DNA from: Escherichia phage L14
Reading direction: 5' to 3' (one strand)
Length of the DNA: 64,000 nt
Sequence record: OQ992558.1
Shown here: piece after piece, positions 1-64,000 of the stretch
Numbering within the stretch: the first letter of the stretch is position 1
Layout of the letters: every line of letters starts with the position of its first letter
Position numbers and translations under genes: made by a program
The notes under the pieces: model-generated
Databases searched by the model: none
What the model was told of the DNA's origin: nothing
Seen by the model: the letters and a program-made list of their open reading frames with translations, nothing else

Positions 1-25
1 ATTCCAAAAATCTTATTAATTATAT

Positions 26-223
26 TCATACTAATTCCTTTAATCCGTAGATAGGAGATAATTCATCGCCCATACGAAGGTCTTCATTTCCATCTACCCA
101 AGAAACAATATAAGCCTCTTTTATTTGAATACCACTCCATTTAAACGAAGGTAGAACCTTAGAAATTAATCCAGGTATATCAACTCCCTTTAATTCAACG
201 GTTTGATCTAAAAAGAATTTCAT
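26..223 (-). CDS. hypothetical protein (65 aa)
   Basis: ORF in tightly packed minus-strand early block; no motif recognised. Confidence 0.35.
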   Translation of the reverse strand: MKFFLDQTVELKGVDIPGLISKVLPSFKWSGIQIKEAYIVSWVDGNEDLRMGDELSPIYGLKELV

Positions 224-510
224 TAGAACCTCATCTGAAAACCATGCGATTTAACATTACCTCCACCAATATCAGAAATATTAATTTCGCGCGCAATTGA
301 AGGGTCAATGTCAATTTCACGATTGAGTTTAGTGATAGCTAAAGTATCGCGCCCATTTACAGTACGAAACTCTAAAGGACAAACCACATCAACGTAGTTT
401 TTAATCGATTCGCTAGTAGGCTGCAAATGTGCAGGAAGGTCTTTAGGCGCCTTTGAGAAAACTACTTCGCAGAAGTTTTTACGAGTATCAAAATAAGTGG
501 TCATAAACAT
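223..510 (-). CDS. hypothetical protein (95 aa)
   Basis: ORF preceded by GAGG Shine-Dalgarno; stop/start packing with neighbours. Confidence 0.45.
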   Translation of the reverse strand: MFMTTYFDTRKNFCEVVFSKAPKDLPAHLQPTSESIKNYVDVVCPLEFRTVNGRDTLAITKLNREIDIDPSIAREINISDIGGGNVKSHGFQMRF

Positions 511-525
511 AATATTTTCCTCAGT

Positions 526-541
526 AAGGGGCCGAAGCCCC
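526..541 (-). promoter_or_regulatory. intergenic stem-loop; GGGGC-UUCG-GCCCC on the minus-strand transcript
   Basis: Inverted repeat aggggc cgaa gcccct read directly; lies between two minus-strand ORFs just upstream of an RBS. Confidence 0.5.
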
Positions 542-549
542 TTTTTATT

Positions 550-915
550 TTAAATATCAAATTCGTTAAGAACTACATCAAAGATTGCTTCAAGATGCTC
601 AGGTTTAGCTCTATTACTCAGAATATGACGAATCCAAGTTTTAACCAGAAGCTTACGATTAACACCATTCCAGCAAGGATGAGTCCCTAAATCACGTTGA
701 CGAAAATCATCATCTAATGCGATTTTAAAAGAAGAACCTTCTTTCGTGATTGAAACTGTAATACCGTTTTCAAATCGCATATAAACGTAATTAGGAGTCA
801 TATACTGTTCAATTTCGCATACTGATCCATTTTGATGTTTCCAAAGGCAGATAGTATCAATAGAACCTGCAATACCATTAGAAACATATTTACGCTCAAA
901 GTTGATGTAGTTCAT
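550..915 (-). CDS. hypothetical protein (121 aa)
   Basis: ORF in early block. Confidence 0.45.
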   Translation of the reverse strand: MNYINFERKYVSNGIAGSIDTICLWKHQNGSVCEIEQYMTPNYVYMRFENGITVSITKEGSSFKIALDDDFRQRDLGTHPCWNGVNRKLLVKTWIRHILSNRAKPEHLEAIFDVVLNEFDI

Positions 916-983
916 TTTTATTCTCCGAGATGTTTAATTGCGGTACAGGTATATAATATCATATCCTGTACCAAAGTAAACAA

Positions 984-1316
984 TTATTTTACTACTTTCC
1001 AGTGTTGCATGTCAAGTTTACCGACTTTTTTCATCTTCTCAATTAAGCGTTCGGCACGTTGGCGAGCTGTAACATAATGCCATTCGCCTAATTCATTTTG
1101 TTCAATTTTTCCAACGATTACTGTATTCAATTCATAAATCCAACCAGTAAAGAAATTATGAACTTGAATTGTAAAGGTGAAATCTGTTCCCATACCTTCT
1201 GTTGTTTCTACTTCAATAATATCACCTTCAACTGCCATTAAGAACCACATAGTTTCATCATATTTACCATTGAAGCATTTAGTTTTAACTGCAGCGTTCA
1301 GATTAATCGTTTTCAT
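984..1316 (-). CDS. hypothetical protein (110 aa)
   Basis: ORF in early block. Confidence 0.45.
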   Translation of the reverse strand: MKTINLNAAVKTKCFNGKYDETMWFLMAVEGDIIEVETTEGMGTDFTFTIQVHNFFTGWIYELNTVIVGKIEQNELGEWHYVTARQRAERLIEKMKKVGKLDMQHWKVVK

Positions 1317-1343
1317 TTTATTCTCCTTTGTTTGTGTAAGATA

Positions 1344-1373
1344 ATACTATCACAAAGGAACCATACTGTAAAC
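1344..1373 (-). promoter_or_regulatory. T4-early-type promoter (GTTTAC -35, 18-nt spacer, TAGTAT -10)
   Basis: plus-strand gtaaac at 1368-1373 and atacta at 1344-1349; matches T4 early promoter architecture. Confidence 0.45.
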
Positions 1374-1395
1374 AACTTTGTGCAATCTTTGGAAA

Positions 1396-1421
1396 ATAAA
1401 AAAGGACTCCCGAAGGAGTCC
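1396..1421 (-). terminator. rho-independent terminator; GGACUCC-UUCG-GGAGUCC followed by U-tract
   Basis: Perfect 7-bp stem with UUCG loop then UUUUUUAUUUU on minus strand, immediately downstream of ORF 1427-1603. Confidence 0.7.
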
Positions 1422-1426
1422 TCAAC

Positions 1427-1603
1427 TTATGCTTTCTGCTTACCAAAACGAGAAGCATCATCTCGAAGAACCGCACGTGCTCGGCGCATGATCTTCTCAA
1501 CAGTTTGATTGATACGAGAGTTCGACCCACGCTTGTAGCCAGCGCGTTTAGAATCACCAACTTTCTTTTCAACTGCTTTCTTTGCTTTAACTTGTTTTGC
1601 CAT
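1427..1603 (-). CDS. small basic protein (58 aa; start taken at internal Met MAKQVK)
   Basis: Lys/Arg-rich ORF; ORF-track start at 1645 has no RBS, so start placement is inferred. Confidence 0.4.
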   Translation of the reverse strand: MAKQVKAKKAVEKKVGDSKRAGYKRGSNSRINQTVEKIMRRARAVLRDDASRFGKQKA

Positions 1604-1849
1604 TATAAATTCTCTTTTAAATGAAAATGCAGGACTTATTGGCATTGCCTGCGCAAGCCCTCAAGGGGAACATAGGTTTTTGGATATTTAACGACCAGGA
1701 TAACCATAAACCCGTCATCATTCACATTCAAGAGGTACACCGTAAAAACTGCCGGGGTCTTAAAACTATAATGATTCGCAAATCATTAATCAGACAATTT
1801 CGACGGCTCCTCGATTTTAGCTCACACTAAGGCAGTGAATCTCCATAAA

Positions 1850-2098
1850 TTACTTCAATGTTACCACAAAGTGACGAACTGCTTTTCGTGCAGCAGAAGC
1901 CAGAGGCTTAGCATATTTAAGTTCATCTTTTTCCTGAAGCTCAGCAGCTAGTGCAGTTTGAGCAGGATTCAGATGTTTGAAATAACGCAGGATTTCAAGA
2001 GCTTCGGCTTCAACATCAATAGATGCGCCATAGTTTTCGTGACCATTATTCCATGCGTTTCGTTGCAGTTCAAGAGCGTGTTGTAATTGTTTAATCAT
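1850..2098 (-). CDS. rIII: rIII-like lysis-inhibition accessory protein (82 aa)
   Basis: Length and position downstream of gene 31 match T4 rIII; sequence identity recalled, not verified. Confidence 0.5.
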   Translation of the reverse strand: MIKQLQHALELQRNAWNNGHENYGASIDVEAEALEILRYFKHLNPAQTALAAELQEKDELKYAKPLASAARKAVRHFVVTLK

Positions 2099-2245
2099 TT
2101 AAAAATTCTCGTTAGAGATTAAAACTCGGTAGTCACGTTCTTCTGAATTTCATCTTCTTTCGACAGATCTCTCAGTTGTAGACTACCACATAGAATTGTT
2201 CGGTTAACTTATTATTCCGACACCCAATTCATATTATTATTTATA

Positions 2246-2581
2246 TCACTTATAAAGACACGGAATAGCTTTATAGTGACAGGTAACGAATTTTTGTTTA
2301 ATTTCTTTTGGCTGCTTAAGACCCAGAGCTACAAGAGGATGCGGAACGTTTCGAATTTGACCAACTGGAAGAGAAGTCAAATCACCAACTTCGCAGAAAC
2401 CTTCAGGAACATCAGGACCAACAGAGTGAATTACACACAGTTCAGGAACTTCACCTTGAACACGTTTACCGATAATAAGTCCTGATTCTGTAACTTCTTC
2501 ATCACCAGCCTGTGCAGGTTCAGAAACTAAAATAACATATTCACCGACAGCACGAATTGGCAGCTGTTGTACTTCAGACAT
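2246..2581 (-). CDS. 31: gp31 co-chaperonin (GroES-like), 111 aa
   Basis: Length and sequence match recalled T4 gp31; position next to cd. Confidence 0.85.
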
Positions 2582-2637
2582 CGTTTTTCCTTTTTGTTAA
2601 CAGATGAATTAATAATAACAAATAATTCTTAAAGCAT

Positions 2638-2946
2638 TTATTTACCAATAAATTGGAGTAAATGCTCAACTTTCATACCATTAACGGAAATCAATTTGTC
2701 AATAGAAAAACCTCGCCATGCACCAAGCTCAACATCAAATACTGGAATCATGTCAGTAGATTCTTTCCGAGTAGATTCAGTCAATTTGTCAGTTTGTATG
2801 GTTGGCATAAAGTCTGCATCACGAGTACCTTTCATGGTACGAATAGTACCATCAGACTTTTCAAAAACTACGTTTGAAATACCCATGGACAATTTAGTTT
2901 TCAAAATTTCACGAATTGCTACTTTTTGTTCAGTCGTCAGTTTCAT
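2638..2946 (-). CDS. hypothetical protein (102 aa), 31.1-like position
   Basis: ORF between 31 and cd. Confidence 0.45.
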   Translation of the reverse strand: MKLTTEQKVAIREILKTKLSMGISNVVFEKSDGTIRTMKGTRDADFMPTIQTDKLTESTRKESTDMIPVFDVELGAWRGFSIDKLISVNGMKVEHLLQFIGK

Positions 2947-3183
2947 TTATTTACCTATTACAGTTTTAATATGAGTTGTTCCACGTTCTTTAAGAGTGGA
3001 AAGTAATTTTTGGCATTTTTCTAAATCAGATTTCCAACTATGTGGTCTATCAATACAAACCCAGTTTGACTTATAATACTGCTTCCATTTAGAGAAAAAA
3101 TACTTCTTATACTCTACAGCAAATGAAATGTTCTCGTTGGAATAAGAACTAATTGCTGTGAGTTGTACCAAACGAAATTTCAT
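2947..3183 (-). CDS. hypothetical protein (78 aa), 31.2-like position
   Basis: ORF abutting cd. Confidence 0.45.
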   Translation of the reverse strand: MKFRLVQLTAISSYSNENISFAVEYKKYFFSKWKQYYKSNWVCIDRPHSWKSDLEKCQKLLSTLKERGTTHIKTVIGK

Positions 3184-3764
3184 TATTCACCACAGAATTC
3201 GTTGATATTTTCCCAGTTTAACTTATTCAAGTTTTTCTTAGGAACATTAAACACTTCAATACCTGCATTTCGCAGAATATCATCCCAGCCAGGTTTATTT
3301 TTATCGTATGTTTCACAATAAACCAGCTTTTTAATTCCAGATTGAGCTATTGCTTTTGCACAATCTGGGCAAGGAGAAAGTGTTACATACATAGTAGCAC
3401 CTTCAATTGAAGAACCGTTTCGTGCAGCAAACAAAATAGCATTTAGTTCAGCATGAATTTCATTTTTAGACGACCATTCAGAGTGCGCGCTACGATGTTC
3501 TTTCGCCAATACAAAACGATCAGTTGAACCAAACGATACACATTCAGGCTTATGACCTTGAATGATAGTATGTTTAGGCTTATTCAGCAACCAACCTTGC
3601 TCAGCAGCATAATCACAGCAGTTCACACCACCTGCAGGTGAACCATTATATCCAGTAGAAATAATACGTCCATTCTTTTCAATTACTGCTCCTACTTTCC
3701 AGGAGCAACATTTTGATTCTTGTGATACTAAATATGCAATTTGAAGTACTGTACTCGCTTTCAT
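3183..3764 (-). CDS. cd: dCMP deaminase (193 aa)
   Basis: Zinc-dependent deaminase motifs HAE...PCxxC (HAELNAI...SPCPDCAKA) visible; length equals T4 Cd. Confidence 0.9.
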   Translation of the reverse strand: MKASTVLQIAYLVSQESKCCSWKVGAVIEKNGRIISTGYNGSPAGGVNCCDYAAEQGWLLNKPKHTIIQGHKPECVSFGSTDRFVLAKEHRSAHSEWSSKNEIHAELNAILFAARNGSSIEGATMYVTLSPCPDCAKAIAQSGIKKLVYCETYDKNKPGWDDILRNAGIEVFNVPKKNLNKLNWENINEFCGE

Positions 3765-4099
3765 TTCATAATCACCAGATAAGCAGATTTAGCAGTTTCA
3801 ACACGATAAATTTCGTGACGAAGTTTAGTTATACTTTTAATAACAGAACTAATTATATTCTGCCCATCTTTAAAGCGGTTTTTCTTATCAATAAAAATTG
3901 CGCCAACCATCTTTTTGTGAAGCTCAACCGGATACTTCGTCACAATAATAGCATCATACACAGAAGGATGAATACTATTCACCAGAGTATCATTCATTAA
4001 AGTTATTCTAATGAACTTTGCTGTTTCAGAGTCAAGCGCTCTATGATCGCCAGTATCATTTTCAAGACAATTATCAATTATATCAGTTAAATTCATCAT
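3761..4099 (-). CDS. hypothetical protein (112 aa)
   Basis: ORF in cd-pseT interval (cd.x-like). Confidence 0.45.
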   Translation of the reverse strand: MMNLTDIIDNCLENDTGDHRALDSETAKFIRITLMNDTLVNSIHPSVYDAIIVTKYPVELHKKMVGAIFIDKKNRFKDGQNIISSVIKSITKLRHEIYRVETAKSAYLVIMK

Positions 4100-4332
4100 A
4101 GTACGCCATACACCCTTTGTGCTTCAACTAATCCATCAAAATCCAATTTGAGATGTGTTATTTGGTCACCATCACCTGGATTCACAATTACTAATACTGA
4201 ACGAGGAGTTTCGGTAATAACACGAACCGATGTTTCGGGAAATCGTTCAGAAACCTTATTTACTAATTCCTGCGCAAATAGTTTAACTTTTTCTTGGAAT
4301 TCTTTAACAGTAATTGGTTTTTCACTTAGCAT
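4096..4332 (-). CDS. hypothetical protein (78 aa)
   Basis: ORF in cd-pseT interval; start overlaps upstream stop. Confidence 0.45.
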   Translation of the reverse strand: MLSEKPITVKEFQEKVKLFAQELVNKVSERFPETSVRVITETPRSVLVIVNPGDGDQITHLKLDFDGLVEAQRVYGVL

Positions 4333-4853
4333 GTTGATCCCAGCTCCTTACTTTCAACGTTTTTAACTAATTTGACAGAAACTAATTCAGCATCTTGGGT
4401 AATCATTACCGGGCCTTCTTCATACTCTTCAAGATATTCTAGAGCTTTCTTTTTAGCTTCTTCCTTTGTATCAGTTTGAGCATAGATATAAAACATGCAA
4501 CCAGTAATACCTACTACTTTCCACTTAATTTCTTTATCAGTTTTAATTTCAAATTTACTGGCAGAATCATCTTTTTGAACTTCTTCGAAAAAAGAATATT
4601 CTAACATATAAGCAATTGAAAATAACGGGCTAACTTTATAGGATTCACCCATTACATCAACAGCTTTATACCAACAATCATCAATTTCGCGTTTAATGCT
4701 AATAACATTCTTTGCAGGGTCAATTTTTACTTTAAATGAATTTTCCCCAATAAACTGGGCGATTCGTTTATTAGCCCCGCAAGTTTCATTAAAAATATCT
4801 TTATACCCAGTTTTAAAGCGATAAACCTTATCTTCTTCAAACCATTCGCTCAT
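4326..4853 (-). CDS. hypothetical protein (175 aa)
   Basis: ORF in cd-pseT interval. Confidence 0.45.
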   Translation of the reverse strand: MSEWFEEDKVYRFKTGYKDIFNETCGANKRIAQFIGENSFKVKIDPAKNVISIKREIDDCWYKAVDVMGESYKVSPLFSIAYMLEYSFFEEVQKDDSASKFEIKTDKEIKWKVVGITGCMFYIYAQTDTKEEAKKKALEYLEEYEEGPVMITQDAELVSVKLVKNVESKELGSTC

Positions 4854-4883
4854 TTCAATTTCCTCATTTGTTTTGGTAGAGCT

Positions 4884-4913
4884 ATAATATCACAACTCTA
4901 CCGTAAAGTAAAC
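4884..4913 (-). promoter_or_regulatory. T4-early-type promoter (GTTTAC / TATTAT)
   Basis: plus gtaaac 4908-4913, ataata 4884-4889, 18-nt spacer. Confidence 0.45.
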
Positions 4914-4915
4914 CA

Positions 4916-5221
4916 TTAAATCGCTTTGAATTCCGCAGTTTGAGATTCAAAGCGAATGTCGCCTTTGATAACTAGCTCAGCATCAAGACCGAATACAACA
5001 ATGATATGCGCGGAACCTGGATACAACGTAATGGCAATAGAATCCACCTGGTCTGGAAGCAAAGTGTTCAATACATGAGTCACTTGAGCGTGGATTCGAA
5101 GCTCAGCTGCGTTATCAAGTTTTTCAAACATATTATTAGCGATAATTTGGCTAAACACTACTTCTACGATTTTAGAGTAAGTCGGAAACATATTTACCTC
5201 ACATAATTTTCTTCGAGCCAA
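4916..5221 (-). CDS. hypothetical protein (101 aa)
   Basis: ORF in cd-pseT interval. Confidence 0.45.
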   Translation of the reverse strand: MARRKLCEVNMFPTYSKIVEVVFSQIIANNMFEKLDNAAELRIHAQVTHVLNTLLPDQVDSIAITLYPGSAHIIVVFGLDAELVIKGDIRFESQTAEFKAI

Positions 5222-5255
5222 TTAATAATAGTCCAAGTTTCATGGTGCAAAGCCA

Positions 5256-6456
<1,201 letters not shown>

Positions 6457-6460
<4 letters not shown>

Positions 6461-6687
6461 TTATTTTTCTCAACCAATGATTGAATATAATCATGCAGGT
6501 CTTTAGATGCTTTACCCCACTTATTTTGATATTCATTTTTAAGATTAGCACGTGATTGAGCTAATAAAACATCATTAGTTGGAGGTAAAGATTCTAATCG
6601 CTGAATCTGGCGTCCATAAATCATTGCAGCCATCTCGGATTCATAAATCAATCCTTTGAGATGTTCAAATTGATGCCATGAAATCAT
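6457..6687 (-). CDS. hypothetical protein (76 aa)
   Basis: ORF, 4-nt overlaps with neighbours. Confidence 0.45.
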
Positions 6688-6983
6688 TTACATTTATCCT
6701 CTTTTAACTCTTGACGATAATAACATATCATAGTTTTCTGATCATGTACATATCGTTTTACATCATTAAGCCAAATACGAAATTCCTGGGAATCTTCGAA
6801 TGGCATACCGACCCAAGCTTTACCATCAATAACTTTAACTTGCCAAGATAATTTAGCTTCGTCATATGACTTTATTTGTACAGGCCAATTAGGATGAACT
6901 GTTTCTTTCTTTACTTCTAGAGGCTTTGTCGAACAACCAACTAGAAGACCAATAGATAATATTACTGCTGATAGTTTAATCAT
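6684..6983 (-). CDS. putative lipoprotein (99 aa)
   Basis: N-terminal signal peptide with lipobox LLVGC. Confidence 0.5.
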   Translation of the reverse strand: MIKLSAVILSIGLLVGCSTKPLEVKKETVHPNWPVQIKSYDEAKLSWQVKVIDGKAWVGMPFEDSQEFRIWLNDVKRYVHDQKTMICYYRQELKEDKCK

Positions 6984-7333
6984 TTAGAAAGGTCCTGGAT
7001 GTCTTCTGCGAACTTGTTGAAGGAGTTGTTGATTTGTTTTTCAACCAATCCTGGCTTATGAGCCACCACATCCGCCTTCTTTGCATCTTTGCGCAGTTTT
7101 TCATTTTCACGCTCAATAGCAGCAATTGCCTCACGATTTTTATTATTCATCGCATCAATATAATTATACTGAATTCGCAAATTATTTAATGCTAAGGCGT
7201 TTTCATTGGCCGTTTTTGTAATTTCAGTAACTGATGTTTCTAATCTTTCTACCTTATTTTTTAAAATAATAGATGTTCCGCCAAATGCTATTACAAGTAA
7301 TAGCAATCCAGCTGTAAAATTACTTACATGCAT
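6980..7333 (-). CDS. membrane-anchored coiled-coil protein (117 aa)
   Basis: N-terminal hydrophobic helix then charged heptad-like sequence. Confidence 0.45.
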   Translation of the reverse strand: MHVSNFTAGLLLLVIAFGGTSIILKNKVERLETSVTEITKTANENALALNNLRIQYNYIDAMNNKNREAIAAIERENEKLRKDAKKADVVAHKPGLVEKQINNSFNKFAEDIQDLSK

Positions 7334-7830
7334 AAAGTTTTAATAACCTCTATAATATCGTCTTGAGAAAGACCGTTAATTAAAATATGATGTTCAGCCG
7401 GAGATTTAGAAATTTTAAAGCACGCCGCAACATCTTCTGCCATATCCGATGCGCTACGATTTGGATTACTAATTCCAAGACGATGCTTTCCTGTCAAAGG
7501 ATTAACGATGATATAGCATTTGCAGCTATTGATATGAACATTAGGTTGAGTCTGATTAATAAACACTTCACAATCATACTTAGCGAGCTGATTTTCTAAA
7601 AAGACTTTCATCTCCTCAACCGCATCAGGAAGCATATCACGGGCTTGCTCAAGACGACGATTTCGATATTCTTTAATGGTTGTTTTCCGCTTTACTTGCT
7701 TAGCTAAATCTTTCTTAAGATCGGTGATATATCCAACTCGACGATTTCCTTTGAATACAGAAATCCCATCTGTAGTATCACCGTATGCTTCAACGACCAT
7801 TTCAGTAGTAATGAGCTGCAAATCCATCAT
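7324..7830 (-). CDS. alc: Alc transcription-termination protein (168 aa)
   Basis: Length and position between pseT and rnlA as in T4; sequence recalled as Alc. Confidence 0.75.
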   Translation of the reverse strand: MMDLQLITTEMVVEAYGDTTDGISVFKGNRRVGYITDLKKDLAKQVKRKTTIKEYRNRRLEQARDMLPDAVEEMKVFLENQLAKYDCEVFINQTQPNVHINSCKCYIIVNPLTGKHRLGISNPNRSASDMAEDVAACFKISKSPAEHHILINGLSQDDIIEVIKTLCM

Positions 7831-7858
7831 AAAGTCCTCATGTTATGTCAGTAAGATT

Positions 7859-7888
7859 ACTATAACACAACACGAGGGACTTGTAAAC
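7859..7888 (-). promoter_or_regulatory. T4-early-type promoter upstream of alc
   Basis: plus gtaaac 7883-7888 and actata 7859-7864. Confidence 0.4.
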
Positions 7889-7891
7889 AAC

Positions 7892-9479
<1,588 letters not shown>

Positions 9480-9487
9480 AATAAAAT

Positions 9488-9501
9488 GGGCCTTGCGGCC
9501 C
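9488..9501 (-). promoter_or_regulatory. intergenic stem-loop (GGGCC-GCAA-GGCCC) between nrdB and denA
   Basis: 5-bp GC stem read directly. Confidence 0.4.
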
Positions 9502-9506
9502 ACTCC

Positions 9507-10685
9507 TTAAAAGTATTTTTTAAAACTCATCATAACTTTATCATCAACATCATTATCAATCTGTGCAACAAGATAAGATGACAGTTCTACTTCTTGTGGC
9601 GCTGATTGAACATTATCAGAATTAAGATATTCACGAATCCAAGGATATGGATGTTTAACCGGAGCATCGGTAATTGGGCATGGAAGACCGCACTGTTTCA
9701 TACGAGATACAGTTAAGTAATCAATAAAGCTCCACATGCTATTTGTATTTAATCCAGGAACATCGCCATCTTTAAATAAATGAACTGCCCAATCTTTTTC
9801 TTGACGGTTAACTTCCATGAAAATATCAACTGCTTCTTGTTCACACTCTTGAGCAATTTTAACCCATTGATCGCCATCAGTACCAGATTGAAGTTGACGA
9901 ATAATATATTGTGTACCTTTAAGATGAAGCTGCTCATCACGTGCAATGAACTTCATAATCTTGGCATTACCTTCCATGATTTCCATGTTTTTATGGAAGT
10001 TAAAGGTACACGCAAAGGATACATAAAAACGAATAGCTTCTAATGCATTAATAACGTGCAAACAGAGGTAAAGAGATTTCATTAGCTCACGCTTCCAATA
10101 TGTCTCATGCTCAATAGCATCTTCAATAACGTCTTCGTCTGCATTAATTTCTTTTTGGTATTCGATATCAGCTTTAGCGTTTTCCCAATAACGAGTTTTA
10201 ATCAGAACATCATCATAATAACGTCCAATGGATTCAGCACGTTTCATAATAGCTTCATCTAATACAATTTCATCAAATACCTTCGATGGATCAGTATAAA
10301 GATTTCGCATGATATGAGTATATGAACGACTGTGAATAGTTTCACTAAAAGTCCATGTAGCAACCCATGTATCAAGGCTTGGGTCTGAAATTAATGACAT
10401 AAGTACAGCAGATGGCGCGCGACCCTGAATGCTATCTAAAAGTGATTGATACTTCAAGTTGTTAGTAAAAATATTTTGCTGATACTGAGGAAGCTTATTA
10501 AACTGTGCAGCATCCATCATCAAGTTTACTTCTTCAGGACGCCAGAAAAATGATAATTGCTTTTCGGTTAAATCTTCAAAAACTTTATGACGTTGAATAT
10601 CATAACGCGCAATACCAAGACCTGAACCAAAAAACATAGGTTCTTTTAAAACATCAACTGGATTTGTATTAAAAACTGTGCTCAT
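9507..10685 (-). CDS. nrdB: ribonucleotide reductase small subunit (392 aa), uninterrupted
   Basis: Di-iron/tyrosyl-radical R2 family by sequence recall; single continuous ORF (no intron). Confidence 0.9.
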   Translation of the reverse strand: MSTVFNTNPVDVLKEPMFFGSGLGIARYDIQRHKVFEDLTEKQLSFFWRPEEVNLMMDAAQFNKLPQYQQNIFTNNLKYQSLLDSIQGRAPSAVLMSLISDPSLDTWVATWTFSETIHSRSYTHIMRNLYTDPSKVFDEIVLDEAIMKRAESIGRYYDDVLIKTRYWENAKADIEYQKEINADEDVIEDAIEHETYWKRELMKSLYLCLHVINALEAIRFYVSFACTFNFHKNMEIMEGNAKIMKFIARDEQLHLKGTQYIIRQLQSGTDGDQWVKIAQECEQEAVDIFMEVNRQEKDWAVHLFKDGDVPGLNTNSMWSFIDYLTVSRMKQCGLPCPITDAPVKHPYPWIREYLNSDNVQSAPQEVELSSYLVAQIDNDVDDKVMMSFKKYF

Positions 10686-10736
10686 AAATTTTCCGCTTAG
10701 TTAATAGTTGGTGACTCGTCCGTGAGTCAAATTATA

Positions 10737-13001
10737 TCATAATTTACAGGATGAACAATCTTCAGCTTTTGGAGTTTCTATTTCATAATCATCAGTACCA
10801 GAACCATCGCGTGTATTATGATAATAGAAATTTTTAATGCCATAATACCATCCGTATAGCATGTCATCAATCATTATTGACATTGGAACCTTTCCTTTTG
10901 GAAAAATCTGCGGATCATAATATGTATTCGCTGAAGCTGATTGACATACCCATTTCAGCATAATAGCTACCTGCGTAAGATAAGGTTTATTACCTTTCTT
11001 GGCTAATTTCCATGTATAATCATAGAGGTCTATGTTATGCTCAATATTCGGAACAACTTGATTAAATGAACCATCTTTTGATTCTTTAACACTTACCGGT
11101 CCGCGTGGAGGCTCGATGCCGTTTGTACTGTTAGATACCTGACTGGACGATTCACAAGGCATAAGTGCTGATAATGTGCTATTACGGATGCCAAAGAGCT
11201 TAAGGTCTTCCCGCAGCGCCGACCAGTCACAAACGTATTTTGGAGCTGCGATTTGGTCAATCTTTTTATTGTACCAGTCGATAGGTAATTCGCCTCGAGA
11301 CCAACGAGTGTCTGAATAATATTCGCAAGGTCCTTTTTCTTTGGCGAGCTTAATGGATGCTTTAATGAGTCCATACTGTAATCTCTCAAATAATTCATGT
11401 GTTAAATCGTTAGCATCTTCATAAGAAGCAAAGTTACTTGCCAGCCAAGCTGCATAGTTGGTAACACCTACACCAAGGTTACGGCGCTTTTTAGCTTTTT
11501 CTGCTTCAGGAACTGGATATCCTTGGTAATCCAACAGATTATCAAGAGCACGAACTTGAACTTCTGCCAATTCATTAATTTTATCTTGGTCTTGCCAGTC
11601 AAAATTATCTAGTACGAATGCAGAGAGAGTACACAATCCAATTTCAGCATCAGGACTATTCACATCATTTGTTGGAATAGCAATTTCACAGCACAAGTTA
11701 CTCTGACGAATAGGCGCCTTTTCACGAATAAACGGAGTATAGTTATTCGTATTATCAATGAACTGCACATAAATCCTTGCGGTTCCTGAACGTTCAGTCA
11801 TGAGCAATTCAAATAGTTCACGGGCTTTAATACGCTTTTTACGAATATTAGGGTCTTTTTCTGCTGCTTCGTATAATTCACGGAAACGGTCTTGGTCTTT
11901 AAAATAAGAATAATAAAGCTCGCCACCCATTTCATGCGGACTGAACAAAGTAATGTAATCATTCTTTCCGAATCGTTCCATCATCAAATCATTCAGTTGA
12001 ACACCATAATCCATATGACGAATGCGGTTTTCTTCTACGCCTTTGTTATTTTTCAAAACAAGAAGATTTTCAACTTCCAAATGCCAAATAGGATAATAAG
12101 CAGTAGCAGCGCCGCCACGAATTCCACCCTGTGAGCATGATTTAACAGCAGTCTGAAAATGTTTCCAAAAAGGAATAACACCAGTATGGCGTACTTCACC
12201 CATGCCAATCTTAGAACCTTCAGCACGAATCATACCAACGTTAATACCAATTCCAGCGCGTTTAGAGATATATTCAACAATTGAAGCAGAAGCCTTATTG
12301 ATAGACTTCAGTGAATCGCCTGCCTCAATAACAACACATGAACTAAACTGCCGAGTTGGAGTACGGCAACCAGCCATAATAGGAGTTGGTAATGAAATCT
12401 GTCGAGTAGATACCGCTTCATAAAAACGGATAACATGTTTTAATCTATCAACAGGTTCATCTTGATGCAATGCCATTCCAATAGTCATAAATGCAAACTG
12501 TGGAGTTTCATAAATTTGACCAGTGGTTTTATCTTTAACTAGATATTTTTCTTTTAATTGCATCGCCCCGGAATAAGTAAATTCCATATCCCGCTCGTGC
12601 TTAATTTTTGATTCTAAAAATGTAATTTCTTCTGCTGAATATTTTGACAATAATTCAGGGTCATATTTACCTTCATTTACACAGTAAGAAATATGGTCAA
12701 TAAATGAACGTGGTTCATACTGCCCATAAACATGCTTACGAAGAGCGAACATTAAACAACGTGCAGCTACATATTGATAATCAGGCTCTTCAACCGAAAT
12801 AGAATTCGCAGCGGCCTTAATGACAATAGTCTGAATATCATCAGTTGTCATTCCATCACGGAGATAAGATTTAATATTTTCATATAATTCATAAGGATCT
12901 ACTGATGTTCCTTCAGCTGCCCAAGATAAAACTTTAATAATTTTTTGCGGGTCAAAGCTCTGAGAAACACCACTACTTTTGATAACATTAATTAATTGCA
13001 T
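10737..13001 (-). CDS. nrdA: ribonucleotide reductase large subunit (754 aa)
   Basis: Class Ia RNR alpha; C-terminal CSSCKL-type tail; length equals T4 NrdA. Confidence 0.92.
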   Translation of the reverse strand: MQLINVIKSSGVSQSFDPQKIIKVLSWAAEGTSVDPYELYENIKSYLRDGMTTDDIQTIVIKAAANSISVEEPDYQYVAARCLMFALRKHVYGQYEPRSFIDHISYCVNEGKYDPELLSKYSAEEITFLESKIKHERDMEFTYSGAMQLKEKYLVKDKTTGQIYETPQFAFMTIGMALHQDEPVDRLKHVIRFYEAVSTRQISLPTPIMAGCRTPTRQFSSCVVIEAGDSLKSINKASASIVEYISKRAGIGINVGMIRAEGSKIGMGEVRHTGVIPFWKHFQTAVKSCSQGGIRGGAATAYYPIWHLEVENLLVLKNNKGVEENRIRHMDYGVQLNDLMMERFGKNDYITLFSPHEMGGELYYSYFKDQDRFRELYEAAEKDPNIRKKRIKARELFELLMTERSGTARIYVQFIDNTNNYTPFIREKAPIRQSNLCCEIAIPTNDVNSPDAEIGLCTLSAFVLDNFDWQDQDKINELAEVQVRALDNLLDYQGYPVPEAEKAKKRRNLGVGVTNYAAWLASNFASYEDANDLTHELFERLQYGLIKASIKLAKEKGPCEYYSDTRWSRGELPIDWYNKKIDQIAAPKYVCDWSALREDLKLFGIRNSTLSALMPCESSSQVSNSTNGIEPPRGPVSVKESKDGSFNQVVPNIEHNIDLYDYTWKLAKKGNKPYLTQVAIMLKWVCQSASANTYYDPQIFPKGKVPMSIMIDDMLYGWYYGIKNFYYHNTRDGSGTDDYEIETPKAEDCSSCKL

Positions 13002-13318
13002 AAGTCCTCAACTTGAAAATCGTCTTTAAACAATCGGTTAACTATATGAGCTATTATATCACCATGACACGGCTTTGGTTTACATGTGCATCCTAGCCTC
13101 ATTCCACGTAAAGGCTCTAAATGTGCTTTAGTTATTTCTCCGGATTTAATTCGACGTATAAAATCTTTTTTGAATAATTCAATGGCAGCCTCCCGGCTGC
13201 CAGCATCTTTACCGACGTAATTTCCCCAAAATGTACCACGGTGAATATTAACATCAAAGTCGGATTTATATTTATTCACTACCTGGCATAGACGGCCCGC
13301 GCGGTGATAATTCGTCAT
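12992..13318 (-). CDS. hypothetical protein (108 aa) with C-x-C-x4-CHGD motif (DUF4326-like)
   Basis: Motif [12 protein letters not shown] in translation; family assignment is from recall. Confidence 0.45.
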
Positions 13319-13535
13319 ATTGTTTTTCCGTTAAAACAGTAATATCATAGTAACAATCAGAAGAAGTTTTAACTGTAGAAATTTTATTATCAAAATACTC
13401 ACGAGTCATTTTATGAGTATAATATTTTTTGCCATAAATGATAATAGGCTGATTTGGTCCTGGAACTTCTAACTCACTTGGGTTAGGAAGTGTAAAAAGA
13501 ACTACACCAGAAGTATCTTTAAATCGTAAAATCAT
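13272..13535 (-). CDS. hypothetical protein (87 aa)
   Basis: ORF downstream of td; overlaps next ORF by 47 nt in another frame. Confidence 0.4.
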
Positions 13536-13558
13536 AAATCCTCACAATTAAATTAAAA

Positions 13559-13870
13559 TTACACCGCCATTTTTCCTTTCAAGACGCCGTGGGACTGATA
13601 ATCTTTGAGAACGAAATCTTTAGGCCTGAGTTTAAGAATGTATTCCAATTGTTCTTTAGTAGAAAGATAGCGGAATTTATAAGGCAATCCGCCTATTACC
13701 AGTTCACAAAGCTCTTTAGGTTCACGACGCAAAATTTCTTTACATTGTTCTACGTGATTCATATAGATATGAGTATTACCACCGGAAAATATCAAATCTC
13801 CCGGAATAAGATTACACATCTTAGCTACAATATGAACTAACGTAGCATATGATGCAATATTAAATGGAAG
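13559..13870 (-). CDS. td: thymidylate synthase, exon 2 (103 aa + stop)
   Basis: Begins CTT CCA TTT (LPFNIASY...) directly after intron 3' terminal G; in frame with exon 1. Confidence 0.9.
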   Translation of the reverse strand, partial: LPFNIASYATLVHIVAKMCNLIPGDLIFSGGNTHIYMNHVEQCKEILRREPKELCELVIGGLPYKFRYLSTKEQLEYILKLRPKDFVLKDYQSHGVLKGKMAV

Positions 13871-14190
13871 CATTATGTTCAGATAAGGTCGTTAATCTTA
13901 CCCCGGAATTATATCCAGCTGCATGTCACCATGCAGATCAGACTATATCTTCAACTTGTTAAAGCAAGTTGTCTATCGTTTCGAGTCACTTGACCCTACT
14001 CCCCAAAGGGATAGTCGTTAGGCATTTATGTAGAACCAATTCCATTTATCAGATTTTACACGGTAAGTAACTAATCCTGATGAAATTATTAAAGGGTAGT
14101 CCTACAATTTAGCACGGGATTGTCTACTAGAGAGGTCCCCCGTTTAGATAGATTACAAGTATAAGTCACCTTATACCTAGGCCTCAATTA
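13871..14190 (-). other. group I self-splicing intron in td, 320 nt, no internal ORF
   Basis: 5' end UAAUUGAGGCCUAGGUAUAAGGUG..., 3' end ...UAACGACCUUAUCUGAACAUAAUG match recalled T4 td intron ends; exon 1 ends in U, intron ends in G. Confidence 0.85.
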
Positions 14191-14739
14191 ACCCAAGAAA
14201 ACATCTACACTGCGTTGATACCATTGTAAATCAAGATAACCATTACGCACATTAAACTGATAGAACATATGACAAGGTGGTAATGCCATATATTTAAGTT
14301 CAGCTGGATTCCACGCAGAAACAATTTGACGCCTATCACTTGGTAGTTTTTTAATACGATCAATAACTTCTATAATTTGGTCTACACCGCCAAAATCGCG
14401 CCACTGTTTTCCATAAATTGGGCCAAGTTCACCACTATGGTATCCTAAATCTTTTGCCTGATTTTCGTAATTTTCATCCCAAACTGTTTTGCCTTGGATT
14501 AACGAATCATGCTGAATTAATCGTAAATCATTGACATTTGTGCTTCCTGATAAAAACCAAAGTAGCTCAGCAATGCAAGCTTTCCAGGCGAGCTTCTTAG
14601 TTGTTACCGCAGGAAAACCTTTAGTTAAATCCCAGCGTAATTTAGTACCGAATAAAGCAATTGTTCCTGTGCCTGTTCGGTCATCGGTTTCATAGCCATT
14701 TTCAAAAATGTCTTTAATTAAATCTTGGTATTGTTTCAT
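14191..14739 (-). CDS. td: thymidylate synthase, exon 1 (183 aa)
   Basis: TS active-site region ...LPPCHMFYQF...; ORF hits stop UAA exactly at intron 5' end. Confidence 0.9.
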
Positions 14740-14784
14740 TTAGTACCTTATATAAATTATAATACATTTTATGAAGCTAAATAA

Positions 14785-15132
14785 TCAATACGGTTTAGCA
14801 TCAAATTTTCTCTCAATTTCAGGTGTGAAATATAATTCTTTACCACGTTTGGAAAAGCGACCAATAATATGATAATTATTCTCATCAAACGTGATATTAC
14901 CAATATCCATAGCTTTCAACCAAATATCGATATTTCTATCCAGCTTTATGTCAAAATTCCAATACGGAGAACTATTACCGAAAATACTGCAAGCGGATTC
15001 AGTGAAACAACTGCTATAAATCTTGTCTTTAGGAACTACTAATTGATAGACACCTTTAATAAACTGAGGACCCTGCCACTTTGGCTGTTTCGTGTCTTTT
15101 TCTAATAGAATAGGGTAATAATTAAAATTCAT
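14785..15132 (-). CDS. hypothetical protein (115 aa) inserted between frd and td
   Basis: Clean ORF filling a ~410-bp gap where T4 frd and td directly overlap (recalled). Confidence 0.5.
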   Translation of the reverse strand: MNFNYYPILLEKDTKQPKWQGPQFIKGVYQLVVPKDKIYSSCFTESACSIFGNSSPYWNFDIKLDRNIDIWLKAMDIGNITFDENNYHIIGRFSKRGKELYFTPEIERKFDAKPY

Positions 15133-15151
15133 ATTTCCGCCACGCGTTATT

Positions 15152-15978
<827 letters not shown>

Positions 15979-15989
15979 ATTGCCTCCTA

Positions 15990-16322
15990 TTAAAAAGGAT
16001 CAGTAACATATCCGCTAGCTTTAATCATTTTAATTAACGTTAACATTCCTTTGTTAACTGCTCGTGAGATTTCATCAAAAACTTCATCACTAAAAAGTTC
16101 TAACACGCCCTTCTGAACTTTTAATTTACAGCCAACAATTTCGTCATCTCCTATAGTAAATTCGCTTCCGCCAATTCCGCCGAAAAACTTAATTACGCCA
16201 GTTAACTGTCTTCCACGAGAATATGGGTCGTGTGATAAAGTAATATGAGTCACCCCAGGTACAGTTTTAAATTGGCAGCGGATGTTTACTTGAGCAATTC
16301 CAGTTACATGAATGTCAGACAT
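15990..16322 (-). CDS. hypothetical protein (110 aa)
   Basis: ORF in 32-frd interval. Confidence 0.45.
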   Translation of the reverse strand: MSDIHVTGIAQVNIRCQFKTVPGVTHITLSHDPYSRGRQLTGVIKFFGGIGGSEFTIGDDEIVGCKLKVQKGVLELFSDEVFDEISRAVNKGMLTLIKMIKASGYVTDPF

Positions 16323-16332
16323 ATTATTTTCC

Positions 16333-16575
16333 TCAAACAGACTTTTTCACAATTTTCCAATCAGCTTTAAACTGATCAACATCAGAATGATAAATCCAGA
16401 ATCCTGCGCTTTCTCCGTCTTCATAAAGAGGACATCCATCACATTCATCTTCCCACCCCATATCGCGTAAAAGATGTTCAGCTTTTTCAACAAGCCCAGA
16501 ATCTTTACCGATGATATTAAAATACCATTTACCTTTAACTTCTGAATCTTTGATGCTCTGGCGTTGTAATCTCAT
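16333..16575 (-). CDS. hypothetical protein (80 aa)
   Basis: ORF in 32-frd interval. Confidence 0.45.
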   Translation of the reverse strand: MRLQRQSIKDSEVKGKWYFNIIGKDSGLVEKAEHLLRDMGWEDECDGCPLYEDGESAGFWIYHSDVDQFKADWKIVKKSV

Positions 16576-16674
16576 TTTATTCTCCTTAACAAGCTTTAAT
16601 CAAAAGATATAAACAGACCAACATAACTGCTGCCATAATATAAGGTGCGAACATTTTCTTTTCTCCATTAGTTT

Positions 16675-16704
16675 TGATAGGGTAATAGTATCACACTACT
16701 ACCC
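16675..16704 (-). promoter_or_regulatory. T4-early-type promoter
   Basis: plus gtaaac 16699-16704, atagta 16675-16680. Confidence 0.4.
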
Positions 16705-16713
16705 TTCTGTAAA

Positions 16714-17094
16714 CTACTTTTTGAAAGTTTTTCGCAAAAGTTCAATGATTTCATCTACATTGTTTTCGTCAACAATGCAGTGAATTTTTGTTACGCCAGA
16801 AACTTTGTCTTTGACTTCATCTTCTTCAGAAGTCGGTTCTTTATACTCACGAAAACAATGAAATTCGTCTTCACAAACGTTAAAGTAAAAATGCTTTCCA
16901 TTTGCGCATTCAATGTGTTTTATTACTCTAAATCCATCAACAAAGAAAGCTTCTTTAACTTCAAACCATCCGCCATTTTCTTGAATAATTTTAACTATTG
17001 CTGAATTAGAACGTGGGCGATAATTAATAAATGTATCAATAAGTCTTGGAACAAGTTCATACTTTTTGCCGATTTCCATTTTGATTTTCCTCAT
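16714..17094 (-). CDS. hypothetical protein (126 aa)
   Basis: ORF in 32-frd interval. Confidence 0.45.
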   Translation of the reverse strand: MRKIKMEIGKKYELVPRLIDTFINYRPRSNSAIVKIIQENGGWFEVKEAFFVDGFRVIKHIECANGKHFYFNVCEDEFHCFREYKEPTSEEDEVKDKVSGVTKIHCIVDENNVDEIIELLRKTFKK

Positions 17095-17124
17095 TTTAAT
17101 AGGGGCTTAATAGCCCCTTGATAA

Positions 17125-17352
17125 TTATTGTTCAATCATTCCCATGTAAAATTCTGTGTCTTCAGCATCCATACCATCACAATATTCATTAGCCATAAAG
17201 CGGGTGAGGTCTTCAAGAGGACCTTCAATAACGATTTGAATACTCCAAAACTTAGAATCTTGTACGCTTGTGATACTAAGTTCAGGATAACGATTACGAA
17301 TAATTTCTTCAATATATTCAAAATCAACGATGTCAATATCAACTTTAGCCAT
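17125..17352 (-). CDS. hypothetical acidic protein (75 aa; start at internal Met with AGAGGAAA RBS)
   Basis: RBS-supported start; the longer ORF-track start would overlap the upstream promoter. Confidence 0.45.
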
Positions 17353-17395
17353 ATTATTTTCCTCTTTAATTATCAGCAGTATTGCCGATAGTTGT

Positions 17396-17425
17396 ATAGT
17401 ACCATGGAAGGACAAGGATGTAAAC
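17396..17425 (-). promoter_or_regulatory. T4-early-type promoter
   Basis: plus gtaaac 17420-17425, atagta 17396-17401; part of a repeated promoter module. Confidence 0.45.
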
Positions 17426-17448
17426 CGTTTTGTGAAAAAATTTTTGAA

Positions 17449-17475
17449 ATAAAAAAGGGGACCTCTAGGGTCCCC
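17449..17475 (-). terminator. rho-independent terminator downstream of gene 32
   Basis: GGGGACC/GGUCCCC stem followed by UUUUUU on minus strand, 23 nt after gene 32 stop. Confidence 0.7.
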
Positions 17476-17497
17476 AATTAATTAGTAATATAATCTA

Positions 17498-18406
17498 TTA
17501 AAGGTCATTCAAAAGGTCATCCAGGTCTGTGTCATCAGCACTAGATGAACTGCCAGAGCTTGAGCTCATAAAATCATCTTCAGTTTTTGTTTTGAAGTCA
17601 TCAACATTGAATGCATCCAAATCATCAGCAACTTTATCAGCTTTCTTAGCGGCAGTTGCAGCGGCACCACCCATTGCAGCAGTTCCCATAACTTGACTGA
17701 ACTTAGTGCTCAGTTCTTCAAATGATTTGAATTTATCTTTAGAAGTCATTTCAGAAAGGTCAACCATTTGTTCGAACAGTTCTTTCTGGAAAGATTCATC
17801 GTCAATGTTTGGAATCGCAGATTGATTCAGGAATTTAGATTCGTCGTAGTTACTAAATCCAGAAACCTGTTTAACTTTCAGTACAAAGTTAGCACCTTCC
17901 CACGGACAAGTTACATCAACCGGAGTTTCACCCATTTCAACATCAACCGCAATCATCGCGTTGATTTTATCCCAGATTTTCTTACCGAAACGATATTTAA
18001 ATACTTTACCTTCATTTTCTGGAGCAGCTGGGTCTTTTACAACAAGAATATTAGCCCAGTAAGAAGTTTTACGTTTAACAAGACTGTACTCTTTATTGTC
18101 AGTGTTGTACAGATCATTTTTACTGATGTACTGACATACTGGACAAGAATCGTAATCACCGTGGGTAGATGAACAGTTTTCAATATACCATTTACCATTT
18201 TTCTTGAAACCGTGATTTACAAGAATTGCGAATGGTGCTTGTTCATCATTTTTAGACGGAAGAAAACGAATTACTGCTTGACCGTTACCCGCATTGTCGA
18301 GTTTCAGTTTCCACTCGCCTTTATCTTCAGAAGAAAAACCACCTTTATTTCCAGCCAGTTTAGCCATTTGTGCAGCGAGTTCAGCAGTAGATTTACGTTT
18401 AAACAT
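17498..18406 (-). CDS. 32: gp32 single-stranded DNA-binding protein (302 aa)
   Basis: N-terminus [17 protein letters not shown]... and acidic C-terminal tail match recalled T4 gp32. Confidence 0.93.
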
Positions 18407-18475
18407 TTTTATTTCCTTTTTTAATTTAATTAACAGTTGGTGCTATGACGATGTATGACCTCATAGCTGGTCAGT
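18407..18475 (-). promoter_or_regulatory. gene 32 translational operator: pseudoknot plus AU-rich UUAAAUUAA repeats
   Basis: Minus-strand leader CAGCUAUGAGGUCAUACAUCGUCAUAGCAC then UUAAUUAAAUUAAAAAAGGAAAUAAAAAUG, as recalled for T4 gp32 autoregulation. Confidence 0.6.
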
Positions 18476-18506
18476 GAGATAATTATAATCTATTTATAAT
18501 AAGCAA

Positions 18507-19160
18507 TTAATACTTGCAAGATTTCACAGTTTCAATGAAAACATTTTTAGCTTTCTGTGAATCAATATTTAAAATTTTTCTATAAGCCTTTAACTTTATA
18601 GAATAATTATTCCAGACTAAATTATCAGTCTGTTCATCGTGTTTATCAATTATATTTAAAAACGAATCAAGCAAGATAAACGTTTCAAACGAAATTATAT
18701 TCGATTGAAGTAGTTTAAAAATATAACTTGATTGAACTTTTGGATTATACTCAAAGATTTCTTTAAAAGCAGAAACTTCAACTTTTTTACTAAAATAGTA
18801 AATATTGCGAATATCTTCTTCAAACTTAAATTTAATTTGCTTTAAGCGTCCGATATATTCACGATAAAACACAAGTGCATCAGCGTCAGAGATGTCGCCA
18901 ATCCAAGCATCCTGGTTAGCAACAAGATTGCTTATAAAGATTAAAGCAAGTTCCTTTAATTTATATTTTTCTGATAACTTCTGGAAAAAATACTTATCCC
19001 TTCGCTTTTGATAAGCGGCATCAGACACCCGCATGCACCAATTATACTTAATAACATCATACTTTCCATTCATATGCTGTTTTATCATTAAGTATAATTT
19101 ATAAACTGATTTACCATCAATGTATCTTTCACCACCAGCAGGCATGCGGAGTTTAATCAT
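18507..19160 (-). CDS. 59: gp59 helicase loader (217 aa)
   Basis: Length and position between 32 and 33 as in T4. Confidence 0.8.
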   Translation of the reverse strand: MIKLRMPAGGERYIDGKSVYKLYLMIKQHMNGKYDVIKYNWCMRVSDAAYQKRRDKYFFQKLSEKYKLKELALIFISNLVANQDAWIGDISDADALVFYREYIGRLKQIKFKFEEDIRNIYYFSKKVEVSAFKEIFEYNPKVQSSYIFKLLQSNIISFETFILLDSFLNIIDKHDEQTDNLVWNNYSIKLKAYRKILNIDSQKAKNVFIETVKSCKY

Positions 19161-19495
19161 AGTAGAAAATCTAATGTATTAGTTTTTTCACAACGAACAA
19201 CAGAAGGACGTAAAAGATTTTCGTCAATGGCTTCTGACTGAATTTTTTCAATTATACCCGAAGGAATAAATTTAGCAAATTGAGTTTCAGGAATAGAGTT
19301 TTCTTCCAAGAATGCTGTCGTAGCTTCAAGATAACTCATTCCAAACTCTTCTACCATTTTTTCAATAATAAATCCATTTTCTTGGCGGTCAAGAAGCTTT
19401 GCAATTTCATCCTTTTCTTTCTTGATTGAAAGTTCTTTTTCTGAAAGCCCGGTCTCATCAACCGGACGAATATCATTTAGAGAAAACTGTGTCAT
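19157..19495 (-). CDS. 33: gp33 late-transcription co-activator (112 aa; start at 4th codon Met)
   Basis: Length and position; acidic protein. Confidence 0.75.
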   Translation of the reverse strand: MTQFSLNDIRPVDETGLSEKELSIKKEKDEIAKLLDRQENGFIIEKMVEEFGMSYLEATTAFLEENSIPETQFAKFIPSGIIEKIQSEAIDENLLRPSVVRCEKTNTLDFLL

Positions 19496-19742
19496 AAAGT
19501 TCAACTACCTCTTCAGTTTCAGCTTCAAACACATCACGGTTATCTTTATGATACAAAGCTAATAGACGATTAAACATCTTACCATCAACGCCAAGTTCAT
19601 CTTTGGCACGAATTCGAATATCTTTAATCAATTCATTATAACCGGAAATTTTCAGTTTATGATCAGATGCTTCTTTAATAAATTTAGCCAAGTCTTCGCC
19701 ATGGATAGCTTCATCAAATTCAACCATTTCTTTTTTAGCCAT
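19473..19742 (-). CDS. dsbA: DsbA double-stranded DNA-binding protein (89 aa)
   Basis: Length and position between rnh and 33 as in T4. Confidence 0.75.
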   Translation of the reverse strand: MAKKEMVEFDEAIHGEDLAKFIKEASDHKLKISGYNELIKDIRIRAKDELGVDGKMFNRLLALYHKDNRDVFEAETEEVVELYDTVFSK

Positions 19743-19750
19743 TATTCACC

Positions 19751-20668
19751 TCAAAATTCATTAATGCTATTAGTTAATTTAGAAAGACCCGCTTTTACAA
19801 AATATGAATAAATTTTGCCACGCGGTGGTAATTTATATGAATTATAGTAATTCACAATGTTTGAAGCAATATTATCAGGAATATAATCAAAATCAATTAG
19901 AACTAAATTTTCTTTATAACGATTATATTCAGATTCTGTGAGAAGCACCTTAGCTTGCTCACGGTCATTAGCAATAGCTTCAACGATTGAAGTTTTCATT
20001 GAAGGAGTCCGTTCACCTTCAACTCTGGTAAACCAAAAGTCAGAACGTACTTTAACTGAAGCAACGTTATCCTTTTTGTCACCCTTAAGAATTTTAGTCA
20101 TACAATCAATTTCAGCAGAACCGCTTTTAATTTTAACCCATTTCTTGTGCATCGGTGACCATTGCTTAACATTTGGATATTTGTGAAGTTGAGTAAAGTC
20201 ACCGTCCGATGAAATGATTAAAATCTTATGTCCTTCTAAAGAGAACTTTTTAACAAGAACAGCAATGTGGTCATCTGCTTCATACTTATCAATATCCATA
20301 ACAATGTATGGCATATAAGCTTTCAATTCATCTATAACTTTATGGCTGGATTCAAAATAACCTTCCCAGTCCCAAGTAGATTCTTCTCGTGCTTTTCCAC
20401 GGTTTTTCTTATAATAATAAGCGAAATCACGGCGCCAGTATCCAGATTTCGCGTTATCAATACACAGCACAATTTTAGTGTATCCAAGCGTTTTTGCTTT
20501 TTTGACATTAAACTTAATTGAGTTCAATATCAAATGACGAACCATTGATAAATTAATTTTTTCTTTATCTGGGAAGTTTACCAGAGCAGTTGAAAGAGCA
20601 ATTTGACTAAAGTCAATAAAGCAAATTCCTTCTTTGTAATCTTCATCCAGCATCATTTCTAAATCCAT
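19751..20668 (-). CDS. rnh: RNase H / FEN-type 5' nuclease (305 aa; start at MDLEMM with GAGG RBS)
   Basis: Matches recalled T4 RNase H; acidic catalytic residues in the DxD..DGD region. Confidence 0.9.
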   Translation of the reverse strand: MDLEMMLDEDYKEGICFIDFSQIALSTALVNFPDKEKINLSMVRHLILNSIKFNVKKAKTLGYTKIVLCIDNAKSGYWRRDFAYYYKKNRGKAREESTWDWEGYFESSHKVIDELKAYMPYIVMDIDKYEADDHIAVLVKKFSLEGHKILIISSDGDFTQLHKYPNVKQWSPMHKKWVKIKSGSAEIDCMTKILKGDKKDNVASVKVRSDFWFTRVEGERTPSMKTSIVEAIANDREQAKVLLTESEYNRYKENLVLIDFDYIPDNIASNIVNYYNSYKLPPRGKIYSYFVKAGLSKLTNSINEF

Positions 20669-20697
20669 ATGAACCTCGTTCAATTAGTGAGATTTCT

Positions 20698-20728
20698 ATT
20701 ATATACTATCCAAATCTTAAAGTAAACA
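20698..20728 (-). promoter_or_regulatory. candidate early promoter for rnh
   Basis: plus gtaaac 20723-20728, attata 20698-20703 (19-nt spacer). Confidence 0.35.
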
Positions 20729-20730
20729 AG

Positions 20731-20738
20731 TATAAATA
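20731..20738 (+). promoter_or_regulatory. T4 late promoter box TATAAATA for gene 34
   Basis: Exact TATAAATA 35 nt upstream of the gene 34 ATG. Confidence 0.7.
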
Positions 20739-20772
20739 CTTATTATTGAAAACACAATAGGAGCCCGGGAGA

Positions 20773-23700
20773 ATGGCCGAGATTAAAAGAAAGTTCAGAG
20801 CAGAAGATGGTCTGGACGCAGGTGGCGATAAAATAATCAACGTAGCTTTAGCTGATCGTACCGTAGGAACTGACGGTGTTAACGTTGATTACTTAATTCA
20901 AGAAAACACAGTTCAACAATATGATCCAACTCGTGGATATTTAAAAGATTTTGTAATCATTTATAATAATCGTTTTTGGGCAGCAACGGATAATATTCCA
21001 AAACCTGCTGGAAATTTTAATAGAATTCGTTGGAAAGCATTACGTACTGATGCTGTATATACAACCGTATCATCTGGACCATATCAATTAAAATCCGGAG
21101 AAGCAATTTCAGTAGATACATCAGTTGGCAATGACATTGAGTTTACTTTACCACCTTCTCCGCTTGATGGAGAAACCGTAATAATTCAAGATATCGGTGG
21201 AAAACCTGGCATAAATCAGGTTAAAATAAATTCTTCAAATCAGAGTATTGTCAATTTTAGAGGTGAACAGGTACGTTCAGTTTTAATGACTCATCCAAAG
21301 TCACAGATGGTATTCATTTTTAATAACCGTTTGTGGCAAATGTATATTGCTGATTATAGCAGAGAAGCTGCGATTGTTACTCCATCGACTGCATATCAAG
21401 CACAATCTAATGATTTTATCGTGCGTAGATTTACTTCCGCTGCGCCGATTAATATTAAACTTCCAAGATTTGCCAATCATGGAGATATCATTAATTTCGT
21501 TGATTTAGATAAATTAAATCCACTTTATCATACAATTGTTACGACATATGATGAAACGACGTCAGTGCAAGAAGTTGGAACTCATTCCATTGAAGGCCGT
21601 ACATCGATTGACGGTTTCTTGATGTTTGACGATAATGAGAAATTGTGGAGATTGTTTGACGGGGATAGTAAAGCACGTTTACGCATTATAACAACTAATT
21701 CAAATATTCGTCCAAATGAAGAAGTCATGGTATTTGGTGCGAATAACGGAACAACCCAAACAATTGAACTTCAGCTTCCGACTGATATTTCTGTTGGTGA
21801 TACTGTTAAAATTTCCATGAATTACATGAGAAAAGGACAAACAGTTAAAATCAAAGCTGCTGGTGAAGATAAAATTGCTTCTTCAGTTCAATTGCTGCAA
21901 TTCCCAAAACGTTCAGAATATCCGCCTGAAGCTGAATGGGTAACAGTTCAAGAATTAGTTTTTAATGGTGAAACTAATTATGTACCAGTTTTACAGCTTG
22001 CTTATATCGAAGATTCTGATGGAAAATACTGGGTTGTACAGCAAAACGTTCCAACAGTTGAAAGAGTCGATTCTTTAAATAATTCTACTAGAGCAAGATT
22101 AGGCGTAATTGCTTTAGCTACACAAGCTCAAGCAAATGCTGATTTAGAAAATTCTCCACAAAAAGAATTAGCAATTACTCCAGAAACGTTAGCTAATCGT
22201 ACTGCTACTGAAACTCGCAGAGGTATTGCAAGAATAGCAACTACTGCTCAAGTAAATCAGAACACCACATTCTCTTTTGCAGATGACATTATCATCACTC
22301 CTAAAAAGCTGAATGAAAGAACTGCTACAGAAACTCGTAGAGGTGTTGCTGAAATTGCTACGCAGCAAGAAACTAATACAGGTACTGATGATACTACAAT
22401 CATCACTCCTAAAAAGCTTCAAGCTCGTCAAGGTTCTGAATCATTATCTGGTATTGTAACTTTTGTATCTACTGCAGGAGCTACTCCAGCTTCTAGTCGT
22501 GAATTAAATGGTACGAATGTTTATAATAAAAACACTAATAATTTAGTTGTTTCACCTAAAGCTTTGGATCAGTATAAAGCTACTCCAACGCAACAAGGCG
22601 CAGTAATTTTAGCAGTTGAAAGTGAAGTAATTGCTGGACAAAGCCAAGAAGGATGGGCAAATGCGGTTGTAACACCAGAAACGTTACATAAAAAGACATC
22701 AACTGATGGAAGAATTGGTTTAATTGAAATTGCTACGCAAAGCGAAGTTAATACAGGAACTGATTATACTCGCGCAGTCACTCCTAAAACTTTAAATGAC
22801 CGTAGAGCAACTGAAAGTTTAAGTGGTATAGCTGAAATTGCTACGCAAGTTGAATTCGACGCAGGCGTCGACGATACTCGTATCTCTACACCATTAAAAA
22901 TTAAAACCAGATTTAATAGTACTGATCGTACTTCTGTTGTTGCTCTATCTGGATTAGTTGAATCAGGAACTCTCTGGGACCATTATACCCTTAATATTCT
23001 TGAAGCAAATGAGACACAGCGTGGTACACTTCGTGTAGCTACACAAGTTGAAGCTGCTGCAGGAACATTGGATAATGTTCTAATAACTCCTAAAAAGCTT
23101 TTAGGTACTAAATCTACTGAAGCACAGGAAGGCGTTATTAAAGTTGCAACTCGGTCTGAAACTGTAGCTGGAACGTCAGCAAATACTGCTGTATCTCCAA
23201 AAAATTTAAAATGGATTGTGCAGAGTGAACCTACTTGGGCAGCGACTACTGCGATAAGAGGTTTTGTTAAAACTTCGTCTGGTTCAATTACATTCGTTGG
23301 TAATGATACAGCTGGTTCAACACAGCCATTAGAATCATATGAGAAAAATGGTTATGCAGTATCACCATATGAATTAAATCGCGTATTAGCAAATTATTTG
23401 CCATTAAAAGCAAAAGCCGTAGATAGTAATTTATTAGATGGTCTAGATTCGCTCCAGTTCATTCGTAGGGACATTGCACAAACAGTTAATGGTTCACTAA
23501 CCTTAACCCAACAAACGAATCTGGGTGCCCCTCTTGTATCATCTAGTACTGCTACATTCGGTGGATCAGTTTCAGCAAATAGTACATTAACTATTTCTAA
23601 TACTGGAACGGCAACTCGTCTGATTTTTGAGAAAGGACCTCAAACTGGAACAAACCCGGCTCAAACGATGACAGTCAGAGTGTGGGGAAATCAATTTAGC

Positions 23701-24642
23701 GGGGAATCAGACACAACACGTTCTACCGTATTTGAAGTTAGTGATGAAACGTCTAGTCATTTTTATTCTCAGCGTAATAAAGCTGGAAATATAACATTTA
23801 ATATCAACGGTACAGTAACACCGATAAATGTTAATGCTTCAGGAACATTGAATGCAAATGGTGTAGCAACATTTGGTAATTCAGTCACTGCAACTGGTGA
23901 AATTATTTCTCGAAGCGCAAATGCTTTCCGTGCTATTAGCGGAAATTATGGTTTCATTGTTCGCAATGACGGGTCAGTAACGAATTTTATGCTTACTGCA
24001 TCGGGTGATCAGACTGGTGGATTTAATGGATTACGTCCATTGTCCATTAATAATCAATCTGGGCAGGTCACAATTGGTGAAAGCTTGATCATTGCTAAAG
24101 GTGCTACTATAAATTCAGGTGGTTTAACTGTTAACTCGAGAATTCGTTCTCAGGGCACTAAAACATCTGATTTATACACCCGCGCTCCAACATCTGATAC
24201 TGTAGGATTCTGGTCAATTGATATTAACGATTCAGCCACTTATAACCAGTTCCCGGGTTATTTTAAAATGGTTGAAAAAACTAATGAAGTGACTGGGCTT
24301 CCATACTTAGAACGTGGCGAAGAAGTTAAATCTCCTGGTACATTGACTCAGTTTGGTAACACACTTGATTCACTTTACCAAGATTGGATTACTTATCCAA
24401 CGACCCCAGAAGCACGTACCACTCGCTGGACACGTACATGGCAAAAAACTAAAAACTCTTGGTCAAGTTTTGTTCAGGTATTTGATGGAGGTAACCCTCC
24501 TCAACCTTCGGATATAGGAGCAATTCCATCTGATAATGGAATAATAGGTAATCTTACTATTCGTGATTTCTTACGAATTGGTAATGTTCGCATTATTCCT
24601 GACCCAGTGAATAAAACTGTTAAATTTGAATGGGTTGAATAA
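20773..24642 (+). CDS. 34: gp34 long tail fibre proximal subunit (1289 aa)
   Basis: Length equals T4 gp34; first of the plus-strand 34-35-36-37-38 late operon. Confidence 0.93.
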   Translation: MAEIKRKFRAEDGLDAGGDKIINVALADRTVGTDGVNVDYLIQENTVQQYDPTRGYLKDFVIIYNNRFWAATDNIPKPAGNFNRIRWKALRTDAVYTTVSSGPYQLKSGEAISVDTSVGNDIEFTLPPSPLDGETVIIQDIGGKPGINQVKINSSNQSIVNFRGEQVRSVLMTHPKSQMVFIFNNRLWQMYIADYSREAAIVTPSTAYQAQSNDFIVRRFTSAAPINIKLPRFANHGDIINFVDLDKLNPLYHTIVTTYDETTSVQEVGTHSIEGRTSIDGFLMFDDNEKLWRLFDGDSKARLRIITTNSNIRPNEEVMVFGANNGTTQTIELQLPTDISVGDTVKISMNYMRKGQTVKIKAAGEDKIASSVQLLQFPKRSEYPPEAEWVTVQELVFNGETNYVPVLQLAYIEDSDGKYWVVQQNVPTVERVDSLNNSTRARLGVIALATQAQANADLENSPQKELAITPETLANRTATETRRGIARIATTAQVNQNTTFSFADDIIITPKKLNERTATETRRGVAEIATQQETNTGTDDTTIITPKKLQARQGSESLSGIVTFVSTAGATPASSRELNGTNVYNKNTNNLVVSPKALDQYKATPTQQGAVILAVESEVIAGQSQEGWANAVVTPETLHKKTSTDGRIGLIEIATQSEVNTGTDYTRAVTPKTLNDRRATESLSGIAEIATQVEFDAGVDDTRISTPLKIKTRFNSTDRTSVVALSGLVESGTLWDHYTLNILEANETQRGTLRVATQVEAAAGTLDNVLITPKKLLGTKSTEAQEGVIKVATRSETVAGTSANTAVSPKNLKWIVQSEPTWAATTAIRGFVKTSSGSITFVGNDTAGSTQPLESYEKNGYAVSPYELNRVLANYLPLKAKAVDSNLLDGLDSLQFIRRDIAQTVNGSLTLTQQTNLGAPLVSSSTATFGGSVSANSTLTISNTGTATRLIFEKGPQTGTNPAQTMTVRVWGNQFSGESDTTRSTVFEVSDETSSHFYSQRNKAGNITFNINGTVTPINVNASGTLNANGVATFGNSVTATGEIISRSANAFRAISGNYGFIVRNDGSVTNFMLTASGDQTGGFNGLRPLSINNQSGQVTIGESLIIAKGATINSGGLTVNSRIRSQGTKTSDLYTRAPTSDTVGFWSIDINDSATYNQFPGYFKMVEKTNEVTGLPYLERGEEVKSPGTLTQFGNTLDSLYQDWITYPTTPEARTTRWTRTWQKTKNSWSSFVQVFDGGNPPQPSDIGAIPSDNGIIGNLTIRDFLRIGNVRIIPDPVNKTVKFEWVE
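22150..23220 (+). repeat. intragenic repeats in gp34 (~6 copies of A-T-x-x-R-R-G-[IV]-A-x-I-A-T-Q...T-P-K-x-L)
   Basis: Motif recurs in the translation (RTATETRRGIARIAT, RTATETRRGVAEIAT, DGRIGLIEIAT, LSGIAEIAT, RGTLRVAT, QEGVIKVAT). Confidence 0.7.
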
Positions 24643-24650
24643 GAGGTATT

Positions 24651-25766
24651 ATGGAAAAATTTATGGCAGAGTTTGGACAAGGATATGTCCAAACGCCATT
24701 TTTATCGGAAAGCAATTCAGTAAGATATAAAATAAGCATAGCGGGCTCTTGCCCGCTTTCTACTGCAGGGCCATATGTTAAATTTCAGGATAATCCCGTT
24801 GGAAATCAAACATTTAGTGCAGGTCTTCATTTAAGAGTTTTTGACCCTTCTACGGGAGCATTAGTTGATAGCAAGTCATATGCTTTTTCTGCTTCAAACA
24901 ATACAACATCTGCCGCTTTTGTCAGTTTCATGAATTCTTTGTCAAACAATAGACTTGTTGCTATATTAACTAGCGGAAAGGTTAATTTTCCTCCTGAAGT
25001 GGTATCTTGGTTAAGGGGAGCAGGAACTTCAGTTTTTCCATCAGATTCAGTATTGTCAAGATTTGACGTGTCATATGCTGCTTTTTATACTTCTTCTAAA
25101 AGAGCTATTGCATTAGAGCATGTTAAACTAAGTAATAGAAAAAGCACAGATGATTATCAAACTATTTTAGATGTTGTATTTGATAGTTTAGAAGACGTCG
25201 GAGCTACAGGATTTCCTAAAAGAACATATGAAAGTGTAGAGCAATTCATGTCAGCAGTTGGTGGAACTAATAACGAAATTGCGCGATTGCCAACTTCAGC
25301 TGCTATAAGTAAACTTTCTGACTACAATTTAATTCCTGGTGATGTTCTTTATCTTAAAGCACAACTATATGCTGATGCTGATTTACTTGATCTTGGAACT
25401 ACAAATATATCTATTCGTTTTTATGATGCATCAAATGGATATATTTCCTCGACCCAAGCTGAGTTTACTGGGCAAGCTGGGTCTTGGGAATTAAAAGAAG
25501 ATTATGTAGTTGTTCCTGAAAATGCAGTAGGATTTACGATATATGCACAAAGAACTGCTCAAGCAGGTCAAGGCGGCATGAGAAATTTAAGTTTTTCTGA
25601 AGTATCAAGAAATGGCGGCATTTCAAAACCTGCCGAATTTGGCGTCAACGGTATTCGCGTTAATTATGTCTGTGAATCGGCTTCACCTCCAGATATAATG
25701 GTACTTCCTACACAAGCCTCTTCTAAAACTGGCAAAGTGTTTGGACAGGAATTTAGAGAAGTTTAA
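24651..25766 (+). CDS. 35: gp35 long tail fibre hinge connector (371 aa)
   Basis: Position and size; AAGAGG RBS. Confidence 0.88.
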   Translation: MEKFMAEFGQGYVQTPFLSESNSVRYKISIAGSCPLSTAGPYVKFQDNPVGNQTFSAGLHLRVFDPSTGALVDSKSYAFSASNNTTSAAFVSFMNSLSNNRLVAILTSGKVNFPPEVVSWLRGAGTSVFPSDSVLSRFDVSYAAFYTSSKRAIALEHVKLSNRKSTDDYQTILDVVFDSLEDVGATGFPKRTYESVEQFMSAVGGTNNEIARLPTSAAISKLSDYNLIPGDVLYLKAQLYADADLLDLGTTNISIRFYDASNGYISSTQAEFTGQAGSWELKEDYVVVPENAVGFTIYAQRTAQAGQGGMRNLSFSEVSRNGGISKPAEFGVNGIRVNYVCESASPPDIMVLPTQASSKTGKVFGQEFREV

Positions 25767-25771
25767 ACTGA

Positions 25772-25798
25772 GGGAGCCTTCGGGTTCCCTTTTTCTTT
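25772..25798 (+). terminator. rho-independent terminator after gene 35
   Basis: GGGAGCC-UUCG-GGUUCCC then UUUUUCUUU on plus strand. Confidence 0.7.
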
Positions 25799-25805
25799 AT
25801 AAATA
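25798..25805 (+). promoter_or_regulatory. T4 late promoter box TATAAATA for gene 36
   Basis: Exact TATAAATA ~24 nt upstream of gene 36 ATG. Confidence 0.65.
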
Positions 25806-25828
25806 ATATTAAAATAAAGGGGCATATA

Positions 25829-26479
25829 ATGGCTGATTTAAAAGTAGGTTCAACTGTAGGTGGATCTGTCATTTGGCATCAAGGAAATTTTCCATTGAAT
25901 TCAGCCGGTGACGATGTACTCTACAAATCATTTAAAATATATTCAGAATATAATAAACCACAGGCAGCTGATAACGATTTCGTTTCTAAAGCTAATGGTG
26001 GTACTTACACCGGTCCAATTACTATTAATTACGGGGTAAATAGTTATCTTCAATTAAGTAATAATGAAACCCCCATTCGAATTCGTTCTGGTGGCGGTAC
26101 CGGTAATACTCTTGTAGTTGGCGGCTCTTCCGGCGGTATTAGTTTTAGACCTGCAGGTAGTGAAATCACTACTGGACAAATTACTATTACACCAGAAGGT
26201 TTGACAACATTTACCAGGGCTGTAACGGCTCCATCGGTAACTGTTACATCTACTCCTTCCGCAGCATCTGATGTTACTCGCAAAGATTATGTTGATGGAG
26301 CAATAAATACTGTTACAGCAAATGCAAACTCTAGGGTATTACGCTCTGGAGACACTATGACAGGAAATTTAACTGCGCCAAACCTTTTTTCACAGAATCC
26401 TGCATCTCAACCTTCACACGTTCCACGATTTGACCAAATCGTAATTAAGGATTCTGTTCAAGATTTCGGCTATTATTAA
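25829..26479 (+). CDS. 36: gp36 long tail fibre distal connector (216 aa)
   Basis: Position and size. Confidence 0.85.
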
Positions 26480-26487
26480 GAGGACTT

Positions 26488-29472
26488 ATGGCTACTTTAA
26501 AACAAATACAATTTAAAAGAAGCAAAATTGCAGGTCAACGTCCTGCAGCTTCAGTATTAGCCGAAGGTGAATTGGCTATAAACTTAAAAGATAAAACAAT
26601 TTTCACAAAAGATGACTCAGGTAGTGTTATAGAATTAGGTTTAAAATATGGAGGAACAATTGATGGTTCTTTAACTGTTAATGGAAATATAATTGGAAAT
26701 TTAACAGGTAACGCTGCAACTGCAACGAAATTAAAAACAGCACGAAAAATTAATGGTATATCCTTTGATGGGTCAAAAGATATCACGCTAACTCCATCTG
26801 ACATAAATGTCAATAGCACAACGTTTATAAAAAATAATGGCGAATTACCTGTTGATGCTAATTTAGATACGTATGGGCCTGTTGAAGAATATCTTGGAGT
26901 TTGGTCGAAAGCAACTTCAACCAACGCTCAACCAGCAAATAAATTTCCAGAAGAAAATGCTGTAGGTGTGCTAGAAGTATTTGTGGCCGGTCAATTTGCT
27001 GGTACTCAGAGATATACAACTAGATACGGAAATGTTTATATTCGTTCCTTGACTGCTACATGGAACGGAGTAAATGGTCCGTGGAGTGTGTGGCGAAATA
27101 TTCAATCCGGTACTCGTCCACTGTCAACAACAATTGATCTTAATGATCTAGGAGGCGCTGAACACTTTGGTTTGTGGCGAAATAGTTCAAATTCCATTGC
27201 TACCTTTGACAGAAATTTCCCAGAAGAGGGGTCGTCAGCTCAAGGTCTTTTGGAAGTATATGAAGGTGGAAAATATTCTCGTACACAAAGATATACAACC
27301 AGATTTGGTGTTGTATATACTCGTTGTCTTGCTGCCGCGTGGGATGCTTCCGCGCCTAAATGGGGACCGTGGCAACAAGTCGGTAATGTCACACCAGCGA
27401 CTTTCTATGACGGAGATCTGAATGATTTTAAAACCCCTGGGTTATATAATATTTTAGGCACTGATGCCGTTATTAACTGTCCTACAGGTGAAGGTTTGCC
27501 GCCTGTTATTATTGGTTTACTGGAAGTTAAACAGCGTGCTTCCGGTGGTGCTATTTTCCAAAAATTTACTACTGCCGGAACGGGTGCAACTACTCGCGGA
27601 CGTATTTTTGAGCGTGCATATACTGGTGGTGCGTGGGGCGCATGGAACGAAGTATATACATCTTATTCTCTGCCAATTACTTTGGGTATGGGTGGTATTA
27701 AAACTCAATTAGCGGAGCTAGATTGGCAAACATTTGATTTTGTTCCTGGTAGTATGTTTAGCGTTCCTTTGAACAAAATAAAGAACATGCCAGCAAATAT
27801 GGATTGGGGCACGATTGATGGAAACTTGATTATGTTTTCCGTCGGTCCTAGCGAACACACTAGCACAGGGCGTACTGTTCAGGTTTGGCGTGGTACTGTA
27901 TCCCAGACAAACTACCGTTATTTTGTCGTTCGTGTATTCGGTAATTCAGGAAATAGAGCTTGCACAGTTCGTCGTGTTGTTCTTGAAGATGGTCGCCACA
28001 AATGGACAGCGCAACAAGATTTTAATGGTGCTGTTAACTTCGGTGCTCCTACCAATTTTAACTCTACTGTTAACCTTAATAACACTACCACTTTTAAAAC
28101 AGAAGTTAAATTTCGCTCATTGAATGCATTCCGTATGTATGGCGGAAAATTTGGTACATTTTTACGTAATGATGGAGAGAGTCTTTATATTCTTTCCACC
28201 GACGAAGATGATCAAGATGGAAACTTTAATACAAATAGACCTTTCCGTTATGAATTAAGAACTGGTGATGTTACTTTGGGTGGTGCTAGTGGTGCTAACG
28301 TTTTAAAATTAAAACGTGATTCTCTCACCGCATTTTTTGGTGGTGATATTAACATGAAAGGCTTGATGACTTTTGACGCCGGACGTTTAGGATCACGAGA
28401 TTATTTTAAATTTAACCATTGGGGTGATAGCAATAACGCTCGTGATAACATTATTCAGTTAGAAGATAGCAAAGGCGTTCATTTTTCCACTGAACGTACT
28501 TTAGCGACTGGTGCAATTAAAACTAAATTCTTTGGTGAAGTTGAATCAACTGGTCGATTGACTATTAAACGTCCGGGTGATGCGATTGTATTATCGACTA
28601 CAGCCAGCAACTCTTTGCATATTCGTGGTGACGTAGACGGGACTGGTAACTGGTATATTGGCAAGGGTGGTGCTGATAATGGATTAGCGTTCTATAGTTA
28701 TGCTACTAATGCTGGTGTATACATTACAAACGGAGGGGATATCGCGCTAAGTCCAAAAGGTGTCGAAATGGCTCAGGTCAATAACGTTCGATTATATGTT
28801 CATGGTGAACGTTGGACCGCTAGTCAACCAGGTGATTGGGGTAGTCAGTGGCAAGTGGAAGCGCCAATATTCGTCGATCATGGTTATGTTTCACAGGATT
28901 GTTATTATCCAATTATTAAAGGAAGAAGTGTAATCACCAATCAAGGGTATGTAACTGCCGTCGATCTTGGTATTCGTCGTGTCAATAACAATTGGGGACA
29001 AGCAATTATTCGTGTTGGATCTGCAGAGGCATCGCCAGCGGCTGGACACCCTAACGCGGTATTTGAATTTCATTACGACGGTACTTTCTATTCTCCTGGT
29101 AATGGTAATTTTAGCGATGTGTATATTCGTTCTGACTCCCGTCTCAAGATTAATAAAGAAGAATTAGAATATGGAGCGGTCGAAAAAGTTTGCCGACTAA
29201 AAGTTTATATTTACGATAAAGTTAAGTCTATTAAAGACCGTAGTGTTATTAAACGTGAAGTTGGTATTATTGCTCAGGACCTTGAAAAGGAATTGCCGGA
29301 AGCTGTATCTAAAGTTGAAGTTGATGGATCTGATGTTCTGACAATTTCTAACTCTGCTGTGAATGCTCTTTTAATTAAGGCCATTCAGGAAATGAGCGAA
29401 GAAATTAAAGAATTGAAAACACCTTTCTTCACTAAAATTGCTCGCAAAATTAGTAATTATTTTAAATTCTAA
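26488..29472 (+). CDS. 37: gp37 long tail fibre distal subunit (994 aa) with C-terminal chaperone-like domain
   Basis: Position/size; N-terminal region similar to gp36 N-terminus; internal duplicated QRYTTR-G-VY-R-L motifs. Confidence 0.9.
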
Positions 29473-29504
29473 CAGCAGGGGGCTTTGCCCCTTTGGAGAA
29501 AATT

Positions 29505-30287
29505 ATGGCAGTAGTTGGTGTTCCTGGTTGGATTGGTAGTTCATCCGTAAATGAAACAGGACAACGATGGATGAGTCAAGCGGCTGGTCAATTAAGATTG
29601 GGTATTCCTTGCTGGATGAGTCAATTTGCAGGTCGCTCAAGAGAAATTATTCACACGCTTGGAGCAGACCATAACTTCAATGGTCAATGGTTCCGAGATA
29701 GATGTTTTGAGGCAGGTAGTGCACCTATAGTGTTTAATATCACTGGAGATTTAGTATCATATTCTAAAGATGTTCCTTTATTCTTCATGTACGGAGATAC
29801 ACCGAATGAATATGTTCAGTTGAACATACATGGTGTAACGATGTATGGCCGTGGCGGGAATGGCGGTAGCAATAGTCCTGGCTCAGCTGGGGGTCATTGT
29901 ATTCAAAATGATATTGGTGGGAGACTAAGAATTAATAATGGTGGAGCTATTGCTGGCGGCGGTGGCGGCGGGGGCGGCGGGTATTATTCTCCTTTTTCAC
30001 AAATGAGATTGACCTTTGGCGGTGGCGGCGGTCGTCCGTTTGGCGCACCGGGCGGATCTATTGATATGCAATCAGGAGCAACTGCTGGTACTATTTCTGC
30101 GCCAGGCGCAGGGTCTGTGAACGGTATCTACAACGGCGGGTCTGGTGGTGAAGTTGGCTCCGCAGGAGGTAGATGTAATATTCGTGGTCAAGGATATGAA
30201 TACGATGGCGGAGCTGCTGGTTATGCCGTCATAGGGTCTACACCGACATGGCAAAACGTTGGAGCAATATATGGTCCAAGAGTATAA
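29505..30287 (+). CDS. 38: gp38 tail-fibre adhesin with glycine-rich motifs (260 aa; ATG at 29505 with GGAG RBS)
   Basis: Poly-Gly runs ([18 protein letters not shown]) as in T2-type gp38; unlike the 183-aa T4 chaperone. Confidence 0.85.
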
Positions 30288-30319
30288 TTTTTGAATAAAT
30301 ACCCTTAAAAGGAGGGTCT

Positions 30320-30976
30320 ATGGCAGCACCTAGAATATCATTTTCGCCCTCTGATATTCTATTTGGTGTTCTAGATCGCTTGTTCAAAGATAACGCTACC
30401 GGGAAAGTTCTTGCTTCCCGGGTAGCTGTCGTAATTCTTTTGTTTATGATGGCGATTGTTTGGTATAGGGGAGATAGTTTCTTTGAGTACTATAAGCAAT
30501 CAAAGTATGAAACATACAGTGAAATTATTGAAAAGGAAAGAAATGCACGCTTTGAATCTGTCGCCCTGGAACAACTCCAGATAGTTCACATATCATCTGA
30601 GGCAGACTTTAGTGCGGTGTATTCTTTCCGCCCTAAAAACTTAAACTATTTTGTTGATATTATAGCATATGAAGGAAAATTACCTTCAACAATAAGTGAA
30701 AAATCACTTGGAGGATATCCTGTTGATAAAACTATGGATGAATATACAGTTCATTTAAATGGACGTCATTATTATTCCGACTCAAAATTTGCTTTTTTAC
30801 CAACTAAAAAGCCTACTCCCGAAATAAACTACATGTACAGTTGTCCATATTTTAATTTGGATAATATCTATGCTGGAACGATAACCATGTACTGGTATAG
30901 AAATGATCATATAAGTAATGACCGCCTTGAATCAATATGTGCTCAGGCGGCCAGAATATTAGGAAGGGCTAAATAA
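30320..30976 (+). CDS. t: holin (218 aa)
   Basis: Near-identical to recalled T4 holin T (MAAPRISFSPSDILFGVLDRLFKDNATGKV...). Confidence 0.95.
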   Translation: MAAPRISFSPSDILFGVLDRLFKDNATGKVLASRVAVVILLFMMAIVWYRGDSFFEYYKQSKYETYSEIIEKERNARFESVALEQLQIVHISSEADFSAVYSFRPKNLNYFVDIIAYEGKLPSTISEKSLGGYPVDKTMDEYTVHLNGRHYYSDSKFAFLPTKKPTPEINYMYSCPYFNLDNIYAGTITMYWYRNDHISNDRLESICAQAARILGRAK

Positions 30977-31249
30977 TTATTTGTTCGTATACATTTCTAG
31001 ATATCGATATACACCCTCAAAACCCTCGTTGAATTCATCGATGAGGGTTTTCTTATCTTCTTGAGTTAATTCAGAAACAATTTTACGAAATGAATTCTGA
31101 TTTAACTTTCTACCTTCATGCGTTACTCCAATCTCATTAAGAAATGCAATAAAATTAGCACGATTCTCAACAATATCTTCTCTGGAAAATTTAATCAAAA
31201 TAGATGCAACAGTAATAATTTCACGAACTGTATCAATGTTTTTATTCAT
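30977..31249 (-). CDS. asiA: anti-sigma70 factor AsiA (90 aa)
   Basis: Matches recalled T4 AsiA; stop codon abuts the t stop (TAATTA). Confidence 0.92.
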   Translation of the reverse strand: MNKNIDTVREIITVASILIKFSREDIVENRANFIAFLNEIGVTHEGRKLNQNSFRKIVSELTQEDKKTLIDEFNEGFEGVYRYLEMYTNK

Positions 31250-31261
31250 TAACTATACCAC

Positions 31262-31414
31262 TCAATTAGTTGACTTTGTTATAATATCATCAGACGCTTG
31301 ATTTGTAAACTGGTCTGTGTTATTTTCTTCAAAAATTTTTTCTACGAATTCCTTGAACGACTCGCGTTCCTGAGCTACATTATGCTCGATTACCTTTTCA
31401 AGATTATGACTCAT
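31262..31414 (-). CDS. small acidic ORF (50 aa)
   Basis: Hand-translated; ATGA overlap with upstream ORF stop; below ORF-track size cut-off. Confidence 0.35.
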   Translation of the reverse strand: MSHNLEKVIEHNVAQERESFKEFVEKIFEENNTDQFTNQASDDIITKSTN

Positions 31415-31689
31415 TCGAAATAATCTTCAATTTCGTAATCATGGACATAAATCATTATAGTTTTTAATACATCATCAATACTTTTTCCTGGAGCTGGAAT
31501 TACGTAAAAATATCCTGCTTTTGAGAGGTCTTTATAAGTTCCAATCAAGAAATCATTATTCTCAAGATGTAACTCTTCAACTAATTCATTGACAATTGAA
31601 TGGTATAGGTTTGGTAGAAACTTATATAGCTTTTCTAGAATATCAATTTTGATTGTGTATTGAACCATGGACTGAGAATCAATAATCAT
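31411..31689 (-). CDS. arn: Arn-like anti-restriction protein (92 aa)
   Basis: Acidic 92-aa ORF adjacent to asiA as in T4. Confidence 0.55.
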   Translation of the reverse strand: MIIDSQSMVQYTIKIDILEKLYKFLPNLYHSIVNELVEELHLENNDFLIGTYKDLSKAGYFYVIPAPGKSIDDVLKTIMIYVHDYEIEDYFE

Positions 31690-31766
31690 AGACCTTCCCC
31701 TTATGTTTCTGTTTGCGATTAGATTCTTTAAACGCTTTCTTCTTATCCTTATGGACAGAAGCTTTA

Positions 31767-31991
31767 TTAAAATTGTGTTTTGCGACTAAATTGTTCATAG
31801 TGCTGAATTACCTCTCTCAAACACTTGCATGTGAATGAAAACTTTTTAGCTACACCACATTCAAATATATGTTCTCTTAAATCACGTGTGTCAGTATATC
31901 CCATCTCAACAATAAAATGTCTTATTAGATTTTTATCTTTATCATTGAGAGAATTAAAATAATCGGATTTTGAATTAATTTCCCTGGCCAA
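31767..31991 (-). CDS. hypothetical protein (74 aa)
   Basis: ORF in arn-motA interval. Confidence 0.45.
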   Translation of the reverse strand: MAREINSKSDYFNSLNDKDKNLIRHFIVEMGYTDTRDLREHIFECGVAKKFSFTCKCLREVIQHYEQFSRKTQF

Positions 31992-32271
31992 ATTGAATCA
32001 CCTTCAGTTGACGTTTTAGTTCTTTTATCATTTCTTCGTTCATCGCAATATAAAGATCGCGTAAAGCAGGTTTTAACATTCCATTTACTGGAGAACTAAA
32101 TGGACATACATAATCTTTTCCTACGAGCTTTTTGGTGAATTCCATATCACAGAACTGAAATGCCGGTTCATTGGCATAAATTCCCCAATTAGTTGACATC
32201 ATTTTATTGGCATATTCCAACGCCTGGATTTGATTCTTAATTCCATCAATTTGAAACTTTTTAATATTCAT
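31975..32271 (-). CDS. hypothetical protein (98 aa)
   Basis: ORF in arn-motA interval. Confidence 0.45.
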   Translation of the reverse strand: MNIKKFQIDGIKNQIQALEYANKMMSTNWGIYANEPAFQFCDMEFTKKLVGKDYVCPFSSPVNGMLKPALRDLYIAMNEEMIKELKRQLKVIQFGQGN

Positions 32272-32732
32272 TAGTAAAGGTCCTCAGAGTAAAGTTCTTT
32301 TTCACTACCACCGCGTTCAATACGTACTTGTCCGGCGTAAGTTGCAATAATCATTGCTTCTTCACGTGTCCAGTAATTGCTATACTGATCAATAAACCCT
32401 TGGTCATCATCACAAACTTGCTGAGTAACTAATTGGGGTTTAACTACATCTAAAACTTCTGCCATATCTTTAGAATAATGACGAGCACCTGGAATAACAA
32501 GAGTTCGTCCATCTTTTAATTTAAAACGGTTGGCGGCACAAACAATTCGTCGTTGATACTTTTGGTTTTCATCCCAGTATGCGGTCTGCCAACAGATTTC
32601 AGGAACTTCTTTTAGAATATCTTCTTCTGTGCATTTATAACCATGCGCTTTAAATTTTTCAACAAGACTTTCTGGAGTTTCACGACATAAAGGAACATTC
32701 AGCATTTTTAAACGATTAATAAATGGGTTCAT
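32271..32732 (-). CDS. hypothetical protein (153 aa)
   Basis: ORF in arn-motA interval. Confidence 0.45.
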
Positions 32733-33058
32733 TTAAACCATCCTTTAATACGTTGCCATAAAGTTTTCTGTTGAGCTTTGTTAACACCAATTGAACGAAT
32801 AACTGGTTGAGATTCCTGAAATTCTTTATAATCAGCAAGGTAAATTTCGTAAGCTGCATCCGTAAATGAACTTATCGCTGCCATAAAATTATTGCGAATA
32901 CCTACTGGAGCATCTTTACTTTCACGAATAATCATGTATTTACCAGTCTTAATCTTTACGATAGTTCCAAGATAAGCTCCATGGTACCAGATGTCCCAAC
33001 CCTCTTGAGTAGGTTCTACACAACGACGAAGTTCATTGACAATTTCTAACTTGTTCAT
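32729..33058 (-). CDS. hypothetical protein (109 aa)
   Basis: ORF in arn-motA interval. Confidence 0.45.
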
Positions 33059-33068
33059 TATTTATTCC

Positions 33069-33704
33069 TCACAGTTCAGATGCTACAGTGATTACAGCTT
33101 CAATGTTTTCTGCCGAGCGTTTAATGTCAAGATACACATTACCGTTTTTAGCGATTTTACATGACATTCCGATATCAGTAAATTTCTGAATATGGTGTTC
33201 CATCATTTTGTATCCAAAAATTCGCATATTTCCGTTGTTGTTAATTTCAAAATTGCGAATTCCGTGAGTACGTTTTTCTAAAATAGCAAGATAGTTACTG
33301 CGGTAAGTTTCAACTTTTTTAAGAACAAATCCATTTTCATCTAAAAGTTTTAGCATAAGGTCTTTATCTTCTTCCATATCGGAAGTAATCTCACGAGCTT
33401 TACGAGTTGCTCGTTTTTTCAGTAGTTCAGGAGCATTTTCCTGTGCATATAAAGTTGCTGCATTTGAAATAATATCCTGAGCTTCTCCTGTAATGATTAA
33501 TCCATCACCAGATTTCTCTACCAGACCTTTTTTAATCAATACCCCAATATTACTATTAACTACTGCATTACCTAAATCTGGATGCACCTCACGAACTTCT
33601 GCAGCTGTAATGAAATCTTTCTTAGCAATGGTAATTAAAATCGCAGCAGTTTTTTCATTCAGAACATCGTTAGAAGCTTTGATGATGTAAGTTACTTTAG
33701 ACAT
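33069..33704 (-). CDS. motA: MotA middle-transcription activator (211 aa)
   Basis: Matches recalled T4 MotA in length and sequence. Confidence 0.9.
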   Translation of the reverse strand: MSKVTYIIKASNDVLNEKTAAILITIAKKDFITAAEVREVHPDLGNAVVNSNIGVLIKKGLVEKSGDGLIITGEAQDIISNAATLYAQENAPELLKKRATRKAREITSDMEEDKDLMLKLLDENGFVLKKVETYRSNYLAILEKRTHGIRNFEINNNGNMRIFGYKMMEHHIQKFTDIGMSCKIAKNGNVYLDIKRSAENIEAVITVASEL

Positions 33705-33741
33705 TTTAATCTCCGTTTCAGTTCATTTATTTGATAGGTCT

Positions 33742-33770
33742 ATAGTATCACGTTTAAAGCAGAAGTAAAC
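33742..33770 (-). promoter_or_regulatory. T4-early-type promoter upstream of motA
   Basis: plus gtaaac 33765-33770, atagta 33742-33747. Confidence 0.45.
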
Positions 33771-33809
33771 ACTTTTTTGCACTATTTTTCAAGAGCTCTA
33801 ATAAAGTAC

Positions 33810-34037
33810 TTACTTAATGTTCAGATTACGAACTTCGATTTCGTCTTCATGGGCAAAATCAAACTGTTTGAATTCTGTGTCACCTTTAAATTTAAAAATC
33901 ATTGTGAAGAAAGTCAGAACACCAGGTTTTTCTTCACGAACTCCACAAATATCATATTCAATACCATCTACAACCAGTTTGTTAGCAGTCAGAGCATTTT
34001 TAGCTTTAACGATTTCGTTTTCGATTTTAAATTTCAT
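33810..34037 (-). CDS. hypothetical protein (75 aa), motA.1 position
   Basis: ORF between motA and 52. Confidence 0.5.
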   Translation of the reverse strand: MKFKIENEIVKAKNALTANKLVVDGIEYDICGVREEKPGVLTFFTMIFKFKGDTEFKQFDFAHEDEIEVRNLNIK

Positions 34038-34086
34038 TTTTTGTATCTCCGGGTTGTTTGTTTCAGTTCATTTATTTGATAGTTGT

Positions 34087-34116
34087 ATAGTACCATAAAG
34101 CTTTATGCTTGTAAAC
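34087..34116 (-). promoter_or_regulatory. T4-early-type promoter
   Basis: plus gtaaac 34111-34116, atagta 34087-34092; repeated module. Confidence 0.45.
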
Positions 34117-34139
34117 CGTTTTGTGAAAAAATTTTGAAA

Positions 34140-34166
34140 TAAAAAAGGGAGAGCCGAGGCTCTCCC
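34140..34166 (-). terminator. rho-independent terminator (GGGAGAGCC/GGCUCUCCC stem + U-tract)
   Basis: 8-bp GC-rich stem followed by UUUUUU on minus strand. Confidence 0.65.
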
Positions 34167-34171
34167 TAAAA

Positions 34172-34321
34172 TTACTGCATGACTGTGATAACTGTCATGA
34201 TAACACGTTGAATTCCGAACGCAAGAAGACCTCCTGCTACGGCAGGAACAACACCTAAACCCGACAGTAAAATGCCACCAGATACTAATGCAGCGCTTGT
34301 AATACCTATGAATGGACTCAT
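34172..34321 (-). CDS. small hydrophobic membrane protein (49 aa)
   Basis: Hand-translated; ATGA overlap with gene 52 stop; below ORF-track cut-off. Confidence 0.4.
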   Translation of the reverse strand: MSPFIGITSAALVSGGILLSGLGVVPAVAGGLLAFGIQRVIMTVITVMQ

Positions 34322-35646
34322 TTGATTTCCTCTAAATCTTTGGTGTATTCTGTAACTACATCAGTAGTTTTCCAATATTCGTTTTCTTCTTTTTTAGCTT
34401 TAGCTTCTTCAGCAAGTTTCTTTGCTTCGTCGGAAGTCATATGAAAAATATTCATTCCAACTAGTTTATCAACATAAGAAGAATACATATCAATTTTAGA
34501 AAGTTCTTCGGTCAGTTCTTTGCGAGTTTTACCCTGCACAACAATTTCACCTGAAATTACTTTCTTAATGAAATGTGCCTTGGCAAAAGCTAAACGAAAT
34601 GCTGATTCAGTTTCTTTGATTTTGTTATCAATTCGTTTTTGGACATAAGTTTTACGAACTTCAACGAAGTCTTTGATTAAATCAACTACATTATCGTAAA
34701 CTTGCAGCTTTCCTTTCTCATTAATGACGGTAATATTCTGGGAACGACGCTCAATCAACCCGAAGTCTTTCATAATTTTTGCATGGCGTTCTTCTTCATT
34801 ATCGCTTAAGGAATATTCTTTTCGGAATTTAACTTTGAAGCCAAAGCCATGCTCACCACAAGCATCATCCCATGTAATGAAGCCTTTATCTTCAAGCGGG
34901 TCTAAGATTTTACTCACATAAGTTTCACGATCATACTTATATGGAATCTCAGTGATATGCATTTGAGTTCGTGAAGTAAACTTATATGTTCCACGAATTT
35001 CATATTGCCCATCAATTTCAACGACTTCACCACGAAATTCTGGGAATTCTACCTTCGGTTTAGTTACTTTCTTTCCTTGAAGAGCTTGCAGTACAGCTTT
35101 CTTGACAGAAGAAACACTATGAGGAAGAATGTAAGTTGCATAACCAGTTGCAATACCGGAAACGCCATTAAGAAGAACAGTAGGAATAATAGGCAAATAG
35201 AAAGCAGGCGGAATGTGTTCTTTATCTTGATGTACTGGAGCATATTCAGTATCTTTATATACGTTATAGAAATTTTTACTTACACGAGCAAAAATATAAC
35301 GACTTGCTGCTGCCTTTTGGACAGTACGAGAACCAAAGTTTCCTTGACCGTCTAACAGAGGAAAGTTATTATTCCAAGTGTTAGCCATCAAAGCACCTGC
35401 GTCTTGCGCAGAGTTTTCACCATGATGATATCCAAGGTCCGCTACACCGCCTGCGATAGAAGCGAGTTTGTGAAACTTATCTTTATTTCCTCGTGCCAAA
35501 TCAAGAGCTCGAGCAATAACAAATCGTTGAACTGGCTTAAATCCGTCAATCATATTTGGAATGGCACGATTTTCAACCGTGTACATAGCATAAGCCAATG
35601 CTTCATTATCAATGATACTTTTTAAATCACGATTATTCAGTTGCAT
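34318..35646 (-). CDS. 52: gp52 topoisomerase II medium subunit (442 aa)
   Basis: Type II topoisomerase DNA-cleavage domain; matches recalled T4 gp52. Confidence 0.93.
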   Translation of the reverse strand: MQLNNRDLKSIIDNEALAYAMYTVENRAIPNMIDGFKPVQRFVIARALDLARGNKDKFHKLASIAGGVADLGYHHGENSAQDAGALMANTWNNNFPLLDGQGNFGSRTVQKAAASRYIFARVSKNFYNVYKDTEYAPVHQDKEHIPPAFYLPIIPTVLLNGVSGIATGYATYILPHSVSSVKKAVLQALQGKKVTKPKVEFPEFRGEVVEIDGQYEIRGTYKFTSRTQMHITEIPYKYDRETYVSKILDPLEDKGFITWDDACGEHGFGFKVKFRKEYSLSDNEEERHAKIMKDFGLIERRSQNITVINEKGKLQVYDNVVDLIKDFVEVRKTYVQKRIDNKIKETESAFRLAFAKAHFIKKVISGEIVVQGKTRKELTEELSKIDMYSSYVDKLVGMNIFHMTSDEAKKLAEEAKAKKEENEYWKTTDVVTEYTKDLEEIK

Positions 35647-35650
35647 AAAT

Positions 35651-35791
35651 TTACCATACTAGTGAATGTAGTGCCATAATAACATCAGAAATGAAAAGCA
35701 CGACTTGAATTAATCCGAACATTATTCCGTAATATAATGCTATCAATAAAATAGCAAGGGCTAATGAATAGCCCAAGATTTTCTTAATCAT
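35651..35791 (-). CDS. small hydrophobic protein (46 aa)
   Basis: Hand-translated; overlaps next ORF by ATGATTAA. Confidence 0.35.
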   Translation of the reverse strand: MIKKILGYSLALAILLIALYYGIMFGLIQVVLFISDVIMALHSLVW

Positions 35792-35942
35792 TAGTAGATA
35801 ACAACACAAATGTTAAATATGCACACATACCCTGAGCTAAAGCTTGCGAAAACACACTGCTGGCATCAATACAGATAGTTAAAACACATGCTACTATCCA
35901 ACAAATAAATGAAATAACTCCTAATAATTTTGCGATATTCAT
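35784..35942 (-). CDS. small hydrophobic protein (52 aa), ac-like by size and position
   Basis: Hand-translated; GAGGAAAA RBS 6 nt upstream of ATG. Confidence 0.4.
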   Translation of the reverse strand: MNIAKLLGVISFICWIVACVLTICIDASSVFSQALAQGMCAYLTFVLLSTND

Positions 35943-35954
35943 ATTTTCCTCACT

Positions 35955-35970
35955 GGCGTCCGAAGACGCC
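35955..35970 (-). promoter_or_regulatory. UUCG-loop stem-loop (GGCGUC-UUCG-GACGCC) upstream of RBS
   Basis: 6-bp stem read directly. Confidence 0.5.
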
Positions 35971-36029
35971 TTTAGTTTTAAGATTATTACGATAGAACTG
36001 CATCACGTGTTCGTTGTGGAAATTACTCA

Positions 36030-36488
36030 TTAATATGCCTGCAAAACGAATTTAAAATTATCAGCCAACATACGGTTCATTTCTTCAAGTGTTTGATACT
36101 CAGAATGATGATTACGAGTAAACGCTAAAGCTAACTGTCCTTTTCCAAATCCCGTCGTCAGAGGTTTCATCTTAGAAGCAGGCAGATAAAATACTGTGTA
36201 TGGAACATTGTTATTTGCAATAGTACGTGCAAGCTGAGACCGACGTTGACGAATATGACTTAGAACTGCACTGAATCCTTGCTTAGAACGCTGATTACCT
36301 ACATAAAATCGTGCAGACACGCATGGATTACTAAATGGACGACCATCTAATTTACTCACTAAAAAGTAAAATCCAGGTTTAGATAAAAAGTCTTTATGCG
36401 GAGTTCCCAAAAACCATTCACCGTTCTTGATTGTACCAATAACGGTAGCGCCCGCATTATTCAGATCAGTAACAGTCATGTATTTCAT
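36030..36488 (-). CDS. ndd: Ndd nucleoid-disruption protein (152 aa; start at MKYMTV with AGAGGAAA RBS)
   Basis: Matches recalled T4 Ndd. Confidence 0.8.
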
Positions 36489-36548
36489 ATTAATTTCCTC
36501 TAAATTATTTTCTACTCCAAGGCCGCATGAATACACACGGCCATTAAA

Positions 36549-36764
36549 TTAATCGTCGCAGTCGACGCTCAATTCCCAAAACTCTTCTACAGTATAAGTT
36601 TCAGTATCATTTTCAATACAGAAACGTTCATTACTATTATTTGCTAAAGTAGCATTAACTGTCGGTTTCTCGCTAGTGCTCTTAAGAGGTGAAATACGAA
36701 TTAACTGATCACCGTTATCTAAACAGAAAATTTCACCAACTTTTACATCTTTAAAACTTTTCAT
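36549..36764 (-). CDS. hypothetical protein (71 aa)
   Basis: ORF in ndd-denB interval. Confidence 0.45.
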   Translation of the reverse strand: MKSFKDVKVGEIFCLDNGDQLIRISPLKSTSEKPTVNATLANNSNERFCIENDTETYTVEEFWELSVDCDD

Positions 36765-36879
36765 AATTCACCTCAAGGAGTATAAAATCCGAATGCAGTT
36801 GTTGACCATCCCATCCAGTATAGGAAATTTGCACCAATGTAAAACATAAGAATATAAAACCAACCGCTCAGCAAATTCA

Positions 36880-37098
36880 TTATTTTACACCATTCCAAAT
36901 TGTTTCAACCACGGATTTTAAACCATTTTGATGAATATCAATTCCGACTACTGTCATCAAATAGATTCCAACCACAACTGAACCCAAGGCGAAAATCAGC
37001 ATGAAAATGAATAAAGCCGGAAAAATATTATCGAAAAACCATTCAATAAATGTAAAAGCACTGCGTTTACGCTTCATATTTTCCTCACATAAATCCAA
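36880..37098 (-). CDS. small membrane protein (72 aa)
   Basis: Two hydrophobic helices. Confidence 0.45.
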   Translation of the reverse strand: MDLCEENMKRKRSAFTFIEWFFDNIFPALFIFMLIFALGSVVVGIYLMTVVGIDIHQNGLKSVVETIWNGVK

Positions 37099-37198
37099 AG
37101 TAAGCGTTTAATACATCAATCATTAAAACGATTGGGAATATACTCAAAACTATTAGTATTATAACTACATTCCATATAGCTTTAATAATCTTTTTCAT
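37085..37198 (-). CDS. small membrane peptide (37 aa; start at internal Met with GGAGG RBS)
   Basis: RBS-supported start; ORF-track extension upstream lacks RBS. Confidence 0.3.
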   Translation of the reverse strand: MKKIIKAIWNVVIILIVLSIFPIVLMIDVLNAYFGFM

Positions 37199-37226
37199 TT
37201 TCTGTTCCTCCGTAGTTGATAGAGTA

Positions 37227-37256
37227 ATAGTACCACGGAAGAACAGTCTTGTAAAC
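37227..37256 (-). promoter_or_regulatory. T4-early-type promoter
   Basis: plus gtaaac 37251-37256, atagta 37227-37232. Confidence 0.4.
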
Positions 37257-37441
37257 AACTTTTTTAAAAATATTCGTAATAAATGTGAATACCAACTACT
37301 ACCGCTGAAACCTGTGCAACCCACCACGCGCAAGCAATAAGTACAGAATTCAAAATTTTCATAATAACCTCATTACAAAAGTAAATGTTAAACAAATTAC
37401 TGGAATACTAATTAACCAAACAAAACACCACCATAATGAAC

Positions 37442-37705
37442 TCATAGTTCAATCTCAACGATTTTCATTTCATTACTATTAATAGCCTCTTTAAGACTAT
37501 CTGAAAGAATTACATTCCAGTGGTCATTCATATGACCATTAACTAAGCGTGTAATTTCTTCAGGAGTTGAAAAATAAGGCTGATCGGACTCCCAATGCGA
37601 TAATCCTAAGCGAGTATAAATCATACCTTCATCATCGCTAGAATATTCAACTGACACAAACTCATCAGTTATTTTATGCTTAGCATAATAAAATTTAAAT
37701 TTCAT
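37442..37705 (-). CDS. hypothetical protein (87 aa; start at internal Met with GGAGAG RBS)
   Basis: RBS-supported start. Confidence 0.45.
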   Translation of the reverse strand: MKFKFYYAKHKITDEFVSVEYSSDDEGMIYTRLGLSHWESDQPYFSTPEEITRLVNGHMNDHWNVILSDSLKEAINSNEMKIVEIEL

Positions 37706-37739
37706 TTTACTCTCCAAATCCGTATCAGTTGATAGTTGT

Positions 37740-37769
37740 ATAGTACCACGGTCCTTGTGGTATGTAAAC
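37740..37769 (-). promoter_or_regulatory. T4-early-type promoter
   Basis: plus gtaaac 37764-37769, atagta 37740-37745; repeated module. Confidence 0.45.
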
Positions 37770-37785
37770 CGTTTTGTGAAAATTT

Positions 37786-38343
37786 TTAAATGGAAAGATA
37801 CCATCCGTTGTAGTTGCTTTTTCTTACAACCTTACGAAGGTCTTCTCTATCACCGATGAACTTCGGAGTGTACTGGATGACACCTGGGTGAATTTCTTTA
37901 GTGTTGAATATAATTATACAGTCAGCGACCTGATGATTCAGAATGGGCCCTAGATTTATTCCAGAACCGTATGGATACTCTCCGCTGCATCCTGTTGTTA
38001 CAGAAATCCAACGTGAGTCAGTTTGATGTGTCTTAACTTCTACACGAAGCCCACAGTATCTTGGATGTGCTAAAACATCCCATGCATATGTATACGGATC
38101 ATCGACATCTTCTTGGCCTTTATTGACATATCCGCTTAGCCAATCTGCCACAAAAAACTCTGCGTACACAGCGATACGACATCTTTCGATAACTTCTGCC
38201 TTATCCTGATTTGGGTTTTGTTTTAAAGAGTATCTTGCAGTATCAGCAATTTTGACCTTCATTTCACTAGTCAAGTCACTGTTCGATAGGGTAAATGTCG
38301 GAATCTGAAATAGTCTCTGTAAACCCGGATTCGTTTTCTGCAT
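37786..38343 (-). CDS. denB: endonuclease IV-like (185 aa)
   Basis: Length and position (between ndd and rIIB) as T4 denB; AAGGAAA RBS. Confidence 0.65.
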   Translation of the reverse strand: MQKTNPGLQRLFQIPTFTLSNSDLTSEMKVKIADTARYSLKQNPNQDKAEVIERCRIAVYAEFFVADWLSGYVNKGQEDVDDPYTYAWDVLAHPRYCGLRVEVKTHQTDSRWISVTTGCSGEYPYGSGINLGPILNHQVADCIIIFNTKEIHPGVIQYTPKFIGDREDLRKVVRKSNYNGWYLSI

Positions 38344-38593
38344 TTAGACTTTCCTTTTTACCGCTGAGATAAGCGTTATATACTTTAAGAGTGCCGTAAT
38401 AAATTCGGTCATTTTCATCTAAAGACTCACGGTCAAGTTCATCGAGTTCCTTTTTATCCATGACTATAACATCATTGCAGTAAAGAAACCCAAGTTTTTC
38501 GTGACCAAACTCAAATTTATTGCAGTACACAATATTAGCGTGATGATTTCCGTGTAGATTAATCTCTTTTATGTCGGAATCACCGATATTCAT
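38276..38593 (-). CDS. hypothetical protein (105 aa)
   Basis: ORF; 3' end overlaps denB start by 68 nt. Confidence 0.4.
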   Translation of the reverse strand: MNIGDSDIKEINLHGNHHANIVYCNKFEFGHEKLGFLYCNDVIVMDKKELDELDRESLDENDRIYYGTLKVYNAYLSGKKESLNAENESGFTETISDSDIYPIEQ

Positions 38594-38625
38594 ACAATAA
38601 ATCATAATTTTTCCTTAAAACAAAA

Positions 38626-38637
38626 GGGCCGAAGCCC
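38626..38637 (-). promoter_or_regulatory. UUCG-loop stem-loop
   Basis: gggc cgaa gccc inverted repeat. Confidence 0.4.
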
Positions 38638-38643
38638 CTTATT

Positions 38644-38838
38644 TTATTTGAATTGTGCAATTCTTTTTTCTAAACAATCTGCGTAAGATTTCATTGAGAT
38701 GAACTGTGAAAGCAGTAATTCTTGCTCAACTTCATTAATCGTTAGAAACTTTGTGCTTTCTAAAAATTTGCTCAGTGCATTAATTTTGAGCATTAATTGA
38801 TCGTATTCTTCTTTTACTCGTGCTTGATAACCTAACAT
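38644..38838 (-). CDS. hypothetical protein (64 aa)
   Basis: ORF between rIIB and denB. Confidence 0.45.
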   Translation of the reverse strand: MLGYQARVKEEYDQLMLKINALSKFLESTKFLTINEVEQELLLSQFISMKSYADCLEKRIAQFK

Positions 38839-38852
38839 AATTTTCCTTAGTT

Positions 38853-38868
38853 AAGGGCCGAAGCCCTT
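38853..38868 (-). promoter_or_regulatory. UUCG-loop stem-loop (AAGGGC-UUCG-GCCCUU)
   Basis: 6-bp stem immediately downstream of rIIB stop. Confidence 0.5.
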
Positions 38869-39805
38869 ATTTAAATTGTTCAGTAACGTCTTCAACTACT
38901 TCGTATTGGCAGGTACGCATTTTAGCATCGTTGTAATCAATCGGAATTGATACTACATCACGCGGATGCACTTTAACTTTTACAACTCGACTGGTTGAAC
39001 TGCCAAAGTGACGAATATAAGATTTAGAACACACATGCAGACCACGAGAACAAGTTTGTGTATCATCGTCATTCACACGAGTACGTGGCATTTTAACTAC
39101 TTTACCAGGACTGTTATCAAAAGTATTTGAATGACAGTCAAAGTAATTGCTGCGAACTACTTTCCAAGCATAGAAGTAACCATCTTCTGTAATTTCAATA
39201 TCGTTTGCTACCAAGAAATCAAAGAGTCGAGATACCGCTTTTTGGCTTGGGTTTTCCAACAGATTTTCCAAGAACGGAAAATAAAATTCAAAGTTTTCGC
39301 CTTTTTCCATCGAATCGAGAATACGATCAACTAAACCAGACCGCAATTCAATATTTTGATAGAACAAGCTTCCACCTTCAATTCGAACATCACCGGAAAT
39401 ATATTTTTCAACGGCGCGACGAACGTTAATTTTTTGCGCCGCTTCTTCCAATTTATCTGTAACAAGCAGATTAAGAATTTCCTGGAAGTTTGAATGAGTA
39501 TTAGGAGTTGCGTTATAAGTTACACCGTCAACAGTAATTGAAATGAATTTTTTAGATGCATTCCAAATAATGTCAGATTTAGCAACTGGAGCAATAACTG
39601 CATCGCTATTAACTTTAACTGTAATGTCACCGCTAATAGTAACTTTAGAGCGTTCTGCTTCTTCAGCATTTTTCAAAACACGACGGATTGTGTCAACCGA
39701 TACACCTTGCCAATCAGCCAATTCCTGCTGGGTGTAATTACCACTTGAATACAGTTTAACAATTTCAGCTTGTTCGTTTTTGGTCAGGCATTTAATATTG
39801 TACAT
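38867..39805 (-). CDS. rIIB: rIIB (312 aa)
   Basis: Matches recalled T4 rIIB length and N-terminus. Confidence 0.9.
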   Translation of the reverse strand: MYNIKCLTKNEQAEIVKLYSSGNYTQQELADWQGVSVDTIRRVLKNAEEAERSKVTISGDITVKVNSDAVIAPVAKSDIIWNASKKFISITVDGVTYNATPNTHSNFQEILNLLVTDKLEEAAQKINVRRAVEKYISGDVRIEGGSLFYQNIELRSGLVDRILDSMEKGENFEFYFPFLENLLENPSQKAVSRLFDFLVANDIEITEDGYFYAWKVVRSNYFDCHSNTFDNSPGKVVKMPRTRVNDDDTQTCSRGLHVCSKSYIRHFGSSTSRVVKVKVHPRDVVSIPIDYNDAKMRTCQYEVVEDVTEQFK

Positions 39806-39816
39806 AATTTTCCTTA

Positions 39817-41994
39817 TTAGGCCGCAAGGGCCTTCATAGTTTTAGCGATTTGAGAAACTTCATCATCACTTAAAGAGTTGCGATATCCGATGAAGTCGGA
39901 AACAATACGGAATTTCTTGGTAAACTCAGCAACCATTTTATCACTGTTTTTTGAAGCATTATTTGATAATACATCAAAAAGATTAGTTACTGTCCAGATA
40001 TCATGACCGATGGTATCTTTTCCACCATTAAAATATACACCGCGCAATGAACTAACTATATTAGCGAGTCGTGTATATTCTTCAGAAACTTCATCTGTAC
40101 TGAAGTACTTCATCATAAAATCTAGTTCAGGATACTTGATAATTTTATCAATATATCGTTGAGCTGAACTTGAATAACCTACATACTTATCATAATCTAC
40201 ATCATCAAAAGCATCTACATATAAATCACGCAAAGCTTCAAAAATACATTGGCACTGACCGAGTTCTTTTACCTTTTTCTGTAAAAGCGGACGAATAACA
40301 TAAAATTCATTAATGCCAATAAGATTAGCCATACGAATCAAAATATTCATAGATGGATGACAAAGAGATGTAGTACCATCCATAGAGAAAATATCAGAAC
40401 GATGCATATACGCTACATAACCAGTAATTTCATCTGCTTCTGATGTGAGCGTAAACAGTTCCTCTTTTTCCCATCGCCCATCTTTAATTTCAAACTTAAA
40501 TGCTGTAGCAGCTTTAGGACGAGGAGCTTTACTTTTAACTACCTTTGGAATATAGCTTTTAACTAAAGCTTCAATTTCTGACAAATAATGAATGTTAACT
40601 TCATCACTTTCAAACATCGCCATAATATCAGGAAGTAAATCAATCTGCGATTCTACTTCTGGATTAATAAACAGAAGACGCTCATTGTGATGAATATTCA
40701 AAGTGTTATTAAATTCACTATCATCTAACGCATGTGCTAATCCACGGACAATATTAACACGATTTTTAATATTATCAATAACGATATTAATTTTTGTTGT
40801 ATTAATACCGAACAGACGATAACTTGATGCAACGGCTGAAGTTTCATGACTTTGCTTAATGCGTTTCAGTCGAGGGTCAAGATTTACTTCATACACAACT
40901 CCTGCATTGCATAGTTTACTATCAGGTTCAAACATGCTTTGCATCTTTTTATATGACAGATTTTTAGTCGTAAATTTGACTGAATTACTAATCATATAAT
41001 CTCGAGCAGAATATCCCATCTTCATCAATTCACGGTATGTATGACGAGGAGATGTAGATTCTTTAAATCGTTTTACATCTTCATTGAATGCCTTCTCACT
41101 AAGCTCTTTAACGCGCTCAATAATATTTTTACGAGTACGATCATCTAGTGAAAGAGCTTCGCGTGATGGAGCAATATCAAGTGAACCCATTGGAAACTTA
41201 ATGTAATTCACTTCATTGCGGATGCTTAACCAGTTACGGTCTCTAATAACGCCATCGATAGGATAAACAATACCACCATAGATAGCATACAATCCACCAC
41301 GATCTGGCCAATATCTTTCTGGATTTACGCCGTAATAGTCATCAAAATCCGGAAAATAATCAATTTCGCGGTCAAGACCATTAATGATAGCCAAATCTTT
41401 GAATGGTCGCATGATATAAGAAACTTCATAAGCAAAGTTTCTAAAGTCCTTTTCTTCAACTGGAACTACGATTTCAATACCAGTTTTATCATCTGGACCC
41501 ATTTCTTTTACGAACGTAGGTTTAATTTGCGGACCATCACCATCCATGTAAGCTACATAACCACGAATTTCGCCTTTATGATATGAAGTAATACTAAATG
41601 TATCAGTATAACTAAACGGAGATTTAGAACCTAAACCAAATCCACCAATGAAATCGTTAGATTCAGCCTTAGATGAACTAAAGTATGAATTATACAACCC
41701 AGGAGAATTATCATCACCTTGAATATCAAAATCGCTCATACCCGGACCAAAATCTCGGCAAACAAATCGCGGATCTAATCGTCCTGGAACTTGAATGATA
41801 AATTTTTCATGATTTCCATTGAGAGCATGGGCGTCAATCATGTTGGTAATCAATTCACGGACTACTGCGCGAATCTTGTTTGTATACAAATCAGATGACA
41901 GAATTTTAAATACTTTAGGAGATGCTGTGATGCTAAATGCTTTTGATTTAGAACCATTGCCAAGAATTGTTTCTTTTTCAGTGGTGATAATCAT
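39817..41994 (-). CDS. rIIA: rIIA (725 aa)
   Basis: Matches recalled T4 rIIA length; GHKL-type ATPase-like N-terminus. Confidence 0.92.
39819..39833 (-). promoter_or_regulatory. stem-loop at rIIA/rIIB junction
   Basis: aggcc gcaag ggcct inverted repeat. Confidence 0.4.
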
Positions 41995-42004
41995 AATTTC
42001 CTCA

Positions 42005-42208
42005 TTAATTCATATTACGCTTAATAACTTCAGCAACTTCTAGTAATTCATCTTTAGTTGCAGTGTCGGATTGAATTTTATCTCTAATATCTTTAAAGCG
42101 GTTTTTAAATTCTTCGGCTTCTCCCATATCGAAAAAGCGTTGAATGATTCTATATTCTCGATGAACTGCTTTATCAAAAAGTTCTAAATTTACTTTATAT
42201 GATTTCAT
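42005..42208 (-). CDS. hypothetical protein (67 aa), rIIA.1 position
   Basis: ORF between 39 and rIIA. Confidence 0.5.
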
Positions 42209-42233
42209 TTCAATATCCTCATTTGCCCAATTA

Positions 42234-42263
42234 ATTATACCACATCCTTGTGGTAAAGTAAAC
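42234..42263 (-). promoter_or_regulatory. T4-early-type promoter (GTTTAC / TATAAT)
   Basis: plus gtaaac 42258-42263, attata 42234-42239. Confidence 0.45.
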
Positions 42264-44083
42264 TACTGGCTCATCCATTCTTTACGAAGGTCAGCATTAT
42301 CTCCCATGAGCATTTCAAAAAGCTCTTTCCAGTTCTCAGGAAGTTTAACAACATCATATACTGGATTTTGAATCATCTCACGATATTCAGATTTTTCCAA
42401 AGAGCCAAGTCCTTTAATATAACGGATGCTATGTTTAGGTAGAGCATCTTTAGCACTCTCATATTCAGCGACTGTATAAAACCATTCTTGTTTTTTACCG
42501 ACCTGAGCGATGATTACAGGAGTTTTGACAAAACGAATTCTTCCTTGCTCAAACAGTTCTGGCCAATTACTAAAAAACCCGAGCAGAGAAGGATAAATGC
42601 TTCCTAGACCATCATGGTCAGCATCAGTCATAATAGCAATATTATGATAATTCAAGTTTTCAGCTTTTTCACCGAGAACTAATCCAGTGATTGCGCAAAT
42701 ATCAAACAATTCTTTGTTTTTAAGCATATCAGCATATGACATACCCCAACTGTTGAGAACTTTACCGCGCAATGGATAACCACCATGAAGTTCTTTATCA
42801 CGAACATCAATAAGATATCCGATAGCAGAATCACCCTCAGTCAAGAAAAGAGTAGTGTCAGCATCTTTACCGCAAAGATTCGCTTTAATGTGTTTATGAA
42901 CCTTAGCTTTAGAAGCCTTTTTAGCTGCTTTAGTTTCTGCTGCCTTTTCTGCCGCCAATTTACGAGCCAAAGCAGCTTCAATAATTGGCATTAAAATTGC
43001 TTCATTGTTTAAAATAGCACGTGAAATCTTTTTAGCATCAAGCTGAATATGACTACGAATTTCACCAAATGGAGAAGTCAAACGCTCTTTAGTTTGAGAA
43101 TCAAATCGCATGTTTTTCATATCACGAACAAACATAACGATAGTCAAACATTCTTTAACACGTGCTTTAGTTACATCAATTTTGAACTTACGTTTGATTT
43201 GTGGAATAAGGTCTTCACAAATATCATCCATAACACAGTCAATGTGATGGCCACCATTCTTAGTGTGAATGTTATTGACGTATGTTAATTGACGAAAACC
43301 ATCCGGTGAACGACCAACCGCAATAGAACAATTTTCTTGTTCTTGAACAATAGCATGCTCATCATATTGGCGTGCATATTTCTTAAAATTGCCCTGAACC
43401 TTTTTACCATTAAAGGTAAATTGAATATCAGGATAAACTACTGCAAGTGTCTGGAGACGATCTAGTGTAATGTCAAGATAAACTTGGGACAGCTCATTAG
43501 TTTCAAATGACATAAAATCAGGAATGAAAGTAACACGAGTTCCTTTCCATTTTCCAGGAATAGTTTCCCATGATTTATTTTCCATGCCATTTGAACAACG
43601 AACTACAATATTATTTTGACCATCACCAGTTTCACCGACAAACATCACAGAAAAAATGTTTGTCAAACTAGAACCAACACCATTCATACCGCCAGTGACG
43701 CGTTCTTTATCATCACCGAAGTTACCACCTGCTTTTGGAATAGTCCATGCAGCAACAGGACCAGGAATTTCTTCACCGGTAGGTGTTTTAACCATCGCCT
43801 GCGGAATACCACGACCGTTATCTTCAACTGTTACTTGATTGTTTTTAATAGTAACATTAATTTTATTTGCGAATTTAAACTTAGTACGAATACCTTCATC
43901 TACTGAGTTATCGATAATTTCATCAATAAGCTTAACAAGACCAGGTACATACTGAACACTTTCCCATTTACCAAACAGAAAGCGCTCATGCATTTCATTA
44001 GCAGAAGAGCCAATATACATGCCGCTACGCTTTTTGATATGTTCAATATCACTCAGAATTTTAATTTCATTCTTAATCATCAC
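42263..44083 (-). CDS. 39: topoisomerase II large (ATPase) subunit, unsplit 606-aa form
   Basis: GyrB-like ATPase and TOPRIM regions in one continuous ORF. Confidence 0.9.
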   Translation of the reverse strand: MMIKNEIKILSDIEHIKKRSGMYIGSSANEMHERFLFGKWESVQYVPGLVKLIDEIIDNSVDEGIRTKFKFANKINVTIKNNQVTVEDNGRGIPQAMVKTPTGEEIPGPVAAWTIPKAGGNFGDDKERVTGGMNGVGSSLTNIFSVMFVGETGDGQNNIVVRCSNGMENKSWETIPGKWKGTRVTFIPDFMSFETNELSQVYLDITLDRLQTLAVVYPDIQFTFNGKKVQGNFKKYARQYDEHAIVQEQENCSIAVGRSPDGFRQLTYVNNIHTKNGGHHIDCVMDDICEDLIPQIKRKFKIDVTKARVKECLTIVMFVRDMKNMRFDSQTKERLTSPFGEIRSHIQLDAKKISRAILNNEAILMPIIEAALARKLAAEKAAETKAAKKASKAKVHKHIKANLCGKDADTTLFLTEGDSAIGYLIDVRDKELHGGYPLRGKVLNSWGMSYADMLKNKELFDICAITGLVLGEKAENLNYHNIAIMTDADHDGLGSIYPSLLGFFSNWPELFEQGRIRFVKTPVIIAQVGKKQEWFYTVAEYESAKDALPKHSIRYIKGLGSLEKSEYREMIQNPVYDVVKLPENWKELFEMLMGDNADLRKEWMSQ

Positions 44084-44133
44084 TTATCCTCGTTTGGTTT
44101 CGGGAATATTATACTCCGGTAATCATAAAGCTA

Positions 44134-44149
44134 AAGGCCCGAAGGCCTT
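44134..44149 (-). promoter_or_regulatory. UUCG-loop stem-loop (AAGGCC-UUCG-GGCCUU)
   Basis: Inverted repeat upstream of gene 39 RBS. Confidence 0.45.
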
Positions 44150-44419
44150 TTATTTAAAACGGATAGTCGAATCCTTGAAGAATAGACCAGAACACACGGT
44201 TCCTTCTACTTTCTGCCCAGTAGGTCCAATAGCACGAAATCCAGTATGTTGAAAATCATTTTCAGAGCAACCGAACCAGTTGTATCCAGTGATTTCAATA
44301 TTAGTAAAACCACTTGAAGACAAAACTTTGGTTGCATTATCAGCATCAGTACATCCTGCTAAAGACACTGCTAATACTAATGCTGCGATAGAACGATTAA
44401 TATATTTCATAGTTTTCAC
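44150..44419 (-). CDS. putative lipoprotein (89 aa)
   Basis: Signal peptide with lipobox LAGC. Confidence 0.5.
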   Translation of the reverse strand: MKTMKYINRSIAALVLAVSLAGCTDADNATKVLSSSGFTNIEITGYNWFGCSENDFQHTGFRAIGPTGQKVEGTVCSGLFFKDSTIRFK

Positions 44420-44787
44420 TTAAATTTAATGGCTTGAAGGAGACTAATAATTCTCAAGCGACTTCTTTCATCTTTAACCGTAAATGAAAGAGGGTCACCA
44501 GATTTCATAATGATAGTGCATTCAAAATCAAAATCTTCGGGAACTTCTTCGAAGAAGTCAAATTCTTCATCATATATTAGAACATTACTCTGAAAACTGT
44601 GAAGAATTTTTCCATCATTTCCAGATGCTGTACTAATCATTGTAACATTATTACCTTTCATATCTTCAACGATAAATTCGCTTGTAGATATTACGGCATT
44701 AATAGAACCATTCCTATAAATAGCAGAAAATAGATATTTCTTTTCTTCACCTTCGCGAATGCGATATTTCTTACCAATTTTAAACAT
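44416..44787 (-). CDS. hypothetical protein (123 aa)
   Basis: ORF, 4-nt overlap with neighbour. Confidence 0.45.
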   Translation of the reverse strand: MFKIGKKYRIREGEEKKYLFSAIYRNGSINAVISTSEFIVEDMKGNNVTMISTASGNDGKILHSFQSNVLIYDEEFDFFEEVPEDFDFECTIIMKSGDPLSFTVKDERSRLRIISLLQAIKFK

Positions 44788-44789
44788 AA

Positions 44790-44966
44790 TTACCCTTTAA
44801 GTAAGTCGTAAAAACCACCATTCACATGCTTAGGAGCGGAAACTAACCGAATAGCAACCCGATGACAATCAGGACATACATCAGTATCCCTTTCAGAAAT
44901 TTTCTTGATTTTTTCGTATTCTTTTGCACAGTCTTTGGATTGACATTTATAATCATAAAGCGGCAT
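44790..44966 (-). CDS. zinc-ribbon protein (58 aa), CxxC-x19-CxxC
   Basis: Hand-translated MPLYDYKCQSKDCAKEY...CPDCHRV; below ORF-track cut-off. Confidence 0.45.
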   Translation of the reverse strand: MPLYDYKCQSKDCAKEYEKIKKISERDTDVCPDCHRVAIRLVSAPKHVNGGFYDLLKG

Positions 44967-44968
44967 AA

Positions 44969-45382
44969 TTATTCCTTAAAGTGAGCTTTCAACATCTGAT
45001 ACAAAGACCATGCCTGTTCATTATTTTCAATAGTAACGTTCATGACCGGGAATTTAGATGGATCAGTTATTGTTGCAGATTCTTCCTGCTCTTCAGCTGC
45101 CTGGTATGGATTTTCAACTTCATTAAAGAATTCAGCTTCATTCGATGAAAGCCAAATAAAATCTTCATCCAAAATATCTTTACCAGAAGATAGTACTAAA
45201 TTTCCAGCAAATGACATAATTTTAATAGGACGCCCAAGAGCATCCACATCTAAAATTTTAAAAGGATGCATACCTAAACGGCGTGCATAGATTCCGTTAT
45301 CAGTATGGTCTTTAATAAAATTTTCTTGAGCTTGTTTATTTTTAAATTGATACCATTTATTAACTTCAAATTTAATAGCCAT
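44969..45382 (-). CDS. hypothetical protein (137 aa)
   Basis: ORF in 39-motB interval. Confidence 0.45.
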
Positions 45383-45597
45383 TAATAAATTTCCTTCCAG
45401 TAAGTTGTACCGTCTTCAGTGATTTCACGAAATACACCGTAAATTGGTTGTTTATCCCCAACCTTTTCATACACATAAACCGAAGTCAAGTGAGTAAACT
45501 TAGCAGTGTGTTCCTTTTGAACTACTACCAAATCTGGATCGAATAACACATCTTCAAATTCGTCATTAGTGCAGTTCTGAACAATTTTACGTTTCAT
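45382..45597 (-). CDS. hypothetical protein (71 aa), cef-like by size and position
   Basis: Size/position only. Confidence 0.4.
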
Positions 45598-45768
45598 TAC
45601 AATTTCCTCGTTAATTGAACATTGGAGCGATGCGTTTCAGAAGAGTAGCAGCACCTTTGGCAAATTTTCCATTTTATTCTCCAAGTTATTTTCTGTATCA
45701 GTAGTTGATATTGATATAGTACCATAATCAACTACTGATGTATATAGTTTTATGAAAAAATTTAAACT

Positions 45769-46266
45769 TTATGCATAGCGAGCTTTGCTATAGTGTTTAA
45801 TCCAACTTTCAGGAATGACTTTGTATGTTCCTAAAAATACTGCGTTGTACAACTTAACGCCATCTTCTACCCACTGATCGGTAATGTATGCACACATAGC
45901 GCGAGTACGGTGTTTTTGAACAACCCCTTCTTCGTCTTCGGTAAATTCAAATTCATAAGGAGCGACGAACTTAATAGCTTGACCGAGTTTCCACTTAAAG
46001 TCTACACCTACGTGCGAAGTATCAATCGTTTCAATTCCTTTAGCAGGAACAGCTTTCAAAAACGCAGATTCAAGAAATTTCGCACGAACATAGCCAAACT
46101 GAGGTTTAGACTTTCCATCTTTAGGAATGATACGCACTTTTACTTCAGAATCTTCATCTTTAACACCATGTTTAAGCTGAATGCTTACAATTTCAACCAA
46201 TTTTCCTGCTGCTTTAGAACGGGATTTATCAGATACACGAGCAATTTCACCAATATTAATAATCAT
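45769..46266 (-). CDS. hypothetical protein (165 aa), motB-like position
   Basis: C-terminal motif TDQWVEDGVKLYN shared with next ORF. Confidence 0.45.
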   Translation of the reverse strand: MIINIGEIARVSDKSRSKAAGKLVEIVSIQLKHGVKDEDSEVKVRIIPKDGKSKPQFGYVRAKFLESAFLKAVPAKGIETIDTSHVGVDFKWKLGQAIKFVAPYEFEFTEDEEGVVQKHRTRAMCAYITDQWVEDGVKLYNAVFLGTYKVIPESWIKHYSKARYA

Positions 46267-46310
46267 AGTTATCTCTCACTTGTTAAAAAGATTTTATACT
46301 CCACGGGACC

Positions 46311-46340
46311 ATTATACTCTGGTCCCAAGAGTTTGTAAAC
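46311..46340 (-). promoter_or_regulatory. T4-early-type promoter (GTTTAC / TATAAT)
   Basis: plus gtaaac 46335-46340, attata 46311-46316. Confidence 0.45.
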
Positions 46341-46342
46341 TA

Positions 46343-46885
46343 TTAATTCAAAATAGCTACCACTGCGCTACGAGGTACTACGCTAAAATCACCTGCATGA
46401 ACAACGTTCAGGAGTTCAACGCCATCTTCAATCCACTGGTCTGTTACCCAACCACAGACCGAAATAAATGGAGTCTTGATAGCTACTGCACGAGTCAAAA
46501 GGTCAGTAGGATCGCATTCTTGGAAGAGGATAAGCTCTGCTTCAAAGACTATAGTTTTAATTACTTCATCATTATCTAAGCGATGTGCTCGAATCACGTA
46601 AGCTTTATTCTTATCATACCAATTACTTTTTGAAAAACTTTTAACCACAAACTCGCCTTCACCAAAAACACTAGTCAATGCTTTATAACCCAAATCTAGT
46701 TCAGTAGTTTTAATTTCAGTTTCAACCAGTTTGTAGATTTTGCCAATTTCGATGGTCCGAGCAGTCATAAAGGTTTCCTTAATTTCTATTGGTTTAACAA
46801 GAGTACCGTACATGCTTGCTATATCCATATCAAGCAGCTTATATACAGGATTCGGTGTGCATTCAGGATTATAATTAAATTTCAT
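46343..46885 (-). CDS. hypothetical protein (180 aa), paralogue of 45769-46266
   Basis: Shared C-terminal motif VTDQWIEDGVELLN. Confidence 0.45.
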   Translation of the reverse strand: MKFNYNPECTPNPVYKLLDMDIASMYGTLVKPIEIKETFMTARTIEIGKIYKLVETEIKTTELDLGYKALTSVFGEGEFVVKSFSKSNWYDKNKAYVIRAHRLDNDEVIKTIVFEAELILFQECDPTDLLTRAVAIKTPFISVCGWVTDQWIEDGVELLNVVHAGDFSVVPRSAVVAILN

Positions 46886-46887
46886 AA

Positions 46888-47388
46888 TTATCTCATTTCA
46901 ATAAAATCTACAAGTTCAGCATGGGATTTGCGGAACATTACTTGGTGTCCGCCAATGATAACTTGGTCATCTGGCACTTCGTATACAGCAAGATAAAATC
47001 CTTTAGAAGATAATTCTTCACGCTCTTCTCGTGTGAACCATCTCATCATATCATATTCGCTAGCGAAAGCAAAATGATAAAGAGCTATAAACCATCCTGG
47101 AATATGATATTCTACTCCAACATAATCTTTCTTGAACTTAGTATTAATTACTATATTAGCGTTTTTAACTAATAGTTTATCTTCATGCGGTACAGGAATT
47201 CTTTTATTATCATCACTATGATGCATAAAATTAGGTCTACTATAACCTACCCGTAATAGCCACTCTTCGCTCCATGAATCCATTATACTCCTGTATGGCG
47301 TAATTTGAACGCAAAGATTTCGACGTATTGTTATAGCGTCTTCATAATTAAGAATACTAAAAGATGATTCAACACGATAAATTTTCAT
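46888..47388 (-). CDS. hypothetical protein (166 aa; start at internal Met with GAGGA RBS)
   Basis: RBS-supported start. Confidence 0.45.
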   Translation of the reverse strand: MKIYRVESSFSILNYEDAITIRRNLCVQITPYRSIMDSWSEEWLLRVGYSRPNFMHHSDDNKRIPVPHEDKLLVKNANIVINTKFKKDYVGVEYHIPGWFIALYHFAFASEYDMMRWFTREEREELSSKGFYLAVYEVPDDQVIIGGHQVMFRKSHAELVDFIEMR

Positions 47389-47415
47389 TTTATTATCCTC
47401 AGTAGCTATGGTGTT

Positions 47416-47445
47416 ATAATACCACAACTAACCGAGGAAGTAAAC
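47416..47445 (-). promoter_or_regulatory. T4-early-type promoter
   Basis: plus gtaaac 47440-47445, ataata 47416-47421. Confidence 0.4.
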
Positions 47446-47451
47446 AACTTT

Positions 47452-48135
47452 TTATCGTTTTGTTGGAAGAGATAGAGGATCGCATTCTTCCTCTGACGGA
47501 GCATCTTCAAGACCCATAGCATATCGCAAAGCATACTTCATCATCAGGATGTCTTTAGCGCAGTCATGAATAGAATCATGTGCAACGAATCCATCTAAAG
47601 TTCCTTTTGGAAGAGGACACGTGGTCATATCACGAACAAGCAGAAGTGCTTCAATTCTAGTACGAATATCACGCTGATTCCAGAATTTACATGGTTCTAA
47701 CTTAAATGTGTCAAGCTCATTCTCAGAAACGCCATTAAGACGTTGAATATCACGAATGAGATCGACTAAAATTGGAAAATCAAACGACATTCCACGGCAC
47801 CAACCCTGAGATTTCCAGGGATCGATATTATGCGCATTGATATAATCATTAAATTTTGCAATACCATCAATGGTGCTTACATCTTCATCTGATGGTGCAA
47901 TATTTTTTCGAGCTTCAGGAGACTGATTTTTCCACCATTCGATAGTGCTTTTAGTAAAAAGACGGTGTCCTTTTTGGCTTTTTAAATCAAATTTGATTTT
48001 AATGCCACGTGAAACTAATTCATCAAATGTTTCAACTACTTCTGGATTAGGGTCAAAGGCAATAACAGCCAAATCAATAACAGCTGCCTTTTCACCGCTT
48101 CCCATTGTTTCAAAATCTATAATAAAATCAAACAT
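47452..48135 (-). CDS. dexA: exonuclease A (227 aa)
   Basis: DEDD-type 3'-5' exonuclease N-terminus (IDFETMG); matches recalled T4 DexA. Confidence 0.85.
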   Translation of the reverse strand: MFDFIIDFETMGSGEKAAVIDLAVIAFDPNPEVVETFDELVSRGIKIKFDLKSQKGHRLFTKSTIEWWKNQSPEARKNIAPSDEDVSTIDGIAKFNDYINAHNIDPWKSQGWCRGMSFDFPILVDLIRDIQRLNGVSENELDTFKLEPCKFWNQRDIRTRIEALLLVRDMTTCPLPKGTLDGFVAHDSIHDCAKDILMMKYALRYAMGLEDAPSEEECDPLSLPTKR

Positions 48136-48410
48136 TAAATTTTCCTTGCTAAATCGCGAATTTGACCTACAGTATAATCTTGAATATAAACTTTATTAAT
48201 AGGCTCATCAATAAATTTTGCCATAGATTCAATATCTTTTTGTATCTCTTCAAGACTGTATACTATCTTTAAAGCTTTTTCGCGAATAGTAACATTATCA
48301 GGTCCTGGATTTTCTTGAATGACAGCTTTAACATTTGTCATAAGAGATTTAAACTGATGCAAACTTAATTCAATCATTAATAACCGCCTTATAAAGATGG
48401 CTAATTTCAC
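48135..48410 (-). CDS. hypothetical protein (91 aa)
   Basis: ORF between dexA and dda. Confidence 0.45.
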   Translation of the reverse strand: MKLAIFIRRLLMIELSLHQFKSLMTNVKAVIQENPGPDNVTIREKALKIVYSLEEIQKDIESMAKFIDEPINKVYIQDYTVGQIRDLARKI

Positions 48411-48630
48411 CTAAAACATAATCACTGATTGTAACAGTTTTCACTTCACCGCAAAAGAATTCTAATGCAATCAAATCTCGTTCAATTTCTTCCAATTGAA
48501 GCATTAACTTGCCTGATTCAATTTTCACGTTTTTGCGATTTTTACTATAAGCTATTTCATAAATTTCGCTCACTTTATCTTGAAGCAGATAAAACTGGTC
48601 TTTAGTTATTTCCACGAATAGCTTCCTCAA
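48370..48630 (-). CDS. hypothetical protein (86 aa)
   Basis: ORF between dexA and dda. Confidence 0.4.
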   Translation of the reverse strand: MRKLFVEITKDQFYLLQDKVSEIYEIAYSKNRKNVKIESGKLMLQLEEIERDLIALEFFCGEVKTVTISDYVLGEISHLYKAVIND

Positions 48631-48862
48631 ATTTAATCAGCAGCTTACAGACACTTTCATCTAATGTAATTACCGTGTCTGTATTACTATGATATGATTG
48701 TTTTTCAATTCGTTTAATTGCTAGTATAGTATCACTTATAAGATTAAGTTTATAAAGGAGCTCAGCTCCTGTTACCATAACACTGAGGTTATCTTGCTTA
48801 TCAGTATGCTTCTTTATACCATCTATTAGACGATTTAAATATTTTGAATTGATGTTAATCAT
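48602..48862 (-). CDS. hypothetical protein (86 aa)
   Basis: ORF between dexA and dda. Confidence 0.4.
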   Translation of the reverse strand: MININSKYLNRLIDGIKKHTDKQDNLSVMVTGAELLYKLNLISDTILAIKRIEKQSYHSNTDTVITLDESVCKLLIKFEEAIRGNN

Positions 48863-48868
48863 ATATCC

Positions 48869-50188
48869 TCACACATAAAACACATCATAACGACCACGAG
48901 TAACACCAACATAAAGAAGCTGCTGAGCTAGTTCAGCATCTGCATAATGAATACAAGGCGTATAGATGAAAGCACGGTCTACAGACATACCCTGCGCTTT
49001 ATGGAACGTTGATGCAGGAAGTGCTTTCACTTTACTAAACTGTGATTTAGCATCCCAAAAATCACTCCATGGAGCTTTTCCACCTTTATTCCAATTTTTA
49101 TAAGTTTCTGCCGTTTTACCTAAAAATAGGTTAAACTTATATAGCTCTTCATCAGATGAAATTATTTTAATCTTTTCACGATAATATTCATCATCGCCGT
49201 AAGTTTCTACTGTTAAATCCCAATGACGAATTAAGTATTCTCCAGGAACACCACGAGCTTTAACAAACGTCGATGTATACTCTGCTTCTATAATACGAAC
49301 TAATTGTCCGTTATTAAAAATAATTTCTGACACAGGCTTTCCATCAATTTTATATGTTTTAATTAATGGTTCCTGCATTACAATAATTTCACCGACAATA
49401 AAATCTTTATCAGTTTCAAAAATCTTTTTACGAATAATGCTATTTAACTTGTCAACAGATTTATTTGTAAATGCCATTACGCGATTTTCAAACAAATCGT
49501 CTAGTGATTTTACGATTGAAAAATAATTTACCATAAAATCGCGTAAAGCGGTATCACCAGTAAATCCACGTACTCCATGGCCGTCAACAACTTTATCATA
49601 AATCCACTTACCGTTGCGAACATCAGTAGCTACATCAATAATAGGAGCATTACTGCGTTTAACTTCAGTGAGTTCACGCTGATAAAAATCTTTGTGTGTA
49701 AAGAATGGACTGATATAAGCAGTATTTTCTCCTGGATCAACAGGTCTAATTTGCTTATTATCACCTATTCCAATTATAGTACACCAAGGTGGAATAGTTG
49801 AAAGCAGAATTTTAAATAGCTTTCTATCATACATTGACACTTCGTCGCAGATTAATACCCTGCATTTAGCTAAATCTGGTACTTCCTTCTGTTCAAAAAG
49901 AACGTTTTCTTCATACGTAACTGGGTTAATTTTAAGAATACTGTGAATAGTACTCGCTTCTTTCCCTGATAGTTTTGAAAGAATCTTTTTAGCTGCATGT
50001 GTAGGAGCTGCCAAAATGATACCAGTTTCGCCCGTAGATATTAAAGCTTCAATGATGAACTTAGTAAGAGTAGTCTTACCAGTACCAGCAGGTCCATTAA
50101 TAGTTACATGATGTTTCTTTTCTTTAATAGCCCTCATAACGATGTTAAAGGCATTTTTCTGGCCTTCAGTCAAATCATCAAATGTCAT
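48869..50188 (-). CDS. dda: Dda SF1B DNA helicase (439 aa)
   Basis: Walker A GPAGTGKT; matches recalled T4 Dda. Confidence 0.92.
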   Translation of the reverse strand: MTFDDLTEGQKNAFNIVMRAIKEKKHHVTINGPAGTGKTTLTKFIIEALISTGETGIILAAPTHAAKKILSKLSGKEASTIHSILKINPVTYEENVLFEQKEVPDLAKCRVLICDEVSMYDRKLFKILLSTIPPWCTIIGIGDNKQIRPVDPGENTAYISPFFTHKDFYQRELTEVKRSNAPIIDVATDVRNGKWIYDKVVDGHGVRGFTGDTALRDFMVNYFSIVKSLDDLFENRVMAFTNKSVDKLNSIIRKKIFETDKDFIVGEIIVMQEPLIKTYKIDGKPVSEIIFNNGQLVRIIEAEYTSTFVKARGVPGEYLIRHWDLTVETYGDDEYYREKIKIISSDEELYKFNLFLGKTAETYKNWNKGGKAPWSDFWDAKSQFSKVKALPASTFHKAQGMSVDRAFIYTPCIHYADAELAQQLLYVGVTRGRYDVFYV

Positions 50189-50496
50189 CGTAAATTCCCT
50201 GCAATTGGTATACTAACAATACGCCCAGTATCTAAAATTCGCTGATATAATCTTTGCGTGTCTACGTCAGGCTTAACATGTTTAACTTCTATTTTATTAA
50301 ACCAAAATTTACGTGGAGTCTCAACTAATCTTGGAATTCCTTTACCTAAAGCTAGTCGATACTGTTCTTTAAGAGTGGTAAATACTTTATCAGCAATCTT
50401 CCATTCAAAAAATACAGCAGGACGATGTTCATCAAGTGGAACTGGCGCCGTAAATCCGTCTTTGTCTCGGTAAACTATCGCATATACATAAACCAT
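50185..50496 (-). CDS. hypothetical protein (103 aa), dda.1 position
   Basis: ORF, 4-nt overlap with dda. Confidence 0.45.
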   Translation of the reverse strand: MVYVYAIVYRDKDGFTAPVPLDEHRPAVFFEWKIADKVFTTLKEQYRLALGKGIPRLVETPRKFWFNKIEVKHVKPDVDTQRLYQRILDTGRIVSIPIAGNLR

Positions 50497-50497
50497 A

Positions 50498-51244
50498 TTA
50501 TCCTCGGATAAGTTTAAAAATTGAACAATTTAGCGGGTATCCTCTTTTCAGTTTAAGTTTATCAATAAAAGACAAGTTTTGATACCGCTCTACACCTTGA
50601 ATAATTTTATCACACATATCATATTGCATTTCTGCTTCTGACAACTTTTTCACAGTTTTCCAATCCGAGCCTTTAAGAAGAACGTTCAATTTAACAACTT
50701 CAGCGCCTTCTGCTATACGAGAACCATCAATACGAGCTTTAAGTGCTATAATTCTTAGCTTAATGTCAGAGGTCTGTTTTGATTTAGAAAGCTGAGAAAT
50801 GTGTTCAATTCGGTTTTCACGTTTTTTCTGTATAGCTTTAATTTGATTATAGGTCTTTTTGATTTTAGCCCATTTCTTTTCATCTAAATTTAGTTTATGA
50901 ACTTTTTTCGCAGATGAACGACCAATTCGCAAAGCAAATAAATCACGCTTTTCAATCAACTCTTCTAAAGTATAATCAGAACGAAATGTATTATACTTTT
51001 TCTTTACTGCAATAACATTCCCTTTAATGTATCCAACGTTATTATCAAAACGTTCTAATGATAATTTCTCTCCTTCAATACGATTATCAAAAGGTTCTCC
51101 TGAGTAAGCGCAAACTTTCTGATCTAAAATATTCTTAATATAATTGAAGTCTAAGTTAAAATCTTTAGAACGTCTTTTTGCAGATGCCTGAGTATGCTCT
51201 AGACGACGTTTAATTTTACGAATTTGGTTATTAGATAGCTTCAT
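50498..51244 (-). CDS. srd: Srd-like protein (248 aa)
   Basis: Size and position between dda and modA; basic/coiled-coil. Confidence 0.55.
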   Translation of the reverse strand: MKLSNNQIRKIKRRLEHTQASAKRRSKDFNLDFNYIKNILDQKVCAYSGEPFDNRIEGEKLSLERFDNNVGYIKGNVIAVKKKYNTFRSDYTLEELIEKRDLFALRIGRSSAKKVHKLNLDEKKWAKIKKTYNQIKAIQKKRENRIEHISQLSKSKQTSDIKLRIIALKARIDGSRIAEGAEVVKLNVLLKGSDWKTVKKLSEAEMQYDMCDKIIQGVERYQNLSFIDKLKLKRGYPLNCSIFKLIRG

Positions 51245-51280
51245 ATTTTTCTCACATCTTACGGACGGTTAACTACTTAT

Positions 51281-51310
51281 ACTATAACATTTTTACTTCA
51301 GCTTGTAAAC
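51281..51310 (-). promoter_or_regulatory. T4-early-type promoter upstream of srd
   Basis: plus gtaaac 51305-51310, actata 51281-51286. Confidence 0.4.
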
Positions 51311-51321
51311 AACTTTATGTA

Positions 51322-51350
51322 AAAATGCTTTAAAACTTTCATGGTATAAT
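51322..51350 (+). promoter_or_regulatory. MotA-box middle-promoter-like element on plus strand (aaaTGCTTTA, 12 nt, TATAAT)
   Basis: TGCTTTA at 51326-51332, TATAAT at 51345-51350; orientation opposite to flanking genes. Confidence 0.35.
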
Positions 51351-51367
51351 GAATCTAAGTCCTTCCA

Positions 51368-51970
51368 TTATAGATTAAATCCTTCAAAATCAAGAGTATA
51401 GATAGTGTATGTTGAATACTTTTTGTACTCATATCTATCTGCAATTCTAAATACACTTCCAGCTGGTATCATTACTTCTTGTTCATCTGAAACTAATTCC
51501 ATATTACGATAACGATGGCTATCTGGAAACTTAAAACTTGGACTATATTCTTTACAACGTAGAGCTTTTATAGCATACTCCTGGAAATTAAATACCATAG
51601 GAGCTTTGAATTCAAAAATAACTTGTGTGTTATACTCTAAACCGGAAGCAAAATGTAGAGCTATATTTTTATCATATGAAGCTGATACTACTTTATCAAA
51701 TGTAATAATATCAATTCCTTGATTTAATACTTGCTTAGTCTCAGCTGGAACACCTCTCCAAAGAGGTTTATCGTTTGGTTCCAAACGAGATTTGATTATT
51801 TCATTTAACCAAGTATGGTCATCTGGTTTATTAGTAATACAATGAATTAAAAGTTCAATTTCAGATAAATTAAACCCTTCAGAAAGTAATTCTTCACGAA
51901 TAGAAGCACGCACCGATGCATCCATTGATTTTATTTTAAAATCTTTTAGTTGCATTACTGAGTATTTCAT
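51368..51970 (-). CDS. modA: ADP-ribosyltransferase ModA (200 aa)
   Basis: R-S-E ART motifs (LWRG, S-x-S, EQEVMIP); length as T4 ModA. Confidence 0.75.
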   Translation of the reverse strand: MKYSVMQLKDFKIKSMDASVRASIREELLSEGFNLSEIELLIHCITNKPDDHTWLNEIIKSRLEPNDKPLWRGVPAETKQVLNQGIDIITFDKVVSASYDKNIALHFASGLEYNTQVIFEFKAPMVFNFQEYAIKALRCKEYSPSFKFPDSHRYRNMELVSDEQEVMIPAGSVFRIADRYEYKKYSTYTIYTLDFEGFNL

Positions 51971-52590
51971 TCAACTACCTCAATATCATAAACTTTAAAT
52001 GTTCCAAATGAATCGTGTAATTTTTCTTTTGAAATAGAAGTTATTCTATACTTTCCAATTGGAATCATCCATTCTTGTTCACGCACAATCATCATTAAGT
52101 TATCAGTACGCTCTGAATCTAGCCCATCAGTATCTTCATACGTGTACTTAAACTCAGTATTAGGAGAAGAAAGTATAATATCGCTGATATGGTCAGAATA
52201 ATTAAAAGCTTTATCAGTTTTTAAGCGAAATATTATTTCAGTGAAATACTCAACATAAGAAAAACCACATGCTGTGTGCAAACTAGTAGTAAATGAATCT
52301 ACCCTATTCGTTGAAAACACTTCTCCAACTTGTAAATCTTTAATGAGTTCTTTTGTCGATTTTGATATACCACGATATAACTGATAAGGTGATTTAGTTA
52401 AATGCTTTTTAACGATTTTATTCAACTGCCGATGAAGAGCTTCATTCTTTTTAGCTTCCATACATTGCCAAAGAACTGACTGCTCAAAGTCAGTAAATTT
52501 TTCACAGACCTTTTTATACATATCATATTGAAAATCAACGCTTTCAGCTTTTATAGATAACTGTTCAACATCTGCAAGATTAATAATCAT
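51967..52590 (-). CDS. modB: ADP-ribosyltransferase ModB (207 aa)
   Basis: R-S-E ART motifs (LYRG, STN, EQEWMIP); paralogue of modA. Confidence 0.75.
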   Translation of the reverse strand: MIINLADVEQLSIKAESVDFQYDMYKKVCEKFTDFEQSVLWQCMEAKKNEALHRQLNKIVKKHLTKSPYQLYRGISKSTKELIKDLQVGEVFSTNRVDSFTTSLHTACGFSYVEYFTEIIFRLKTDKAFNYSDHISDIILSSPNTEFKYTYEDTDGLDSERTDNLMMIVREQEWMIPIGKYRITSISKEKLHDSFGTFKVYDIEVVE

Positions 52591-52616
52591 GATAGCCTCC
52601 GTATACTTCAGAAGCT

Positions 52617-52646
52617 ATCATATCATCGTTAGAAAGGAAAGTAAAC
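52617..52646 (-). promoter_or_regulatory. T4-early-type promoter upstream of modB
   Basis: plus gtaaac 52641-52646, atcata 52617-52622. Confidence 0.4.
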
Positions 52647-52657
52647 AACTTTTTGAA

Positions 52658-52840
52658 TTATTTTGCCCAAGGAGCCCAAGGCGGAGGGTCAAGATGGTAT
52701 GAAGCTAGTTCTTCTAGAAGAGCATCTGGGGCTTCAATTCCATAATTCTGTAATACTATACGGTACTCTTTCTTATAATCACTAGAATCATTCTGGATAT
52801 TCGTAGAATGATTATCTTCTAACATCTCAAATAAATCCAT
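52658..52840 (-). CDS. hypothetical protein (60 aa)
   Basis: ORF in modB-soc interval. Confidence 0.4.
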   Translation of the reverse strand: MDLFEMLEDNHSTNIQNDSSDYKKEYRIVLQNYGIEAPDALLEELASYHLDPPPWAPWAK

Positions 52841-52848
52841 ACTAATTC

Positions 52849-53319
52849 CTAGCGATAAAAACCAAATTGACGATTAGCTTCAATAATCTTTCTTTCTTCT
52901 TCGGACATTCTCCAGCGTAGTCCAACATCAAAATGAGCCCAGACCATCTTAACAAATGCATTTATATCTTTAATATCTTCAATAATGAATGATTTACTTT
53001 TAGAAGGTTGACTCGCTAATTTAACTTTATCGTCTTCAAACAGGTCAAAAAGACCATATTCATGGGCTCTTTTATAGCCTTTAATAGTTAAAGCTTCAGA
53101 AGAAGAAAAAGGTGAATCAGTATTCTGCAAAATATCTTCAGTATGCTTTATAATTAGAATAACATTTTCTGGATATTTTCTTTCTTTTATATCTTTAATT
53201 AAAAAATCCGGATTTTCTGCTAAAGGAATAATTAATGAGCATTTTTTACCAAGAGTATTTACTGATTTACCTTCTTTAGACATGAATTCTACTGAATAAT
53301 GTTTTGCTACTTCAATCAT
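52849..53319 (-). CDS. hypothetical protein (156 aa)
   Basis: ORF in modB-soc interval. Confidence 0.45.
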
Positions 53320-53472
53320 GTGATTTCCTTTTGCCTACTAATGGACCATCGGGAATTTTGTTTTCCTGGATATATTTCTCATTTTCTTCCATCATTTTAC
53401 TACCGATTTTAAGAAGCAAATCCATTGCTTCATTTGCTTTAGCTTTAGCCTCTTCTAATATCATATCTCTGT

Positions 53473-53676
53473 TCACGATTTATCCCCATAGATGTCTCTC
53501 ATTAATTTAAGCGCTGAGCGTTCTAATTTCTTTTCTTTCTCAGCACTAATCATTGATTTCATCCATTCTTCCGATTCGTTCTGCATTTCTTTATTTGCTT
53601 GTTCAACCCAACCATCATCAATATACATCGAGTTTGGTCTATTGAACCATTCAAGCATCTTCTTCAGAGCTTTCAT
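53473..53676 (-). CDS. hypothetical protein (67 aa)
   Basis: ORF in modB-soc interval. Confidence 0.4.
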
Positions 53677-54148
53677 TTGTTTTACCTAAAACAACAGTAG
53701 GAGCATCATCAAATTCATGAATTTTGAGCAAATTTGGATGTAAACTATTCCATACAGAAGAAATAAAGTATGATAAAGCATCTTCACTCGCAATTATAAA
53801 TTTATTTCCTTTATCTATTTTCCAACTATATACTGAATCGTACGAATAAAAAGATAAAGGTTTATTATTATATTGTTCTGCGCTAACATTAATGTATTCT
53901 GATTTAGTAAATGCTTCAATTGCTCTAAACGGAATATTTGGTACAGTTTCAATAATACCAATCTTTTTAAGTTTTATTTCAGCATCTTCTGGAACTGGCA
54001 TTGAAACGAAATTTTCTACGAGATACATTGGGTCACAATAACCCTTATCAATCATTACTGCTACGGTAATTGGAACGTCTTTAGCAAACGACATACTATT
54101 ACTGCTAATATACATTTCAAACAAAATCGCTTCCATAATTTTCCTCAA
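53651..54148 (-). CDS. hypothetical protein (165 aa)
   Basis: ORF in modB-soc interval. Confidence 0.45.
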
Positions 54149-54486
54149 TCACAAGATGTAGATGAACAACTAGAATCACAAGAACTTCCACATGAATCGC
54201 CTTCCCATACATGAACAGGAACATTAGTATCATATGAATCAGAACTAGACTGTGTATTCTGCGTATTAGATGATGTAGTAGGTGTTGACCAGCGCCAAGG
54301 ATTTTTATAATATTCTTGGGCTTCTTCATAAGTCATAGTAACTGCTTCTACTGTTCCATCTCCCATATAAACATACTCAACTACAGTTAAAGGAAGGTAG
54401 TCATTTGAAATAGGAACTACACCTTCTCCGGGAGTTGTAGAGAAAAAATCCGTAAAGAAACTTTTAAACCAATTAAAGATAAACAT
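54145..54486 (-). CDS. hypothetical protein (113 aa) with Ser/Thr-rich linker and C-terminal Cys repeats
   Basis: C-terminus [18 protein letters not shown] read in translation. Confidence 0.45.
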
Positions 54487-54692
54487 TACAAAAAGCCTCT
54501 TTTGAATTCAACTTGCTTCTCGCCATAATCATATCGAATCTCTGCATTAAATTCAACAGAACCATCTGCGTACATCATAAATGAATGCACAACAACTTCT
54601 GTAGACCATGGCTGTAGTTCATATTTCTTCATTACATGCCGTGAAATGATAATATCTAAATCTTCATTTGGTTTAATCCAGCGATTTAACAT
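54486..54692 (-). CDS. hypothetical protein (68 aa)
   Basis: ORF, ATGA-type overlap. Confidence 0.4.
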   Translation of the reverse strand: MLNRWIKPNEDLDIIISRHVMKKYELQPWSTEVVVHSFMMYADGSVEFNAEIRYDYGEKQVEFKRGFL

Positions 54693-54756
54693 AGTGCTCT
54701 CCTCTATAAGATAATTCTATTATACCATACTCATTTTGGAAAGTAAACCGGTAAAA

Positions 54757-54782
54757 TGAAAAAAGGACTCCCGAAGGAGTCC
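54757..54782 (-). terminator. rho-independent terminator after soc; GGACUCC-UUCG-GGAGUCC + U-tract
   Basis: Identical hairpin to the one at 1404-1421; 8 nt downstream of soc stop. Confidence 0.7.
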
Positions 54783-54790
54783 TTGAATTA

Positions 54791-55027
54791 TTAACCACCT
54801 ATTTCTGTAGGCGTAAACATTGCAGCATTCTTAGTTTTCCAAGTTGTTGCATCGGAAACTACATCAGAATAAGCTGCTTTTTCTGACGGAAAGATTTGAT
54901 AATGAGAATCTGCAATACGGTGTTCATTTGAATATACATCAAATGCTACAGAAACTTCCATACCTTTAACTTCTTTGCCTTCACCTGCTGGATGAGTAAA
55001 GGTCTTGATGTTAACGAAACCACCCAT
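54791..55027 (-). CDS. soc: small outer capsid protein Soc (78 aa)
   Basis: VNIKTF...YQ-FPSEKAAYS motif matches recalled T4 Soc. Confidence 0.75.
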   Translation of the reverse strand: MGGFVNIKTFTHPAGEGKEVKGMEVSVAFDVYSNEHRIADSHYQIFPSEKAAYSDVVSDATTWKTKNAAMFTPTEIGG

Positions 55028-55058
55028 AATAAACTCCTTTATTGTTTAATTACAGGTG

Positions 55059-55066
55059 TATTTATA
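55059..55066 (-). promoter_or_regulatory. T4 late promoter box TATAAATA for soc
   Basis: plus tatttata = minus TATAAATA, ~31 nt upstream of soc ATG. Confidence 0.6.
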
Positions 55067-55240
55067 TCAGTCTTCAATGAAAACTTGTGCCAGGAATTCG
55101 TGTTCATCTTGAATTTGTTTATATAAAGCCATTACAGCATTTATATTAGATCTATCTACTTTAAGTTGATAGGCATACCACTCGTATAAATTAATTAAAG
55201 CTTTTTGTCGTCTAATAAATTCTTCTTTGGATATTTTCAT
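55067..55240 (-). CDS. hypothetical protein (57 aa)
   Basis: Hand-translated; ATGA overlap with upstream ORF; below ORF-track cut-off. Confidence 0.4.
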   Translation of the reverse strand: MKISKEEFIRRQKALINLYEWYAYQLKVDRSNINAVMALYKQIQDEHEFLAQVFIED

Positions 55241-55437
55241 TTTGAATGCTCTATAATTAATTTTAAGGCTTCTTTACTGACAAAAATTTCATCAAGACCT
55301 TCTTCTACACCCCAATCAACTACACGAAGCTGATTAGATAAGAGCTCGTATGTGAGCTCCTTGTCATAATTTTTAAATAGCTGGTCAATACGTTTCTTGT
55401 GGGCTTTCTTAAGCTGGCGTTTATTTAAACGAGCCAT
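55237..55437 (-). CDS. hypothetical protein (66 aa)
   Basis: ORF between 56 and soc. Confidence 0.45.
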   Translation of the reverse strand: MARLNKRQLKKAHKKRIDQLFKNYDKELTYELLSNQLRVVDWGVEEGLDEIFVSKEALKLIIEHSK

Positions 55438-55955
55438 TAATAACCTCGGTCTTGACGAGCGAAGTTTTCAGCATTTTTCAGATAATAAAGTTTAAAGATT
55501 TCTTCAGCCGTAAGACCGAGGCCTTGGAACATGTTCAGAACGAAATGAAGAATATCAATCATTTCGAATTTAATTTCCAACTGGTCTTGTGGAGACAAAT
55601 CAGTAATCAGAGTTTCACGTCGTTCACCATGTTGAGCTTTCCAAGGCTTCCATACAGCAGATGCATCTTTTTCACCATTGCTCATACCACCAAGAGAAGT
55701 CAATAGTTCGCGGAATTCATCATCAATATAATCTTTCTGATTACGCAGCCAATCAACAACTTCACCCGCAGTAGCCAAATCATCAGGATGACGGTTATAT
55801 TCAGGTTTATCTTTAGCTAAACGAACCTGCAGAGATTTCTGCATATCAAGCATAACTTGCAACGGGTCTTTTTCATCACCGAGAATATCCCAGTATTCAT
55901 TTTGAGCTTTATCAGCGCCTTCAATCAGTTGTGAACATTCATTAAAGTATGCCAT
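55437..55955 (-). CDS. 56: dCTP pyrophosphatase, MazG-like (172 aa; start at MAYFNE)
   Basis: Start matches recalled T4 gp56 N-terminus; ORF-track N-terminal extension is hydrophobic and likely spurious. Confidence 0.8.
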   Translation of the reverse strand: MAYFNECSQLIEGADKAQNEYWDILGDEKDPLQVMLDMQKSLQVRLAKDKPEYNRHPDDLATAGEVVDWLRNQKDYIDDEFRELLTSLGGMSNGEKDASAVWKPWKAQHGERRETLITDLSPQDQLEIKFEMIDILHFVLNMFQGLGLTAEEIFKLYYLKNAENFARQDRGY

Positions 55956-56026
55956 TATTTTTCCTTTCAATTCATGGGTTAGTAGATTAATTATACAATA
56001 AATATATAAAGCAATAAGGAGGACAT

Positions 56027-56227
56027 ATGGTACAAAAATTAATGGCACTTGTTAATGCCATCAAAGGTAATAAAAAGCGTATAGCTTTTACTATTTCTGC
56101 TATGGTAGGAATTTTACTCTGGAACTTTATTTTATCACCAATTGCAATTGCGCATGGTGTTAATATTCCAGTAGTTACTCTTGATACATTCGTAGATCTA
56201 GCATTTGCTTTAGTTGGGTTAATTTAA
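56027..56227 (+). CDS. small membrane protein (66 aa) on plus strand
   Basis: Strong RBS AAGGAGG 7 nt upstream of ATG; two hydrophobic segments; divergent from gene 56. Confidence 0.45.
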   Translation: MVQKLMALVNAIKGNKKRIAFTISAMVGILLWNFILSPIAIAHGVNIPVVTLDTFVDLAFALVGLI

Positions 56228-57252
56228 ATCTTGGCATATTTAGATAACCGCATTTTAGCCATTAACCCCTGGGCAATATTATTTTTCATATATTCCATAA
56301 TTTGTTCAGGGGTTGCACCTTCCTTTCTAATCATATCATTAACATCTTTTGATTTCCAGGGAGATTTATCCCAAAACATAACCCTTTCTCCTGCATCAAC
56401 TAATTTAGTCATTCGCTTGATAGTGTCAGGGTGACGAGGTTCATTATCTAAAACCCACACTCGTCTATCTTTAAATGGAACAACTTCTAGGTCTAATTGA
56501 CCACCCGTAATAGCTATACCATTTTCAATAAAAAGTGAATCTATAGGTCCTTCTAGAACATATACATCACCATCTTTAACTCGTTCGACTCCATATATTT
56601 TTGTTGCCTCAGGATAAGCTTTGATGGTGATATATTTTTGAGGAGCATCTTTCTTTAATGCACGTCCTTGAAAAGACTCAGCTTTTCCGTTAGCATTATA
56701 AATTGGAATAACAAGACGAGGCTCAGGTGTTTCCTTTTTATATGTTCCTGGAGCTATACTATTAACTAATTTAGGCCATTCAGTTGTAAACCAAAGATAT
56801 TTCCATTTATCCTTTGGAATACAACGAGCTTTTACATATTTTATAATTGGATGGTCTTCCGCCAGTTTATCTAATCGAACACATGACGGAAGAGATTTAA
56901 TTATTTTCTTCTCAGGTTGTTTAGGAAGTTCTTTAGGTTTTTCTACTGGACGACTTTTACCTTTTTCTTTTCTTATTTCAAAGATATACTCACGATATAA
57001 ATCAGGTTCAAACTCCTTTAAATATATTCCGATTGGCGCATGATAGTTACAGTTATAACAATGAATATTTCCTTCATTATTATCACCATAATACCATCCA
57101 CGAGCTTTATTCTGGTCGGTTTTTGAATCTCCACAAACAGGGCATCTAAACCGCAATTTAAAAGTTGAACTATTATTTACTTGTGTGAATTTAGGTAAAT
57201 GAGCTAATGCACGATACGCAAACTCATTATCAATCCAAGGTATTGATGACAT
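56224..57252 (-). CDS. 61: gp61 DNA primase (342 aa)
   Basis: Zinc-ribbon CPVCGDS...CYNC and TOPRIM region; matches recalled T4 gp61. Confidence 0.9.
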   Translation of the reverse strand: MSSIPWIDNEFAYRALAHLPKFTQVNNSSTFKLRFRCPVCGDSKTDQNKARGWYYGDNNEGNIHCYNCNYHAPIGIYLKEFEPDLYREYIFEIRKEKGKSRPVEKPKELPKQPEKKIIKSLPSCVRLDKLAEDHPIIKYVKARCIPKDKWKYLWFTTEWPKLVNSIAPGTYKKETPEPRLVIPIYNANGKAESFQGRALKKDAPQKYITIKAYPEATKIYGVERVKDGDVYVLEGPIDSLFIENGIAITGGQLDLEVVPFKDRRVWVLDNEPRHPDTIKRMTKLVDAGERVMFWDKSPWKSKDVNDMIRKEGATPEQIMEYMKNNIAQGLMAKMRLSKYAKI

Positions 57253-57254
57253 TT

Positions 57255-57419
57255 TTACTCTTCTTTTTCTTTAGATTCCTCTTTTTTCTTTTTAGGAATC
57301 TGTTCAGGACCTTTATTTACTACAGCACCTGACGTTGTTCCAGTGGAGATATTTTCAGGATTACCACCTGAATCTCCAGCTACCATATCTTCTTTAATAA
57401 ATTCTTTATATGTTTTCAT
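57255..57419 (-). CDS. small Lys/Glu-rich protein (54 aa)
   Basis: Hand-translated; AGAGG RBS; below ORF-track cut-off. Confidence 0.4.
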   Translation of the reverse strand: MKTYKEFIKEDMVAGDSGGNPENISTGTTSGAVVNKGPEQIPKKKKEESKEKEE

Positions 57420-57420
57420 A

Positions 57421-57777
57421 TTAACCTCTATTCATAAAAGCATTAAAAATTTGGTCATCAATCGATGGAATAGTAACTTTTTCTGCATCATTTAGCAAAT
57501 CATTAATTTCATCAGATAGCATAACGCATGTACCTTTATTTCCTGTAATTGCTACTGCACAATTACGAACGTTTTCTTTATCAAATTTTAGGTTAATATT
57601 TTCGTAGTGAAAATCCTTTAATGCCGAATATATTTTTAAAATGAAATTGTCTTTTACTACAATAAACCCAACCTCACTATTAAAACGTGGTTCATGGAAA
57701 CTGTAATAAACCTTTTCATCTATAAAATCGTATGAAATTTTTTCCATTTTTAAATATGAAAATTCAGAACTATACAT
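57421..57777 (-). CDS. hypothetical protein (118 aa)
   Basis: ORF in 41-61 interval. Confidence 0.45.
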   Translation of the reverse strand: MYSSEFSYLKMEKISYDFIDEKVYYSFHEPRFNSEVGFIVVKDNFILKIYSALKDFHYENINLKFDKENVRNCAVAITGNKGTCVMLSDEINDLLNDAEKVTIPSIDDQIFNAFMNRG

Positions 57778-57789
57778 ACTAACCTCTAA

Positions 57790-58083
57790 TTATTCACCTA
57801 CCACTTCAGCGATGATATTTTTATTATTAAAGTTTTTATCGCAATACAGAACATAATTATACTGCATTACACCACCAGACTTAAGCTGTTTTTGCACTTC
57901 AGCTTTCATTTCAGGACGATCGCGCTCAACGATATTCATAATATCTGCTTCAATTTGAGTTTCAACTTCAGTCTGATCAGCAGTCATAGACCATTCGCAC
58001 AAATCTTTATCATAACCTGCCATAGCAGGCTGAGCAGCACAAGAAGCTAAAGCAAAAATTGCAGCAAAAACAAATTTTTTCAT
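57790..58083 (-). CDS. sp: Spackle-like periplasmic protein (97 aa)
   Basis: Signal peptide (MKKFVFAAIFALASCAAQPAMA); size and position as T4 sp. Confidence 0.65.
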   Translation of the reverse strand: MKKFVFAAIFALASCAAQPAMAGYDKDLCEWSMTADQTEVETQIEADIMNIVERDRPEMKAEVQKQLKSGGVMQYNYVLYCDKNFNNKNIIAEVVGE

Positions 58084-58111
58084 GATAATCTCCTCAGTAG
58101 TTTATGTTTAT

Positions 58112-58141
58112 ATAGTATCTCAATTTCCAACAAAAGTAAAC
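58112..58141 (-). promoter_or_regulatory. T4-early-type promoter upstream of sp
   Basis: plus gtaaac 58136-58141, atagta 58112-58117. Confidence 0.4.
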
Positions 58142-58143
58142 AG

Positions 58144-58401
58144 CTATTTTAAAACTTCTGCATAATCACATGTTACAAACTGTTTCTCTAGCTTAACGAT
58201 CTTACGAAAGTATCTTTTGCATTGACGAATCTGTCGCTTTGTAGGGCGCACAGCAAACTTAATAAATTCCACTCGACCAAATGGAGGACTTTCTTCTGCT
58301 GGAATATCTAACACCAATTCCCACGTATCCGCAATAAGTGCCTTGAATTGAGTATTTTTCCTAACATTATACGGAGTAGGTTTAAATAAAACAATGCGCA
58401 T
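58144..58401 (-). CDS. hypothetical protein (85 aa)
   Basis: ORF in 41-61 interval. Confidence 0.45.
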   Translation of the reverse strand: MRIVLFKPTPYNVRKNTQFKALIADTWELVLDIPAEESPPFGRVEFIKFAVRPTKRQIRQCKRYFRKIVKLEKQFVTCDYAEVLK

Positions 58402-58402
58402 A

Positions 58403-58585
58403 TTATCCTCGGTAATCTACTTCATATACTTTCTTGTCATCAATGAAAGCTTTAACTAATGCTTTATTAACTTCAGCATATTGCGTAGTAGCCCATTGAA
58501 CGTCATCTTTCATCATTGTGATTTCTTTAGTAAACATGCTTTCATTCTTAAACCACCCCATAAAAACTACCTTTACCAATTCCAT
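58403..58585 (-). CDS. dmd: Dmd-like antitoxin (60 aa)
   Basis: 60-aa ORF immediately downstream of gene 41, the position of T4 61.5/dmd; sequence resembles recalled Dmd. Confidence 0.5.
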   Translation of the reverse strand: MELVKVVFMGWFKNESMFTKEITMMKDDVQWATTQYAEVNKALVKAFIDDKKVYEVDYRG

Positions 58586-58614
58586 AACAATCTCCTCATT
58601 TAACCAACAAGACT

Positions 58615-58644
58615 ACTATACCATAGTCTTGTCAGCTTGTAAAC
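58615..58644 (-). promoter_or_regulatory. T4-early-type promoter at 3' end of gene 41
   Basis: plus gtaaac 58639-58644, actata 58615-58620. Confidence 0.4.
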
Positions 58645-60071
58645 TAAAATTTTAATTCATTTGCCAAAGCATCTAACTGAGCTCGAGTCGATTCATTTCT
58701 TTGATAGCGATTCTGTTCAGCCTGAATCTGTTGTGAACCTGCTACTTCACTCACTTCAGTTGGAGTAGAATCTTGTTCAATTTCTACCCATTTTTGGTTT
58801 CCTTTTTGAACACCCATCAAAAACTTATTCCACTTATTCTTATCACCATATCGTGATTTGATTTGCTTAATGAGTTGTTGTTCAGCAGCTGCTAGCTCCT
58901 CGGTTTCAATGACCGCAAGCATAAAATCAGCTGTTGCTGGAAGACCAGCAGATTCTGCGATATCACTCATGTTAACATCAGAAGAGTCCCAAGCTTGTTT
59001 ACCGACCTGTGCTGCAGTCCAAAGAACAGTTTCTGTTTCAACAGCCAGAGCACGTAATTCCTCTGCAATAGCTTTAACAGTTGTGTAACTATTTTCTGAA
59101 TAAACTCTAATGCGGCAAGATTTACAAATACCTAGATAGTCGACAATAATGATTGTTGGAACAAAATTCTTCTTGAGCTTTAATTCATTTAAAAGTGATC
59201 GAAATGTATTAGCGTCTGCTCCACCAGTAGGATATTGCTTAACGATTAAACGACCAAGAGTAGATTTCTCACGCCATTTTTCCATTTTTCCTTTATACTC
59301 AGCGTAAGAAATATGTCCATCATCAATATCGTCAAGAGAAACATCGAGCATGTTAGCATCAATGCGCTTAGCACAGACTTCTTCTGCCATTTCCATGGAG
59401 ATATAAAGAACGTTATGACCAAGCTGCAAATAATCTGCTGCTAATGAGCAAAGTCCTAATGATTTACCAACGTTAACGCCAGCCATTAAAACGTTCAGTG
59501 TTCCAGTTTCAGCTCCGCCTTTTGTAATTTTATTCAAAATACGAAGTTTAAATGGAACTTTACGAGCTTTATTCATATAAGATAGCCAGCGTGCTTCATA
59601 ATCATCCATCCAATCATGACCGACGTAGCTATCAAATGAAATTGATAATGCTTGGCGCATGATGTCAGGAATAGCACCAACATCCGGCATTTTCTTATTT
59701 CGTTTTTCCGGAGGAAGCTCAGCATTAGTTTGAATTTCGATTATTTTAGACGTAGCATTAAACATCGCCCTTTGCTGAACATATTTTTCTGTTTCTTTTA
59801 TTAACCAGCTGTGGTCTTCCGGAGAATCAGCTAGTTTTGAAATAAGTGTTTTTACACCAGAATATTCTGTTTCAGTAAATGAACTATTTTCTAATGCAAC
59901 ATTTAACGCATTAATAGATGGAACGCTATGGTACTCATTAACATGAGATTTAATTAATTTGAATGTATTTTTAGCTGGACCACTTTCAAAATATTCTGAA
60001 TCCATATATGGCCAAACTTTTGAAAAATAAGCTTGATCAAATATGAGATGAGAAAGAATAATTTCTACCAC
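58644..60071 (-). CDS. 41: gp41 replicative DNA helicase (475 aa)
   Basis: DnaB-family; Walker A GVNVGKS; length equals T4 gp41. Confidence 0.92.
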   Translation of the reverse strand: MVEIILSHLIFDQAYFSKVWPYMDSEYFESGPAKNTFKLIKSHVNEYHSVPSINALNVALENSSFTETEYSGVKTLISKLADSPEDHSWLIKETEKYVQQRAMFNATSKIIEIQTNAELPPEKRNKKMPDVGAIPDIMRQALSISFDSYVGHDWMDDYEARWLSYMNKARKVPFKLRILNKITKGGAETGTLNVLMAGVNVGKSLGLCSLAADYLQLGHNVLYISMEMAEEVCAKRIDANMLDVSLDDIDDGHISYAEYKGKMEKWREKSTLGRLIVKQYPTGGADANTFRSLLNELKLKKNFVPTIIIVDYLGICKSCRIRVYSENSYTTVKAIAEELRALAVETETVLWTAAQVGKQAWDSSDVNMSDIAESAGLPATADFMLAVIETEELAAAEQQLIKQIKSRYGDKNKWNKFLMGVQKGNQKWVEIEQDSTPTEVSEVAGSQQIQAEQNRYQRNESTRAQLDALANELKF

Positions 60072-60080
60072 ACTTACTCC

Positions 60081-60443
60081 TTAAAAGAATTTAAACTTTT
60101 TCTTTGACCTTTTATTAAATGCATCTTGTAGTTGCATTGTAATACATTTTTCTACATGAGGAGCTAACTCAGCTTTTCTTTCTTGGTCAAGAACAGCAAA
60201 GTCCATTACGACTTTTCCATCAACCCAATCTAATTTTGTCACATACACAATGTGTGTAGAACCATCTTCTAGTTTAATGATAATCTCCTGGATAACATTT
60301 TCCATGGCAGATTTAATTATCTTAAGAGATTCATTAAAAAGACGTTCTTTTCTTTCTTCTTCCCCCTCCGAAGAGGGGGATTCGTCGATAATTTCTAGAT
60401 CTAAATCTAAATCATCTTTATTCATTAAATTCTTCCATATCAC
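60081..60443 (-). CDS. 40: gp40-like protein (120 aa)
   Basis: Position between uvsX and 41; overlaps uvsX 3' end by 26 nt (or 8 nt from the 7th-codon Met). Confidence 0.5.
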   Translation of the reverse strand: MIWKNLMNKDDLDLDLEIIDESPSSEGEEERKERLFNESLKIIKSAMENVIQEIIIKLEDGSTHIVYVTKLDWVDGKVVMDFAVLDQERKAELAPHVEKCITMQLQDAFNKRSKKKFKFF

Positions 60444-61599
60444 TTAACTGCTCGAGGTCAGTTTCTAAATCAGCTGCTGATTTACTTTTACTTTCTGGAG
60501 ATTTAAATTTTTCAACCTTTGAGTTAATCAATTCATCAACTTCAGCTTCAACAATTTCATTACTATCAATAGCACCTAACTGATAAGCGCGTTTAATAGC
60601 ATCTCGGAATGGTTGATGCTTAAATAAAGGACCCCAGAATGTAGTGCAGTTAGTATCTTTTGCACGCCAAGATTTTTCTTCGCGAATCATCTCACCGGTT
60701 TCTTCATCAAGAAATTCACGAGCATACCAACCATTTTTAGGTTTTACTACAAATCCTAATTCTAGAGCCATATCTAACAATCCAGAATAAGGATCGATAC
60801 CACCGTCAAATTTAACATCAATAAAGAATTTACTTTTTTCTTTAACTGTACGAGATTTTTCTACATTTAGAACAAATTGATACCCCTGAAGATCAGAACC
60901 ATCTTTAATCTGGCGCTTACCGATAATGAATACAGTATCAGCCGAATACATTACGCCTGTACCACCTGTCATCACGGTTTTACTAAACATTTCAATGGTT
61001 TCAATTGTATGGTTAACCGCAACACATGGAATATTTTTAATACTAAAATAAGGAGTAACAATACGGAATAATGACTTCAGTGATTTAGCACGAGTCATAT
61101 CTGCAACAGATTTTTCATTCAAGGCATCTTCCGTTTCTTTCTTAGAAGCCATATTACCAATTGAATCGATGAATACAATAACTTTTTCACCACGCTCAAT
61201 AGCTTCAAGCTGATTCACCATATCAATTTTCAGCTGTTCAACTGACTGGATTGGCGTATGAATTACTCGTTCCGGGTCAACTCCCATGGATCGCAAATAA
61301 GCTGGAGTAATACCAAATTCACTATCATAGAATAGACAAACCGCGTCAGGATATTTGTTCAAATATGCCGCAACCATAGTCAAAGACATATTTGATTTAA
61401 AGTGTTTAGAAGGCCCTGCGAAAATAGTTAAACCAGACTGCATACCGCCATCAATCGCACCAGAAATAGCAATATTCAGCATTGGAATTTTTGTACGGAT
61501 TACATCCTTTTCATTAAAGAATTTAGATGTAGTCAGTTCAGCAGTCATTTTAGAAGTGGAAGCTTTAATCAAACGGGATTTTAAATCTGCAATAGACAT
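60418..61599 (-). CDS. uvsX: UvsX recombinase (RecA-like), 393 aa
   Basis: Walker A GPSKHFKS; matches recalled T4 UvsX. Confidence 0.92.
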   Translation of the reverse strand: MSIADLKSRLIKASTSKMTAELTTSKFFNEKDVIRTKIPMLNIAISGAIDGGMQSGLTIFAGPSKHFKSNMSLTMVAAYLNKYPDAVCLFYDSEFGITPAYLRSMGVDPERVIHTPIQSVEQLKIDMVNQLEAIERGEKVIVFIDSIGNMASKKETEDALNEKSVADMTRAKSLKSLFRIVTPYFSIKNIPCVAVNHTIETIEMFSKTVMTGGTGVMYSADTVFIIGKRQIKDGSDLQGYQFVLNVEKSRTVKEKSKFFIDVKFDGGIDPYSGLLDMALELGFVVKPKNGWYAREFLDEETGEMIREEKSWRAKDTNCTTFWGPLFKHQPFRDAIKRAYQLGAIDSNEIVEAEVDELINSKVEKFKSPESKSKSAADLETDLEQLSDMEEFNE

Positions 61600-61676
61600 T
61601 CATTTTTTCCATAGGCATCATTATATTTTCCTCACTGGTTAAAGATAGAGTAATTATAACACGATAAATTTAGGCA

Positions 61677-62525
61677 TTAATCAACTGCTATTGGATGAAT
61701 AGCATTAAACTTATGAAATGCTTCTGATTTTTCTTTACGTGAAACGCACATGCGAAGAACCTTTAATGGCTCGTCTTCTTCACCCAACGATTTTCGTTTT
61801 TCAATATTCGACGTTTTCCAACGAGCTTGCTCTGGAAACTCTCTATTGATTTGCTCAAGCGCTCTATTATGTTTAGAATTACTACGAATTGAACTACACC
61901 CACCAGGAGCTTGCGCTTTTCCAGATACAACCAGATATTTGAACAAGGCCAAATGCGGATAACCTTGATTAATTAAATTGAGAAATGCATACATATCTTC
62001 GCACAAATCAATTTTTCCATACCCAATTTGTTCTGTCGTAAGTTTTCCGAGGTCATACCATGTATTCGTGAATCCATATGAATTTTCACGATAATTACCC
62101 CAAGATGAAGTAATTTTAAAAATTGGTAGACGAGCATGGCCATGATAATACCCGCAATCCATGGCATCCTCAACATATTGAATCAATTCATAGAACTGTT
62201 CACGAGTCAATTGATTGACTTTATCTACACAACGACGGTCATCTCTTTTTCGCATTGAACTCATACGAATAGTAGTATCATCGTCAATCATCCAGATTCG
62301 TTGACCTGCATACATATCAGTAATTGCTTTACGAGTACCGGCAATTCCGTTTACATCATCAGGAATAGTTATAATTTTAGCTCTAGACCCATAGGCATCA
62401 TAATAAGCTTTTTCTTCATGTTCACGCACTATAATATGCGGTTCATAATCAGTCGGAAACATATCAAGGGCAGAAACTGCCCCTACACGCTGATAACTTG
62501 GAATTACGAATTGAATCATTTCCAC
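61677..62525 (-). CDS. glycosyltransferase with DXD motif (282 aa); candidate HMC-glucosyl transferase
   Basis: IWMIDDDTTIR DXD motif; occupies the uvsX-42 slot where T4 has the 351-aa beta-gt. Confidence 0.6.
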   Translation of the reverse strand: MEMIQFVIPSYQRVGAVSALDMFPTDYEPHIIVREHEEKAYYDAYGSRAKIITIPDDVNGIAGTRKAITDMYAGQRIWMIDDDTTIRMSSMRKRDDRRCVDKVNQLTREQFYELIQYVEDAMDCGYYHGHARLPIFKITSSWGNYRENSYGFTNTWYDLGKLTTEQIGYGKIDLCEDMYAFLNLINQGYPHLALFKYLVVSGKAQAPGGCSSIRSNSKHNRALEQINREFPEQARWKTSNIEKRKSLGEEDEPLKVLRMCVSRKEKSEAFHKFNAIHPIAVD

Positions 62526-63256
62526 TCACCATTATAATCTTTTTTCACAATATGAGTTTCGCCAGTATTCCACCAATGATCAACCAAGTAAAAATGACGA
62601 GAATATACATGAAGACTTCCAACATTCCATATAATAGAACCTGCTTTATATTGACGAGTTGAATCGCCTGCATTCAAATCAGATACTAATTTATCTAATA
62701 CGTATTTTTGCCATGCATAATCATTACGGAATCCGAAGACCACATCATTTGAGCGCATGTTAACAACCGCATTGATTTTCTTGTCACGAATCAGGTATTG
62801 TACTGTATTTGTACACATGAAATCTGACATGCCATCTTTATTGTAGTCAAACTGCATAGATGGACGAGTATAAATCATGATACCACGTCGAGAATCAGGA
62901 TTTTGACCAAGTTCAGCTAAACACATGTCATATTGAGCATAGTTATCTTCTGACCAGATAGCCCAACCATAATTCGAGTTAATTTCACCTTTAGAAGATG
63001 CTACTTGTTGCCAAATCTTCGGTGTTTCACCCGGAATATCTTTAACGAACAAGCTTTTAGATTTATACCATTCAAGTTCACGCTGAATGTATTCATCATT
63101 AAGAGCGCCAAAAATAAACGGTTCATCTGCTACAAATGATGCGCCAATAATTTCAATAGTTTTAACACCAGTTTTATCAACTACGAAATCTTTTTCTTTT
63201 AATGCAAGTCCCAAATGAAGACGGATTTCTTCAACTGTCATAGAGTCACTAATCAT
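62516..63256 (-). CDS. 42: dCMP hydroxymethylase (246 aa)
   Basis: TS-fold enzyme; matches recalled T4 gp42 length and position. Confidence 0.9.
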   Translation of the reverse strand: MISDSMTVEEIRLHLGLALKEKDFVVDKTGVKTIEIIGASFVADEPFIFGALNDEYIQRELEWYKSKSLFVKDIPGETPKIWQQVASSKGEINSNYGWAIWSEDNYAQYDMCLAELGQNPDSRRGIMIYTRPSMQFDYNKDGMSDFMCTNTVQYLIRDKKINAVVNMRSNDVVFGFRNDYAWQKYVLDKLVSDLNAGDSTRQYKAGSIIWNVGSLHVYSRHFYLVDHWWNTGETHIVKKDYNGEWK

Positions 63257-63409
63257 TTAAACCTCAATTGATACATTCATATTTAACTTGTAACAGTAAT
63301 AAACCCCAACCTAAAATAATAGTTGGAATCATAAGAGGAACCGTTACACTGTAGTATATACTTATTATAATCATCAAGATTAAAAGCAATGCTGCTATAA
63401 TTTTGCTTT

Positions 63410-63661
63410 TCATTCCTTCTCTCTGATGATAATTACCTGATTTGGCTGCGCAAACTTTTTAGTTTCACCTGCAATTGACCAAATAAATGTAATAAACCAA
63501 CCAATAATTGACCAGTTAAACAGTAAAGACGTGAAAAAGATTCCTACTGTCGATTTTGACCCACGCATCAAGGCGATAAACCATGGAAGCATGTATATAA
63601 TAATAGCCAACACGCCTGAAACTAAAACCATAAAAATTGAACCTGCTACTAAAGTTTCCAT
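63410..63661 (-). CDS. imm: Imm superinfection immunity membrane protein (83 aa)
   Basis: Two TM helices; size and position as T4 imm. Confidence 0.75.
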   Translation of the reverse strand: METLVAGSIFMVLVSGVLAIIIYMLPWFIALMRGSKSTVGIFFTSLLFNWSIIGWFITFIWSIAGETKKFAQPNQVIIIREKE

Positions 63662-63668
63662 GTTTTCC

Positions 63669-63884
63669 TCACTTAGTCAAATTTTTTACGCATGAATTAT
63701 AAGAATTCACTACATACTCCATCGGAGCATTTTTACCAGTACGCCATTGGTAATTATTAGCCCAATTAGCCCAAATTTCGGCGCAGTAGTTTTCAATTTT
63801 TTCTTCGCGTGTAATTACATCAGAATTACGATATGCTTGAGCAGATTCATCTGGACGAATAGCTTCGTCAAAATTCGCCTGCAT
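63669..63884 (-). CDS. hypothetical protein (at least 71 aa)
   Basis: Reading frame stays open upstream of the ATG to the window edge (64000), so the protein may be longer. Confidence 0.4.
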   Translation of the reverse strand: MQANFDEAIRPDESAQAYRNSDVITREEKIENYCAEIWANWANNYQWRTGKNAPMEYVVNSYNSCVKNLTK

Positions 63885-64000
63885 TTGTTCGACTGTTTGC
63901 TTTGGAGCTTCTTTATAACACTTGACATTAGGATTATAAAATTTGCTTGAACAGTTTACAATTTTTCCTACATCAGACTGATTTACTACCGGTCCTTGAG

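Follow-up and report, generated by a model that had tools for sequence, protein, structure and literature searches.

A T2-like region of Escherichia phage L14 without homing endonuclease genes and with a td group I intron lacking most of I-TevI

Results

A T2-like arrangement of the window

The 64,000-nt stretch of Escherichia phage L14 DNA analyzed here (the window) is colinear with T4 from 128.9 kb through 168.9/0 to 27.0 kb, as revealed by blastn and the T4 annotation, and showed 96-97% identity to many Tequatrovirus genomes. Relative to T4, the window contained eleven specific insertions, most of them common to T2 and none (0/11) encoding a recognizable nuclease; several window-specific ORFs of 57-180 aa lie at the indel sites. 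Comparison with T2 (AP018813) by blastn showed colinearity through every site at which T4 carries a homing endonuclease gene (HEG), with uninterrupted blocks across nrdB-nrdA, 32-59, 39 and uvsX-42. T2-type alleles were found at the 5' end of nrdB, where 30 of the 36 polymorphic sites in the first 200 nt matched T2, and in uvsX and gene 39. Judged from its sequence, the window derives from a T2-like Tequatrovirus with an HEG-poor layout.

Table 1. Coordinates of the features at the T4 HEG sites, with denA, in the window.
Feature	Position	Strand	Evidence or remark
denA (endonuclease II)	about 9069-9506	-	99.3% identical to T4 DenA; Pfam GIY-YIG 23.2 bits
nrdB, intron-less	9507-10685	-	one 392-aa ORF; length equal to T2 nrdB; T4 138458-139055 absent
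nrdA-nrdB intergenic site, empty	10686-10736 (51 bp)		T4 nrdB.1 and mobE here; T4 139719-140420 without counterpart; T2 colinear
td exon 2, 103 codons + stop	13559-13870	-	Pfam Thymidylat_synt 176-266
td group I intron, ORF-less, 320 nt	13871-14190	-	Rfam RF00028
I-TevI remnant, last 22 codons + stop	14018-14086	-	tblastn I-TevI aa 224-245, 100% identity, E 1.9e-9
td exon 1, 183 codons	14191-14739	-	Pfam Thymidylat_synt 1-176; length equal to T4 exon 1
gene 32/gene 59 gap, empty	18407-18506 (100 bp)		T4 147918-148542 absent; T4 and HP3 have segG
gene 39, topoisomerase II large subunit, undivided 606 aa	42263-44083	-	T4 2793-3911 absent
soc/gene 56 interval without segF	55028-55436	-	T4 15610-16307 (segF) replaced
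uvsX/gene 42 interval without segA	61600-62525	-	T4 23555-25497 replaced; T2 colinear

All seven HEG loci of T4 within this span, namely I-TevI, I-TevIII with the nrdB intron, mobE, segG, the mobA and gene 60 cassette, segF, and segA, were empty in the window when compared with T4 by blastn and annotation (Table 1). The initial annotation had named five of these loci and left out segG and segA. In nrdB, the T4 intron insertion site falls between positions 10022 and 10021. A control search of the T4 td and nrdB region with Rfam returned no match at the gathering score; since Rfam is blind to the ORF-bearing T4 introns, its silence is no proof of their absence, and the lack of an nrdB intron is concluded instead from the colinearity with T2 and the intact ORF. 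Gene 39, which is 96.2% identical to T2 gene 39, encodes the HATPase_c, DNA_gyraseB and TOPRIM_C domains in a single ORF (Pfam) and is without the gene 60 bypass, 60.1 and mobA cassette.

The soc/56 interval held two small ORFs of 57 and 66 aa, assigned to phrog_9053 and phrog_5782, which are not HEG families. Two small ORFs also lie in the corresponding T2 interval; alignment with the window was seen for the 3' ORF and not for the 5' ORF (window 55067-55240). Gene 56 itself, the SegF target, showed 73-76% identity to T2 and T4 compared to about 95% in its flanks. At the position of T4 beta-gt, the window instead encodes a T2/T6-type beta-glucosyl-HMC-alpha-glucosyltransferase (282 aa, 61677-62525; phrog_842, E 7e-89).

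Searches for homing endonucleases

An HMM search of six-frame ORFs and a comparison with other T-even genomes had been suggested along with the initial proposal that these 64 kb contain no HEG; both were carried out, and blastn, tblastn, Pfam and PHROGs agreed with that proposal. When 16 T4 HEGs or HEG remnants were used as tblastn queries against the six frames of the window, with denA and gp49 as controls, the only matches were denA, at 99% identity, and the final 22 I-TevI codons at 14086-14021, at 100% identity. Pfam, applied to stop-to-stop ORFs with a minimum length of 30 aa on the coding strand and 45 aa on the opposite strand, identified the GIY-YIG domain of denA as the sole nuclease-type homing domain, and none of the HNH, LAGLIDADG or seg/mob families was found in the window by six-frame Pfam, by PHROGs on non-T4 DNA or by tblastn. 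DenA, which is not a homing endonuclease, was the one GIY-YIG protein identified in the window, as initially recognized; in these searches no window ORF proved to be an HEG with a GIY-YIG, HNH, LAGLIDADG, His-Cys, PD-(D/E)XK, EDxHD or Endo VII-like catalytic domain.

Pfam was dropped as the sole test for HEGs because, in a positive control on T4, it missed SegF, SegG and the truncated I-TevIII. For this reason PHROGs and direct tblastn were added; PHROGs detected T4 mobE, segF and segG strongly (E 1e-23 to 1e-133), and its application to each window-specific ORF and to six-frame translations (minimum 25 aa) of the entire non-T4 DNA yielded zero HEG family matches. ORFs in T4-homologous DNA shorter than 30 aa (coding strand) or 45 aa (opposite strand) were covered by tblastn only. 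Two regions initially singled out as places where an HEG might hide contained none: the ORF at 38276-38593, which extends to 38605, is DUF7418/phrog_2237, and 52658-54692 encodes homologues of T4 modA.2 to mrh.2 (T4_MRH, DUF7206). Paralogy among the goF/frd.2-like window-specific ORFs was considered and rejected, as the sole match was a motB-like one at the C-terminus.

A td intron that has lost its endonuclease gene

The intron in td matched RF00028 over the complete model (1-253 of 253) with 70.3 bits, above the curated gathering score of 50 (E 8e-16), identifying it as a group I intron. It occupies the canonical td insertion site with the boundaries of the T4 intron, TTGGGT/TAATTGAGG ... 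CATAATG/CT, where the slashes mark the splice sites, and is 320 nt long compared to 1017 nt in T4. The joined exons form an intact frame of 861 nt (286 aa), equal in length to td of T2 and T4, and differ from T4 at ~8% of positions.

Relative to T4, ~697 nt are deleted, and only I-TevI codons 224-245 are left. This remnant differs from T4 by three nucleotides, all synonymous (3/3). It sits within the P6a loop and extends into the core; the Rfam alignment places it in a 71-nt insertion together with the P6 3' strand. The I-TevI ORF contributes its 3' end to the intron core. The deleted parts of I-TevI include the start codon, the GIY-YIG domain, the zinc finger and the larger part of the DNA-binding domain; no intact intron-encoded endonuclease ORF is present in the window td. 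Because most of I-TevI is missing, the intron is unable to promote its own homing. Its intact core and the need for td function suggest that it is competent to splice. Neither the ORF-less intron nor the I-TevI remnant had been noticed in the earlier reading of this DNA.

Relatives and prevalence

The junction of the ORF-less td intron was present in 16 public phage genomes with 98.6-100% identity over a 141-bp probe. These included HP3, U115, MLP2, Pinarejo, Elenatom and about 11 other Tequatroviruses, all natural isolates sequenced independently, with E. coli, Shigella or Yersinia as hosts. In the HP3 and Pinarejo records, td is entered as two separate 'thymidylate synthase' CDSs with the intron unannotated.

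Among roughly 420-480 related phage records, the td intron was found in 249, segG in 142, the nrdB intron in 118, segF in 50, the mobA cassette in 41, segA in 26 and full-length mobE in 21. Absence is thus the majority state among relatives for each of these T4 HEGs, and the description of this territory as normally endonuclease-rich is true of T4 only. T2 showed the same HEG-free layout, with no T4-type HEG found by tblastn over the same span. Over positions 1-29977, HP3 is 92-98% identical to the window and has the ORF-less td intron in common with it. Unlike the window, HP3 carries a 624-bp segG insertion, 99.5% identical to T4 segG, exactly at the site between 32 and 59 that is empty here, and Elenatom likewise combines segG at 32/59 with the ORF-less td intron.

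Discussion

The HEG-free state of the window is ordinary for relatives of T4, and T4 is an outlier in HEG load according to the published view. We consider it very probable that the window combines the common unoccupied alleles of T2-like Tequatroviruses with a td intron that was stripped of I-TevI by deletion. The sites of mobE, segG, mobA/gene 60, segF and segA and the nrdB intron site each hold the unoccupied allele. HEGs of T-even phages are presence/absence polymorphisms that spread via cleavage and repair during co-infection, and with T4 as an unusually loaded genome the empty sites need no special cause. td would record one former invasion, in which a T4-type mobile group I intron became fixed. 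A later deletion of ~697 nt in the P6a loop, between the short imperfect direct repeats TTTAATAAAT and TTTAAAAT, would have taken the late promoter, the ribosome-binding site and I-TevI codons 1 to about 223. The leftover 320-nt ribozyme would still have to splice for thymidylate synthase to be produced, and autonomous homing is lost.

Since the intron splits the I-TevI target, td is probably immune to I-TevI from co-infecting phages. The ORF-less td intron could even be a selectively favored 'immune but harmless' allele rather than mere decay, a proposal that we regard as doubtful. Under such selection, I-TevI cleavage of td would be blocked while the endonuclease gene, whose translation can hamper splicing, would be gone; this advantage could explain why one deletion junction has spread to no fewer than 16 Tequatrovirus genomes that are mosaic in other respects. 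On that reading, the td intron, at present without annotation in public records, would show in nature how the phage homing cycle passes through its degeneration stage.

Among the alternatives to unoccupied alleles and a deleted intron ORF, the least improbable, though unlikely, is that at least one window-specific ORF encodes a free-standing endonuclease of an undescribed family. The failure of Pfam on the bona fide SegF and SegG of T4 shows that domain libraries are imperfect for such genes, and the 115-aa ORF at 14785-15132, an insertion relative to T4 at an HEG hot spot, belongs to no Pfam family and has only three homologue clusters. Lying immediately upstream of td, it could be a partner of the window's td intron in 'collaborative homing' between an ORF-less intron and a neighboring free-standing HEG, which has been documented (PMC2790892; PMC10448857). 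However, T2 has this ORF beside a td without any intron, which shows that ORF and intron are not linked. It also lacked a sequence match in PDB, and its AlphaFold2 model was poor (pLDDT 59.5) and gave no nuclease-like fold (best Foldseek PDB E 0.99); it was rejected as a candidate. More generally, PHROGs, which performs well on seg/mob genes, placed the window-specific ORFs in uncharacterized non-HEG families, no catalytic motif was matched, and most are shorter than known free-standing HEGs.

Still less probable is that the phage lineage excludes or resists HEGs by means of resistant target sites or an anti-HEG function, as the initial annotation had suggested it might. The emptiness of all seven T4 sites, the shielding of td by a nuclease-less intron and the unusual distance of gene 56, which SegF targets, from its T2 and T4 counterparts would fit exclusion. 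Nevertheless, HP3 and Elenatom, which share the window's td haplotype and show 95-98% identity to it in the vicinity, carry a T4-identical segG where the window has an empty site, and because so close a relative as HP3 is occupied, active exclusion has no support. Furthermore, multiplying the per-site absence frequencies, a rough calculation that assumes independence, indicated that by chance about one genome in five would have all seven sites empty. The nrdB 5', uvsX and 39 alleles are also T2-type, and experiments have shown T2 to be susceptible to those T4 endonucleases that have been studied to date, with cleavage of gene 39 by MobA known from a personal communication only (PMC2988022, PMC2790892).

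Engineered td intron ORF deletions do exist in the T4 literature, but misassembly or a laboratory deletion construct as the origin of the HEG-free state or the short intron is hardly credible, given the identical td junction in 16 independently sequenced natural isolates, td exons that differ by ~8% from T4 and empty sites that match T2 base-for-base in architecture.

The empty sites are expected to be susceptible to T4 endonucleases, and a T2-like phage such as this could readily be used as recipient when homing or marker exclusion is studied at nrdB, 32, 39 and uvsX; td would not serve. The initial suggestion of a naive background for homing studies is thus apt for the sites of free-standing HEGs, which are the same empty sites as in T2, and does not extend to td, where an intron occupies the I-TevI site. 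The idea is old knowledge, given that marker-exclusion crosses of T4 with T2 have classically used T2 as the HEG-less recipient (PMC2988022, PMC2790892). That the HEG load of T4 is atypical of the genus, as the window confirms, is of little import beyond housekeeping. Three annotation pitfalls are of practical use: SegF and SegG escape Pfam when it is used alone, the Rfam gathering score misses the ORF-bearing T4 introns and finds the ORF-less one, and public records split a td with the ORF-less intron into two genes.

Comparison with T2 and with the introns of T4 places the window among known systems. Like the window, T2 is without segG, segF and segA, has an undivided gene 39, an intron-less nrdB directly abutting nrdA and the 115-aa ORF, located between frd and td, and shares the gp38 adhesin type and the beta-alpha-glucosyltransferase. 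In contrast, T2 td is intron-less, T2 has dam and a 181-aa ORF between 56 and 61, both absent from the window, and gene 56 is only 73% identical. The T4 td intron shares the insertion site and splice boundaries, a near-identical ribozyme core and a protein-identical 22-codon I-TevI tail, whereas the window is without ~697 nt that hold the late promoter/operator, the ribosome-binding site and ~223 I-TevI codons. A further parallel is the T4 nrdB intron, likewise a T-even group I intron in which the endonuclease, I-TevIII, was inactivated by a deletion and the ribozyme was kept (PMC2988022, PMC2790892). That intron retains a 97-aa ORF fragment and is mobilized in trans by the neighboring mobE, whereas in the window td intron nearly the whole ORF is gone and no recognizable endonuclease gene lies near td.

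Absence of homing endonuclease genes

The window is a T2-like Tequatrovirus segment poor in homing endonuclease genes (HEGs), a feature that is real, ordinary and already understood. At either 25-kb end, T4-like phages of Escherichia, Shigella and Yersinia align in their hundreds at 95-98% identity, with at least 80% of the end covered by 478 and 421 records, respectively. In a blastn comparison with T4 (NC_000866) the alignment forms one colinear path that starts at T4 128.9 kb, crosses the rIIB/rIIA origin and finishes at 27.0 kb; early genes are on the minus strand. The five T4 HEGs named for this span by the initial annotation do belong there, but T4 annotation and Table 1 of PMC2988022 give seven, all of which were missing from the window by blastn against T4. 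The glucosyltransferase replacing segA is the T2/T6-type beta-glucosyl-HMC-alpha-glucosyltransferase (phrog_842; Pfam TAGT), which would imply T2/T6-style DNA glucosylation.

T4 HEG loci of the span, their state in the window and megablast counts
Element	T4 locus	Window	Records
I-TevI	td intron	ORF-less intron	249 (td intron)
I-TevIII	nrdB intron	nrdB one 392-aa ORF	118 (nrdB intron)
mobE	nrdA-nrdB	51-bp spacing	21 (full-length)
segG	32-59	100-bp spacing	142
mobA with gene 60/60.1	gene 39	undivided 606-aa ORF	41 (mobA/60.1 cassette)
segF	soc-56	two small ORFs	50
segA	uvsX-42	282-aa glucosyltransferase gene in place of segA and beta-gt	26

Searches with tblastn of all six frames (E up to 10), using 16 T4 HEGs or HEG remnants with denA (endonuclease II) and gp49 as controls, returned two real matches: denA, at 99%, and the C-terminal 22 residues of I-TevI, at 100%. 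Among concatenated stop-to-stop ORFs (at least 30 aa on the coding strand, at least 45 aa on the opposite strand), the sole homing-type Pfam domain was the GIY-YIG domain of denA, the only GIY-YIG protein initially recognised. In controls, T4 SegF, SegG and truncated I-TevIII gave no Pfam match at E<=0.01, and T4 mob proteins scored only about 20 bits. Because Pfam was blind to SegF, SegG and truncated I-TevIII, PHROGs was also run; it recognised its control set of T4 mobE, segF and segG (truncated I-TevIII lay outside this set) as homing endonucleases, with E values of 1e-23 to 1e-133. Across all 17 window-specific ORFs and six-frame ORFs of at least 25 aa overlapping DNA unaligned to T4, with the gp36-gp38 block covered by Pfam only, PHROGs matched unknown-function families, MotB-like proteins, dCTPase and beta-glucosyl-HMC-alpha-glucosyltransferase, and no HEG family. 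Two regions initially flagged as possible HEG locations encode DUF7418/phrog_2237 (38276-38605) and homologues of T4 modA.2 to mrh.2 (52658-54692). T4 alignment, tblastn, Pfam and PHROGs thus confirm the claimed absence of HEGs. HEG surveys of phages by Pfam alone undercount.

Features of the window
Feature	Position	Strand	Remarks
Genes 34 to t	20773-30976	plus	
gp36-gp38 block	26007-30295		
Tail-fibre tip	26488-30287		differs from T4 type
td exon 1	14739-14191	minus	sequence reading and T4 alignment
td intron	14190-13871	minus	320 nt; sequence reading and T4 alignment
Rfam group I intron	13919-14200	minus	full-length, 70.3 bits
I-TevI remnant	14086-14021		22 codons
td exon 2	13870-13559	minus	sequence reading and T4 alignment
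Gene 56 (dCTPase)	55437-55955		
56-61 interval	55956-56223		dam missing
Small ORF	56027-56227	plus	also in T2
Glucosyltransferase	61677-62525		
Insertion 1	4332-4850		phrog 3710
Insertion 2	6158-6454		2364
Insertion 3	14742-15147		1928
Insertion 4	15753-16311		3183/3566
Insertion 5	33751-34073		10955
Insertion 6	37474-37700		2390
Insertion 7	38357-38565		2237
Insertion 8	44411-44785		622
Insertion 9	46455-46900		2333
Insertion 10	48639-48869		4967
Insertion 11	57465-57789		4122

Compared with T4 the window has eleven short insertions or replacements, most of them also in T2, and in each lies a small ORF (57-180 aa) of unknown function. The best placed endonuclease candidate, an ORF of 115 aa lying between frd and td, appears unsupported as a nuclease: it has three homologue clusters, no Pfam family and no PDB sequence match, its AlphaFold2 model is of low confidence (pLDDT 59.5; best fold-search match E 0.99), and it also adjoins the intron-less td of T2. 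In the tail fibre, the 994-aa gp37 terminates with a Peptidase_S74 intramolecular-chaperone domain, and gp38, of 264 aa, is the T2-type adhesin (Pfam GP38).

An ORF-less td intron

The initial annotation overlooked a group I intron in td (thymidylate synthase), the only Rfam family in the window. Splice boundaries are those of T4 (spliced gene, 861 nt), whereas the intron is 1017 nt in the T4 reference record; about 697 nt are missing. The sequence breaks off within the I-TevI late-promoter region (…CCCTTTAATAA) and picks up at I-TevI codon 224 (TTTCATCAGG…); the deleted stretch is flanked in T4 by TTTAATAAAT and TTTAAAAT, compatible with deletion between short imperfect repeats as the presumed mechanism. 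The 22 kept codons show three differences from T4, all of them synonymous, and extend into the P6 3' strand in the Rfam alignment, in agreement with the published statement that essential intron structure is partly supplied by the I-TevI ORF's 3' end (PMC2988022). This intron is the only mobile-element relic of the window. At gathering threshold, Rfam was silent on T4's own ORF-bearing td and nrdB introns (9900-17200 of the T4 segment compared), indicating that automated scans are biased towards ORF-less introns.

A 141-bp probe spanning the deletion junction matched 16 phage records end to end, including HP3, U115, MLP2, Pinarejo, Elenatom, SYGD1, ESh30 and PYps55T; six further records have a different partial deletion, and about 227, with the probe halves far apart, have an intact ORF. 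The records of HP3 (922-2102 of the segment compared) and Pinarejo (923-2102) split td into two 'thymidylate synthase' CDSs and leave the intron unannotated; one of them has spurious small ORFs inside the intron. At least 16 public genomes thus contain the endonuclease-less intron without annotating it.

Exclusion or naive background

The suggestion that the phage may exclude such elements is unsupported: two relatives sharing the ORF-less td intron have segG. HP3, 92-98% identical to window 1-29977, carries a 624-bp segG insertion precisely at the 32/59 site that is empty in the window (SegG protein 99.5% identical to that of T4), and Elenatom likewise carries segG; HEGs clearly enter this lineage.

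The alternative proposal, a naive background for homing, is sound yet decades old. It would apply at nrdB, uvsX and gene 39, which carry T2-type alleles at loci where T4 endonucleases are known to act on T2. The exception is td, whose I-TevI site is interrupted by the intron. Of 36 polymorphic sites in the first 200 nt of nrdB, where MobE nicks (PMC2790892), 30 agree with T2; identity to T2 is 97.9% for uvsX (86.4% to T4) and 96.2% for gene 39. Gene 56, the SegF target, is only 73-76% identical in nucleotides to both T2 and T4, with flanks at about 95%, a divergence that could affect SegF sensitivity.

Comparison with T2 and other T4-like phages

Among the roughly 420-480 records sharing this span in a 50,697-record phage collection, every free-standing element is a minority allele. 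The product of the per-site absence frequencies suggests that all seven sites would be empty in roughly one genome in five, a rough figure that assumes independence and has approximate denominators; HEG absence here is not unusual. Colinearity between T2 (AP018813) and the window extends across all the T4 HEG sites, and T2 has no T4-type HEG over the span; it differs in its intron-less td and in having dam. T4 has dam between genes 56 and 61, and T2 has dam plus a 181-aa ORF there, whereas the window keeps only a small ORF, and tblastn with T4 and T2 Dam (DNA adenine methyltransferase) found no match anywhere in the window. Given its T2-type alleles, the window would probably be as susceptible to homing as T2, the classical marker-exclusion recipient.

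Follow-up and report, generated by a model that had tools for sequence, protein, structure and literature searches.

Selection on RNA structure maintains C(UUCG)G hairpins at gene boundaries of a T4-like coliphage

A T4-like window with nine UUCG hairpins

The window analysed here is a stretch of 64,000 nucleotides from Escherichia phage L14 (OQ992558.1), and its genome type is that of Tequatrovirus, the T4-like coliphages. Two 4-kb pieces compared by megablast were 98-99% identical to many T4-type phages of Escherichia, Shigella, Yersinia and Salmonella. Alignment of the window with T4 (NC_000866) gave 77-97% identity per block, 90-97% in most, with mosaic indels between the blocks. Position 1 of the window corresponds to T4 128,936, the T4 coordinate origin is crossed at 39805/39806, and the window ends near T4 26 kb. 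The minus strand is the gene strand, with the exception of a late tail-fibre block (genes 34-38 and t) that is encoded on the plus strand. Coding sequence takes up ~91% of the sense strand, leaving ~9% non-coding. An Rfam scan of the whole window returned the td group I intron as its sole match, and no known structured RNA family matched the UUCG hairpins in that scan.

Nine hairpins capped by UUCG lie in the window, all nine with a C-G closing pair (C-UUCG-G):

526-543, minus strand: AAGGGGC-UUCG-GCCCCUU, no U-tract, 6 nt past the 30.7 stop codon; ACUGAGGAAAAU (Shine-Dalgarno) directly after, 30.6 AUG 15 nt downstream; -12.1 kcal/mol
1402-1423, minus strand: copy 1 of an identical pair, GAGGACUCC-UUCG-GGAGUCCUU with a U-tract, 3 nt past the stop codon of the gene 30.9 homologue; -14.9 kcal/mol; terminator-like
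25770-25791, plus strand: GAGGGAGCC-UUCG-GGUUCCCUU, then UUUUUCUUU, 3 nt past the gene 35 stop codon on the late sense strand; -14.6 kcal/mol; z = -3.1
35955-35970, minus strand: GGCGUC-UUCG-GACGCC, located between stp and ac, no U-tract; AGUGAGGAAAAU next, AUG 12 nt downstream; -10.0 kcal/mol
38623-38640, minus strand: AAGGGGC-UUCG-GCCCUUU, then UGUUUUAAGGAA, 3 nt past the denB.1 stop codon and 17 nt before the next AUG
38852-38869, minus strand: UAAGGGC-UUCG-GCCCUUA, no U-tract; ACUAAGGAAAAU next, denB.1 AUG 13 nt downstream; -10.1 kcal/mol
44133-44150, minus strand: AAAGGCC-UUCG-GGCCUUU, where gene 39.1 ends; the 3' arm enters TTTAGCTTTA, which resembles a MotA box, and TATAAT (44113-44108) comes after a further 12 bp
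54763-54784, minus strand: copy 2 of the identical pair, AAGGACUCC-UUCG-GGAGUCCUU with a U-tract, 6 nt past the soc stop codon; -14.5 kcal/mol; z = -3.8
60361-60380, minus strand: UCCCCCUC-UUCG-GAGGGGGA inside gene 40 (codons S-P-S-S-E-G-E), 37 nt past the uvsX stop codon; -15.9 kcal/mol

A preliminary description of this DNA had named eight UUCG hairpins on the minus-strand RNA, and our hairpin scan recovered all of them on that strand. The ninth, at 25770-25791(+) after late gene 35, was not on its list. The nine hairpins have computed energies of -9.4 to -15.9 kcal/mol. Each hairpin is present in the minimum-free-energy fold that ViennaRNA gives for its own context of ~60 nt; four of them have modest local z-scores (-1.3 to -1.9).

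Enrichment, strand and position

Hairpins were counted if they had a UUCG loop and a stem of at least 5 pairs, of which at least 3 are G-C. The minus strand holds eight of these, compared with a mean of 0.12 and a maximum of 1 in 200 dinucleotide-preserving shuffles. UUCG is the loop in 8 of the 51 minus-strand tetraloop hairpins that meet the stem criteria, and every other loop occurs at most 2 times. The hairpins might be regarded as a chance by-product of composition, and the bare CTTCGG hexamer, taken by itself, could be read in that way: it is only ~2.5-fold enriched and nearly equal by strand (15 and 14 occurrences vs 5.8 expected). Such an enrichment of the hexamer, alike on both strands, means that the signal is specific to the hairpin form. 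A chance origin is ruled out by the dinucleotide-preserving shuffles and is opposed by the position, strand and covariation signals as well, and we give it virtually no weight.

All nine hairpins, the plus-strand one in the late block included, are in the sense orientation relative to the genes around them, as assigned by homology to the T4 annotation. Eight of the nine are intergenic and begin 0-6 nt past the upstream stop codon. G-U pairs are present in the stems at 25770+ and 38623 and at the soc site in L016, a relative, where pairing is possible in the sense-strand RNA only. These pairs would be A-C mismatches on the opposite strand, which argues for a function at the RNA level and against a DNA palindrome.

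This last point bears on the proposal that the palindromes act as DNA, in the form of cruciforms, protein-binding sites or recombination hot spots, and that the RNA fold is incidental. T4-type phages contain cassettes of a terminator and an early promoter, termed PeSL (Arbiol et al. 2010, PMC2839356; Comeau et al. 2014, PMC4122927), and the PeSL authors speculate that the GGGG...CCCC stem may be a target of a recombination protein (PMC2839356). GGGC motifs have also been found at T4 deletion end-points (PMC2839356), and in our window the 38623 hairpin adjoins an indel relative to T4. However, a DNA palindrome would have no strand preference, and here UUCG, not CGAA, is on the sense strand in nine of nine cases. 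The loop sequence is moreover conserved and the stems are variable. Together with the G-U pairs, these observations make a DNA role very improbable.

Covariation at orthologous sites

Comparative loci were drawn from IMG/VR around homologues of gp30.8, Soc, DenB and gp40. In the sampled loci a hairpin was found at the orthologous place every time, and the stems had changed by compensated substitutions. The soc stems read GGACUCC, GGAAUCC, GGAAUCC/GGGUUCC (a U-G intermediate), GGAACC and GGGAACC, and the CUUCGG loop is kept. Across nine distinct soc sequences, 97.5% of the cells are paired and both sides have changed in four of nine pairs. The resulting covariation score was reached by 0 of 500 shuffles, and slid registers collapse.

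Similar changes were observed elsewhere. The stem at the 30.9/30.8 site is GGACUCC or GGGACUC, and that at the 30.7/30.6 site is AGGGGC or GGAGGC with the same Shine-Dalgarno sequence after both. Between denB.1 and denB, AAGGGC is replaced by AAGGGAC with the matching change in the other arm. The gene 40 hairpin is kept at third-codon, synonymous positions in homologues that are just 55% identical, while the neighbouring synonymous sites have diverged. In one relative a double-synonymous change in this stem, from CCC/GAG to CCU/GAA, preserves the pair.

At orthologous sites, relatives or T4 itself have UUUG, UUCA or UCAG in the loop, or a loop that is shorter by one base. What is selected is therefore a stable hairpin, for which UUCG is preferred but not obligatory. 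The hairpins are kept by RNA-level selection, with compensatory changes in the stems and a CUUCGG loop that is largely retained, and the covariation, with the synonymous sites of gene 40 included, is clean comparative support for it. The UUCG hairpins are real, strand-specific, placed at gene ends and covarying.

Hairpins followed by a U-tract

It had been suggested beforehand that the hairpins act as terminators. A good U-tract follows three of the nine (1402, 54763 and 25770+), and a terminator-like scan of the sense strand flagged, among the UUCG hairpins, only these three and 38623. The suggestion is not supported as a generalisation: terminator anatomy is seen at the U-tract sites and weakly at 38623. 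The remaining five (526, 35955, 38852, 44133 and 60361) have no U-tract on the sense strand and instead abut a Shine-Dalgarno sequence, overlap a promoter or lie inside gene 40.

The stem at 25770+ contains two G-U pairs, and T4 has the same hairpin with a C-U mismatch at the equivalent 35/36 site. At 38623 the weak U-tract is UUUUGUUUU, followed by AAGGAA, and it is possible from this sequence that the hairpin is a weak terminator. Distant relatives have AAGGGAC-UUCG-GUCCCUU plus UUUUCUUU at this site.

On the anatomy of these sites we infer with good confidence that the U-tract hairpins would terminate or attenuate transcription, and that those at 1402 and 54763 would insulate the next unit, driven by an early promoter. 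The hairpins, which are predicted to fold fast and to be unusually stable, lie at gene boundaries of the transcribed strand and would serve as Rho-independent terminators or attenuators at 1402, 54763 and 25770+, and weakly at 38623. A transcript terminated in this way would end in a hairpin that should resist 3' exonucleases. A role of the hairpins as mRNA-stabilising 3' ends, which the preliminary description had also put forward, is plausible and is a long-standing proposal for hairpins of this kind.

In its strongest form the terminator proposal would make every hairpin a Rho-independent terminator that sets the 3' end of an early transcript. The three or four U-tract hairpins that pass the scan are in keeping with this, as is the start of the hairpins just past stop codons. 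Against it, the sense-strand scan flags just the four sites, a Shine-Dalgarno sequence comes at once after the U-tract-less stems at 526, 35955 and 38852, AGCUUUAUGAUU follows the 44133 hairpin, and 60361 is situated within gene 40. We consider it quite unlikely that all of the hairpins are terminators. A literature search for T4 Term-seq data or transcript-end maps found nothing usable.

Two strong terminators on the sense strand of the window have loops other than UUCG, both from the terminator-like scan:

17457-17475, sense strand: terminator with a CUAGA loop, after gene 32
34146-34167, sense strand: terminator with a CUCG loop, between motA.1 and motA

As these strong terminators use different loops, UUCG is favoured but not universal.

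The identical pair at 1402 and 54763

The preliminary description had reported two identical copies of one hairpin, and GGACTCCTTCGGGAGTCC indeed occurs exactly twice in the window, at 1404-1421(-) and 54765-54782(-). In 100 shuffles it found 0 matches, even with 2 mismatches allowed. With the flanking pairs included both helices are 9 bp long (1402-1423 and 54763-54784), and TTTTTT follows both. The shared identity is 24 nt, made up of the 18-mer and T6, after which come the near-identical ATTTT and CATTTT; the flanks beyond are unrelated. Both copies have the full anatomy of an intrinsic terminator: a GC stem runs into a U6 tract, and the hairpin starts 3-6 nt past a stop codon. Their T4 equivalents are at 130339-130360 (copy 1) and 15303-15324 (copy 2), so that the same identical pair is present in T4 itself. 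In a related GenBank record, MK327936, the 1404-1421 hairpin is annotated computationally as a putative terminator.

Downstream of each copy, a promoter is predicted from the sequence:

1344-1372, minus strand: predicted promoter of the T4 early type, TTTACA-N17-TAGTAT, located after hairpin copy 1 and ahead of the gene 30.8 homologue (ATG at 1316)
54719-54747, minus strand: predicted promoter of the early type, TTTACT-N17-TATAAT, with an extended TG, located after hairpin copy 2 and ahead of the mrh.2 homologue

The first agrees with the sigma-70 consensus at 9 of 12 positions; it is kept in close T4-type relatives, and a different promoter-like sequence is found in RB69-like ones. The second agrees at 10 of 12 positions with the TG present, and is conserved in relatives.

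The identity of the two copies had been put down to copying or strong selection. Copying could have taken the form of duplication, of ectopic gene conversion or of the movement of a terminator/promoter cassette by PeSL-mediated recombination. It would account for 24 nt of perfect identity where none is expected, for a layout of hairpin, U-tract and early promoter that is common to both copies, and for the presence of the same pair in T4. Short patches of homology are also sufficient for T4 recombination, and PeSLs have been proposed as recombination linkers (PMC2839356; PMC4122927). However, the identity stops past the U-tract and the promoter sequences differ, as does the distance from the end of the stem to the -35 hexamer (29 nt at copy 1 and 15 nt at copy 2). 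Comparison of the flanks, in which only the hairpin, T6 and the near-identical (C)ATTTT are in common, rejects a recent duplication of a longer segment. Both sites furthermore lie within blocks that are colinear with T4 (1-4331 and 48869-55066), and neither copy is at an indel boundary relative to T4, as would be associated with PeSLs; the nearest breakpoint to copy 2 is ~280 bp upstream. In RB69-like genomes the two sites have different stems (GGGACUC for 30.9, GGAACC or GGAAUCC for soc), which argues against their concerted evolution.

We also searched IMG/VR for the exact 18-mer, which occurs 108 times in 58 flank contexts and is followed by a T-tract in 102 of the 108. In some genomes the 18-mer is present at as many as three separate loci. 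A control sequence in which only the central pair is flipped, GGAGTCC...GGACTCC, turned up no less often, with at least 121 occurrences in at least 69 contexts, and the matches of both sequences are mostly followed by a T-tract. No evidence of a mobile element was seen among the matches to the 18-mer or to the flipped control. Since both sequences occur more than 100 times in about 60-70 unrelated contexts, the stem sequence is not special, and the equal abundance of the control rejects a special or mobile 18-mer. The presence of the same 18-mer in dozens of unrelated phage contexts also means that identity is no sign of duplication.

Of the two causes first suggested, copying does not agree with the unrelated flanks, the different RB69-like stems and the 58 contexts, and strong selection is the better. 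We judge an origin of the pair by duplication, conversion or cassette movement to be unlikely, although short-patch transfer retains a small probability. Convergence on one of a few near-optimal terminator hairpins accounts best for the pair. Under this explanation each site would have arrived at a common, near-optimal terminator hairpin, and a perfect match between short terminator hairpins of the same genome is not to be read as duplication.

Hairpins without a U-tract

The hairpins at 526, 35955 and 38852 have a common layout in which the stem is followed by A(C/G)U(G/A)AGGAAAAU, the next Shine-Dalgarno sequence is 1-5 nt away and the next AUG is 12-15 nt past the stem. The 526 stem is represented by GGAGGC-UUCG-GCCUCC in RB69-like relatives, and the 35955 hairpin is identical in T4 and close relatives. 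The 38852 stem takes in UAA, the stop codon of rIIB; the loop is UUUG in some relatives, and one base of the 5' arm is missing in T4.

These three hairpins may act within polycistronic mRNA, blocking 3'-to-5' exonucleases and leaving a defined, unpaired ribosome-binding site downstream, a role that we rate at slightly under an even chance. Each would then protect the upstream cistron from exonucleolytic decay in the 3'-to-5' direction, and its local fold would prevent competing structures from engaging the ribosome-binding site downstream. The role of the hairpins without a U-tract is the weakest step in our interpretation, and a pause signal, translational coupling or processing would fit the same anatomy.

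A role of the UUCG hairpins linked to RegB was considered and set aside: the Shine-Dalgarno sequences that follow those without a U-tract are GAGGAAA or AAGGAAA, without GGAG, and structured GGAG sites are RegB-resistant according to the literature. GGAG, the RegB target, is contained in the stems of the identical pair at 1402 and 54763. In T4, intergenic stem-loops and terminators that contain GGAG often have a UUCG tetraloop and are RegB-resistant (PMC1702504).

The 44133 hairpin overlaps a promoter. The MotA box has the consensus (a/t)3TGCTTtA and lies 12 +/- 1 bp from the -10 element (PMC2988021), and at 44133 the stem-loop is followed by such a box, 12 bp and a -10 element, which is the PmSL layout; the middle promoter is P39. 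The hairpin is identical in T4 at 5381-5398, and the T4 P39 start at 5349 is 32 nt past this orthologue.

The position of the gene 40 hairpin just after uvsX suggests that it may be a 3'-end or stability element for the uvsX mRNA. More broadly, the hairpins without a U-tract could be a distinct functional class and not decayed terminators, acting as fixed-geometry elements that set segment-specific decay boundaries in polycistronic early mRNA or that control access to the downstream ribosome-binding site, with the gene 40 hairpin as a 3'-end or processing element of the uvsX mRNA. We regard this broader proposal as tentative and rather doubtful.

Comparison with known systems

The UUCG family is functionally mixed, with terminator-type, Shine-Dalgarno-abutting, promoter-overlapping and intragenic members. 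We hold with considerable confidence that these are T4-type C(UUCG)G mRNA hairpins at gene boundaries, selected for RNA structure, and that the role of each is set by what follows the stem. In common with the Rho-independent terminators of E. coli and phages, the sites at 1402, 54763 and 25770+, and weakly 38623, have a tetraloop on a GC-rich stem, with a U-tract, right after a stop codon. Five of the nine hairpins have no U-tract and hence no terminator anatomy.

REP stem-loops in E. coli operons are 35-nt palindromes that serve as intercistronic barriers to 3' exonucleases. They are likewise stable stem-loops between cistrons without a terminator U-tract, and by analogy a comparable role is proposed for 526, 35955 and 38852. 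In contrast to REP elements, these three hairpins are single, 16-18 nt long, capped by UUCG and placed 1-5 nt from the next Shine-Dalgarno sequence.

The sites at 1402 and 54763 correspond to PeSL cassettes, with an intergenic stem-loop, an early promoter, a Shine-Dalgarno sequence and an ATG in that order. The early promoter consensus of T4/PST is TTTACW-N17-TAYWAT (PMC4122927), from which the TAGTAT -10 hexamer at copy 1 departs once. PeSL stem-loops of phage RB49 have been tested and were effective terminators (PMC2839356), and a terminator followed by a T4 early promoter at our two sites would insulate neighbouring early units from each other. The 44133 hairpin resembles PmSL in the same way, as its stem-loop is directly upstream of a middle promoter with a MotA box. 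The hairpins that abut a Shine-Dalgarno sequence differ from PeSLs in having no promoter.

The closest relatives are in T4 itself. Accounts in PMC4371310, PMC3972237 and PMC8948821 credit Tuerk et al. (1988, PNAS 85:1364) with the discovery of CUUCGG hairpins in the mRNA of T4, where the special nature of the UUCG tetraloop was first noticed, and on those accounts the T4 C(UUCG)G hairpins share with ours the phage group, the CUUCGG loop, the C-G closing pair and a mainly intergenic location in mRNA. T4 has a perfect UUCG hairpin at six of the nine orthologous sites (130339, 15303, 165510, 167716, 5381 and 22329) and near-variants at the remaining three (30.7/30.6, rIIB/denB.1 and 35/36). At the 37/38 site the loop is UUCG in T4 and UUU here, whereas at 30.7/30.6, the 526 site, it is UUCG here and UUCA in T4. 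The gene 60 bypass hairpin of T4 is absent from the window phage. There is no difference in kind from the T4 hairpins; only the choice of sites that carry a perfect UUCG differs. Hairpins of this class have been known from T4 since 1988, and those of this phage are a textbook feature of T4-type phages.

UUCG hairpins and the sense strand

The preliminary description presented the UUCG hairpins as an early-strand family and listed eight, all on the minus strand. A ninth, missing from that list, lies on the late strand.

25770-25791, plus (late) strand: cUUCGg hairpin no. 9 (UUCG tetraloop closed by a C-G pair), with U-tract, 3 nt past the gene 35 stop

The family therefore tracks the sense strand rather than the 'early' strand as such.

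Orthologous hairpin sites show loop turnover when the window, T4 and relatives are compared. The gene 37/38 hairpin has a UUU loop where its T4 counterpart has UUCG, T4 carries UUCA at its 30.7/30.6 site (T4 129440-129495), and some relatives carry UUUG loops. At the T4 rIIB/denB.1 site (T4 167930-167985) a deletion has shortened the stem by one base. Two strong terminators in the window also have loops other than UUCG.

29476-29495, plus: gene 37/38 hairpin AGGGGGC-UUU-GCCCCUU
17457-17475, minus: terminator GGGGACC-CUAGA-GGUCCCC with U6, downstream of gene 32
34146-34167, minus: terminator AGGGAGAGC-CUCG-GCUCUCCCU with U6, motA.1/motA gap
34115-34087, minus: early-type promoter TTTACA-17-TACTAT, following the CUCG terminator

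Since the CUCG terminator is followed by this promoter, the motA.1/motA arrangement is a further cassette resembling PeSL, the published T4-type combination of stem-loop terminator and early promoter.

Hairpins overlapping other elements

44108-44150, minus: 39.1/39 hairpin with MotA-box-like promoter (TTTAGCTTTA, 12 bp, TATAAT), corresponding to the T4 middle promoter P39

The MotA-box-like TTTAGCTTTA shares its A/T-rich part with the hairpin's 3' arm, so a single stretch of DNA both specifies a hairpin in RNA transcribed from upstream and forms part of a promoter. In gene 40, just downstream of uvsX, synonymous codon positions at the hairpin (60361-60380, minus) are conserved across homologues of only 55% identity, and one lineage carries two synonymous substitutions that compensate each other (CCC/GAG to CCU/GAA), which suggests that the coding sequence harbours an RNA element.

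The identical-pair hairpin in viral contigs

Across IMG/VR viral contigs, which come from many environments, the exact hairpin GGACUCC-UUCG-GGAGUCC was present over 100 times (loci L048-L152), as was, among the matches listed, the control with its central base pair swapped (L153-L272). Among these matches, a T-tract nearly always follows either form. Some T4-like genomes hold three copies at separate loci, and in several of these the T-tract runs on into TGCTTT, which is MotA-box-like.

Comparison with T4

The td gene contains a group I intron (13919-14200, minus; Rfam RF00028, 70 bits).

The td intron of L14 lacks the I-TevI homing-endonuclease ORF (T4 143768-144458 unmatched), and the nrdB intron is wholly missing (T4 138457-139056, gone at 10009/10010). 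Also missing is T4 2793-3911, which takes in 60.1, mobA and most of gene 60, the 50-nt translational-bypass gap included; L14 therefore has neither the T4 bypass element nor the UUCG hairpin belonging to it.

42263-44083, minus: topoisomerase gene 39, one 606-aa ORF
38276-38605, minus: additional 109-aa ORF between denB.1 and denB

T4 segF (15610-16307) and dam (16826-17724) are unmatched at 55066-56016 (minus). In place of segF there are two small ORFs (55067-55240 and 55237-55437). Gene 56, at 77% identity to the T4 copy, is the most diverged aligned block of the window. The 109-aa ORF, of which T4 keeps no more than a short remnant, starts 17 nt past the hairpin at 38623-38640. A UUCG hairpin thus borders this indel, an arrangement expected under the PeSL shuffling model.

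Follow-up and report, generated by a model that had tools for sequence, protein, structure and literature searches.

The intron in the thymidylate synthase gene (td) of phage T4, which together with its relatives we take to belong to group I subgroup IA2, carries the gene of the homing endonuclease I-TevI at positions 133-870 of the 1017-nt reference sequence used here (NC_000866.4). Constructs from which this ORF has been deleted, roughly 265 nt in length, are standard splicing substrates. The td ribozyme withstands a disrupted ORF loop in P6a and works when permuted there (PMC8554844), and of the I-TevI sequence no more than the final 20 nt (F241-A245 and the stop codon) contribute to P6a, P6 and P7 (Edgell, Chalamcharla & Belfort, PMC3073962). 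The T4 nrdB intron with I-TevIII can be mobilised in trans only (PMC2790892, PMC2988022), and for T4-type phages it has been documented that introns which are defunct or lack an ORF home in trans (PMC2790892, PMC3984707). Degeneration or deletion of the homing endonuclease gene (HEG) after its sites have been saturated is the standard homing-cycle model (Goddard-Burt, summarised in PMC5009752).

The 64-kb stretch of DNA analysed here (the window) is a segment of a Tequatrovirus (T4-like) genome, and over the 520 nt around its td intron it does not differ from phages HP3, U115, SYGD1 and ESh30 (100% identity). On the minus strand the td frame runs from 14739 to 14191, breaks off, and picks up at 13870 with CUUCCAUUUAAU (LPFNIASY) to reach its stop at 13559. 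The gene is made up as follows.

14191..14739, minus strand: td exon 1, 183 codons, ending ...UUCUUGGGU / CUUGGGU
13871..14190, minus strand: group I intron of the T4 td type, 320 nt, starting UAAUUGAGG, with its terminal G at 13871
13559..13870, minus strand: td exon 2, 103 codons and stop, starting CUUCCAUUU (LPFNIASY)

The original prediction had split td by a 320-nt intron at 13871-14190, which proved correct to the base; the stop of the frame, its restart at LPFNIASY, the U of exon 1 and the G of the intron were also as described. The intron begins with UAAUUGAGGCC at 14190 and ends with ...CUGAACAUAAUG at 13871. The last nucleotide of exon 1 is U and that of the intron is G (...AUAAUG at 13871), i.e., the omega-G of a group I intron. 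When the exons were joined in silico, a single 286-aa ORF was obtained whose sole stop is terminal. Its product covers the whole Pfam Thymidylat_synt model (1-266/266, E 1e-94) and is identical to the T4 enzyme at 275 of 287 positions, the stop being counted. In silico splicing gave an intact 861-nt td CDS in all eight alleles examined.

The group I identity of the intron was confirmed by Rfam family RF00028 (Intron_gpI), which matched 14200..13919 over its full model (1-253/253) with 70.3 bits (gathering score 50; E 8.1e-16). Since this score was so high and RF00028 was the sole Rfam family detected across the window, the match is far beyond chance. The covariance-model and T4-alignment check proposed with the original prediction thus found the complete model, and helices P1 to P9.2 could be mapped. 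They were defined on the window allele and checked by program in nine natural alleles.

Exon -7..-1 with intron 9-15, minus strand: P1, 7/7 standard pairs
14176..14182 (intron 9-15), minus strand: internal guide sequence GCCUAGG, pairing 7/7 with exon CUUGGGU
14160..14175 (intron 16-21 / 26-31), minus strand: P2 hairpin, 6/6 pairs, GUGA loop
14147..14152 (intron 39-44) with 13972-13977 (intron 214-219), minus strand: P3, 6/6 pairs
14114..14143 (intron 48-77), minus strand: P4-P5 domain
Intron 48-53 / 72-77: P4, 6/6 standard pairs
Intron 58-60 / 66-68: P5, 3/3 standard pairs
14022..14113, minus strand: P6 and P6a (P6 2 bp, P6a 9-10 bp, terminal loop of ~58 nt)
Intron 78-79 / 168-169: P6, 2/2 standard pairs
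Intron 85-93 / 154-162: P6a, 9/9 standard pairs
14011..14016 (intron 175-180) with 13941-13946 (intron 245-250), minus strand: P7, 6/6 pairs
13983..14010 (intron 181-208), minus strand: P7.1/P7.2 hairpins, identical to T4
13952..13971 (intron 220-226 / 233-239), minus strand: P8 hairpin, 7/7 pairs
Intron 255-261 / 266-272, minus strand: P9, GUGA loop, from the segment fold and the Rfam alignment
Intron 273-288 and 289-309, minus strand: P9.1 and P9.2, folding as hairpins (P9-P9.2 together 13882..13936)

The core helices P3, P4, P6, P7 and P8 and the P3/P7 pseudoknot that characterise group I introns are all in place. Loss of P3, P7 or the G-binding region, which the original prediction had named as the finding that would speak against it, was not observed: P1-P9.2 are present and canonical. 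The 5' strand of P1 is formed by the last 7 nt of exon 1, and the helix ends at the 5' splice site in the U.G wobble pair typical of group I introns. The guide sequence reads GCCUAGG in the window and GCCUGAG in T4, and TuIa has the window version. By this GA to AG change a G.U and an A-U pair were swapped for an A-U and a G.U pair, so every pair is kept and P1 remains fully paired. P7, the helix carrying the guanosine-binding site, has the same sequence as in T4, and compensatory changes in P8 were found in other alleles (A-U to U-A in N2, G-C to C-G in Klebsiella phage EI). Three further differences from T4 deserve mention. A54G, in a joining region near J4/5 of the P4-P5 domain, is common to the full-length intron of TuIa; G240A, in J8/7, brings the joining region to the Rfam consensus UGAAGAUAUAGUC; and C253A is present in many I-TevI-positive alleles as well. 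The terminal loop of P6a (~58 nt) contains a deletion scar and ORF debris, and on its own the P6/P6a segment adopts the expected fold, in which this remnant is looped out (-19 kcal/mol, z -2.4).

Given its near-identity (97%) to the characterised ribozyme of T4, the window intron would be expected to splice. The alternative that it is dead, through A54G, G240A or misfolding around the P6a debris, and that td is a split pseudogene in a phage living on host ThyA, is quite improbable. Since td is dispensable for T4 on thyA+ hosts, phage viability is no proof of splicing, and several GenBank records do annotate two separate 'thymidylate synthase' CDS. However, the helices are all canonical and the 3' core (170-320) is just two positions from T4. 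G54 also occurs in an I-TevI-positive intron, A240 is the family consensus, and T4 itself holds ~750 nt in its P6a loop without harm. In every carrier examined both exons are open over their full length, and synonymous changes are in strong excess: between the window and Shinka, both with the 320-nt allele, td shows 28 synonymous and 5 nonsynonymous codon differences. This excess fits a td gene that may be under purifying selection and, indirectly, an intron that probably still splices; the argument is weakened because most exon divergence may predate the deletion described below. With the exons intact and the core canonical, the pseudogene reading was rejected.

The compact size of the intron is explained by its alignment to T4. 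Window positions 1-103 correspond to T4 1-104 and positions 104-320 to T4 801-1017, and the two introns are collinear, with nine substitutions, one 1-nt indel and a single gap of ~696 nt. T4 positions 105-800 are absent, and the gap lies wholly inside the P6a loop. This bears out the original view of a T4-kind td intron that is compact since I-TevI is absent. Because the ORF occupies 133-870 in T4, the region just upstream of it, the start codon and codons 1-223 are gone, and the end of the coding sequence has been left behind.

14087..14088 (intron 103/104), minus strand: deletion junction ...CCCUUUAAUAA / UUUCAUCAGG..., equal to T4 intron 104/801
14018..14086, minus strand: I-TevI remnant, codons 224-245 (ISSGLVTYRVKSDKWNWFYINA) with TAA at 14020..14018 and no start codon

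The parental flanks of the junction are ...UUUAAUAA / AUACUUC and ...CAUUUUGAAA / UUUCAUCAGG. The microhomology between them is 2-3 nt and A/T-rich (up to TTTAA-AA against T4-type sequence); since it is so short, it is uncertain whether slippage or illegitimate recombination caused the deletion. The T4 RefSeq intron has one extra T at position 93 compared with all other alleles examined.

The search for ORF remnants suggested with the original prediction found codons 224-245 at the place where T4 has I-TevI. In a tblastn search of the window with T4 I-TevI, residues 224-245 matched 14086..14021 with 22/22 identity (E 1.9e-9), which in practice excludes that this 66-nt block is not homologous to I-TevI; no other I-TevI homologue was detected in the 64 kb, and nothing else fell below E 0.4. 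The absence of a homing-endonuclease ORF had been predicted and was confirmed: an intact one, as a mobile intron would carry, is not present, the ORFs within or overlapping the intron are just four mechanical ones of 32-33 aa, and no in-frame start for the I-TevI frame was found within it. The last ~20 nt of the remnant serve also as 3' strands of P6a and P6. Because these suffice for the structure (PMC3073962), ~46-49 nt of coding sequence have been kept without a structural role, and codons kept beyond structural need mean that the endonuclease was lost, and not that it had yet to arrive.

The original prediction had left open whether the intron was caught before endonuclease invasion or had lost its endonuclease; with all 22 I-TevI codons kept, the second part stands and the first does not. 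A primordial td intron that never carried I-TevI might be imagined from the lack of an ORF and the compact size, and ORF-less introns older than HEG capture have been proposed in the collaborative-homing model (PMC3984707). However, 22 in-frame I-TevI codons and their stop, extending ~46-49 nt beyond what the ribozyme needs (PMC3073962), are not expected of such an intron. Furthermore, the synonymous variants seen in the remnant are those of an intact I-TevI of the TuIa type, the missing block is one clean gap in the T4 intron, and the N2 class (254 nt, no I-TevI trace) is a better candidate. A never-invaded window intron is therefore effectively refuted by the remnant and has a very low probability.

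The origin of the remnant could be traced further. TuIa (AY262157), whose td intron is 1016 nt, is the closest full-length relative of the window's 5' core and remnant; both introns have GCCUAGG and G54, but TuIa has kept the whole HEG with an intact 245-aa I-TevI. The 5' core (intron 1-103) is 1 nt from TuIa and 4 nt from T4, and the 66-nt remnant is 1 nt from TuIa (98% identical) and 3 nt from T4. All three of the latter differences (TCG to TCA, TCT to TCA, TAT to TAC) are synonymous and equal the TuIa codons. These similarities indicate that the P6a region of the window allele descends from a functional TuIa-type endonuclease gene. In the 3' core (170-320), fFiEco06 has 1 difference from the window, T4 2 and TuIa 4. 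A TuIa-like 5' core and remnant joined to an fFiEco06/T4-like 3' core make the window allele a recombinant mosaic. The window, Shinka and fFiEco06 do not differ at all in exon 2 (100% identity), and exon 1 has 37-40 differences, all within codon positions 16-531; this contrast between the exons suggests that a boundary of recombination or co-conversion may lie at the intron or close to it.

The junction is not confined to the window. A 90-nt junction query matched 16 public records end-to-end (HP3, U115, SYGD1 and others), which correspond to ~13 independent isolates when HP3 derivatives are collapsed, with E. coli, Shigella and Yersinia as hosts. The carriers form two sub-lineages that have the junction in common and differ at five intron positions, a pattern that fits a single deletion probably shuffled later by recombination. 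A collapse or mis-assembly of the I-TevI region can be dismissed as an explanation of negligible probability, since the 16 records with the identical junction are independent in laboratory, host and country and include two sub-lineages 5 intron positions apart. For comparison, the 5' part of the td intron was found in ~247 records, the td flanks in 742, and full-length td introns in about 210-250. At least four other short td alleles with different junctions (445, 315, 262 and 254 nt) were found among the best 60 matches of longer lists, so that the class counts are lower bounds.

445 nt (G28, FL18, F1, FN, 112): T4 223-792 deleted between CAUUUUAAA repeats; ~30 N-terminal codons kept
315 nt (Klebsiella phage EI): T4 141-843 deleted between GGAAU repeats; ATG and 4 codons kept
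262 nt (PD112, 215Ecol030PP, CE1, BYEP01): T4 94-848 deleted; P6a closed by a minimal loop
254 nt (N2, CJY920, 236Ecol005PP, HMD-9, GRNsp7): P6a replaced by GUUC-UUUU-GAAC, an unrelated 4-bp hairpin; no I-TevI trace

Since each has its own junction, these alleles represent independent events. At least five short alleles, the window's included, make up about 14% of the td-intron-bearing records. The description of the window intron as a natural minimal td ribozyme was overstated, because introns of 262 nt (PD112) and 254 nt (N2) exist and ~50 nt of the window intron are dispensable debris. The RF00028 scores of the short alleles of EI, PD112, N2 and Shinka range from 63.8 to 73.8 bits. An Rfam scan at the gathering threshold recovered the shorter td alleles but not the introns of T4 (1017 nt) and G28 (445 nt), presumably because of the long P6a insertions in these two; HEG-bearing group I introns can thus escape default cmscan.

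Two of the short alleles have features of their own. In N2 (ON645936) the intron at 3501-3754, of a class found in at least five phages, has a perfect P6a hairpin and no I-TevI remnant. A full-length, free-standing I-TevI homologue, 243 aa long and 46% identical to the T4 protein (E 2e-71), occupies the nrdA.1 slot at 4324-5055; it is encoded on the strand opposite to td, ~260 nt downstream of it. The N2 arrangement could be one of collaborative homing, in which an intron that was never invaded is paired with an endonuclease encoded apart from it. In Klebsiella phage EI (MN106245, 701-1015) I-TevI was deleted independently, with ATG and 4 codons joined to the ORF's 3' end, and its note in GenBank says 'with intron of plasmid pMTL007C-E2'. 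The EI intron is 89% identical to that of the window and the td exons just 67%, a contrast which is strong evidence for a cross-genus transfer of the intron. Introns better conserved than exons, as in the T4 and EI comparisons, fit a horizontal movement of introns that may have occurred among phages, and the T-even intron survey of Sandegren and Sjoberg (2004) reportedly also concluded that introns move horizontally among phages.

Compared with T4, the genome stretch around td in the window has few homing endonucleases. The nrdB gene (9507-10685, 392 aa) is uninterrupted, with neither an nrdB intron nor I-TevIII, and the nrdA-nrdB gap is just 51 nt (region 9507-10736), so mobE and hef are absent; segG is missing as well, genes 32 and 59 being direct neighbours (17498-19160). 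SYGD1, which has an identical td intron, has HEGs at the nrdA-nrdB and 32-59 positions. Between frd and td, a 115-aa ORF without a Pfam match lies at 14785-15132 on the minus strand; in other phages frd and td overlap (T4) or are separated by a 68-aa (fFiEco06) or 116-aa ORF (N2). This gap appears to be a variable 'optional gene' slot beside an intron-bearing gene. As for annotation, HP3 (NC_041919, locus 1052-2232) and other carriers have td as two 'thymidylate synthase' CDS with no intron feature, and ESh30, Pinarejo, Elenatom and others have as many as three CDS annotated 'hypothetical protein' in the region formed by the intron and 100 nt of flank on each side. The RefSeq taxonomy line of HP3 reads 'Rosemountvirus', but its sequence is a Tequatrovirus-type genome.

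The observed anatomy, homology, deletion boundaries, remnant, intact exons and population distribution are best explained by a T4-family td intron of TuIa-type descent that lost I-TevI by one ~696-nt deletion in the P6a loop, a reading to which we assign a probability of about 0.9. The pre-mRNA would fold into P1-P9.2, and P7 would bind exogenous guanosine, which would attack after the U of the P1 U.G pair and free exon 1. The end of exon 1 would then attack after the terminal G (13871), and the ligated td mRNA would give a normal 286-aa thymidylate synthase. The deletion took the I-TevI start and codons 1-223 and left the last 22 codons as untranslatable debris. Because I-TevI is missing, the intron no longer promotes its own homing; we infer this immobility, as well as immunity to I-TevI and mobilisation in trans. 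The intron would persist since an occupied site offers no target to the I-TevI of co-infecting phages, and only precise excision gives td back (PMC2988022). With I-TevI supplied in trans, it could still be copied into an intronless td. An intact intron in an occupied site, with a 22/22 remnant and HEG-positive relatives, is what the degenerate-HEG stage of the homing cycle looks like.

A more far-reaching idea, speculative and on balance doubtful, is that HEG-less td alleles act as I-TevI-immunity alleles and that the HEG cycles through resident introns by recombination. If this were true, such alleles would block I-TevI cleavage and marker exclusion without the cost of expressing an intron-borne I-TevI, the 22-codon remnant and the 5' core would be homology arms for repeated loss and regain of I-TevI, and the HEG would cycle within a permanently occupied site and not through intron loss. 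The mosaic structure, the one junction in two intron backgrounds and the at least five short alleles are compatible with this idea and do not demonstrate it.

Both the td intron and endonuclease loss are already well known, and at least 16 public records already contain the junction. No phage group I intron has been studied better than that of td, and HEG loss is predicted once sites are saturated, so the finding carries little weight as a discovery; a literature search for natural ORF-less td introns yielded reviews of HEG degeneration and trans-homing and, among the papers found, no description of the 320-nt allele. Its practical value is in annotation, as td in HP3-type genomes, which include a phage used in therapy studies, should be one spliced gene, and the hypothetical genes that some records show within the intron are spurious. 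Furthermore, the at least five natural short td alleles are a natural experiment on the P6a requirement of the td ribozyme, and they also inform on HEG decay and recombination rate in Tequatrovirus populations.

Compared with known systems, the window intron is closest in kind to the T4 td intron (NC_000866, 1016-1017 nt). The gene and the insertion site after ...CUUGGGU are the same, the end of exon 1 is identical, and the collinear introns have the P1-P9.2 architecture and the location of the ORF in the P6a loop in common, which places the window allele in the T4-type td lineage; identity is 97% (97.2%) over the 320 shared nt and lower in the exons (92.3%). The G28, EI, PD112 and N2 classes are likewise one intron at one site with the HEG absent or truncated. 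The T4 nrdB intron with its defunct I-TevIII is another T-even group I intron that persists after its HEG was inactivated by a large deletion, but it differs in gene and HEG family and has kept a partial ORF. Laboratory td derivatives that lack the ORF loop of P6a, or have it permuted, are also compact ribozymes without an ORF, and the dispensability of the P6a loop fits the td ribozymes permuted there (PMC8554844); these derivatives are engineered, whereas the window allele is natural and has kept ~50 nt of ORF debris.

Follow-up and report, generated by a model that had tools for sequence, protein, structure and literature searches.

In bacteriophage T4, the dihydrofolate reductase gene frd and the thymidylate synthase gene td overlap directly by 4 nt in an ATGA junction (frd end 1649, td start 1646; AF158101.6 locus), and the direct overlap had been correctly stated in a preliminary description of the DNA investigated here. 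The closest described equivalents of the present locus are td.1 of T2H, whose record (AY262132.2, ABI48932.1) provides the gene name, RB32ORF229c of RB32 and the protein family PHROG 1928. They represent the same gene with 97–100% protein identity and the same position between frd and td. A literature search by gene, family and locus-tag names retrieved no paper discussing td.1.

Two classes of T-even phage genes lend themselves to comparison. The homing endonucleases of the Seg/Mob type resemble td.1 in their location between conserved genes and their variable presence among T-even phages, but Td.1 has no motif of a nuclease and falls below most of them in size, and its gene is passed on vertically at a single site across genera under strong purifying selection. 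The small early ORFs nrdA.1/DUF4326, nrdA.2, frd.1/DUF5417, frd.2 and frd.3 likewise keep their places beside genes of nucleotide metabolism; their sequences are unrelated to td.1 and, unlike td.1, they have been kept in T4. On the structural level, the OB-fold single-stranded nucleic-acid-binding domains of SSB, RPA, Teb1, Cdc13, S1 and HIN served for comparison.

The td.1 locus

In the window, i.e., the whole analyzed DNA stretch of 64 kb, the distance from the frd stop codon (15152–15154, minus strand) to the td ATG (14739) was measured as 412 nt, in agreement with the separation of about 410 bp given in the preliminary description. The 115-aa ORF reported in between exists, starts with ATG (Table 1) and encodes a protein that begins with MNFNYYPILLEKDTKQPKWQ. 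A junction-spanning stretch of 701 nt is 100% identical to the record of Escherichia phage U115 (MZ753803.1), in which the ORF corresponds to U115_245 (100% match; annotated as “hypothetical protein”) and in which an RBS feature is annotated in the spacer between frd and td.1. The T2H equivalent exhibits 99% protein identity with a single different residue, and hmmscan aligned residues 4–111 of the protein with positions 2–125 of the 126 positions of the PHROG 1928 profile (E=1e-35). The ORF is td.1, an already catalogued member of PHROG 1928 and a genuine, strongly constrained protein-coding gene. Regarding its neighbors, Frd of the window differs from T4 Frd by three amino acids, and the listed exon-1 ORF of td terminates at a stop codon located at the very beginning of the intron.

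Table 1. Features of the frd–td junction (positions in the 64-kb window)
Feature	Position	Strand	Evidence
td.1 CDS, 115 aa, 13.7 kDa, pI 8.5	14785..15132	minus	ORF listing, record match, dN/dS, AF2
frd–td.1 spacer, 19 nt, weak RBS GGA at 15136-15138	15133..15151	minus	sequence
frd, dihydrofolate reductase, upstream neighbor	15152..15733	minus	ORF listing, U115 record
td exon 1, thymidylate synthase, downstream neighbor	14188..14739	minus	ORF listing, U115 record
td.1–td spacer, 45 nt (14740-14784), plus td.1 stop codon	14740..14788	minus	sequence
td RBS AAGG	14746-14749	minus	sequence
9-bp direct repeat TAAATGAAA, left copy, spans frd stop codon	15150..15158	minus	sequence
9-bp direct repeat TAAATGAAA, right copy, spans td start codon	14734..14742	minus	sequence

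Several further features were observed in the vicinity of td.1. A consensus scan of the td.1–td spacer revealed a sigma-70-like match on the minus strand (TTGATT, 14783–14788; 18-nt spacer; TATTAT, 14759–14764), whose TATTAT is overlapped by a perfect TATAAT (14756–14761). The complete promoter-like match (14756–14788) is preceded by the MotA-box-like sequence AGCTTCA and might serve as a separate td promoter in phages with td.1. JoYop and PHB12 do not contain this match, and the overlap of frd and td leaves no such element in T4. A group I intron interrupts td (13871–14190, minus strand; Rfam RF00028 at 13919–14200, 70 bits, E=3e-17); this intron has a length of about 320 nt and no I-TevI reading frame. 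In most intron-bearing relatives the td intron is about 700 nt longer and holds the I-TevI gene, many relatives are intronless, and the ORF-less form was found with at least 99% identity in 34 of 742 matching records. On the other side of the locus, an 81-aa ORF (U115_247, PHROG 3183; 15733–15978, minus strand) is located between frd.1 and frd and abuts the frd start; it is also present in T6, RB32, PYps35T and KarlGJung, and T4 has a 71-nt gap instead.

The annotation of the locus varies among the public records. In some phages of the BASEL collection td.1 is designated “putative homing endonuclease”, in BW-1 and SF2-1 “putative glucose-1-phosphate adenylyltransferase”, and in APTC-EC-2A, ESCO58, ADUt and IsaacDaniel it is labeled as a second “dihydrofolate reductase”, while the frd homolog of Potts1 is listed as “putative single stranded DNA-binding protein”. 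The searches conducted here lend support to none of the four labels.

Distribution of junction types within Tequatrovirus

The ORF had been proposed to be an insertion at a conserved junction. Our comparison of the junction across T-even genomes showed instead that td.1 is present at this position in most T4-like genomes, so the insertion reading fails. The full td.1 allele was detected by megablast in 354 of the 536 records that match the junction. A tblastn search recovered a td.1 protein with at least 90% identity in 362 records and a homolog with less than 60% identity in 218 further records from other genera. In a ranking sample of 60 evenly spaced rows, about 40 harbor td.1, 12 a different insert of 207 bp, and five the T4-type overlap, the latter belonging to T4 itself, RB55, JEP6 and G28. 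The phages T2, T6, RB32, RB51 and RB68 contain td.1 in every case. An exact-junction scan of IMG/VR retrieved no match for the T4 type, five for the td.1 type and six matches in five contigs for the type with the 207-bp insert.

Inside this alternative segment of 207 bp lies a 68-aa ORF (PHROG 9550) that was found in 147 records. About a quarter of the Tequatroviruses harbor this ORF, which overlaps both of its neighbors, frd and td. Copies of the 68-aa ORF are located at L003:946-1152 (Yersinia phage PYps35T), L009:2173-2379 and L032:1801-2007. The Tequatrovirus junction accordingly occurs in three states, with td.1 alone in about two thirds of the cases, only the 68-aa ORF in about a quarter, and neither of the two in about 8%, i.e., T4 and its close relatives. 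A profile search of the whole T4 genome, covering all 1,804 ORFs of its six frames, revealed no td.1 family member (best E 0.23), and an equivalent search of the 64-kb window found no td.1 paralog elsewhere.

td.1 homologs and tandem paralogs in other genera

The location of td.1 is conserved over large evolutionary distances. Every record of a distant genus that was opened (about ten) contains a td.1 homolog with 26–47% identity between frd and td, namely, Jiaodavirus Mineola, Kanagawavirus PEi26, Roskildevirus Cronus, Gelderlandvirus STML-198, Marfavirus Potts1 and Kpn BM7, the Karamvirus-like Enterobacter phage MY742, and Moon-like and CHI14-like phages. The equivalent of Mosigvirus PHB12 at the same junction is 93% identical. 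In all 16 loci examined in IMG/VR (14) and Logan (two contigs) frd is located directly upstream of td.1, one paralog away in Cronus, and td follows downstream in 15 of them; the remaining contig, L013, stops short of td.

PEi26, Cronus, MY742, STML-198, Potts1 and Kpn BM7 harbor a deeply diverged tandem paralog of 114–144 aa adjoining the td.1 ortholog, which we designate td.1b (paralog-bearing loci: L005:1817-2173, L006:1059-1493, L009:1817-2176, L010:1809-2156, L011:1790-2143). The two copies match each other with an hhalign probability of 90–98.5%, both belong to PHROG 1928, and they share the junction as well as the motifs L-L-E-x-D-x-x-Q-K-K-W, H-G-I-Y and G-R-F-x-K-x-G-x-x-x-x-F; the structural matches in BFVD range from TM 0.64 to 0.81. 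Most td.1b paralogs differ from td.1 by an insertion of about 19 residues after Q-K-K-W, which is not evident in STML-198, and td.1b is missing from the window and the other Tequatroviruses examined. The tandem arrangement raises the possibility of a heterodimer, which would be a homodimer instead in Tequatrovirus.

MY742 and Kpn BM7 contain, in addition to the two td.1 paralogs, the 68-aa ORF known from the alternative Tequatrovirus allele just upstream of td; the copies of MY742 and of this allele share 68% identity. The spacing of the genes differs as well. JoYop and the other genera have no frd–td.1 spacer, and frd overlaps the td.1 start by 1–23 nt, with the exception of Cronus with its intervening paralog. 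The td.1–td spacer comprises just 13–15 nt in JoYop (13 nt) and PHB12. In JoYop (L014:265-882, 872-1219) frd is 12 codons longer and has an overlap of 11 nt with td.1; this more compact junction resembles that of the distant genera.

Selection on td.1

In 579 of the 580 phage records recovered by tblastn, the td.1 reading frame remains intact along 80% or more of its length. The sole exception is Pu-Krd-SF1 (PQ249395.1, 24526–24872), where the match is split into two pieces without an annotated gene, which may reflect a frameshift or a sequencing error. Codon-level comparisons with T2H, KarlGJung, T6, RB32, JoYop, PHB12 and a metagenomic relative resulted in pairwise dN/dS values of 0.0–0.144 for td.1 and of 0.03–0.33 for frd in the same pairs; for T2H, T6, JoYop, PHB12 and the metagenomic relative, the td.1 values range from 0.014 to 0.144. 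Among the 15 nucleotide differences to T2H only one changes an amino acid, and the 40 differences to Mosigvirus PHB12 account for eight amino-acid changes. Purifying selection on td.1 is strong and at least equal to that on frd. Synonymous divergence from PHB12 is of the same order in both genes (dS 0.74 for td.1, 0.51 for frd). Cross-genus protein identities amount to 31–47% for Td.1, 44–49% for Frd and 78–84% for Td, and in the metagenomic contig L013 Td.1 reaches 66% compared with 48% for Frd. This combination of constraint and conservation is the signature of a vertically inherited protein, neither of a chance ORF nor of an arms-race gene.

Probable loss of td.1 in T4

The window harbors two copies of the 9-bp direct repeat TAAATGAAA, which are 416 bp apart and frame td.1 (Table 1), whereas the T4 junction contains exactly one. 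The RB32 record already remarks on RB32ORF229c that it is “flanked by 9 bp repeat”. Deletion from one repeat to the other would yield precisely the junction found in T4, …TATAAATGAAACAATACC…. The position of the 68-aa ORF behind two td.1 paralogs in MY742 and Kpn BM7 suggests that a cassette of three genes is ancestral, and the simplest reading of the compared sequences would be the order frd, td.1a, td.1b, 68-aa ORF, td, in which the start of one gene overlaps the stop of the preceding one. From this cassette, Tequatrovirus lineages would have retained td.1, the 68-aa ORF or nothing. We infer, from parsimony across genera rather than from a rooted phylogeny, that the frd/td overlap of T4 probably represents a derived minority state that originated by precise deletion. 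Given such an ancestral cassette and an inter-repeat deletion in T4, the ORF of the window would not be an insertion; rather, T4 would have lost td.1. JoYop, which lacks the left repeat and whose frd runs 11 nt into td.1, documents that the repeat is not an insertion scar of all td.1 alleles. We regard the identity and evolutionary history of td.1 set out here, i.e., an ancestral gene of this block that was lost in T4, as highly probable.

Sequence family and predicted structure of Td.1

The statement of the preliminary description that the protein contains no recognizable motif held up: searches of Pfam, NCBIfam, PADLOC and PDB sequences with the single protein and with a 23-sequence profile were empty, and matches to TagH and dynein (E 0.04–0.07) are at chance level. 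A word-indexed search for homologs found three close relatives, and an exhaustive HMMER search of 1.84 billion representatives resulted in 22 clusters. Two of them (P0021, P0023) were left out as spurious repetitive eukaryote-like sequences, one being a reverse-transcriptase fragment. The 20 genuine clusters have 95–116 aa, the members of the td.1 family altogether 95–119 aa, with no domain fusions, and the family is confined to T4-like phages of Enterobacterales.

In the 23-sequence alignment, Q16, W19, G27, G91, K95 and G97 are invariant, L9, Y29, N79, F93 and F102 nearly so, and R92 is present in 20 of the 23 sequences; there is no conserved cysteine or histidine and no catalytic motif. Family members are mildly basic, with a median pI of 8.6, and rich in aromatic residues, and Td.1 of the window has a net charge of about +2. 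AF2 modeling on this alignment reached a pLDDT of 92 and a pTM of 0.84, and an earlier model from four near-identical sequences (pLDDT 59) was discarded. The model contains strands at residues 6–12, 27–34, 38–40, 48–50, 62–64, 80–82, 86–96 and 99–104 and a helix at 68–76. Td.1 is predicted to be a small soluble beta-rich domain with one helix, whose b1-b2-b3-helix-b4-b5 order resembles that of an OB-fold. The OB-fold order, with the helix between strands 3 and 4, is compatible with the model as far as the order of elements is concerned. A significant superposition on OB-folds was not obtained, all structural matches lying below significance; the weak ones are mostly OB-fold domains that bind ssDNA or RNA. 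Matches in BFVD comprise only uncharacterized proteins of T4-like phages, the Cronus paralog among them. The td.1 family may have a new fold.

Function of Td.1 and alternative explanations

We consider it somewhat more likely than not that Td.1 is a non-enzymatic binding protein. We propose that its synthesis would precede replication and use the polycistronic frd-td-nrdA message, which it would share with DHFR and TS, that its translation would be coupled to that of frd in most genera, and that it would assist deoxynucleotide supply in the thymidylate/folate branch, either as a dispensable accessory protein or as an adaptor. Candidate partners are Frd, Td and other members of the dNTP-synthesizing complex, or else a ligand in the form of a nucleic acid or nucleotide. 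The putative binding surface, deduced from sequence and topology, comprises the conserved loop Q16-x-x-W19, residue Y29 and the hairpin G91-R-F-x-K95-x-G97. T4 and about a quarter of the Tequatroviruses, which carry the 68-aa allele, grow without td.1, which is therefore dispensable in laboratory hosts. From the operon position and the translational coupling we infer that Td.1 might be a member of the dNTP-synthesizing complex, in which it would associate with Frd, Td, gp42, NrdAB or gp32; since T4-like phages as a rule keep their gene order, the position of td.1 alone proves no pathway link. That Td.1 is specifically tied to the DHFR/TS pathway as an accessory or adaptor is conceivable but doubtful, and the explanation as a whole, comprising identity, history and the mechanism of a binding protein, is tentative and falls somewhat short of an even chance.

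The competing view with the greatest weight regards Td.1 as a host-directed early protein for takeover or anti-defense, which would neutralize a host protein outside thymidylate metabolism and whose operon position would be nothing but inherited synteny. Small prereplicative T-even ORFs of known role are mostly host-directed, which counts in its favor, as do the dispensability of td.1, its polymorphism in Tequatrovirus with three alleles and complete absence from T4, the tandem duplication and divergence within the family, and its restriction to T4-like phages of Enterobacterales. We nevertheless consider it rather unlikely, because dN/dS values of 0.01–0.14 and a divergence no quicker than that of DHFR are unlike an arms-race gene, and because td.1 keeps the same position and its coupling to frd from genus to genus and was never found elsewhere. 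A DNA-mimicking anti-restriction protein is rejected on the basis of charge, as Td.1 is not acidic (pI 8.5, net charge about +2; family median pI 8.6). The lack of a PADLOC match is uninformative regarding anti-defense, because this library covers defense and not counter-defense proteins. Alternatively, Td.1 could be an OB-like nucleic-acid-binding regulator, which would bind RNA or ssDNA and either control the frd-td-nrdA message (its translation or its stability) or participate in replication or recombination. The order of elements in the AF2 model, the prevalence of ssDNA- and RNA-binding OB-folds among the weak structural matches, and the mildly basic, aromatic-rich composition with conserved W19, Y29, F93, R92 and K95 would fit such a role. 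Yet these matches are all sub-significant, the net charge is small, there is no sequence similarity to known nucleic-acid-binding families, and a link to the td intron is missing, because td.1 accompanies an uninterrupted td in T2 and distant genera; a helper function in group I intron splicing is rejected for the same reason. We regard this regulator as improbable.

Two further explanations concern the nature of the gene itself. A free-standing homing endonuclease, or a remnant thereof, inserted between frd and td would match the label in the BASEL phages KarlGJung, AndreasVesalius and WilhelmHis, the presence/absence polymorphism between conserved genes with a flanking 9-bp repeat, and the abundance of such elements in T-even genomes (PMC2988022). 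It is effectively ruled out by motifs, size, distribution and selection. GIY-YIG, HNH, LAGLIDADG and other nuclease domains are absent from the 23 family members in Pfam searches at E values up to 1, which yielded scattered chance matches only, and the family has no conserved His or Cys. The 115 aa of Td.1 compare with 140–141 aa of MobE and SegC and 204–264 aa of most Seg/Mob proteins in the T4 record, it occupies a single site across at least eight genera with vertical inheritance and a divergence that tracks frd, it is under strong purifying selection, and the left repeat is missing in JoYop. Even less credible is a functionless chance frame or decaying pseudogene, for which the absence from T4 and the possibly frameshifted copy of Pu-Krd-SF1 might be adduced; it is ruled out by the selection and conservation analysis, i.e., by the intact gene in all records but this one, by dN/dS values far below 1 and by retention at the same locus down to 26% identity, and the confident AF2 model likewise speaks against it.

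Returning to the accessory or adaptor in deoxynucleotide supply, a more far-reaching version can be envisaged, which we offer as a long shot: the td.1 family and its tandem paralog may have an unseen fold and join the two enzymes of the thymidylate cycle in T-even-type phages as a third component without enzymatic activity. Such a component could, for example, be an adaptor that links DHFR to TS and so permits substrate channeling, or alternatively tether both enzymes to the replication-linked dNTP-synthesizing complex. If this is true, it would have been overlooked by the field because the model phage T4 deleted td.1.

Implications

As a feature that is annotated in hundreds of genomes, td.1 is ordinary and known. 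The remaining interest lies in a constrained, phage-restricted family without a detectable relative of solved structure that is always located between DHFR and TS. If Td.1 has no role in nucleotide supply, it represents another conserved phage protein of unknown function; if it does act there, it would be a new component of a classic pathway. For the T-even phages, the textbook ATGA overlap of T4 would be derived and not the ancestral layout, making T4 unrepresentative of its own genus at this junction.

Follow-up and report, generated by a model that had tools for sequence, protein, structure and literature searches.

The nearly identical blocks near positions 17380, 34060 and 37720 of the window (the whole stretch of 64,000 nucleotides that was analysed, from Escherichia phage L14) are best explained as a sub-family of the early promoters of a T4-like phage. 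Two of the three are fused to an upstream terminator, and the blocks would double as homology for recombination; we assign this reading a probability of roughly 0.85. The feature is of a kind already known, since T4 early promoters and PeSL (promoter-early stem-loop) cassettes, including their use as recombination homology, have been described before. Two details were not found in the T4 early-promoter and PeSL literature cited here: the transfer of promoter cores between the nrdC.10, frd.3 and motA.1 loci, which are 16-90 kb apart, and the presence of a cassette carrying a phrog_10955 ORF at different loci in two genera. These are new details of a known kind, and the finding opens no new question.

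The window belongs to a Tequatrovirus (T4-like coliphage), and the region round the repeats is ~98% identical to many isolates. The gene order is that of T4 (frd.3, gene 32, tail-fibre genes 34-38, t, asiA, motA, motA.1, gene 52, ndd, denB, rIIB). The plus strand of the window corresponds to the clockwise T4 map, and the minus strand therefore carries the early genes and, when taken as functional units, the repeats. Copies 1, 2 and 3 of the repeat sit downstream of gene 32, motA.1 and denB, respectively, and the ORFs beside the repeats are frd.3, motA, denB and small ORFs of unknown function. Gene 32 was assigned from annotated relatives, motA.1 (34172-34321) is a 49-aa ORF overlapping the end of gene 52, and the frd.3 product matches the Pfam family Phage_FRD3 with an E value of 5e-39. 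The three copies and the elements adjoining them are as follows.

17457..17475, minus strand: gene 32 intrinsic terminator, GGGGACC-CTAGA-GGTCCCC followed by a T run (terminator scan; RNA fold -14.3 kcal/mol)
17387..17456, minus strand: copy 1, predicted frd.3 early promoter (repeats, pattern scan; orthologous promoter in 7 relatives)
17125..17386, minus strand: copy 1 leader (GGCAATACTGCTGATAA...) and frd.3 coding sequence (ATG at 17352, 75 aa; Pfam Phage_FRD3)
34146..34167, minus strand: intrinsic terminator after motA.1, AGGGAGAGC-CTCG-GCTCTCCCT followed by a T run (terminator scan; RNA fold -18.6 kcal/mol, z -4.9)
34078..34145, minus strand: copy 2, predicted early promoter (repeat family, 19-mer and 18-mer, pattern scan, relatives)
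37731..37787, minus strand: copy 3, predicted early promoter after denB (repeat family, 19-mer and 18-mer, pattern scan)
37442..37730, minus strand: copy 3 leader (AACTGATACGGATTTGGAGAGTAAA) and downstream 87-aa ORF of unknown function (phrog_2390)

A repeat search of the window places the three copies in one family (D1; 17385-17443, 34076-34134 and 37729-37787), with 80% identity over 59 nt and weaker members at 16674, 37216 and 45705. The 19-mer TTTCACAAAACGGTTTACA occurs exactly three times in the window, always on the minus strand (expected with up to 3 mismatches, 0.09), and the 18-mer TGGTACTATACAACTATC also exactly three times (expected with up to 3 mismatches, 0.06). A 23-mer from one of the leaders, CTATCAAATAAATGAACTGAAAC, is found exactly twice, with 0.00 expected. 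Because these counts are far above expectation, the repeats are real and not the result of chance. The same is true of the partial copy that the earlier note had placed at 33715-33770: its segment 33715-33750 is paired with 34060-34095 in a second family (D10), with 92% identity over 36 nt, and the two contain the exact 23-mer. All copies are direct repeats in one orientation.

In copies 1 and 2 the order of elements on the minus strand is a G+C-rich hairpin with a T run, ATTTCAAAA(A)TTTTTTCACAAAACG, GTTTACA, 14 variable bases, TGG, TACTAT, ACAACTATC, a leader, a Shine-Dalgarno (SD) sequence and an ATG. A consensus scan found TTTACA, 17 nt and TACTAT at 17424-17396, 34115-34087 and 37768-37740. 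In copy 1 the -35 hexamer TTTACA (17424-17419) is followed by the spacer TCCTTGTCCTTCCATGG, the -10 hexamer TACTAT (17401-17396) and then ACAACTATC. Copy 2 has its -35 at 34115-34110, the spacer AGCATAAAGCTTTATGG and its -10 at 34092-34087; the corresponding elements of copy 3 are at 37768-37763 and 37745-37740, with the spacer TACCACAAGGACCGTGG, which can form a weak hairpin. Both are again followed by ACAACTATC. In all three the 17-nt spacer ends in TGG, which makes the -10 an extended one (TGn). An AT-rich UP region lies between about -40 and -60, with TTTTTTATTTCAAAA(A)TTTTTT or TTTAAAAATTTT as the upstream sequence. The promoters lie upstream of, and are co-oriented with, genes bearing an SD and an ATG: frd.3 for copy 1, the 75-aa ORF and then motA for copy 2, and the 87-aa ORF for copy 3. 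The leader between promoter and SD/ATG is 30-50 nt long. Orthologous sites are found in the Tequatroviruses T4, T6, RB9, RB27, KIT03, GADU22 and pSe_SNUABM_01, and the promoter interpretation thus stands; promoter activity in this phage is predicted from the consensus together with this orthology.

Two of the three copies have a terminator directly upstream (-14.3 kcal/mol for copy 1 and -18.6 kcal/mol for copy 2), and in both the T run of the terminator runs on into the UP region; the stems differ between the two. The earlier note had attributed these terminators to genes 32 and 52. This is right for gene 32, but the second follows motA.1 and ends the 52-motA.1 unit. Copy 3, which starts directly behind the denB stop codon, lacks a terminator; all that was found there is the weak spacer hairpin (-6.7 kcal/mol, z -1.9).

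The GTTTAC and TACTAT elements had been described together with a leader shared by every block. The promoter elements are present in copies 1-3, but the leader caaataaatgaactgaaac occurs only in the copies at 34060 and 33715, and those at 17380 and 37720 have other leaders. That of copy 1 contains a small hairpin (-9.2 kcal/mol, z -5.1). The common leader was considered as a structured or known RNA and rejected, as it has no Rfam match and a predicted fold of 0 kcal/mol; the td group I intron gave the sole Rfam match anywhere in the window.

The extent of the similarity was analyzed by comparing, segment by segment, 20 minus-strand sites in the window that have the early-promoter pattern followed by an SD and an ATG. 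Outside the spacer, the trio of copies 1-3 shows identities of 0.79-0.90, with a median of 0.50 for all pairs and 0.79 for the next-best pair. Identity within the trio is 0.67-0.87 over the 30 nt that lie upstream of the -35, compared with a mean of 0.41 for early promoters, and 0.9-1.0 over the 10 nt after the -10, compared with a mean of 0.37. The spacer gives a different picture: identity within the trio is 0.41 against an early-promoter background of 0.36, and equals the background once the common TGG is discounted, the 14 variable bases being unrelated between copies. The similarity is thus not confined to the -35 and -10 hexamers but extends well beyond both. The blocks lie where the earlier note had them, but "nearly identical" describes only two conserved blocks that flank an unrelated spacer, ~40 nt upstream and ~18 nt downstream of this free-to-vary segment. 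The three copies form a distinct sub-family among the early promoters of the phage. The longest unbroken identities between copies within the window are only ~18-25 nt.

Further relations of the trio within the window are more distant.

45705..45763, minus strand: degenerate fifth member, its -35 decayed to TATACA (family D1, 73%)
37216..37274, minus strand: remoter early promoter of the same class, with GTTTACA, 17 nt, TGGTACTAT and then TACTCTATCAA (repeat family, pattern scan)
16674..16732, minus strand: upstream of frd.2, a remoter early promoter of that class, with a strong inverted repeat enclosing the -10 (repeat family, pattern scan)

The degenerate member retains TGGTACTAT, and its leader AACTACTGATACAG resembles the T4 motA leader.

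Some of the conservation seen in the blocks could be due to strong selection on promoter strength. It has to be asked whether such selection accounts for all of it, that is, whether the copies have each converged under independent selection on an optimal T4 early promoter and have no role in recombination. T4 early promoters generally have an extended consensus beyond the -35 and -10 (PMC2988021), and the unconstrained spacer differs between the copies, as if functional positions alone had been retained; both observations fit convergence. In the 17 other early promoters of the window, however, the UP region and the sequence after the -10 differ greatly (median identity 0.50). Since these 17 do without CACAAAACGG and ACAACTATC, the two segments are not required. 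The comparison with related phages, described below, also speaks against convergence, and as a sufficient explanation we regard it as improbable.

For this comparison every member of the sub-family was extracted from a 22-kb interval of T6, GADU22, RB9, pSe_SNUABM_01, RB27 and KIT03, and from the T4 loci. An exact-pattern scan of IMG/VR returned only 7 stretches from 4 contigs, and the GenBank phage collection was used instead. A sub-family promoter is present at the same three loci in 7/7 relatives, making 8 genomes with the window. The segments CACAAAACGG and ACAACTATC, invariant in the trio, are nearly invariant across the 7 relatives, and the spacers and the ORFs that follow are distributed as listed here.

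frd.3 locus, spacer TCCTTGTCCTTCCA (or a close variant): window, GADU22, RB9, T6, RB27
frd.3 locus, spacer AGCATAAAGCTTTA: T4, KIT03
frd.3 locus, spacer TGCCGTGAGGACTG: pSe_SNUABM_01
motA.1 locus, spacer ACCAAAGCATACTG, motA directly after: T4, T6, RB9, RB27, KIT03, pSe_SNUABM_01
motA.1 locus, spacer AGCATAAAGCTTTA, 75-aa ORF after: window, GADU22
denB locus, constant spacer, ORF starting MKFKFYYAKHK: window, T6, GADU22, KIT03, pSe_SNUABM_01
denB locus, constant spacer, short ndd.6-region ORF: T4
denB locus, constant spacer, ORF starting MFTTAELK: RB9, RB27

The copy 2 spacer, AGCATAAAGCTTTATGG, is the allele of the T4 frd.3 and nrdC.10 promoters. The latter belongs to a fourth locus, outside the window, between nrdC.11 and nrdC.10, where T4, T2 and EPIMAM01 carry the AGCATAAAGCTTTA allele. 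The T4 copies at nrdC.10 and frd.3 are identical over ~70 nt. In T2 the nrdC.10 copy is a mosaic, with a terminator stem like that of gene 32, the AGCAT spacer and a leader of the denB type. More generally, the type of terminator, the spacer allele and the type of leader are combined in mosaic fashion across loci and genomes. At the denB locus, promoter, leader and SD are often conserved up to the ATG, after which one of three alternative ORFs follows. The two main arrangements at frd.3 are both widespread: out of roughly 480 records, ~69 have the T4 type and ~277 the window type at an identity of at least 95%.

Identity of an unconstrained spacer at different loci in different phages is hard to obtain by convergence, and we therefore favour ectopic exchange through the conserved flanks. 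The identical 14-nt alleles, the mosaic copies such as that of T2 at nrdC.10, and the indels and replacements that end inside the blocks all count against convergence. The last of these is seen both in the alignment with T4 and among the other relatives.

The clearest rearrangement is at motA, where the window differs from most of the relatives listed above by a cassette of 345 bp.

34060..34095, minus strand: left direct repeat, -10 and leader CTATCAAATAAATGAACTGAAAC (family D10; exact 23-mer occurring twice; leader 0 kcal/mol)
33810..34037, minus strand: cassette ORF of 75 aa and unknown function, phrog_10955 (phrog match, genome comparison)
33742..33799, minus strand: copy 4 (partial), putative motA-proximal early promoter, with a UP region unlike that of the other copies (pattern scan, segment comparison)
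33715..33750, minus strand: right direct repeat, -10 and leader, followed by GGAGATTAAAATG and motA (33069-33704) (family D10, 23-mer)

The leader CAAATAAATGAACTGAAAC is common only to the copies at 34060 and 33715, where it forms direct repeats. These repeats (23 nt exact; 36 nt at 92%) bound the cassette, and their period is 345 bp. Copy 4 has the -35 hexamer TTTACT (33769-33764) and the -10 hexamer TACTAT (33747-33742) separated by a 16-nt spacer, so that the promoter core spans 33769-33742, and no stem-loop is adjacent to it. Besides the window, GADU22 has the 75-aa ORF, whereas T4, T6, RB9, RB27, KIT03 and pSe_SNUABM_01 lack it; at an identity of at least 95% it is found in about 137 phage records and is missing from many others.

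Aligned with T4, the window agrees with it over the motA.1 terminator and the UP region as far as the -35, and once more from the motA SD (GGAGATTA) on. What lies between these two matching stretches in the window is another spacer and the -10, then the leader CTATCAAATAAATGAACTGAAAC with the 75-aa ORF behind it, and lastly a second promoter with that leader repeated. Simple insertion of an ORF between identical repeats was rejected as an explanation: the spacer and the motA leader have also been swapped, and the proximal UP region differs. Because the alignment with T4 shows a replacement and not a clean insertion, the cassette at motA has a history of more than one event.

Homologues of the 75-aa ORF are found in comparable settings elsewhere. 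Salmonella phage S16 (Gelderlandvirus) has its homologue at another locus, with the homologues of nrdC.10 and nrdC.11 on either side; a terminator and an early promoter come before it, and ~50-nt direct repeats of the -10 and a CAAATAAATGG... leader flank it. A Klebsiella phage homologue has the same promoter-ORF-promoter layout. Such an arrangement, a promoter-ORF-leader unit with duplicated ends whose locus changes from genus to genus, would result if a circular promoter-ORF unit were integrated by homologous recombination. Taken together, the spacer alleles found at different loci in different phages, the 345-bp cassette between direct repeats and the ORF swaps at the denB locus support the suggestion that the repeats provide homology for recombination.

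The proposed mechanism has a transcriptional and a recombinational side. Host sigma-70 RNA polymerase would bind the UP region, the -35 sequence (G)TTTACA, the TGn motif and the -10 sequence TACTAT, and, immediately after infection, transcribe frd.3, the 75-aa ORF together with motA behind it, and the 87-aa ORF that lies downstream of denB. From what is known of T4, transcription would start ~7 nt beyond TACTAT, the likely first base being the A of CTATC, and the terminators would insulate each unit from upstream transcription. The GGAG SD sequences of motA and of the two small ORFs are, we assume, candidate RegB cleavage sites. In copies 1 and 2 the merging of the terminator T run into the UP region yields a compact terminator-plus-promoter cassette, known in the literature as a PeSL.

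Since the blocks recur at dispersed loci, they may serve as portable homology for the very active homologous recombination of the phage. The outcomes would be ectopic conversion of promoter cores and the gain, loss or replacement of the small ORFs that the blocks flank. We infer that the exchange proceeds by general homologous recombination, possibly via mini-circles, and the simplest route would use identities of 20-70 nt. Patches of under 50 bp are the figure cited for T4 recombination (PMC2839356); the identities of 18-25 nt found here are short for efficient recombination.

A dedicated mobile or site-specific system might be imagined instead, in which the copies are recognition sites of a recombinase or are spread by co-conversion with a homing endonuclease (SegG, MobD). 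T4 segG lies upstream of gene 32 and mobD next to nrdC.11, hence near two of the member loci; in the window, hairpins are found around the -10 of many early promoters, and stem-loops have been the subject of speculation as protein targets (PMC2839356). The allele distribution does not follow the endonuclease, however, as the AGCAT allele at frd.3 is found in T4 (segG+) and in KIT03 (segG-), and RB9 (segG+) has TCCTT. An inspection of the repeats and the neighbouring ORFs revealed no terminal inverted repeats, target-site duplications, or transposase or recombinase gene beside the copies, and the stems differ from one another. We consider such a system very unlikely. SegG/MobD co-conversion was set aside as the driver of exchange since the frd.3 allele is not correlated with the presence of segG, and a transposable or MITE-like repeat was rejected, every hallmark of one being missing.

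It is also quite unlikely that the copies are an actively exchanging set in which cores with spacer or -10 hairpins are moved over tens of kb by a targeted, structure- or protein-directed process, with the nrdC.10-type core as a donor that repeatedly overwrites the frd.3 and motA.1 promoters and carries the phrog_10955 ORF between loci and genera.

The conserved segments could in principle have a regulatory meaning, CACAAAACGG and ACAACTATC being bound by a factor, from the phage or the host, that controls frd.3, motA and the small ORFs together, or setting the response to ADP-ribosylation of RNA polymerase by Alt. Their invariance in the trio and near-invariance in the 7 relatives, unlike other early promoters, would suit such a role, as would the fact that only some T4 early promoters are stimulated by Alt with no single position explaining which (PMC2988021). 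Yet the two segments are the proximal UP/-35 flank and the discriminator/start region, which RNA polymerase itself contacts. To our knowledge, moreover, no factor binds CACAAAACGG and ACAACTATC, and we judge regulator sites very unlikely. A regulatory role of this kind is compatible with promoters that double as recombination homology.

The preferred reading, early promoters that also supply homology, agrees with what is known of T4 and its relatives. T4 early promoters combine UP, -35, TGn and -10 elements with extra consensus regions (Hinton 2010, PMC2988021); in competition with host promoters they prevail, and Alt stimulates some of them (PMC2988021). The present copies resemble them in having GTTTAC(A/T), a 17-nt spacer, TGn, TAnnnT and a UP region, in their counter-clockwise direction and in their location upstream of early genes. 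Compilations of T4 early promoters are reportedly to be found in Liebig & Rueger, Wilkens & Rueger and Miller et al. 2003. The T4 genome has the same promoters at the frd.3, motA, denB-downstream and nrdC.10 positions. Nothing essential differs from T4; the phage studied here has another spacer allele at frd.3 and an extra promoter and ORF at the motA locus.

In RB49 and phi1, PeSLs were defined as composites of an early promoter and a stem-loop that are AT-rich upstream and have an SD and ATG at their end (Arbiol et al. 2010, PMC2839356). They are concentrated in hyperplastic regions, next to indels; in RB49 and phi1 their promoter and terminator activity has been demonstrated, and mini-circles between neighbouring PeSLs have been detected (PMC2839356). 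In the PeSLs of PST and T4, which have TTTACW, 17 nt and TAYWAT, the stem-loop lies immediately upstream of the promoter, and indels are close by; the worked example of PeSL exchange, ndd.4/.5, falls in the ndd-denB region, to which copy 3 also belongs (Comeau et al. 2014, PMC4122927). The present elements are alike in their stem-loop terminator, AT-rich region, early promoter, SD and ATG, in being intergenic and in lying beside indels or replacements of small ORFs. Judged by sequence, copies 1 and 2 have every feature of a PeSL that can be checked in this way, whereas copy 3, a plain early promoter without a terminator, is unlike a full PeSL. Mini-circles have been shown for the PeSLs of RB49 and phi1 only.

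Two other systems are related. In the account of Repoila et al. 1994 given in PMC2839356, T4-type early promoters and stem-loops flank variable small genes at the IP loci (ipI to ipIII) of T-even phages; as described there, these PeSL-like elements differ from the present copies in their loci and in their more AT-rich stems. The morons of lambdoid phages, as summarised in PMC2839356 from Hendrix et al. 2000, are extra genes with their own promoter and terminator between conserved genes. According to that summary they lack flanking conserved repeats and are thought to arise by illegitimate recombination, whereas here the flanking regulatory repeats give homology.

For annotation, the family marks three predicted strong early promoters (with one partial and one degenerate copy) and two terminators. 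It accounts for the small-ORF differences around motA and denB in otherwise near-identical phages. It also illustrates cleanly how, according to the PeSL idea, a regulatory cassette can act as a recombination linker as well, with one spacer allele at three loci across the genus and an ORF cassette between duplicated -10 and leader sequences. The blocks may also be of use in engineering T4-like therapeutic phages, as natural, tolerated insertion points.

A last observation concerns the frd.3 transcript. In T4, the frd.3 RNA belongs to the most abundant of the NAD-capped phage RNAs, and in the same study the 5' termini of NAD-RNAs in general closely matched the start sites determined by dRNA-seq (bioRxiv 10.1101/2024.04.04.588121).

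The 75-aa cassette ORF (phrog_10955), which in the window lies in a 345-bp unit bounded by direct repeats of the -10 and leader, has homologues in two further phages:

L016 (Salmonella phage S16) 1380-1860: homologue of the cassette ORF
L017 (Klebsiella phage K65_evo1) 1400-1920: homologue of the cassette ORF

The S16 homologue is placed between the nrdC.10 and nrdC.11 homologues and is flanked on either side by ~50-nt direct repeats comprising the -10 plus leader; the architecture is the same as that of the window's cassette, but at another locus and in another genus. The promoter sub-family has its fourth member at the nrdC.11/nrdC.10 locus, beyond the stretch covered by the window, and a fifth, degenerate copy within the window:

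L021 (T4) 330-440; L018 and L019 (the same region of other phages) 1480-1600: fourth member, between nrdC.11 and nrdC.10
Window 45705-45763, minus strand: degenerate fifth copy

The T4 promoter at nrdC.11/nrdC.10 is identical to the T4 frd.3 promoter over ~70 nt, and in T2 this copy bears a gene-32-like terminator stem. The fifth copy retains TGGTACTAT, with its -35 degenerated to TATACA; its leader, AACTACTGATACAG, resembles that of T4 motA, and a very short ORF of ~11 codons separates it from the next gene. The frd.3 leader features a small stable hairpin, UAUCGGCA-AUAC-UGCUGAUA (17364-17390, minus strand; -9.2 kcal/mol, z -5.1), immediately 3' of the presumed start site; the other leaders are without structure.

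Repeated terminator or terminator-like hairpins occur elsewhere in the window:

1393-1430 and 54754-54791: further pair of terminator-plus-early-promoter composites, with the hairpin GGACTCCCGAAGGAGTCC in common
514-551, 38623-38648 and 38840-38877: dispersed, repeated terminator-like hairpin (A)AGGGGCCGAAGCCCCTT

The paired hairpins are 87% identical over 38 nt, each directly followed by a GTTTAC-type promoter. The hairpin (A)AGGGGCCGAAGCCCCTT is of the GGGC...GCCC motif type, which has been associated with T4 deletion end-points (PMC2839356).

Six of the 20 early-promoter-like sites on the minus strand of the window have a strong inverted repeat around the -10 hexamer:

Near 58610-58645, 47410-47445, 46300-46340, 16680-16715, 4880-4915 and 950-985, minus strand: early promoters with the -10 inside an inverted repeat

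Their minimum free energies lie between -11.5 and -19.7 kcal/mol, with z at or below -3.9, and equal stability was reached in none of 300 shuffles. These sites match the promoter-early stem-loop subclass of phi1 and RB49 in which the stem-loop overlaps the -10 box.

A group I catalytic intron (13919-14200, minus strand; Rfam RF00028, 70.3 bits, E 8e-16) sits where T4-like phages have the td (thymidylate synthase) intron. Diverged direct repeats of 29-35 nt, spaced at 108-120 nt or multiples thereof, lie in the coding region of gene 34, the proximal long tail fibre (22177-23099, plus strand), and probably reflect recurring protein motifs.
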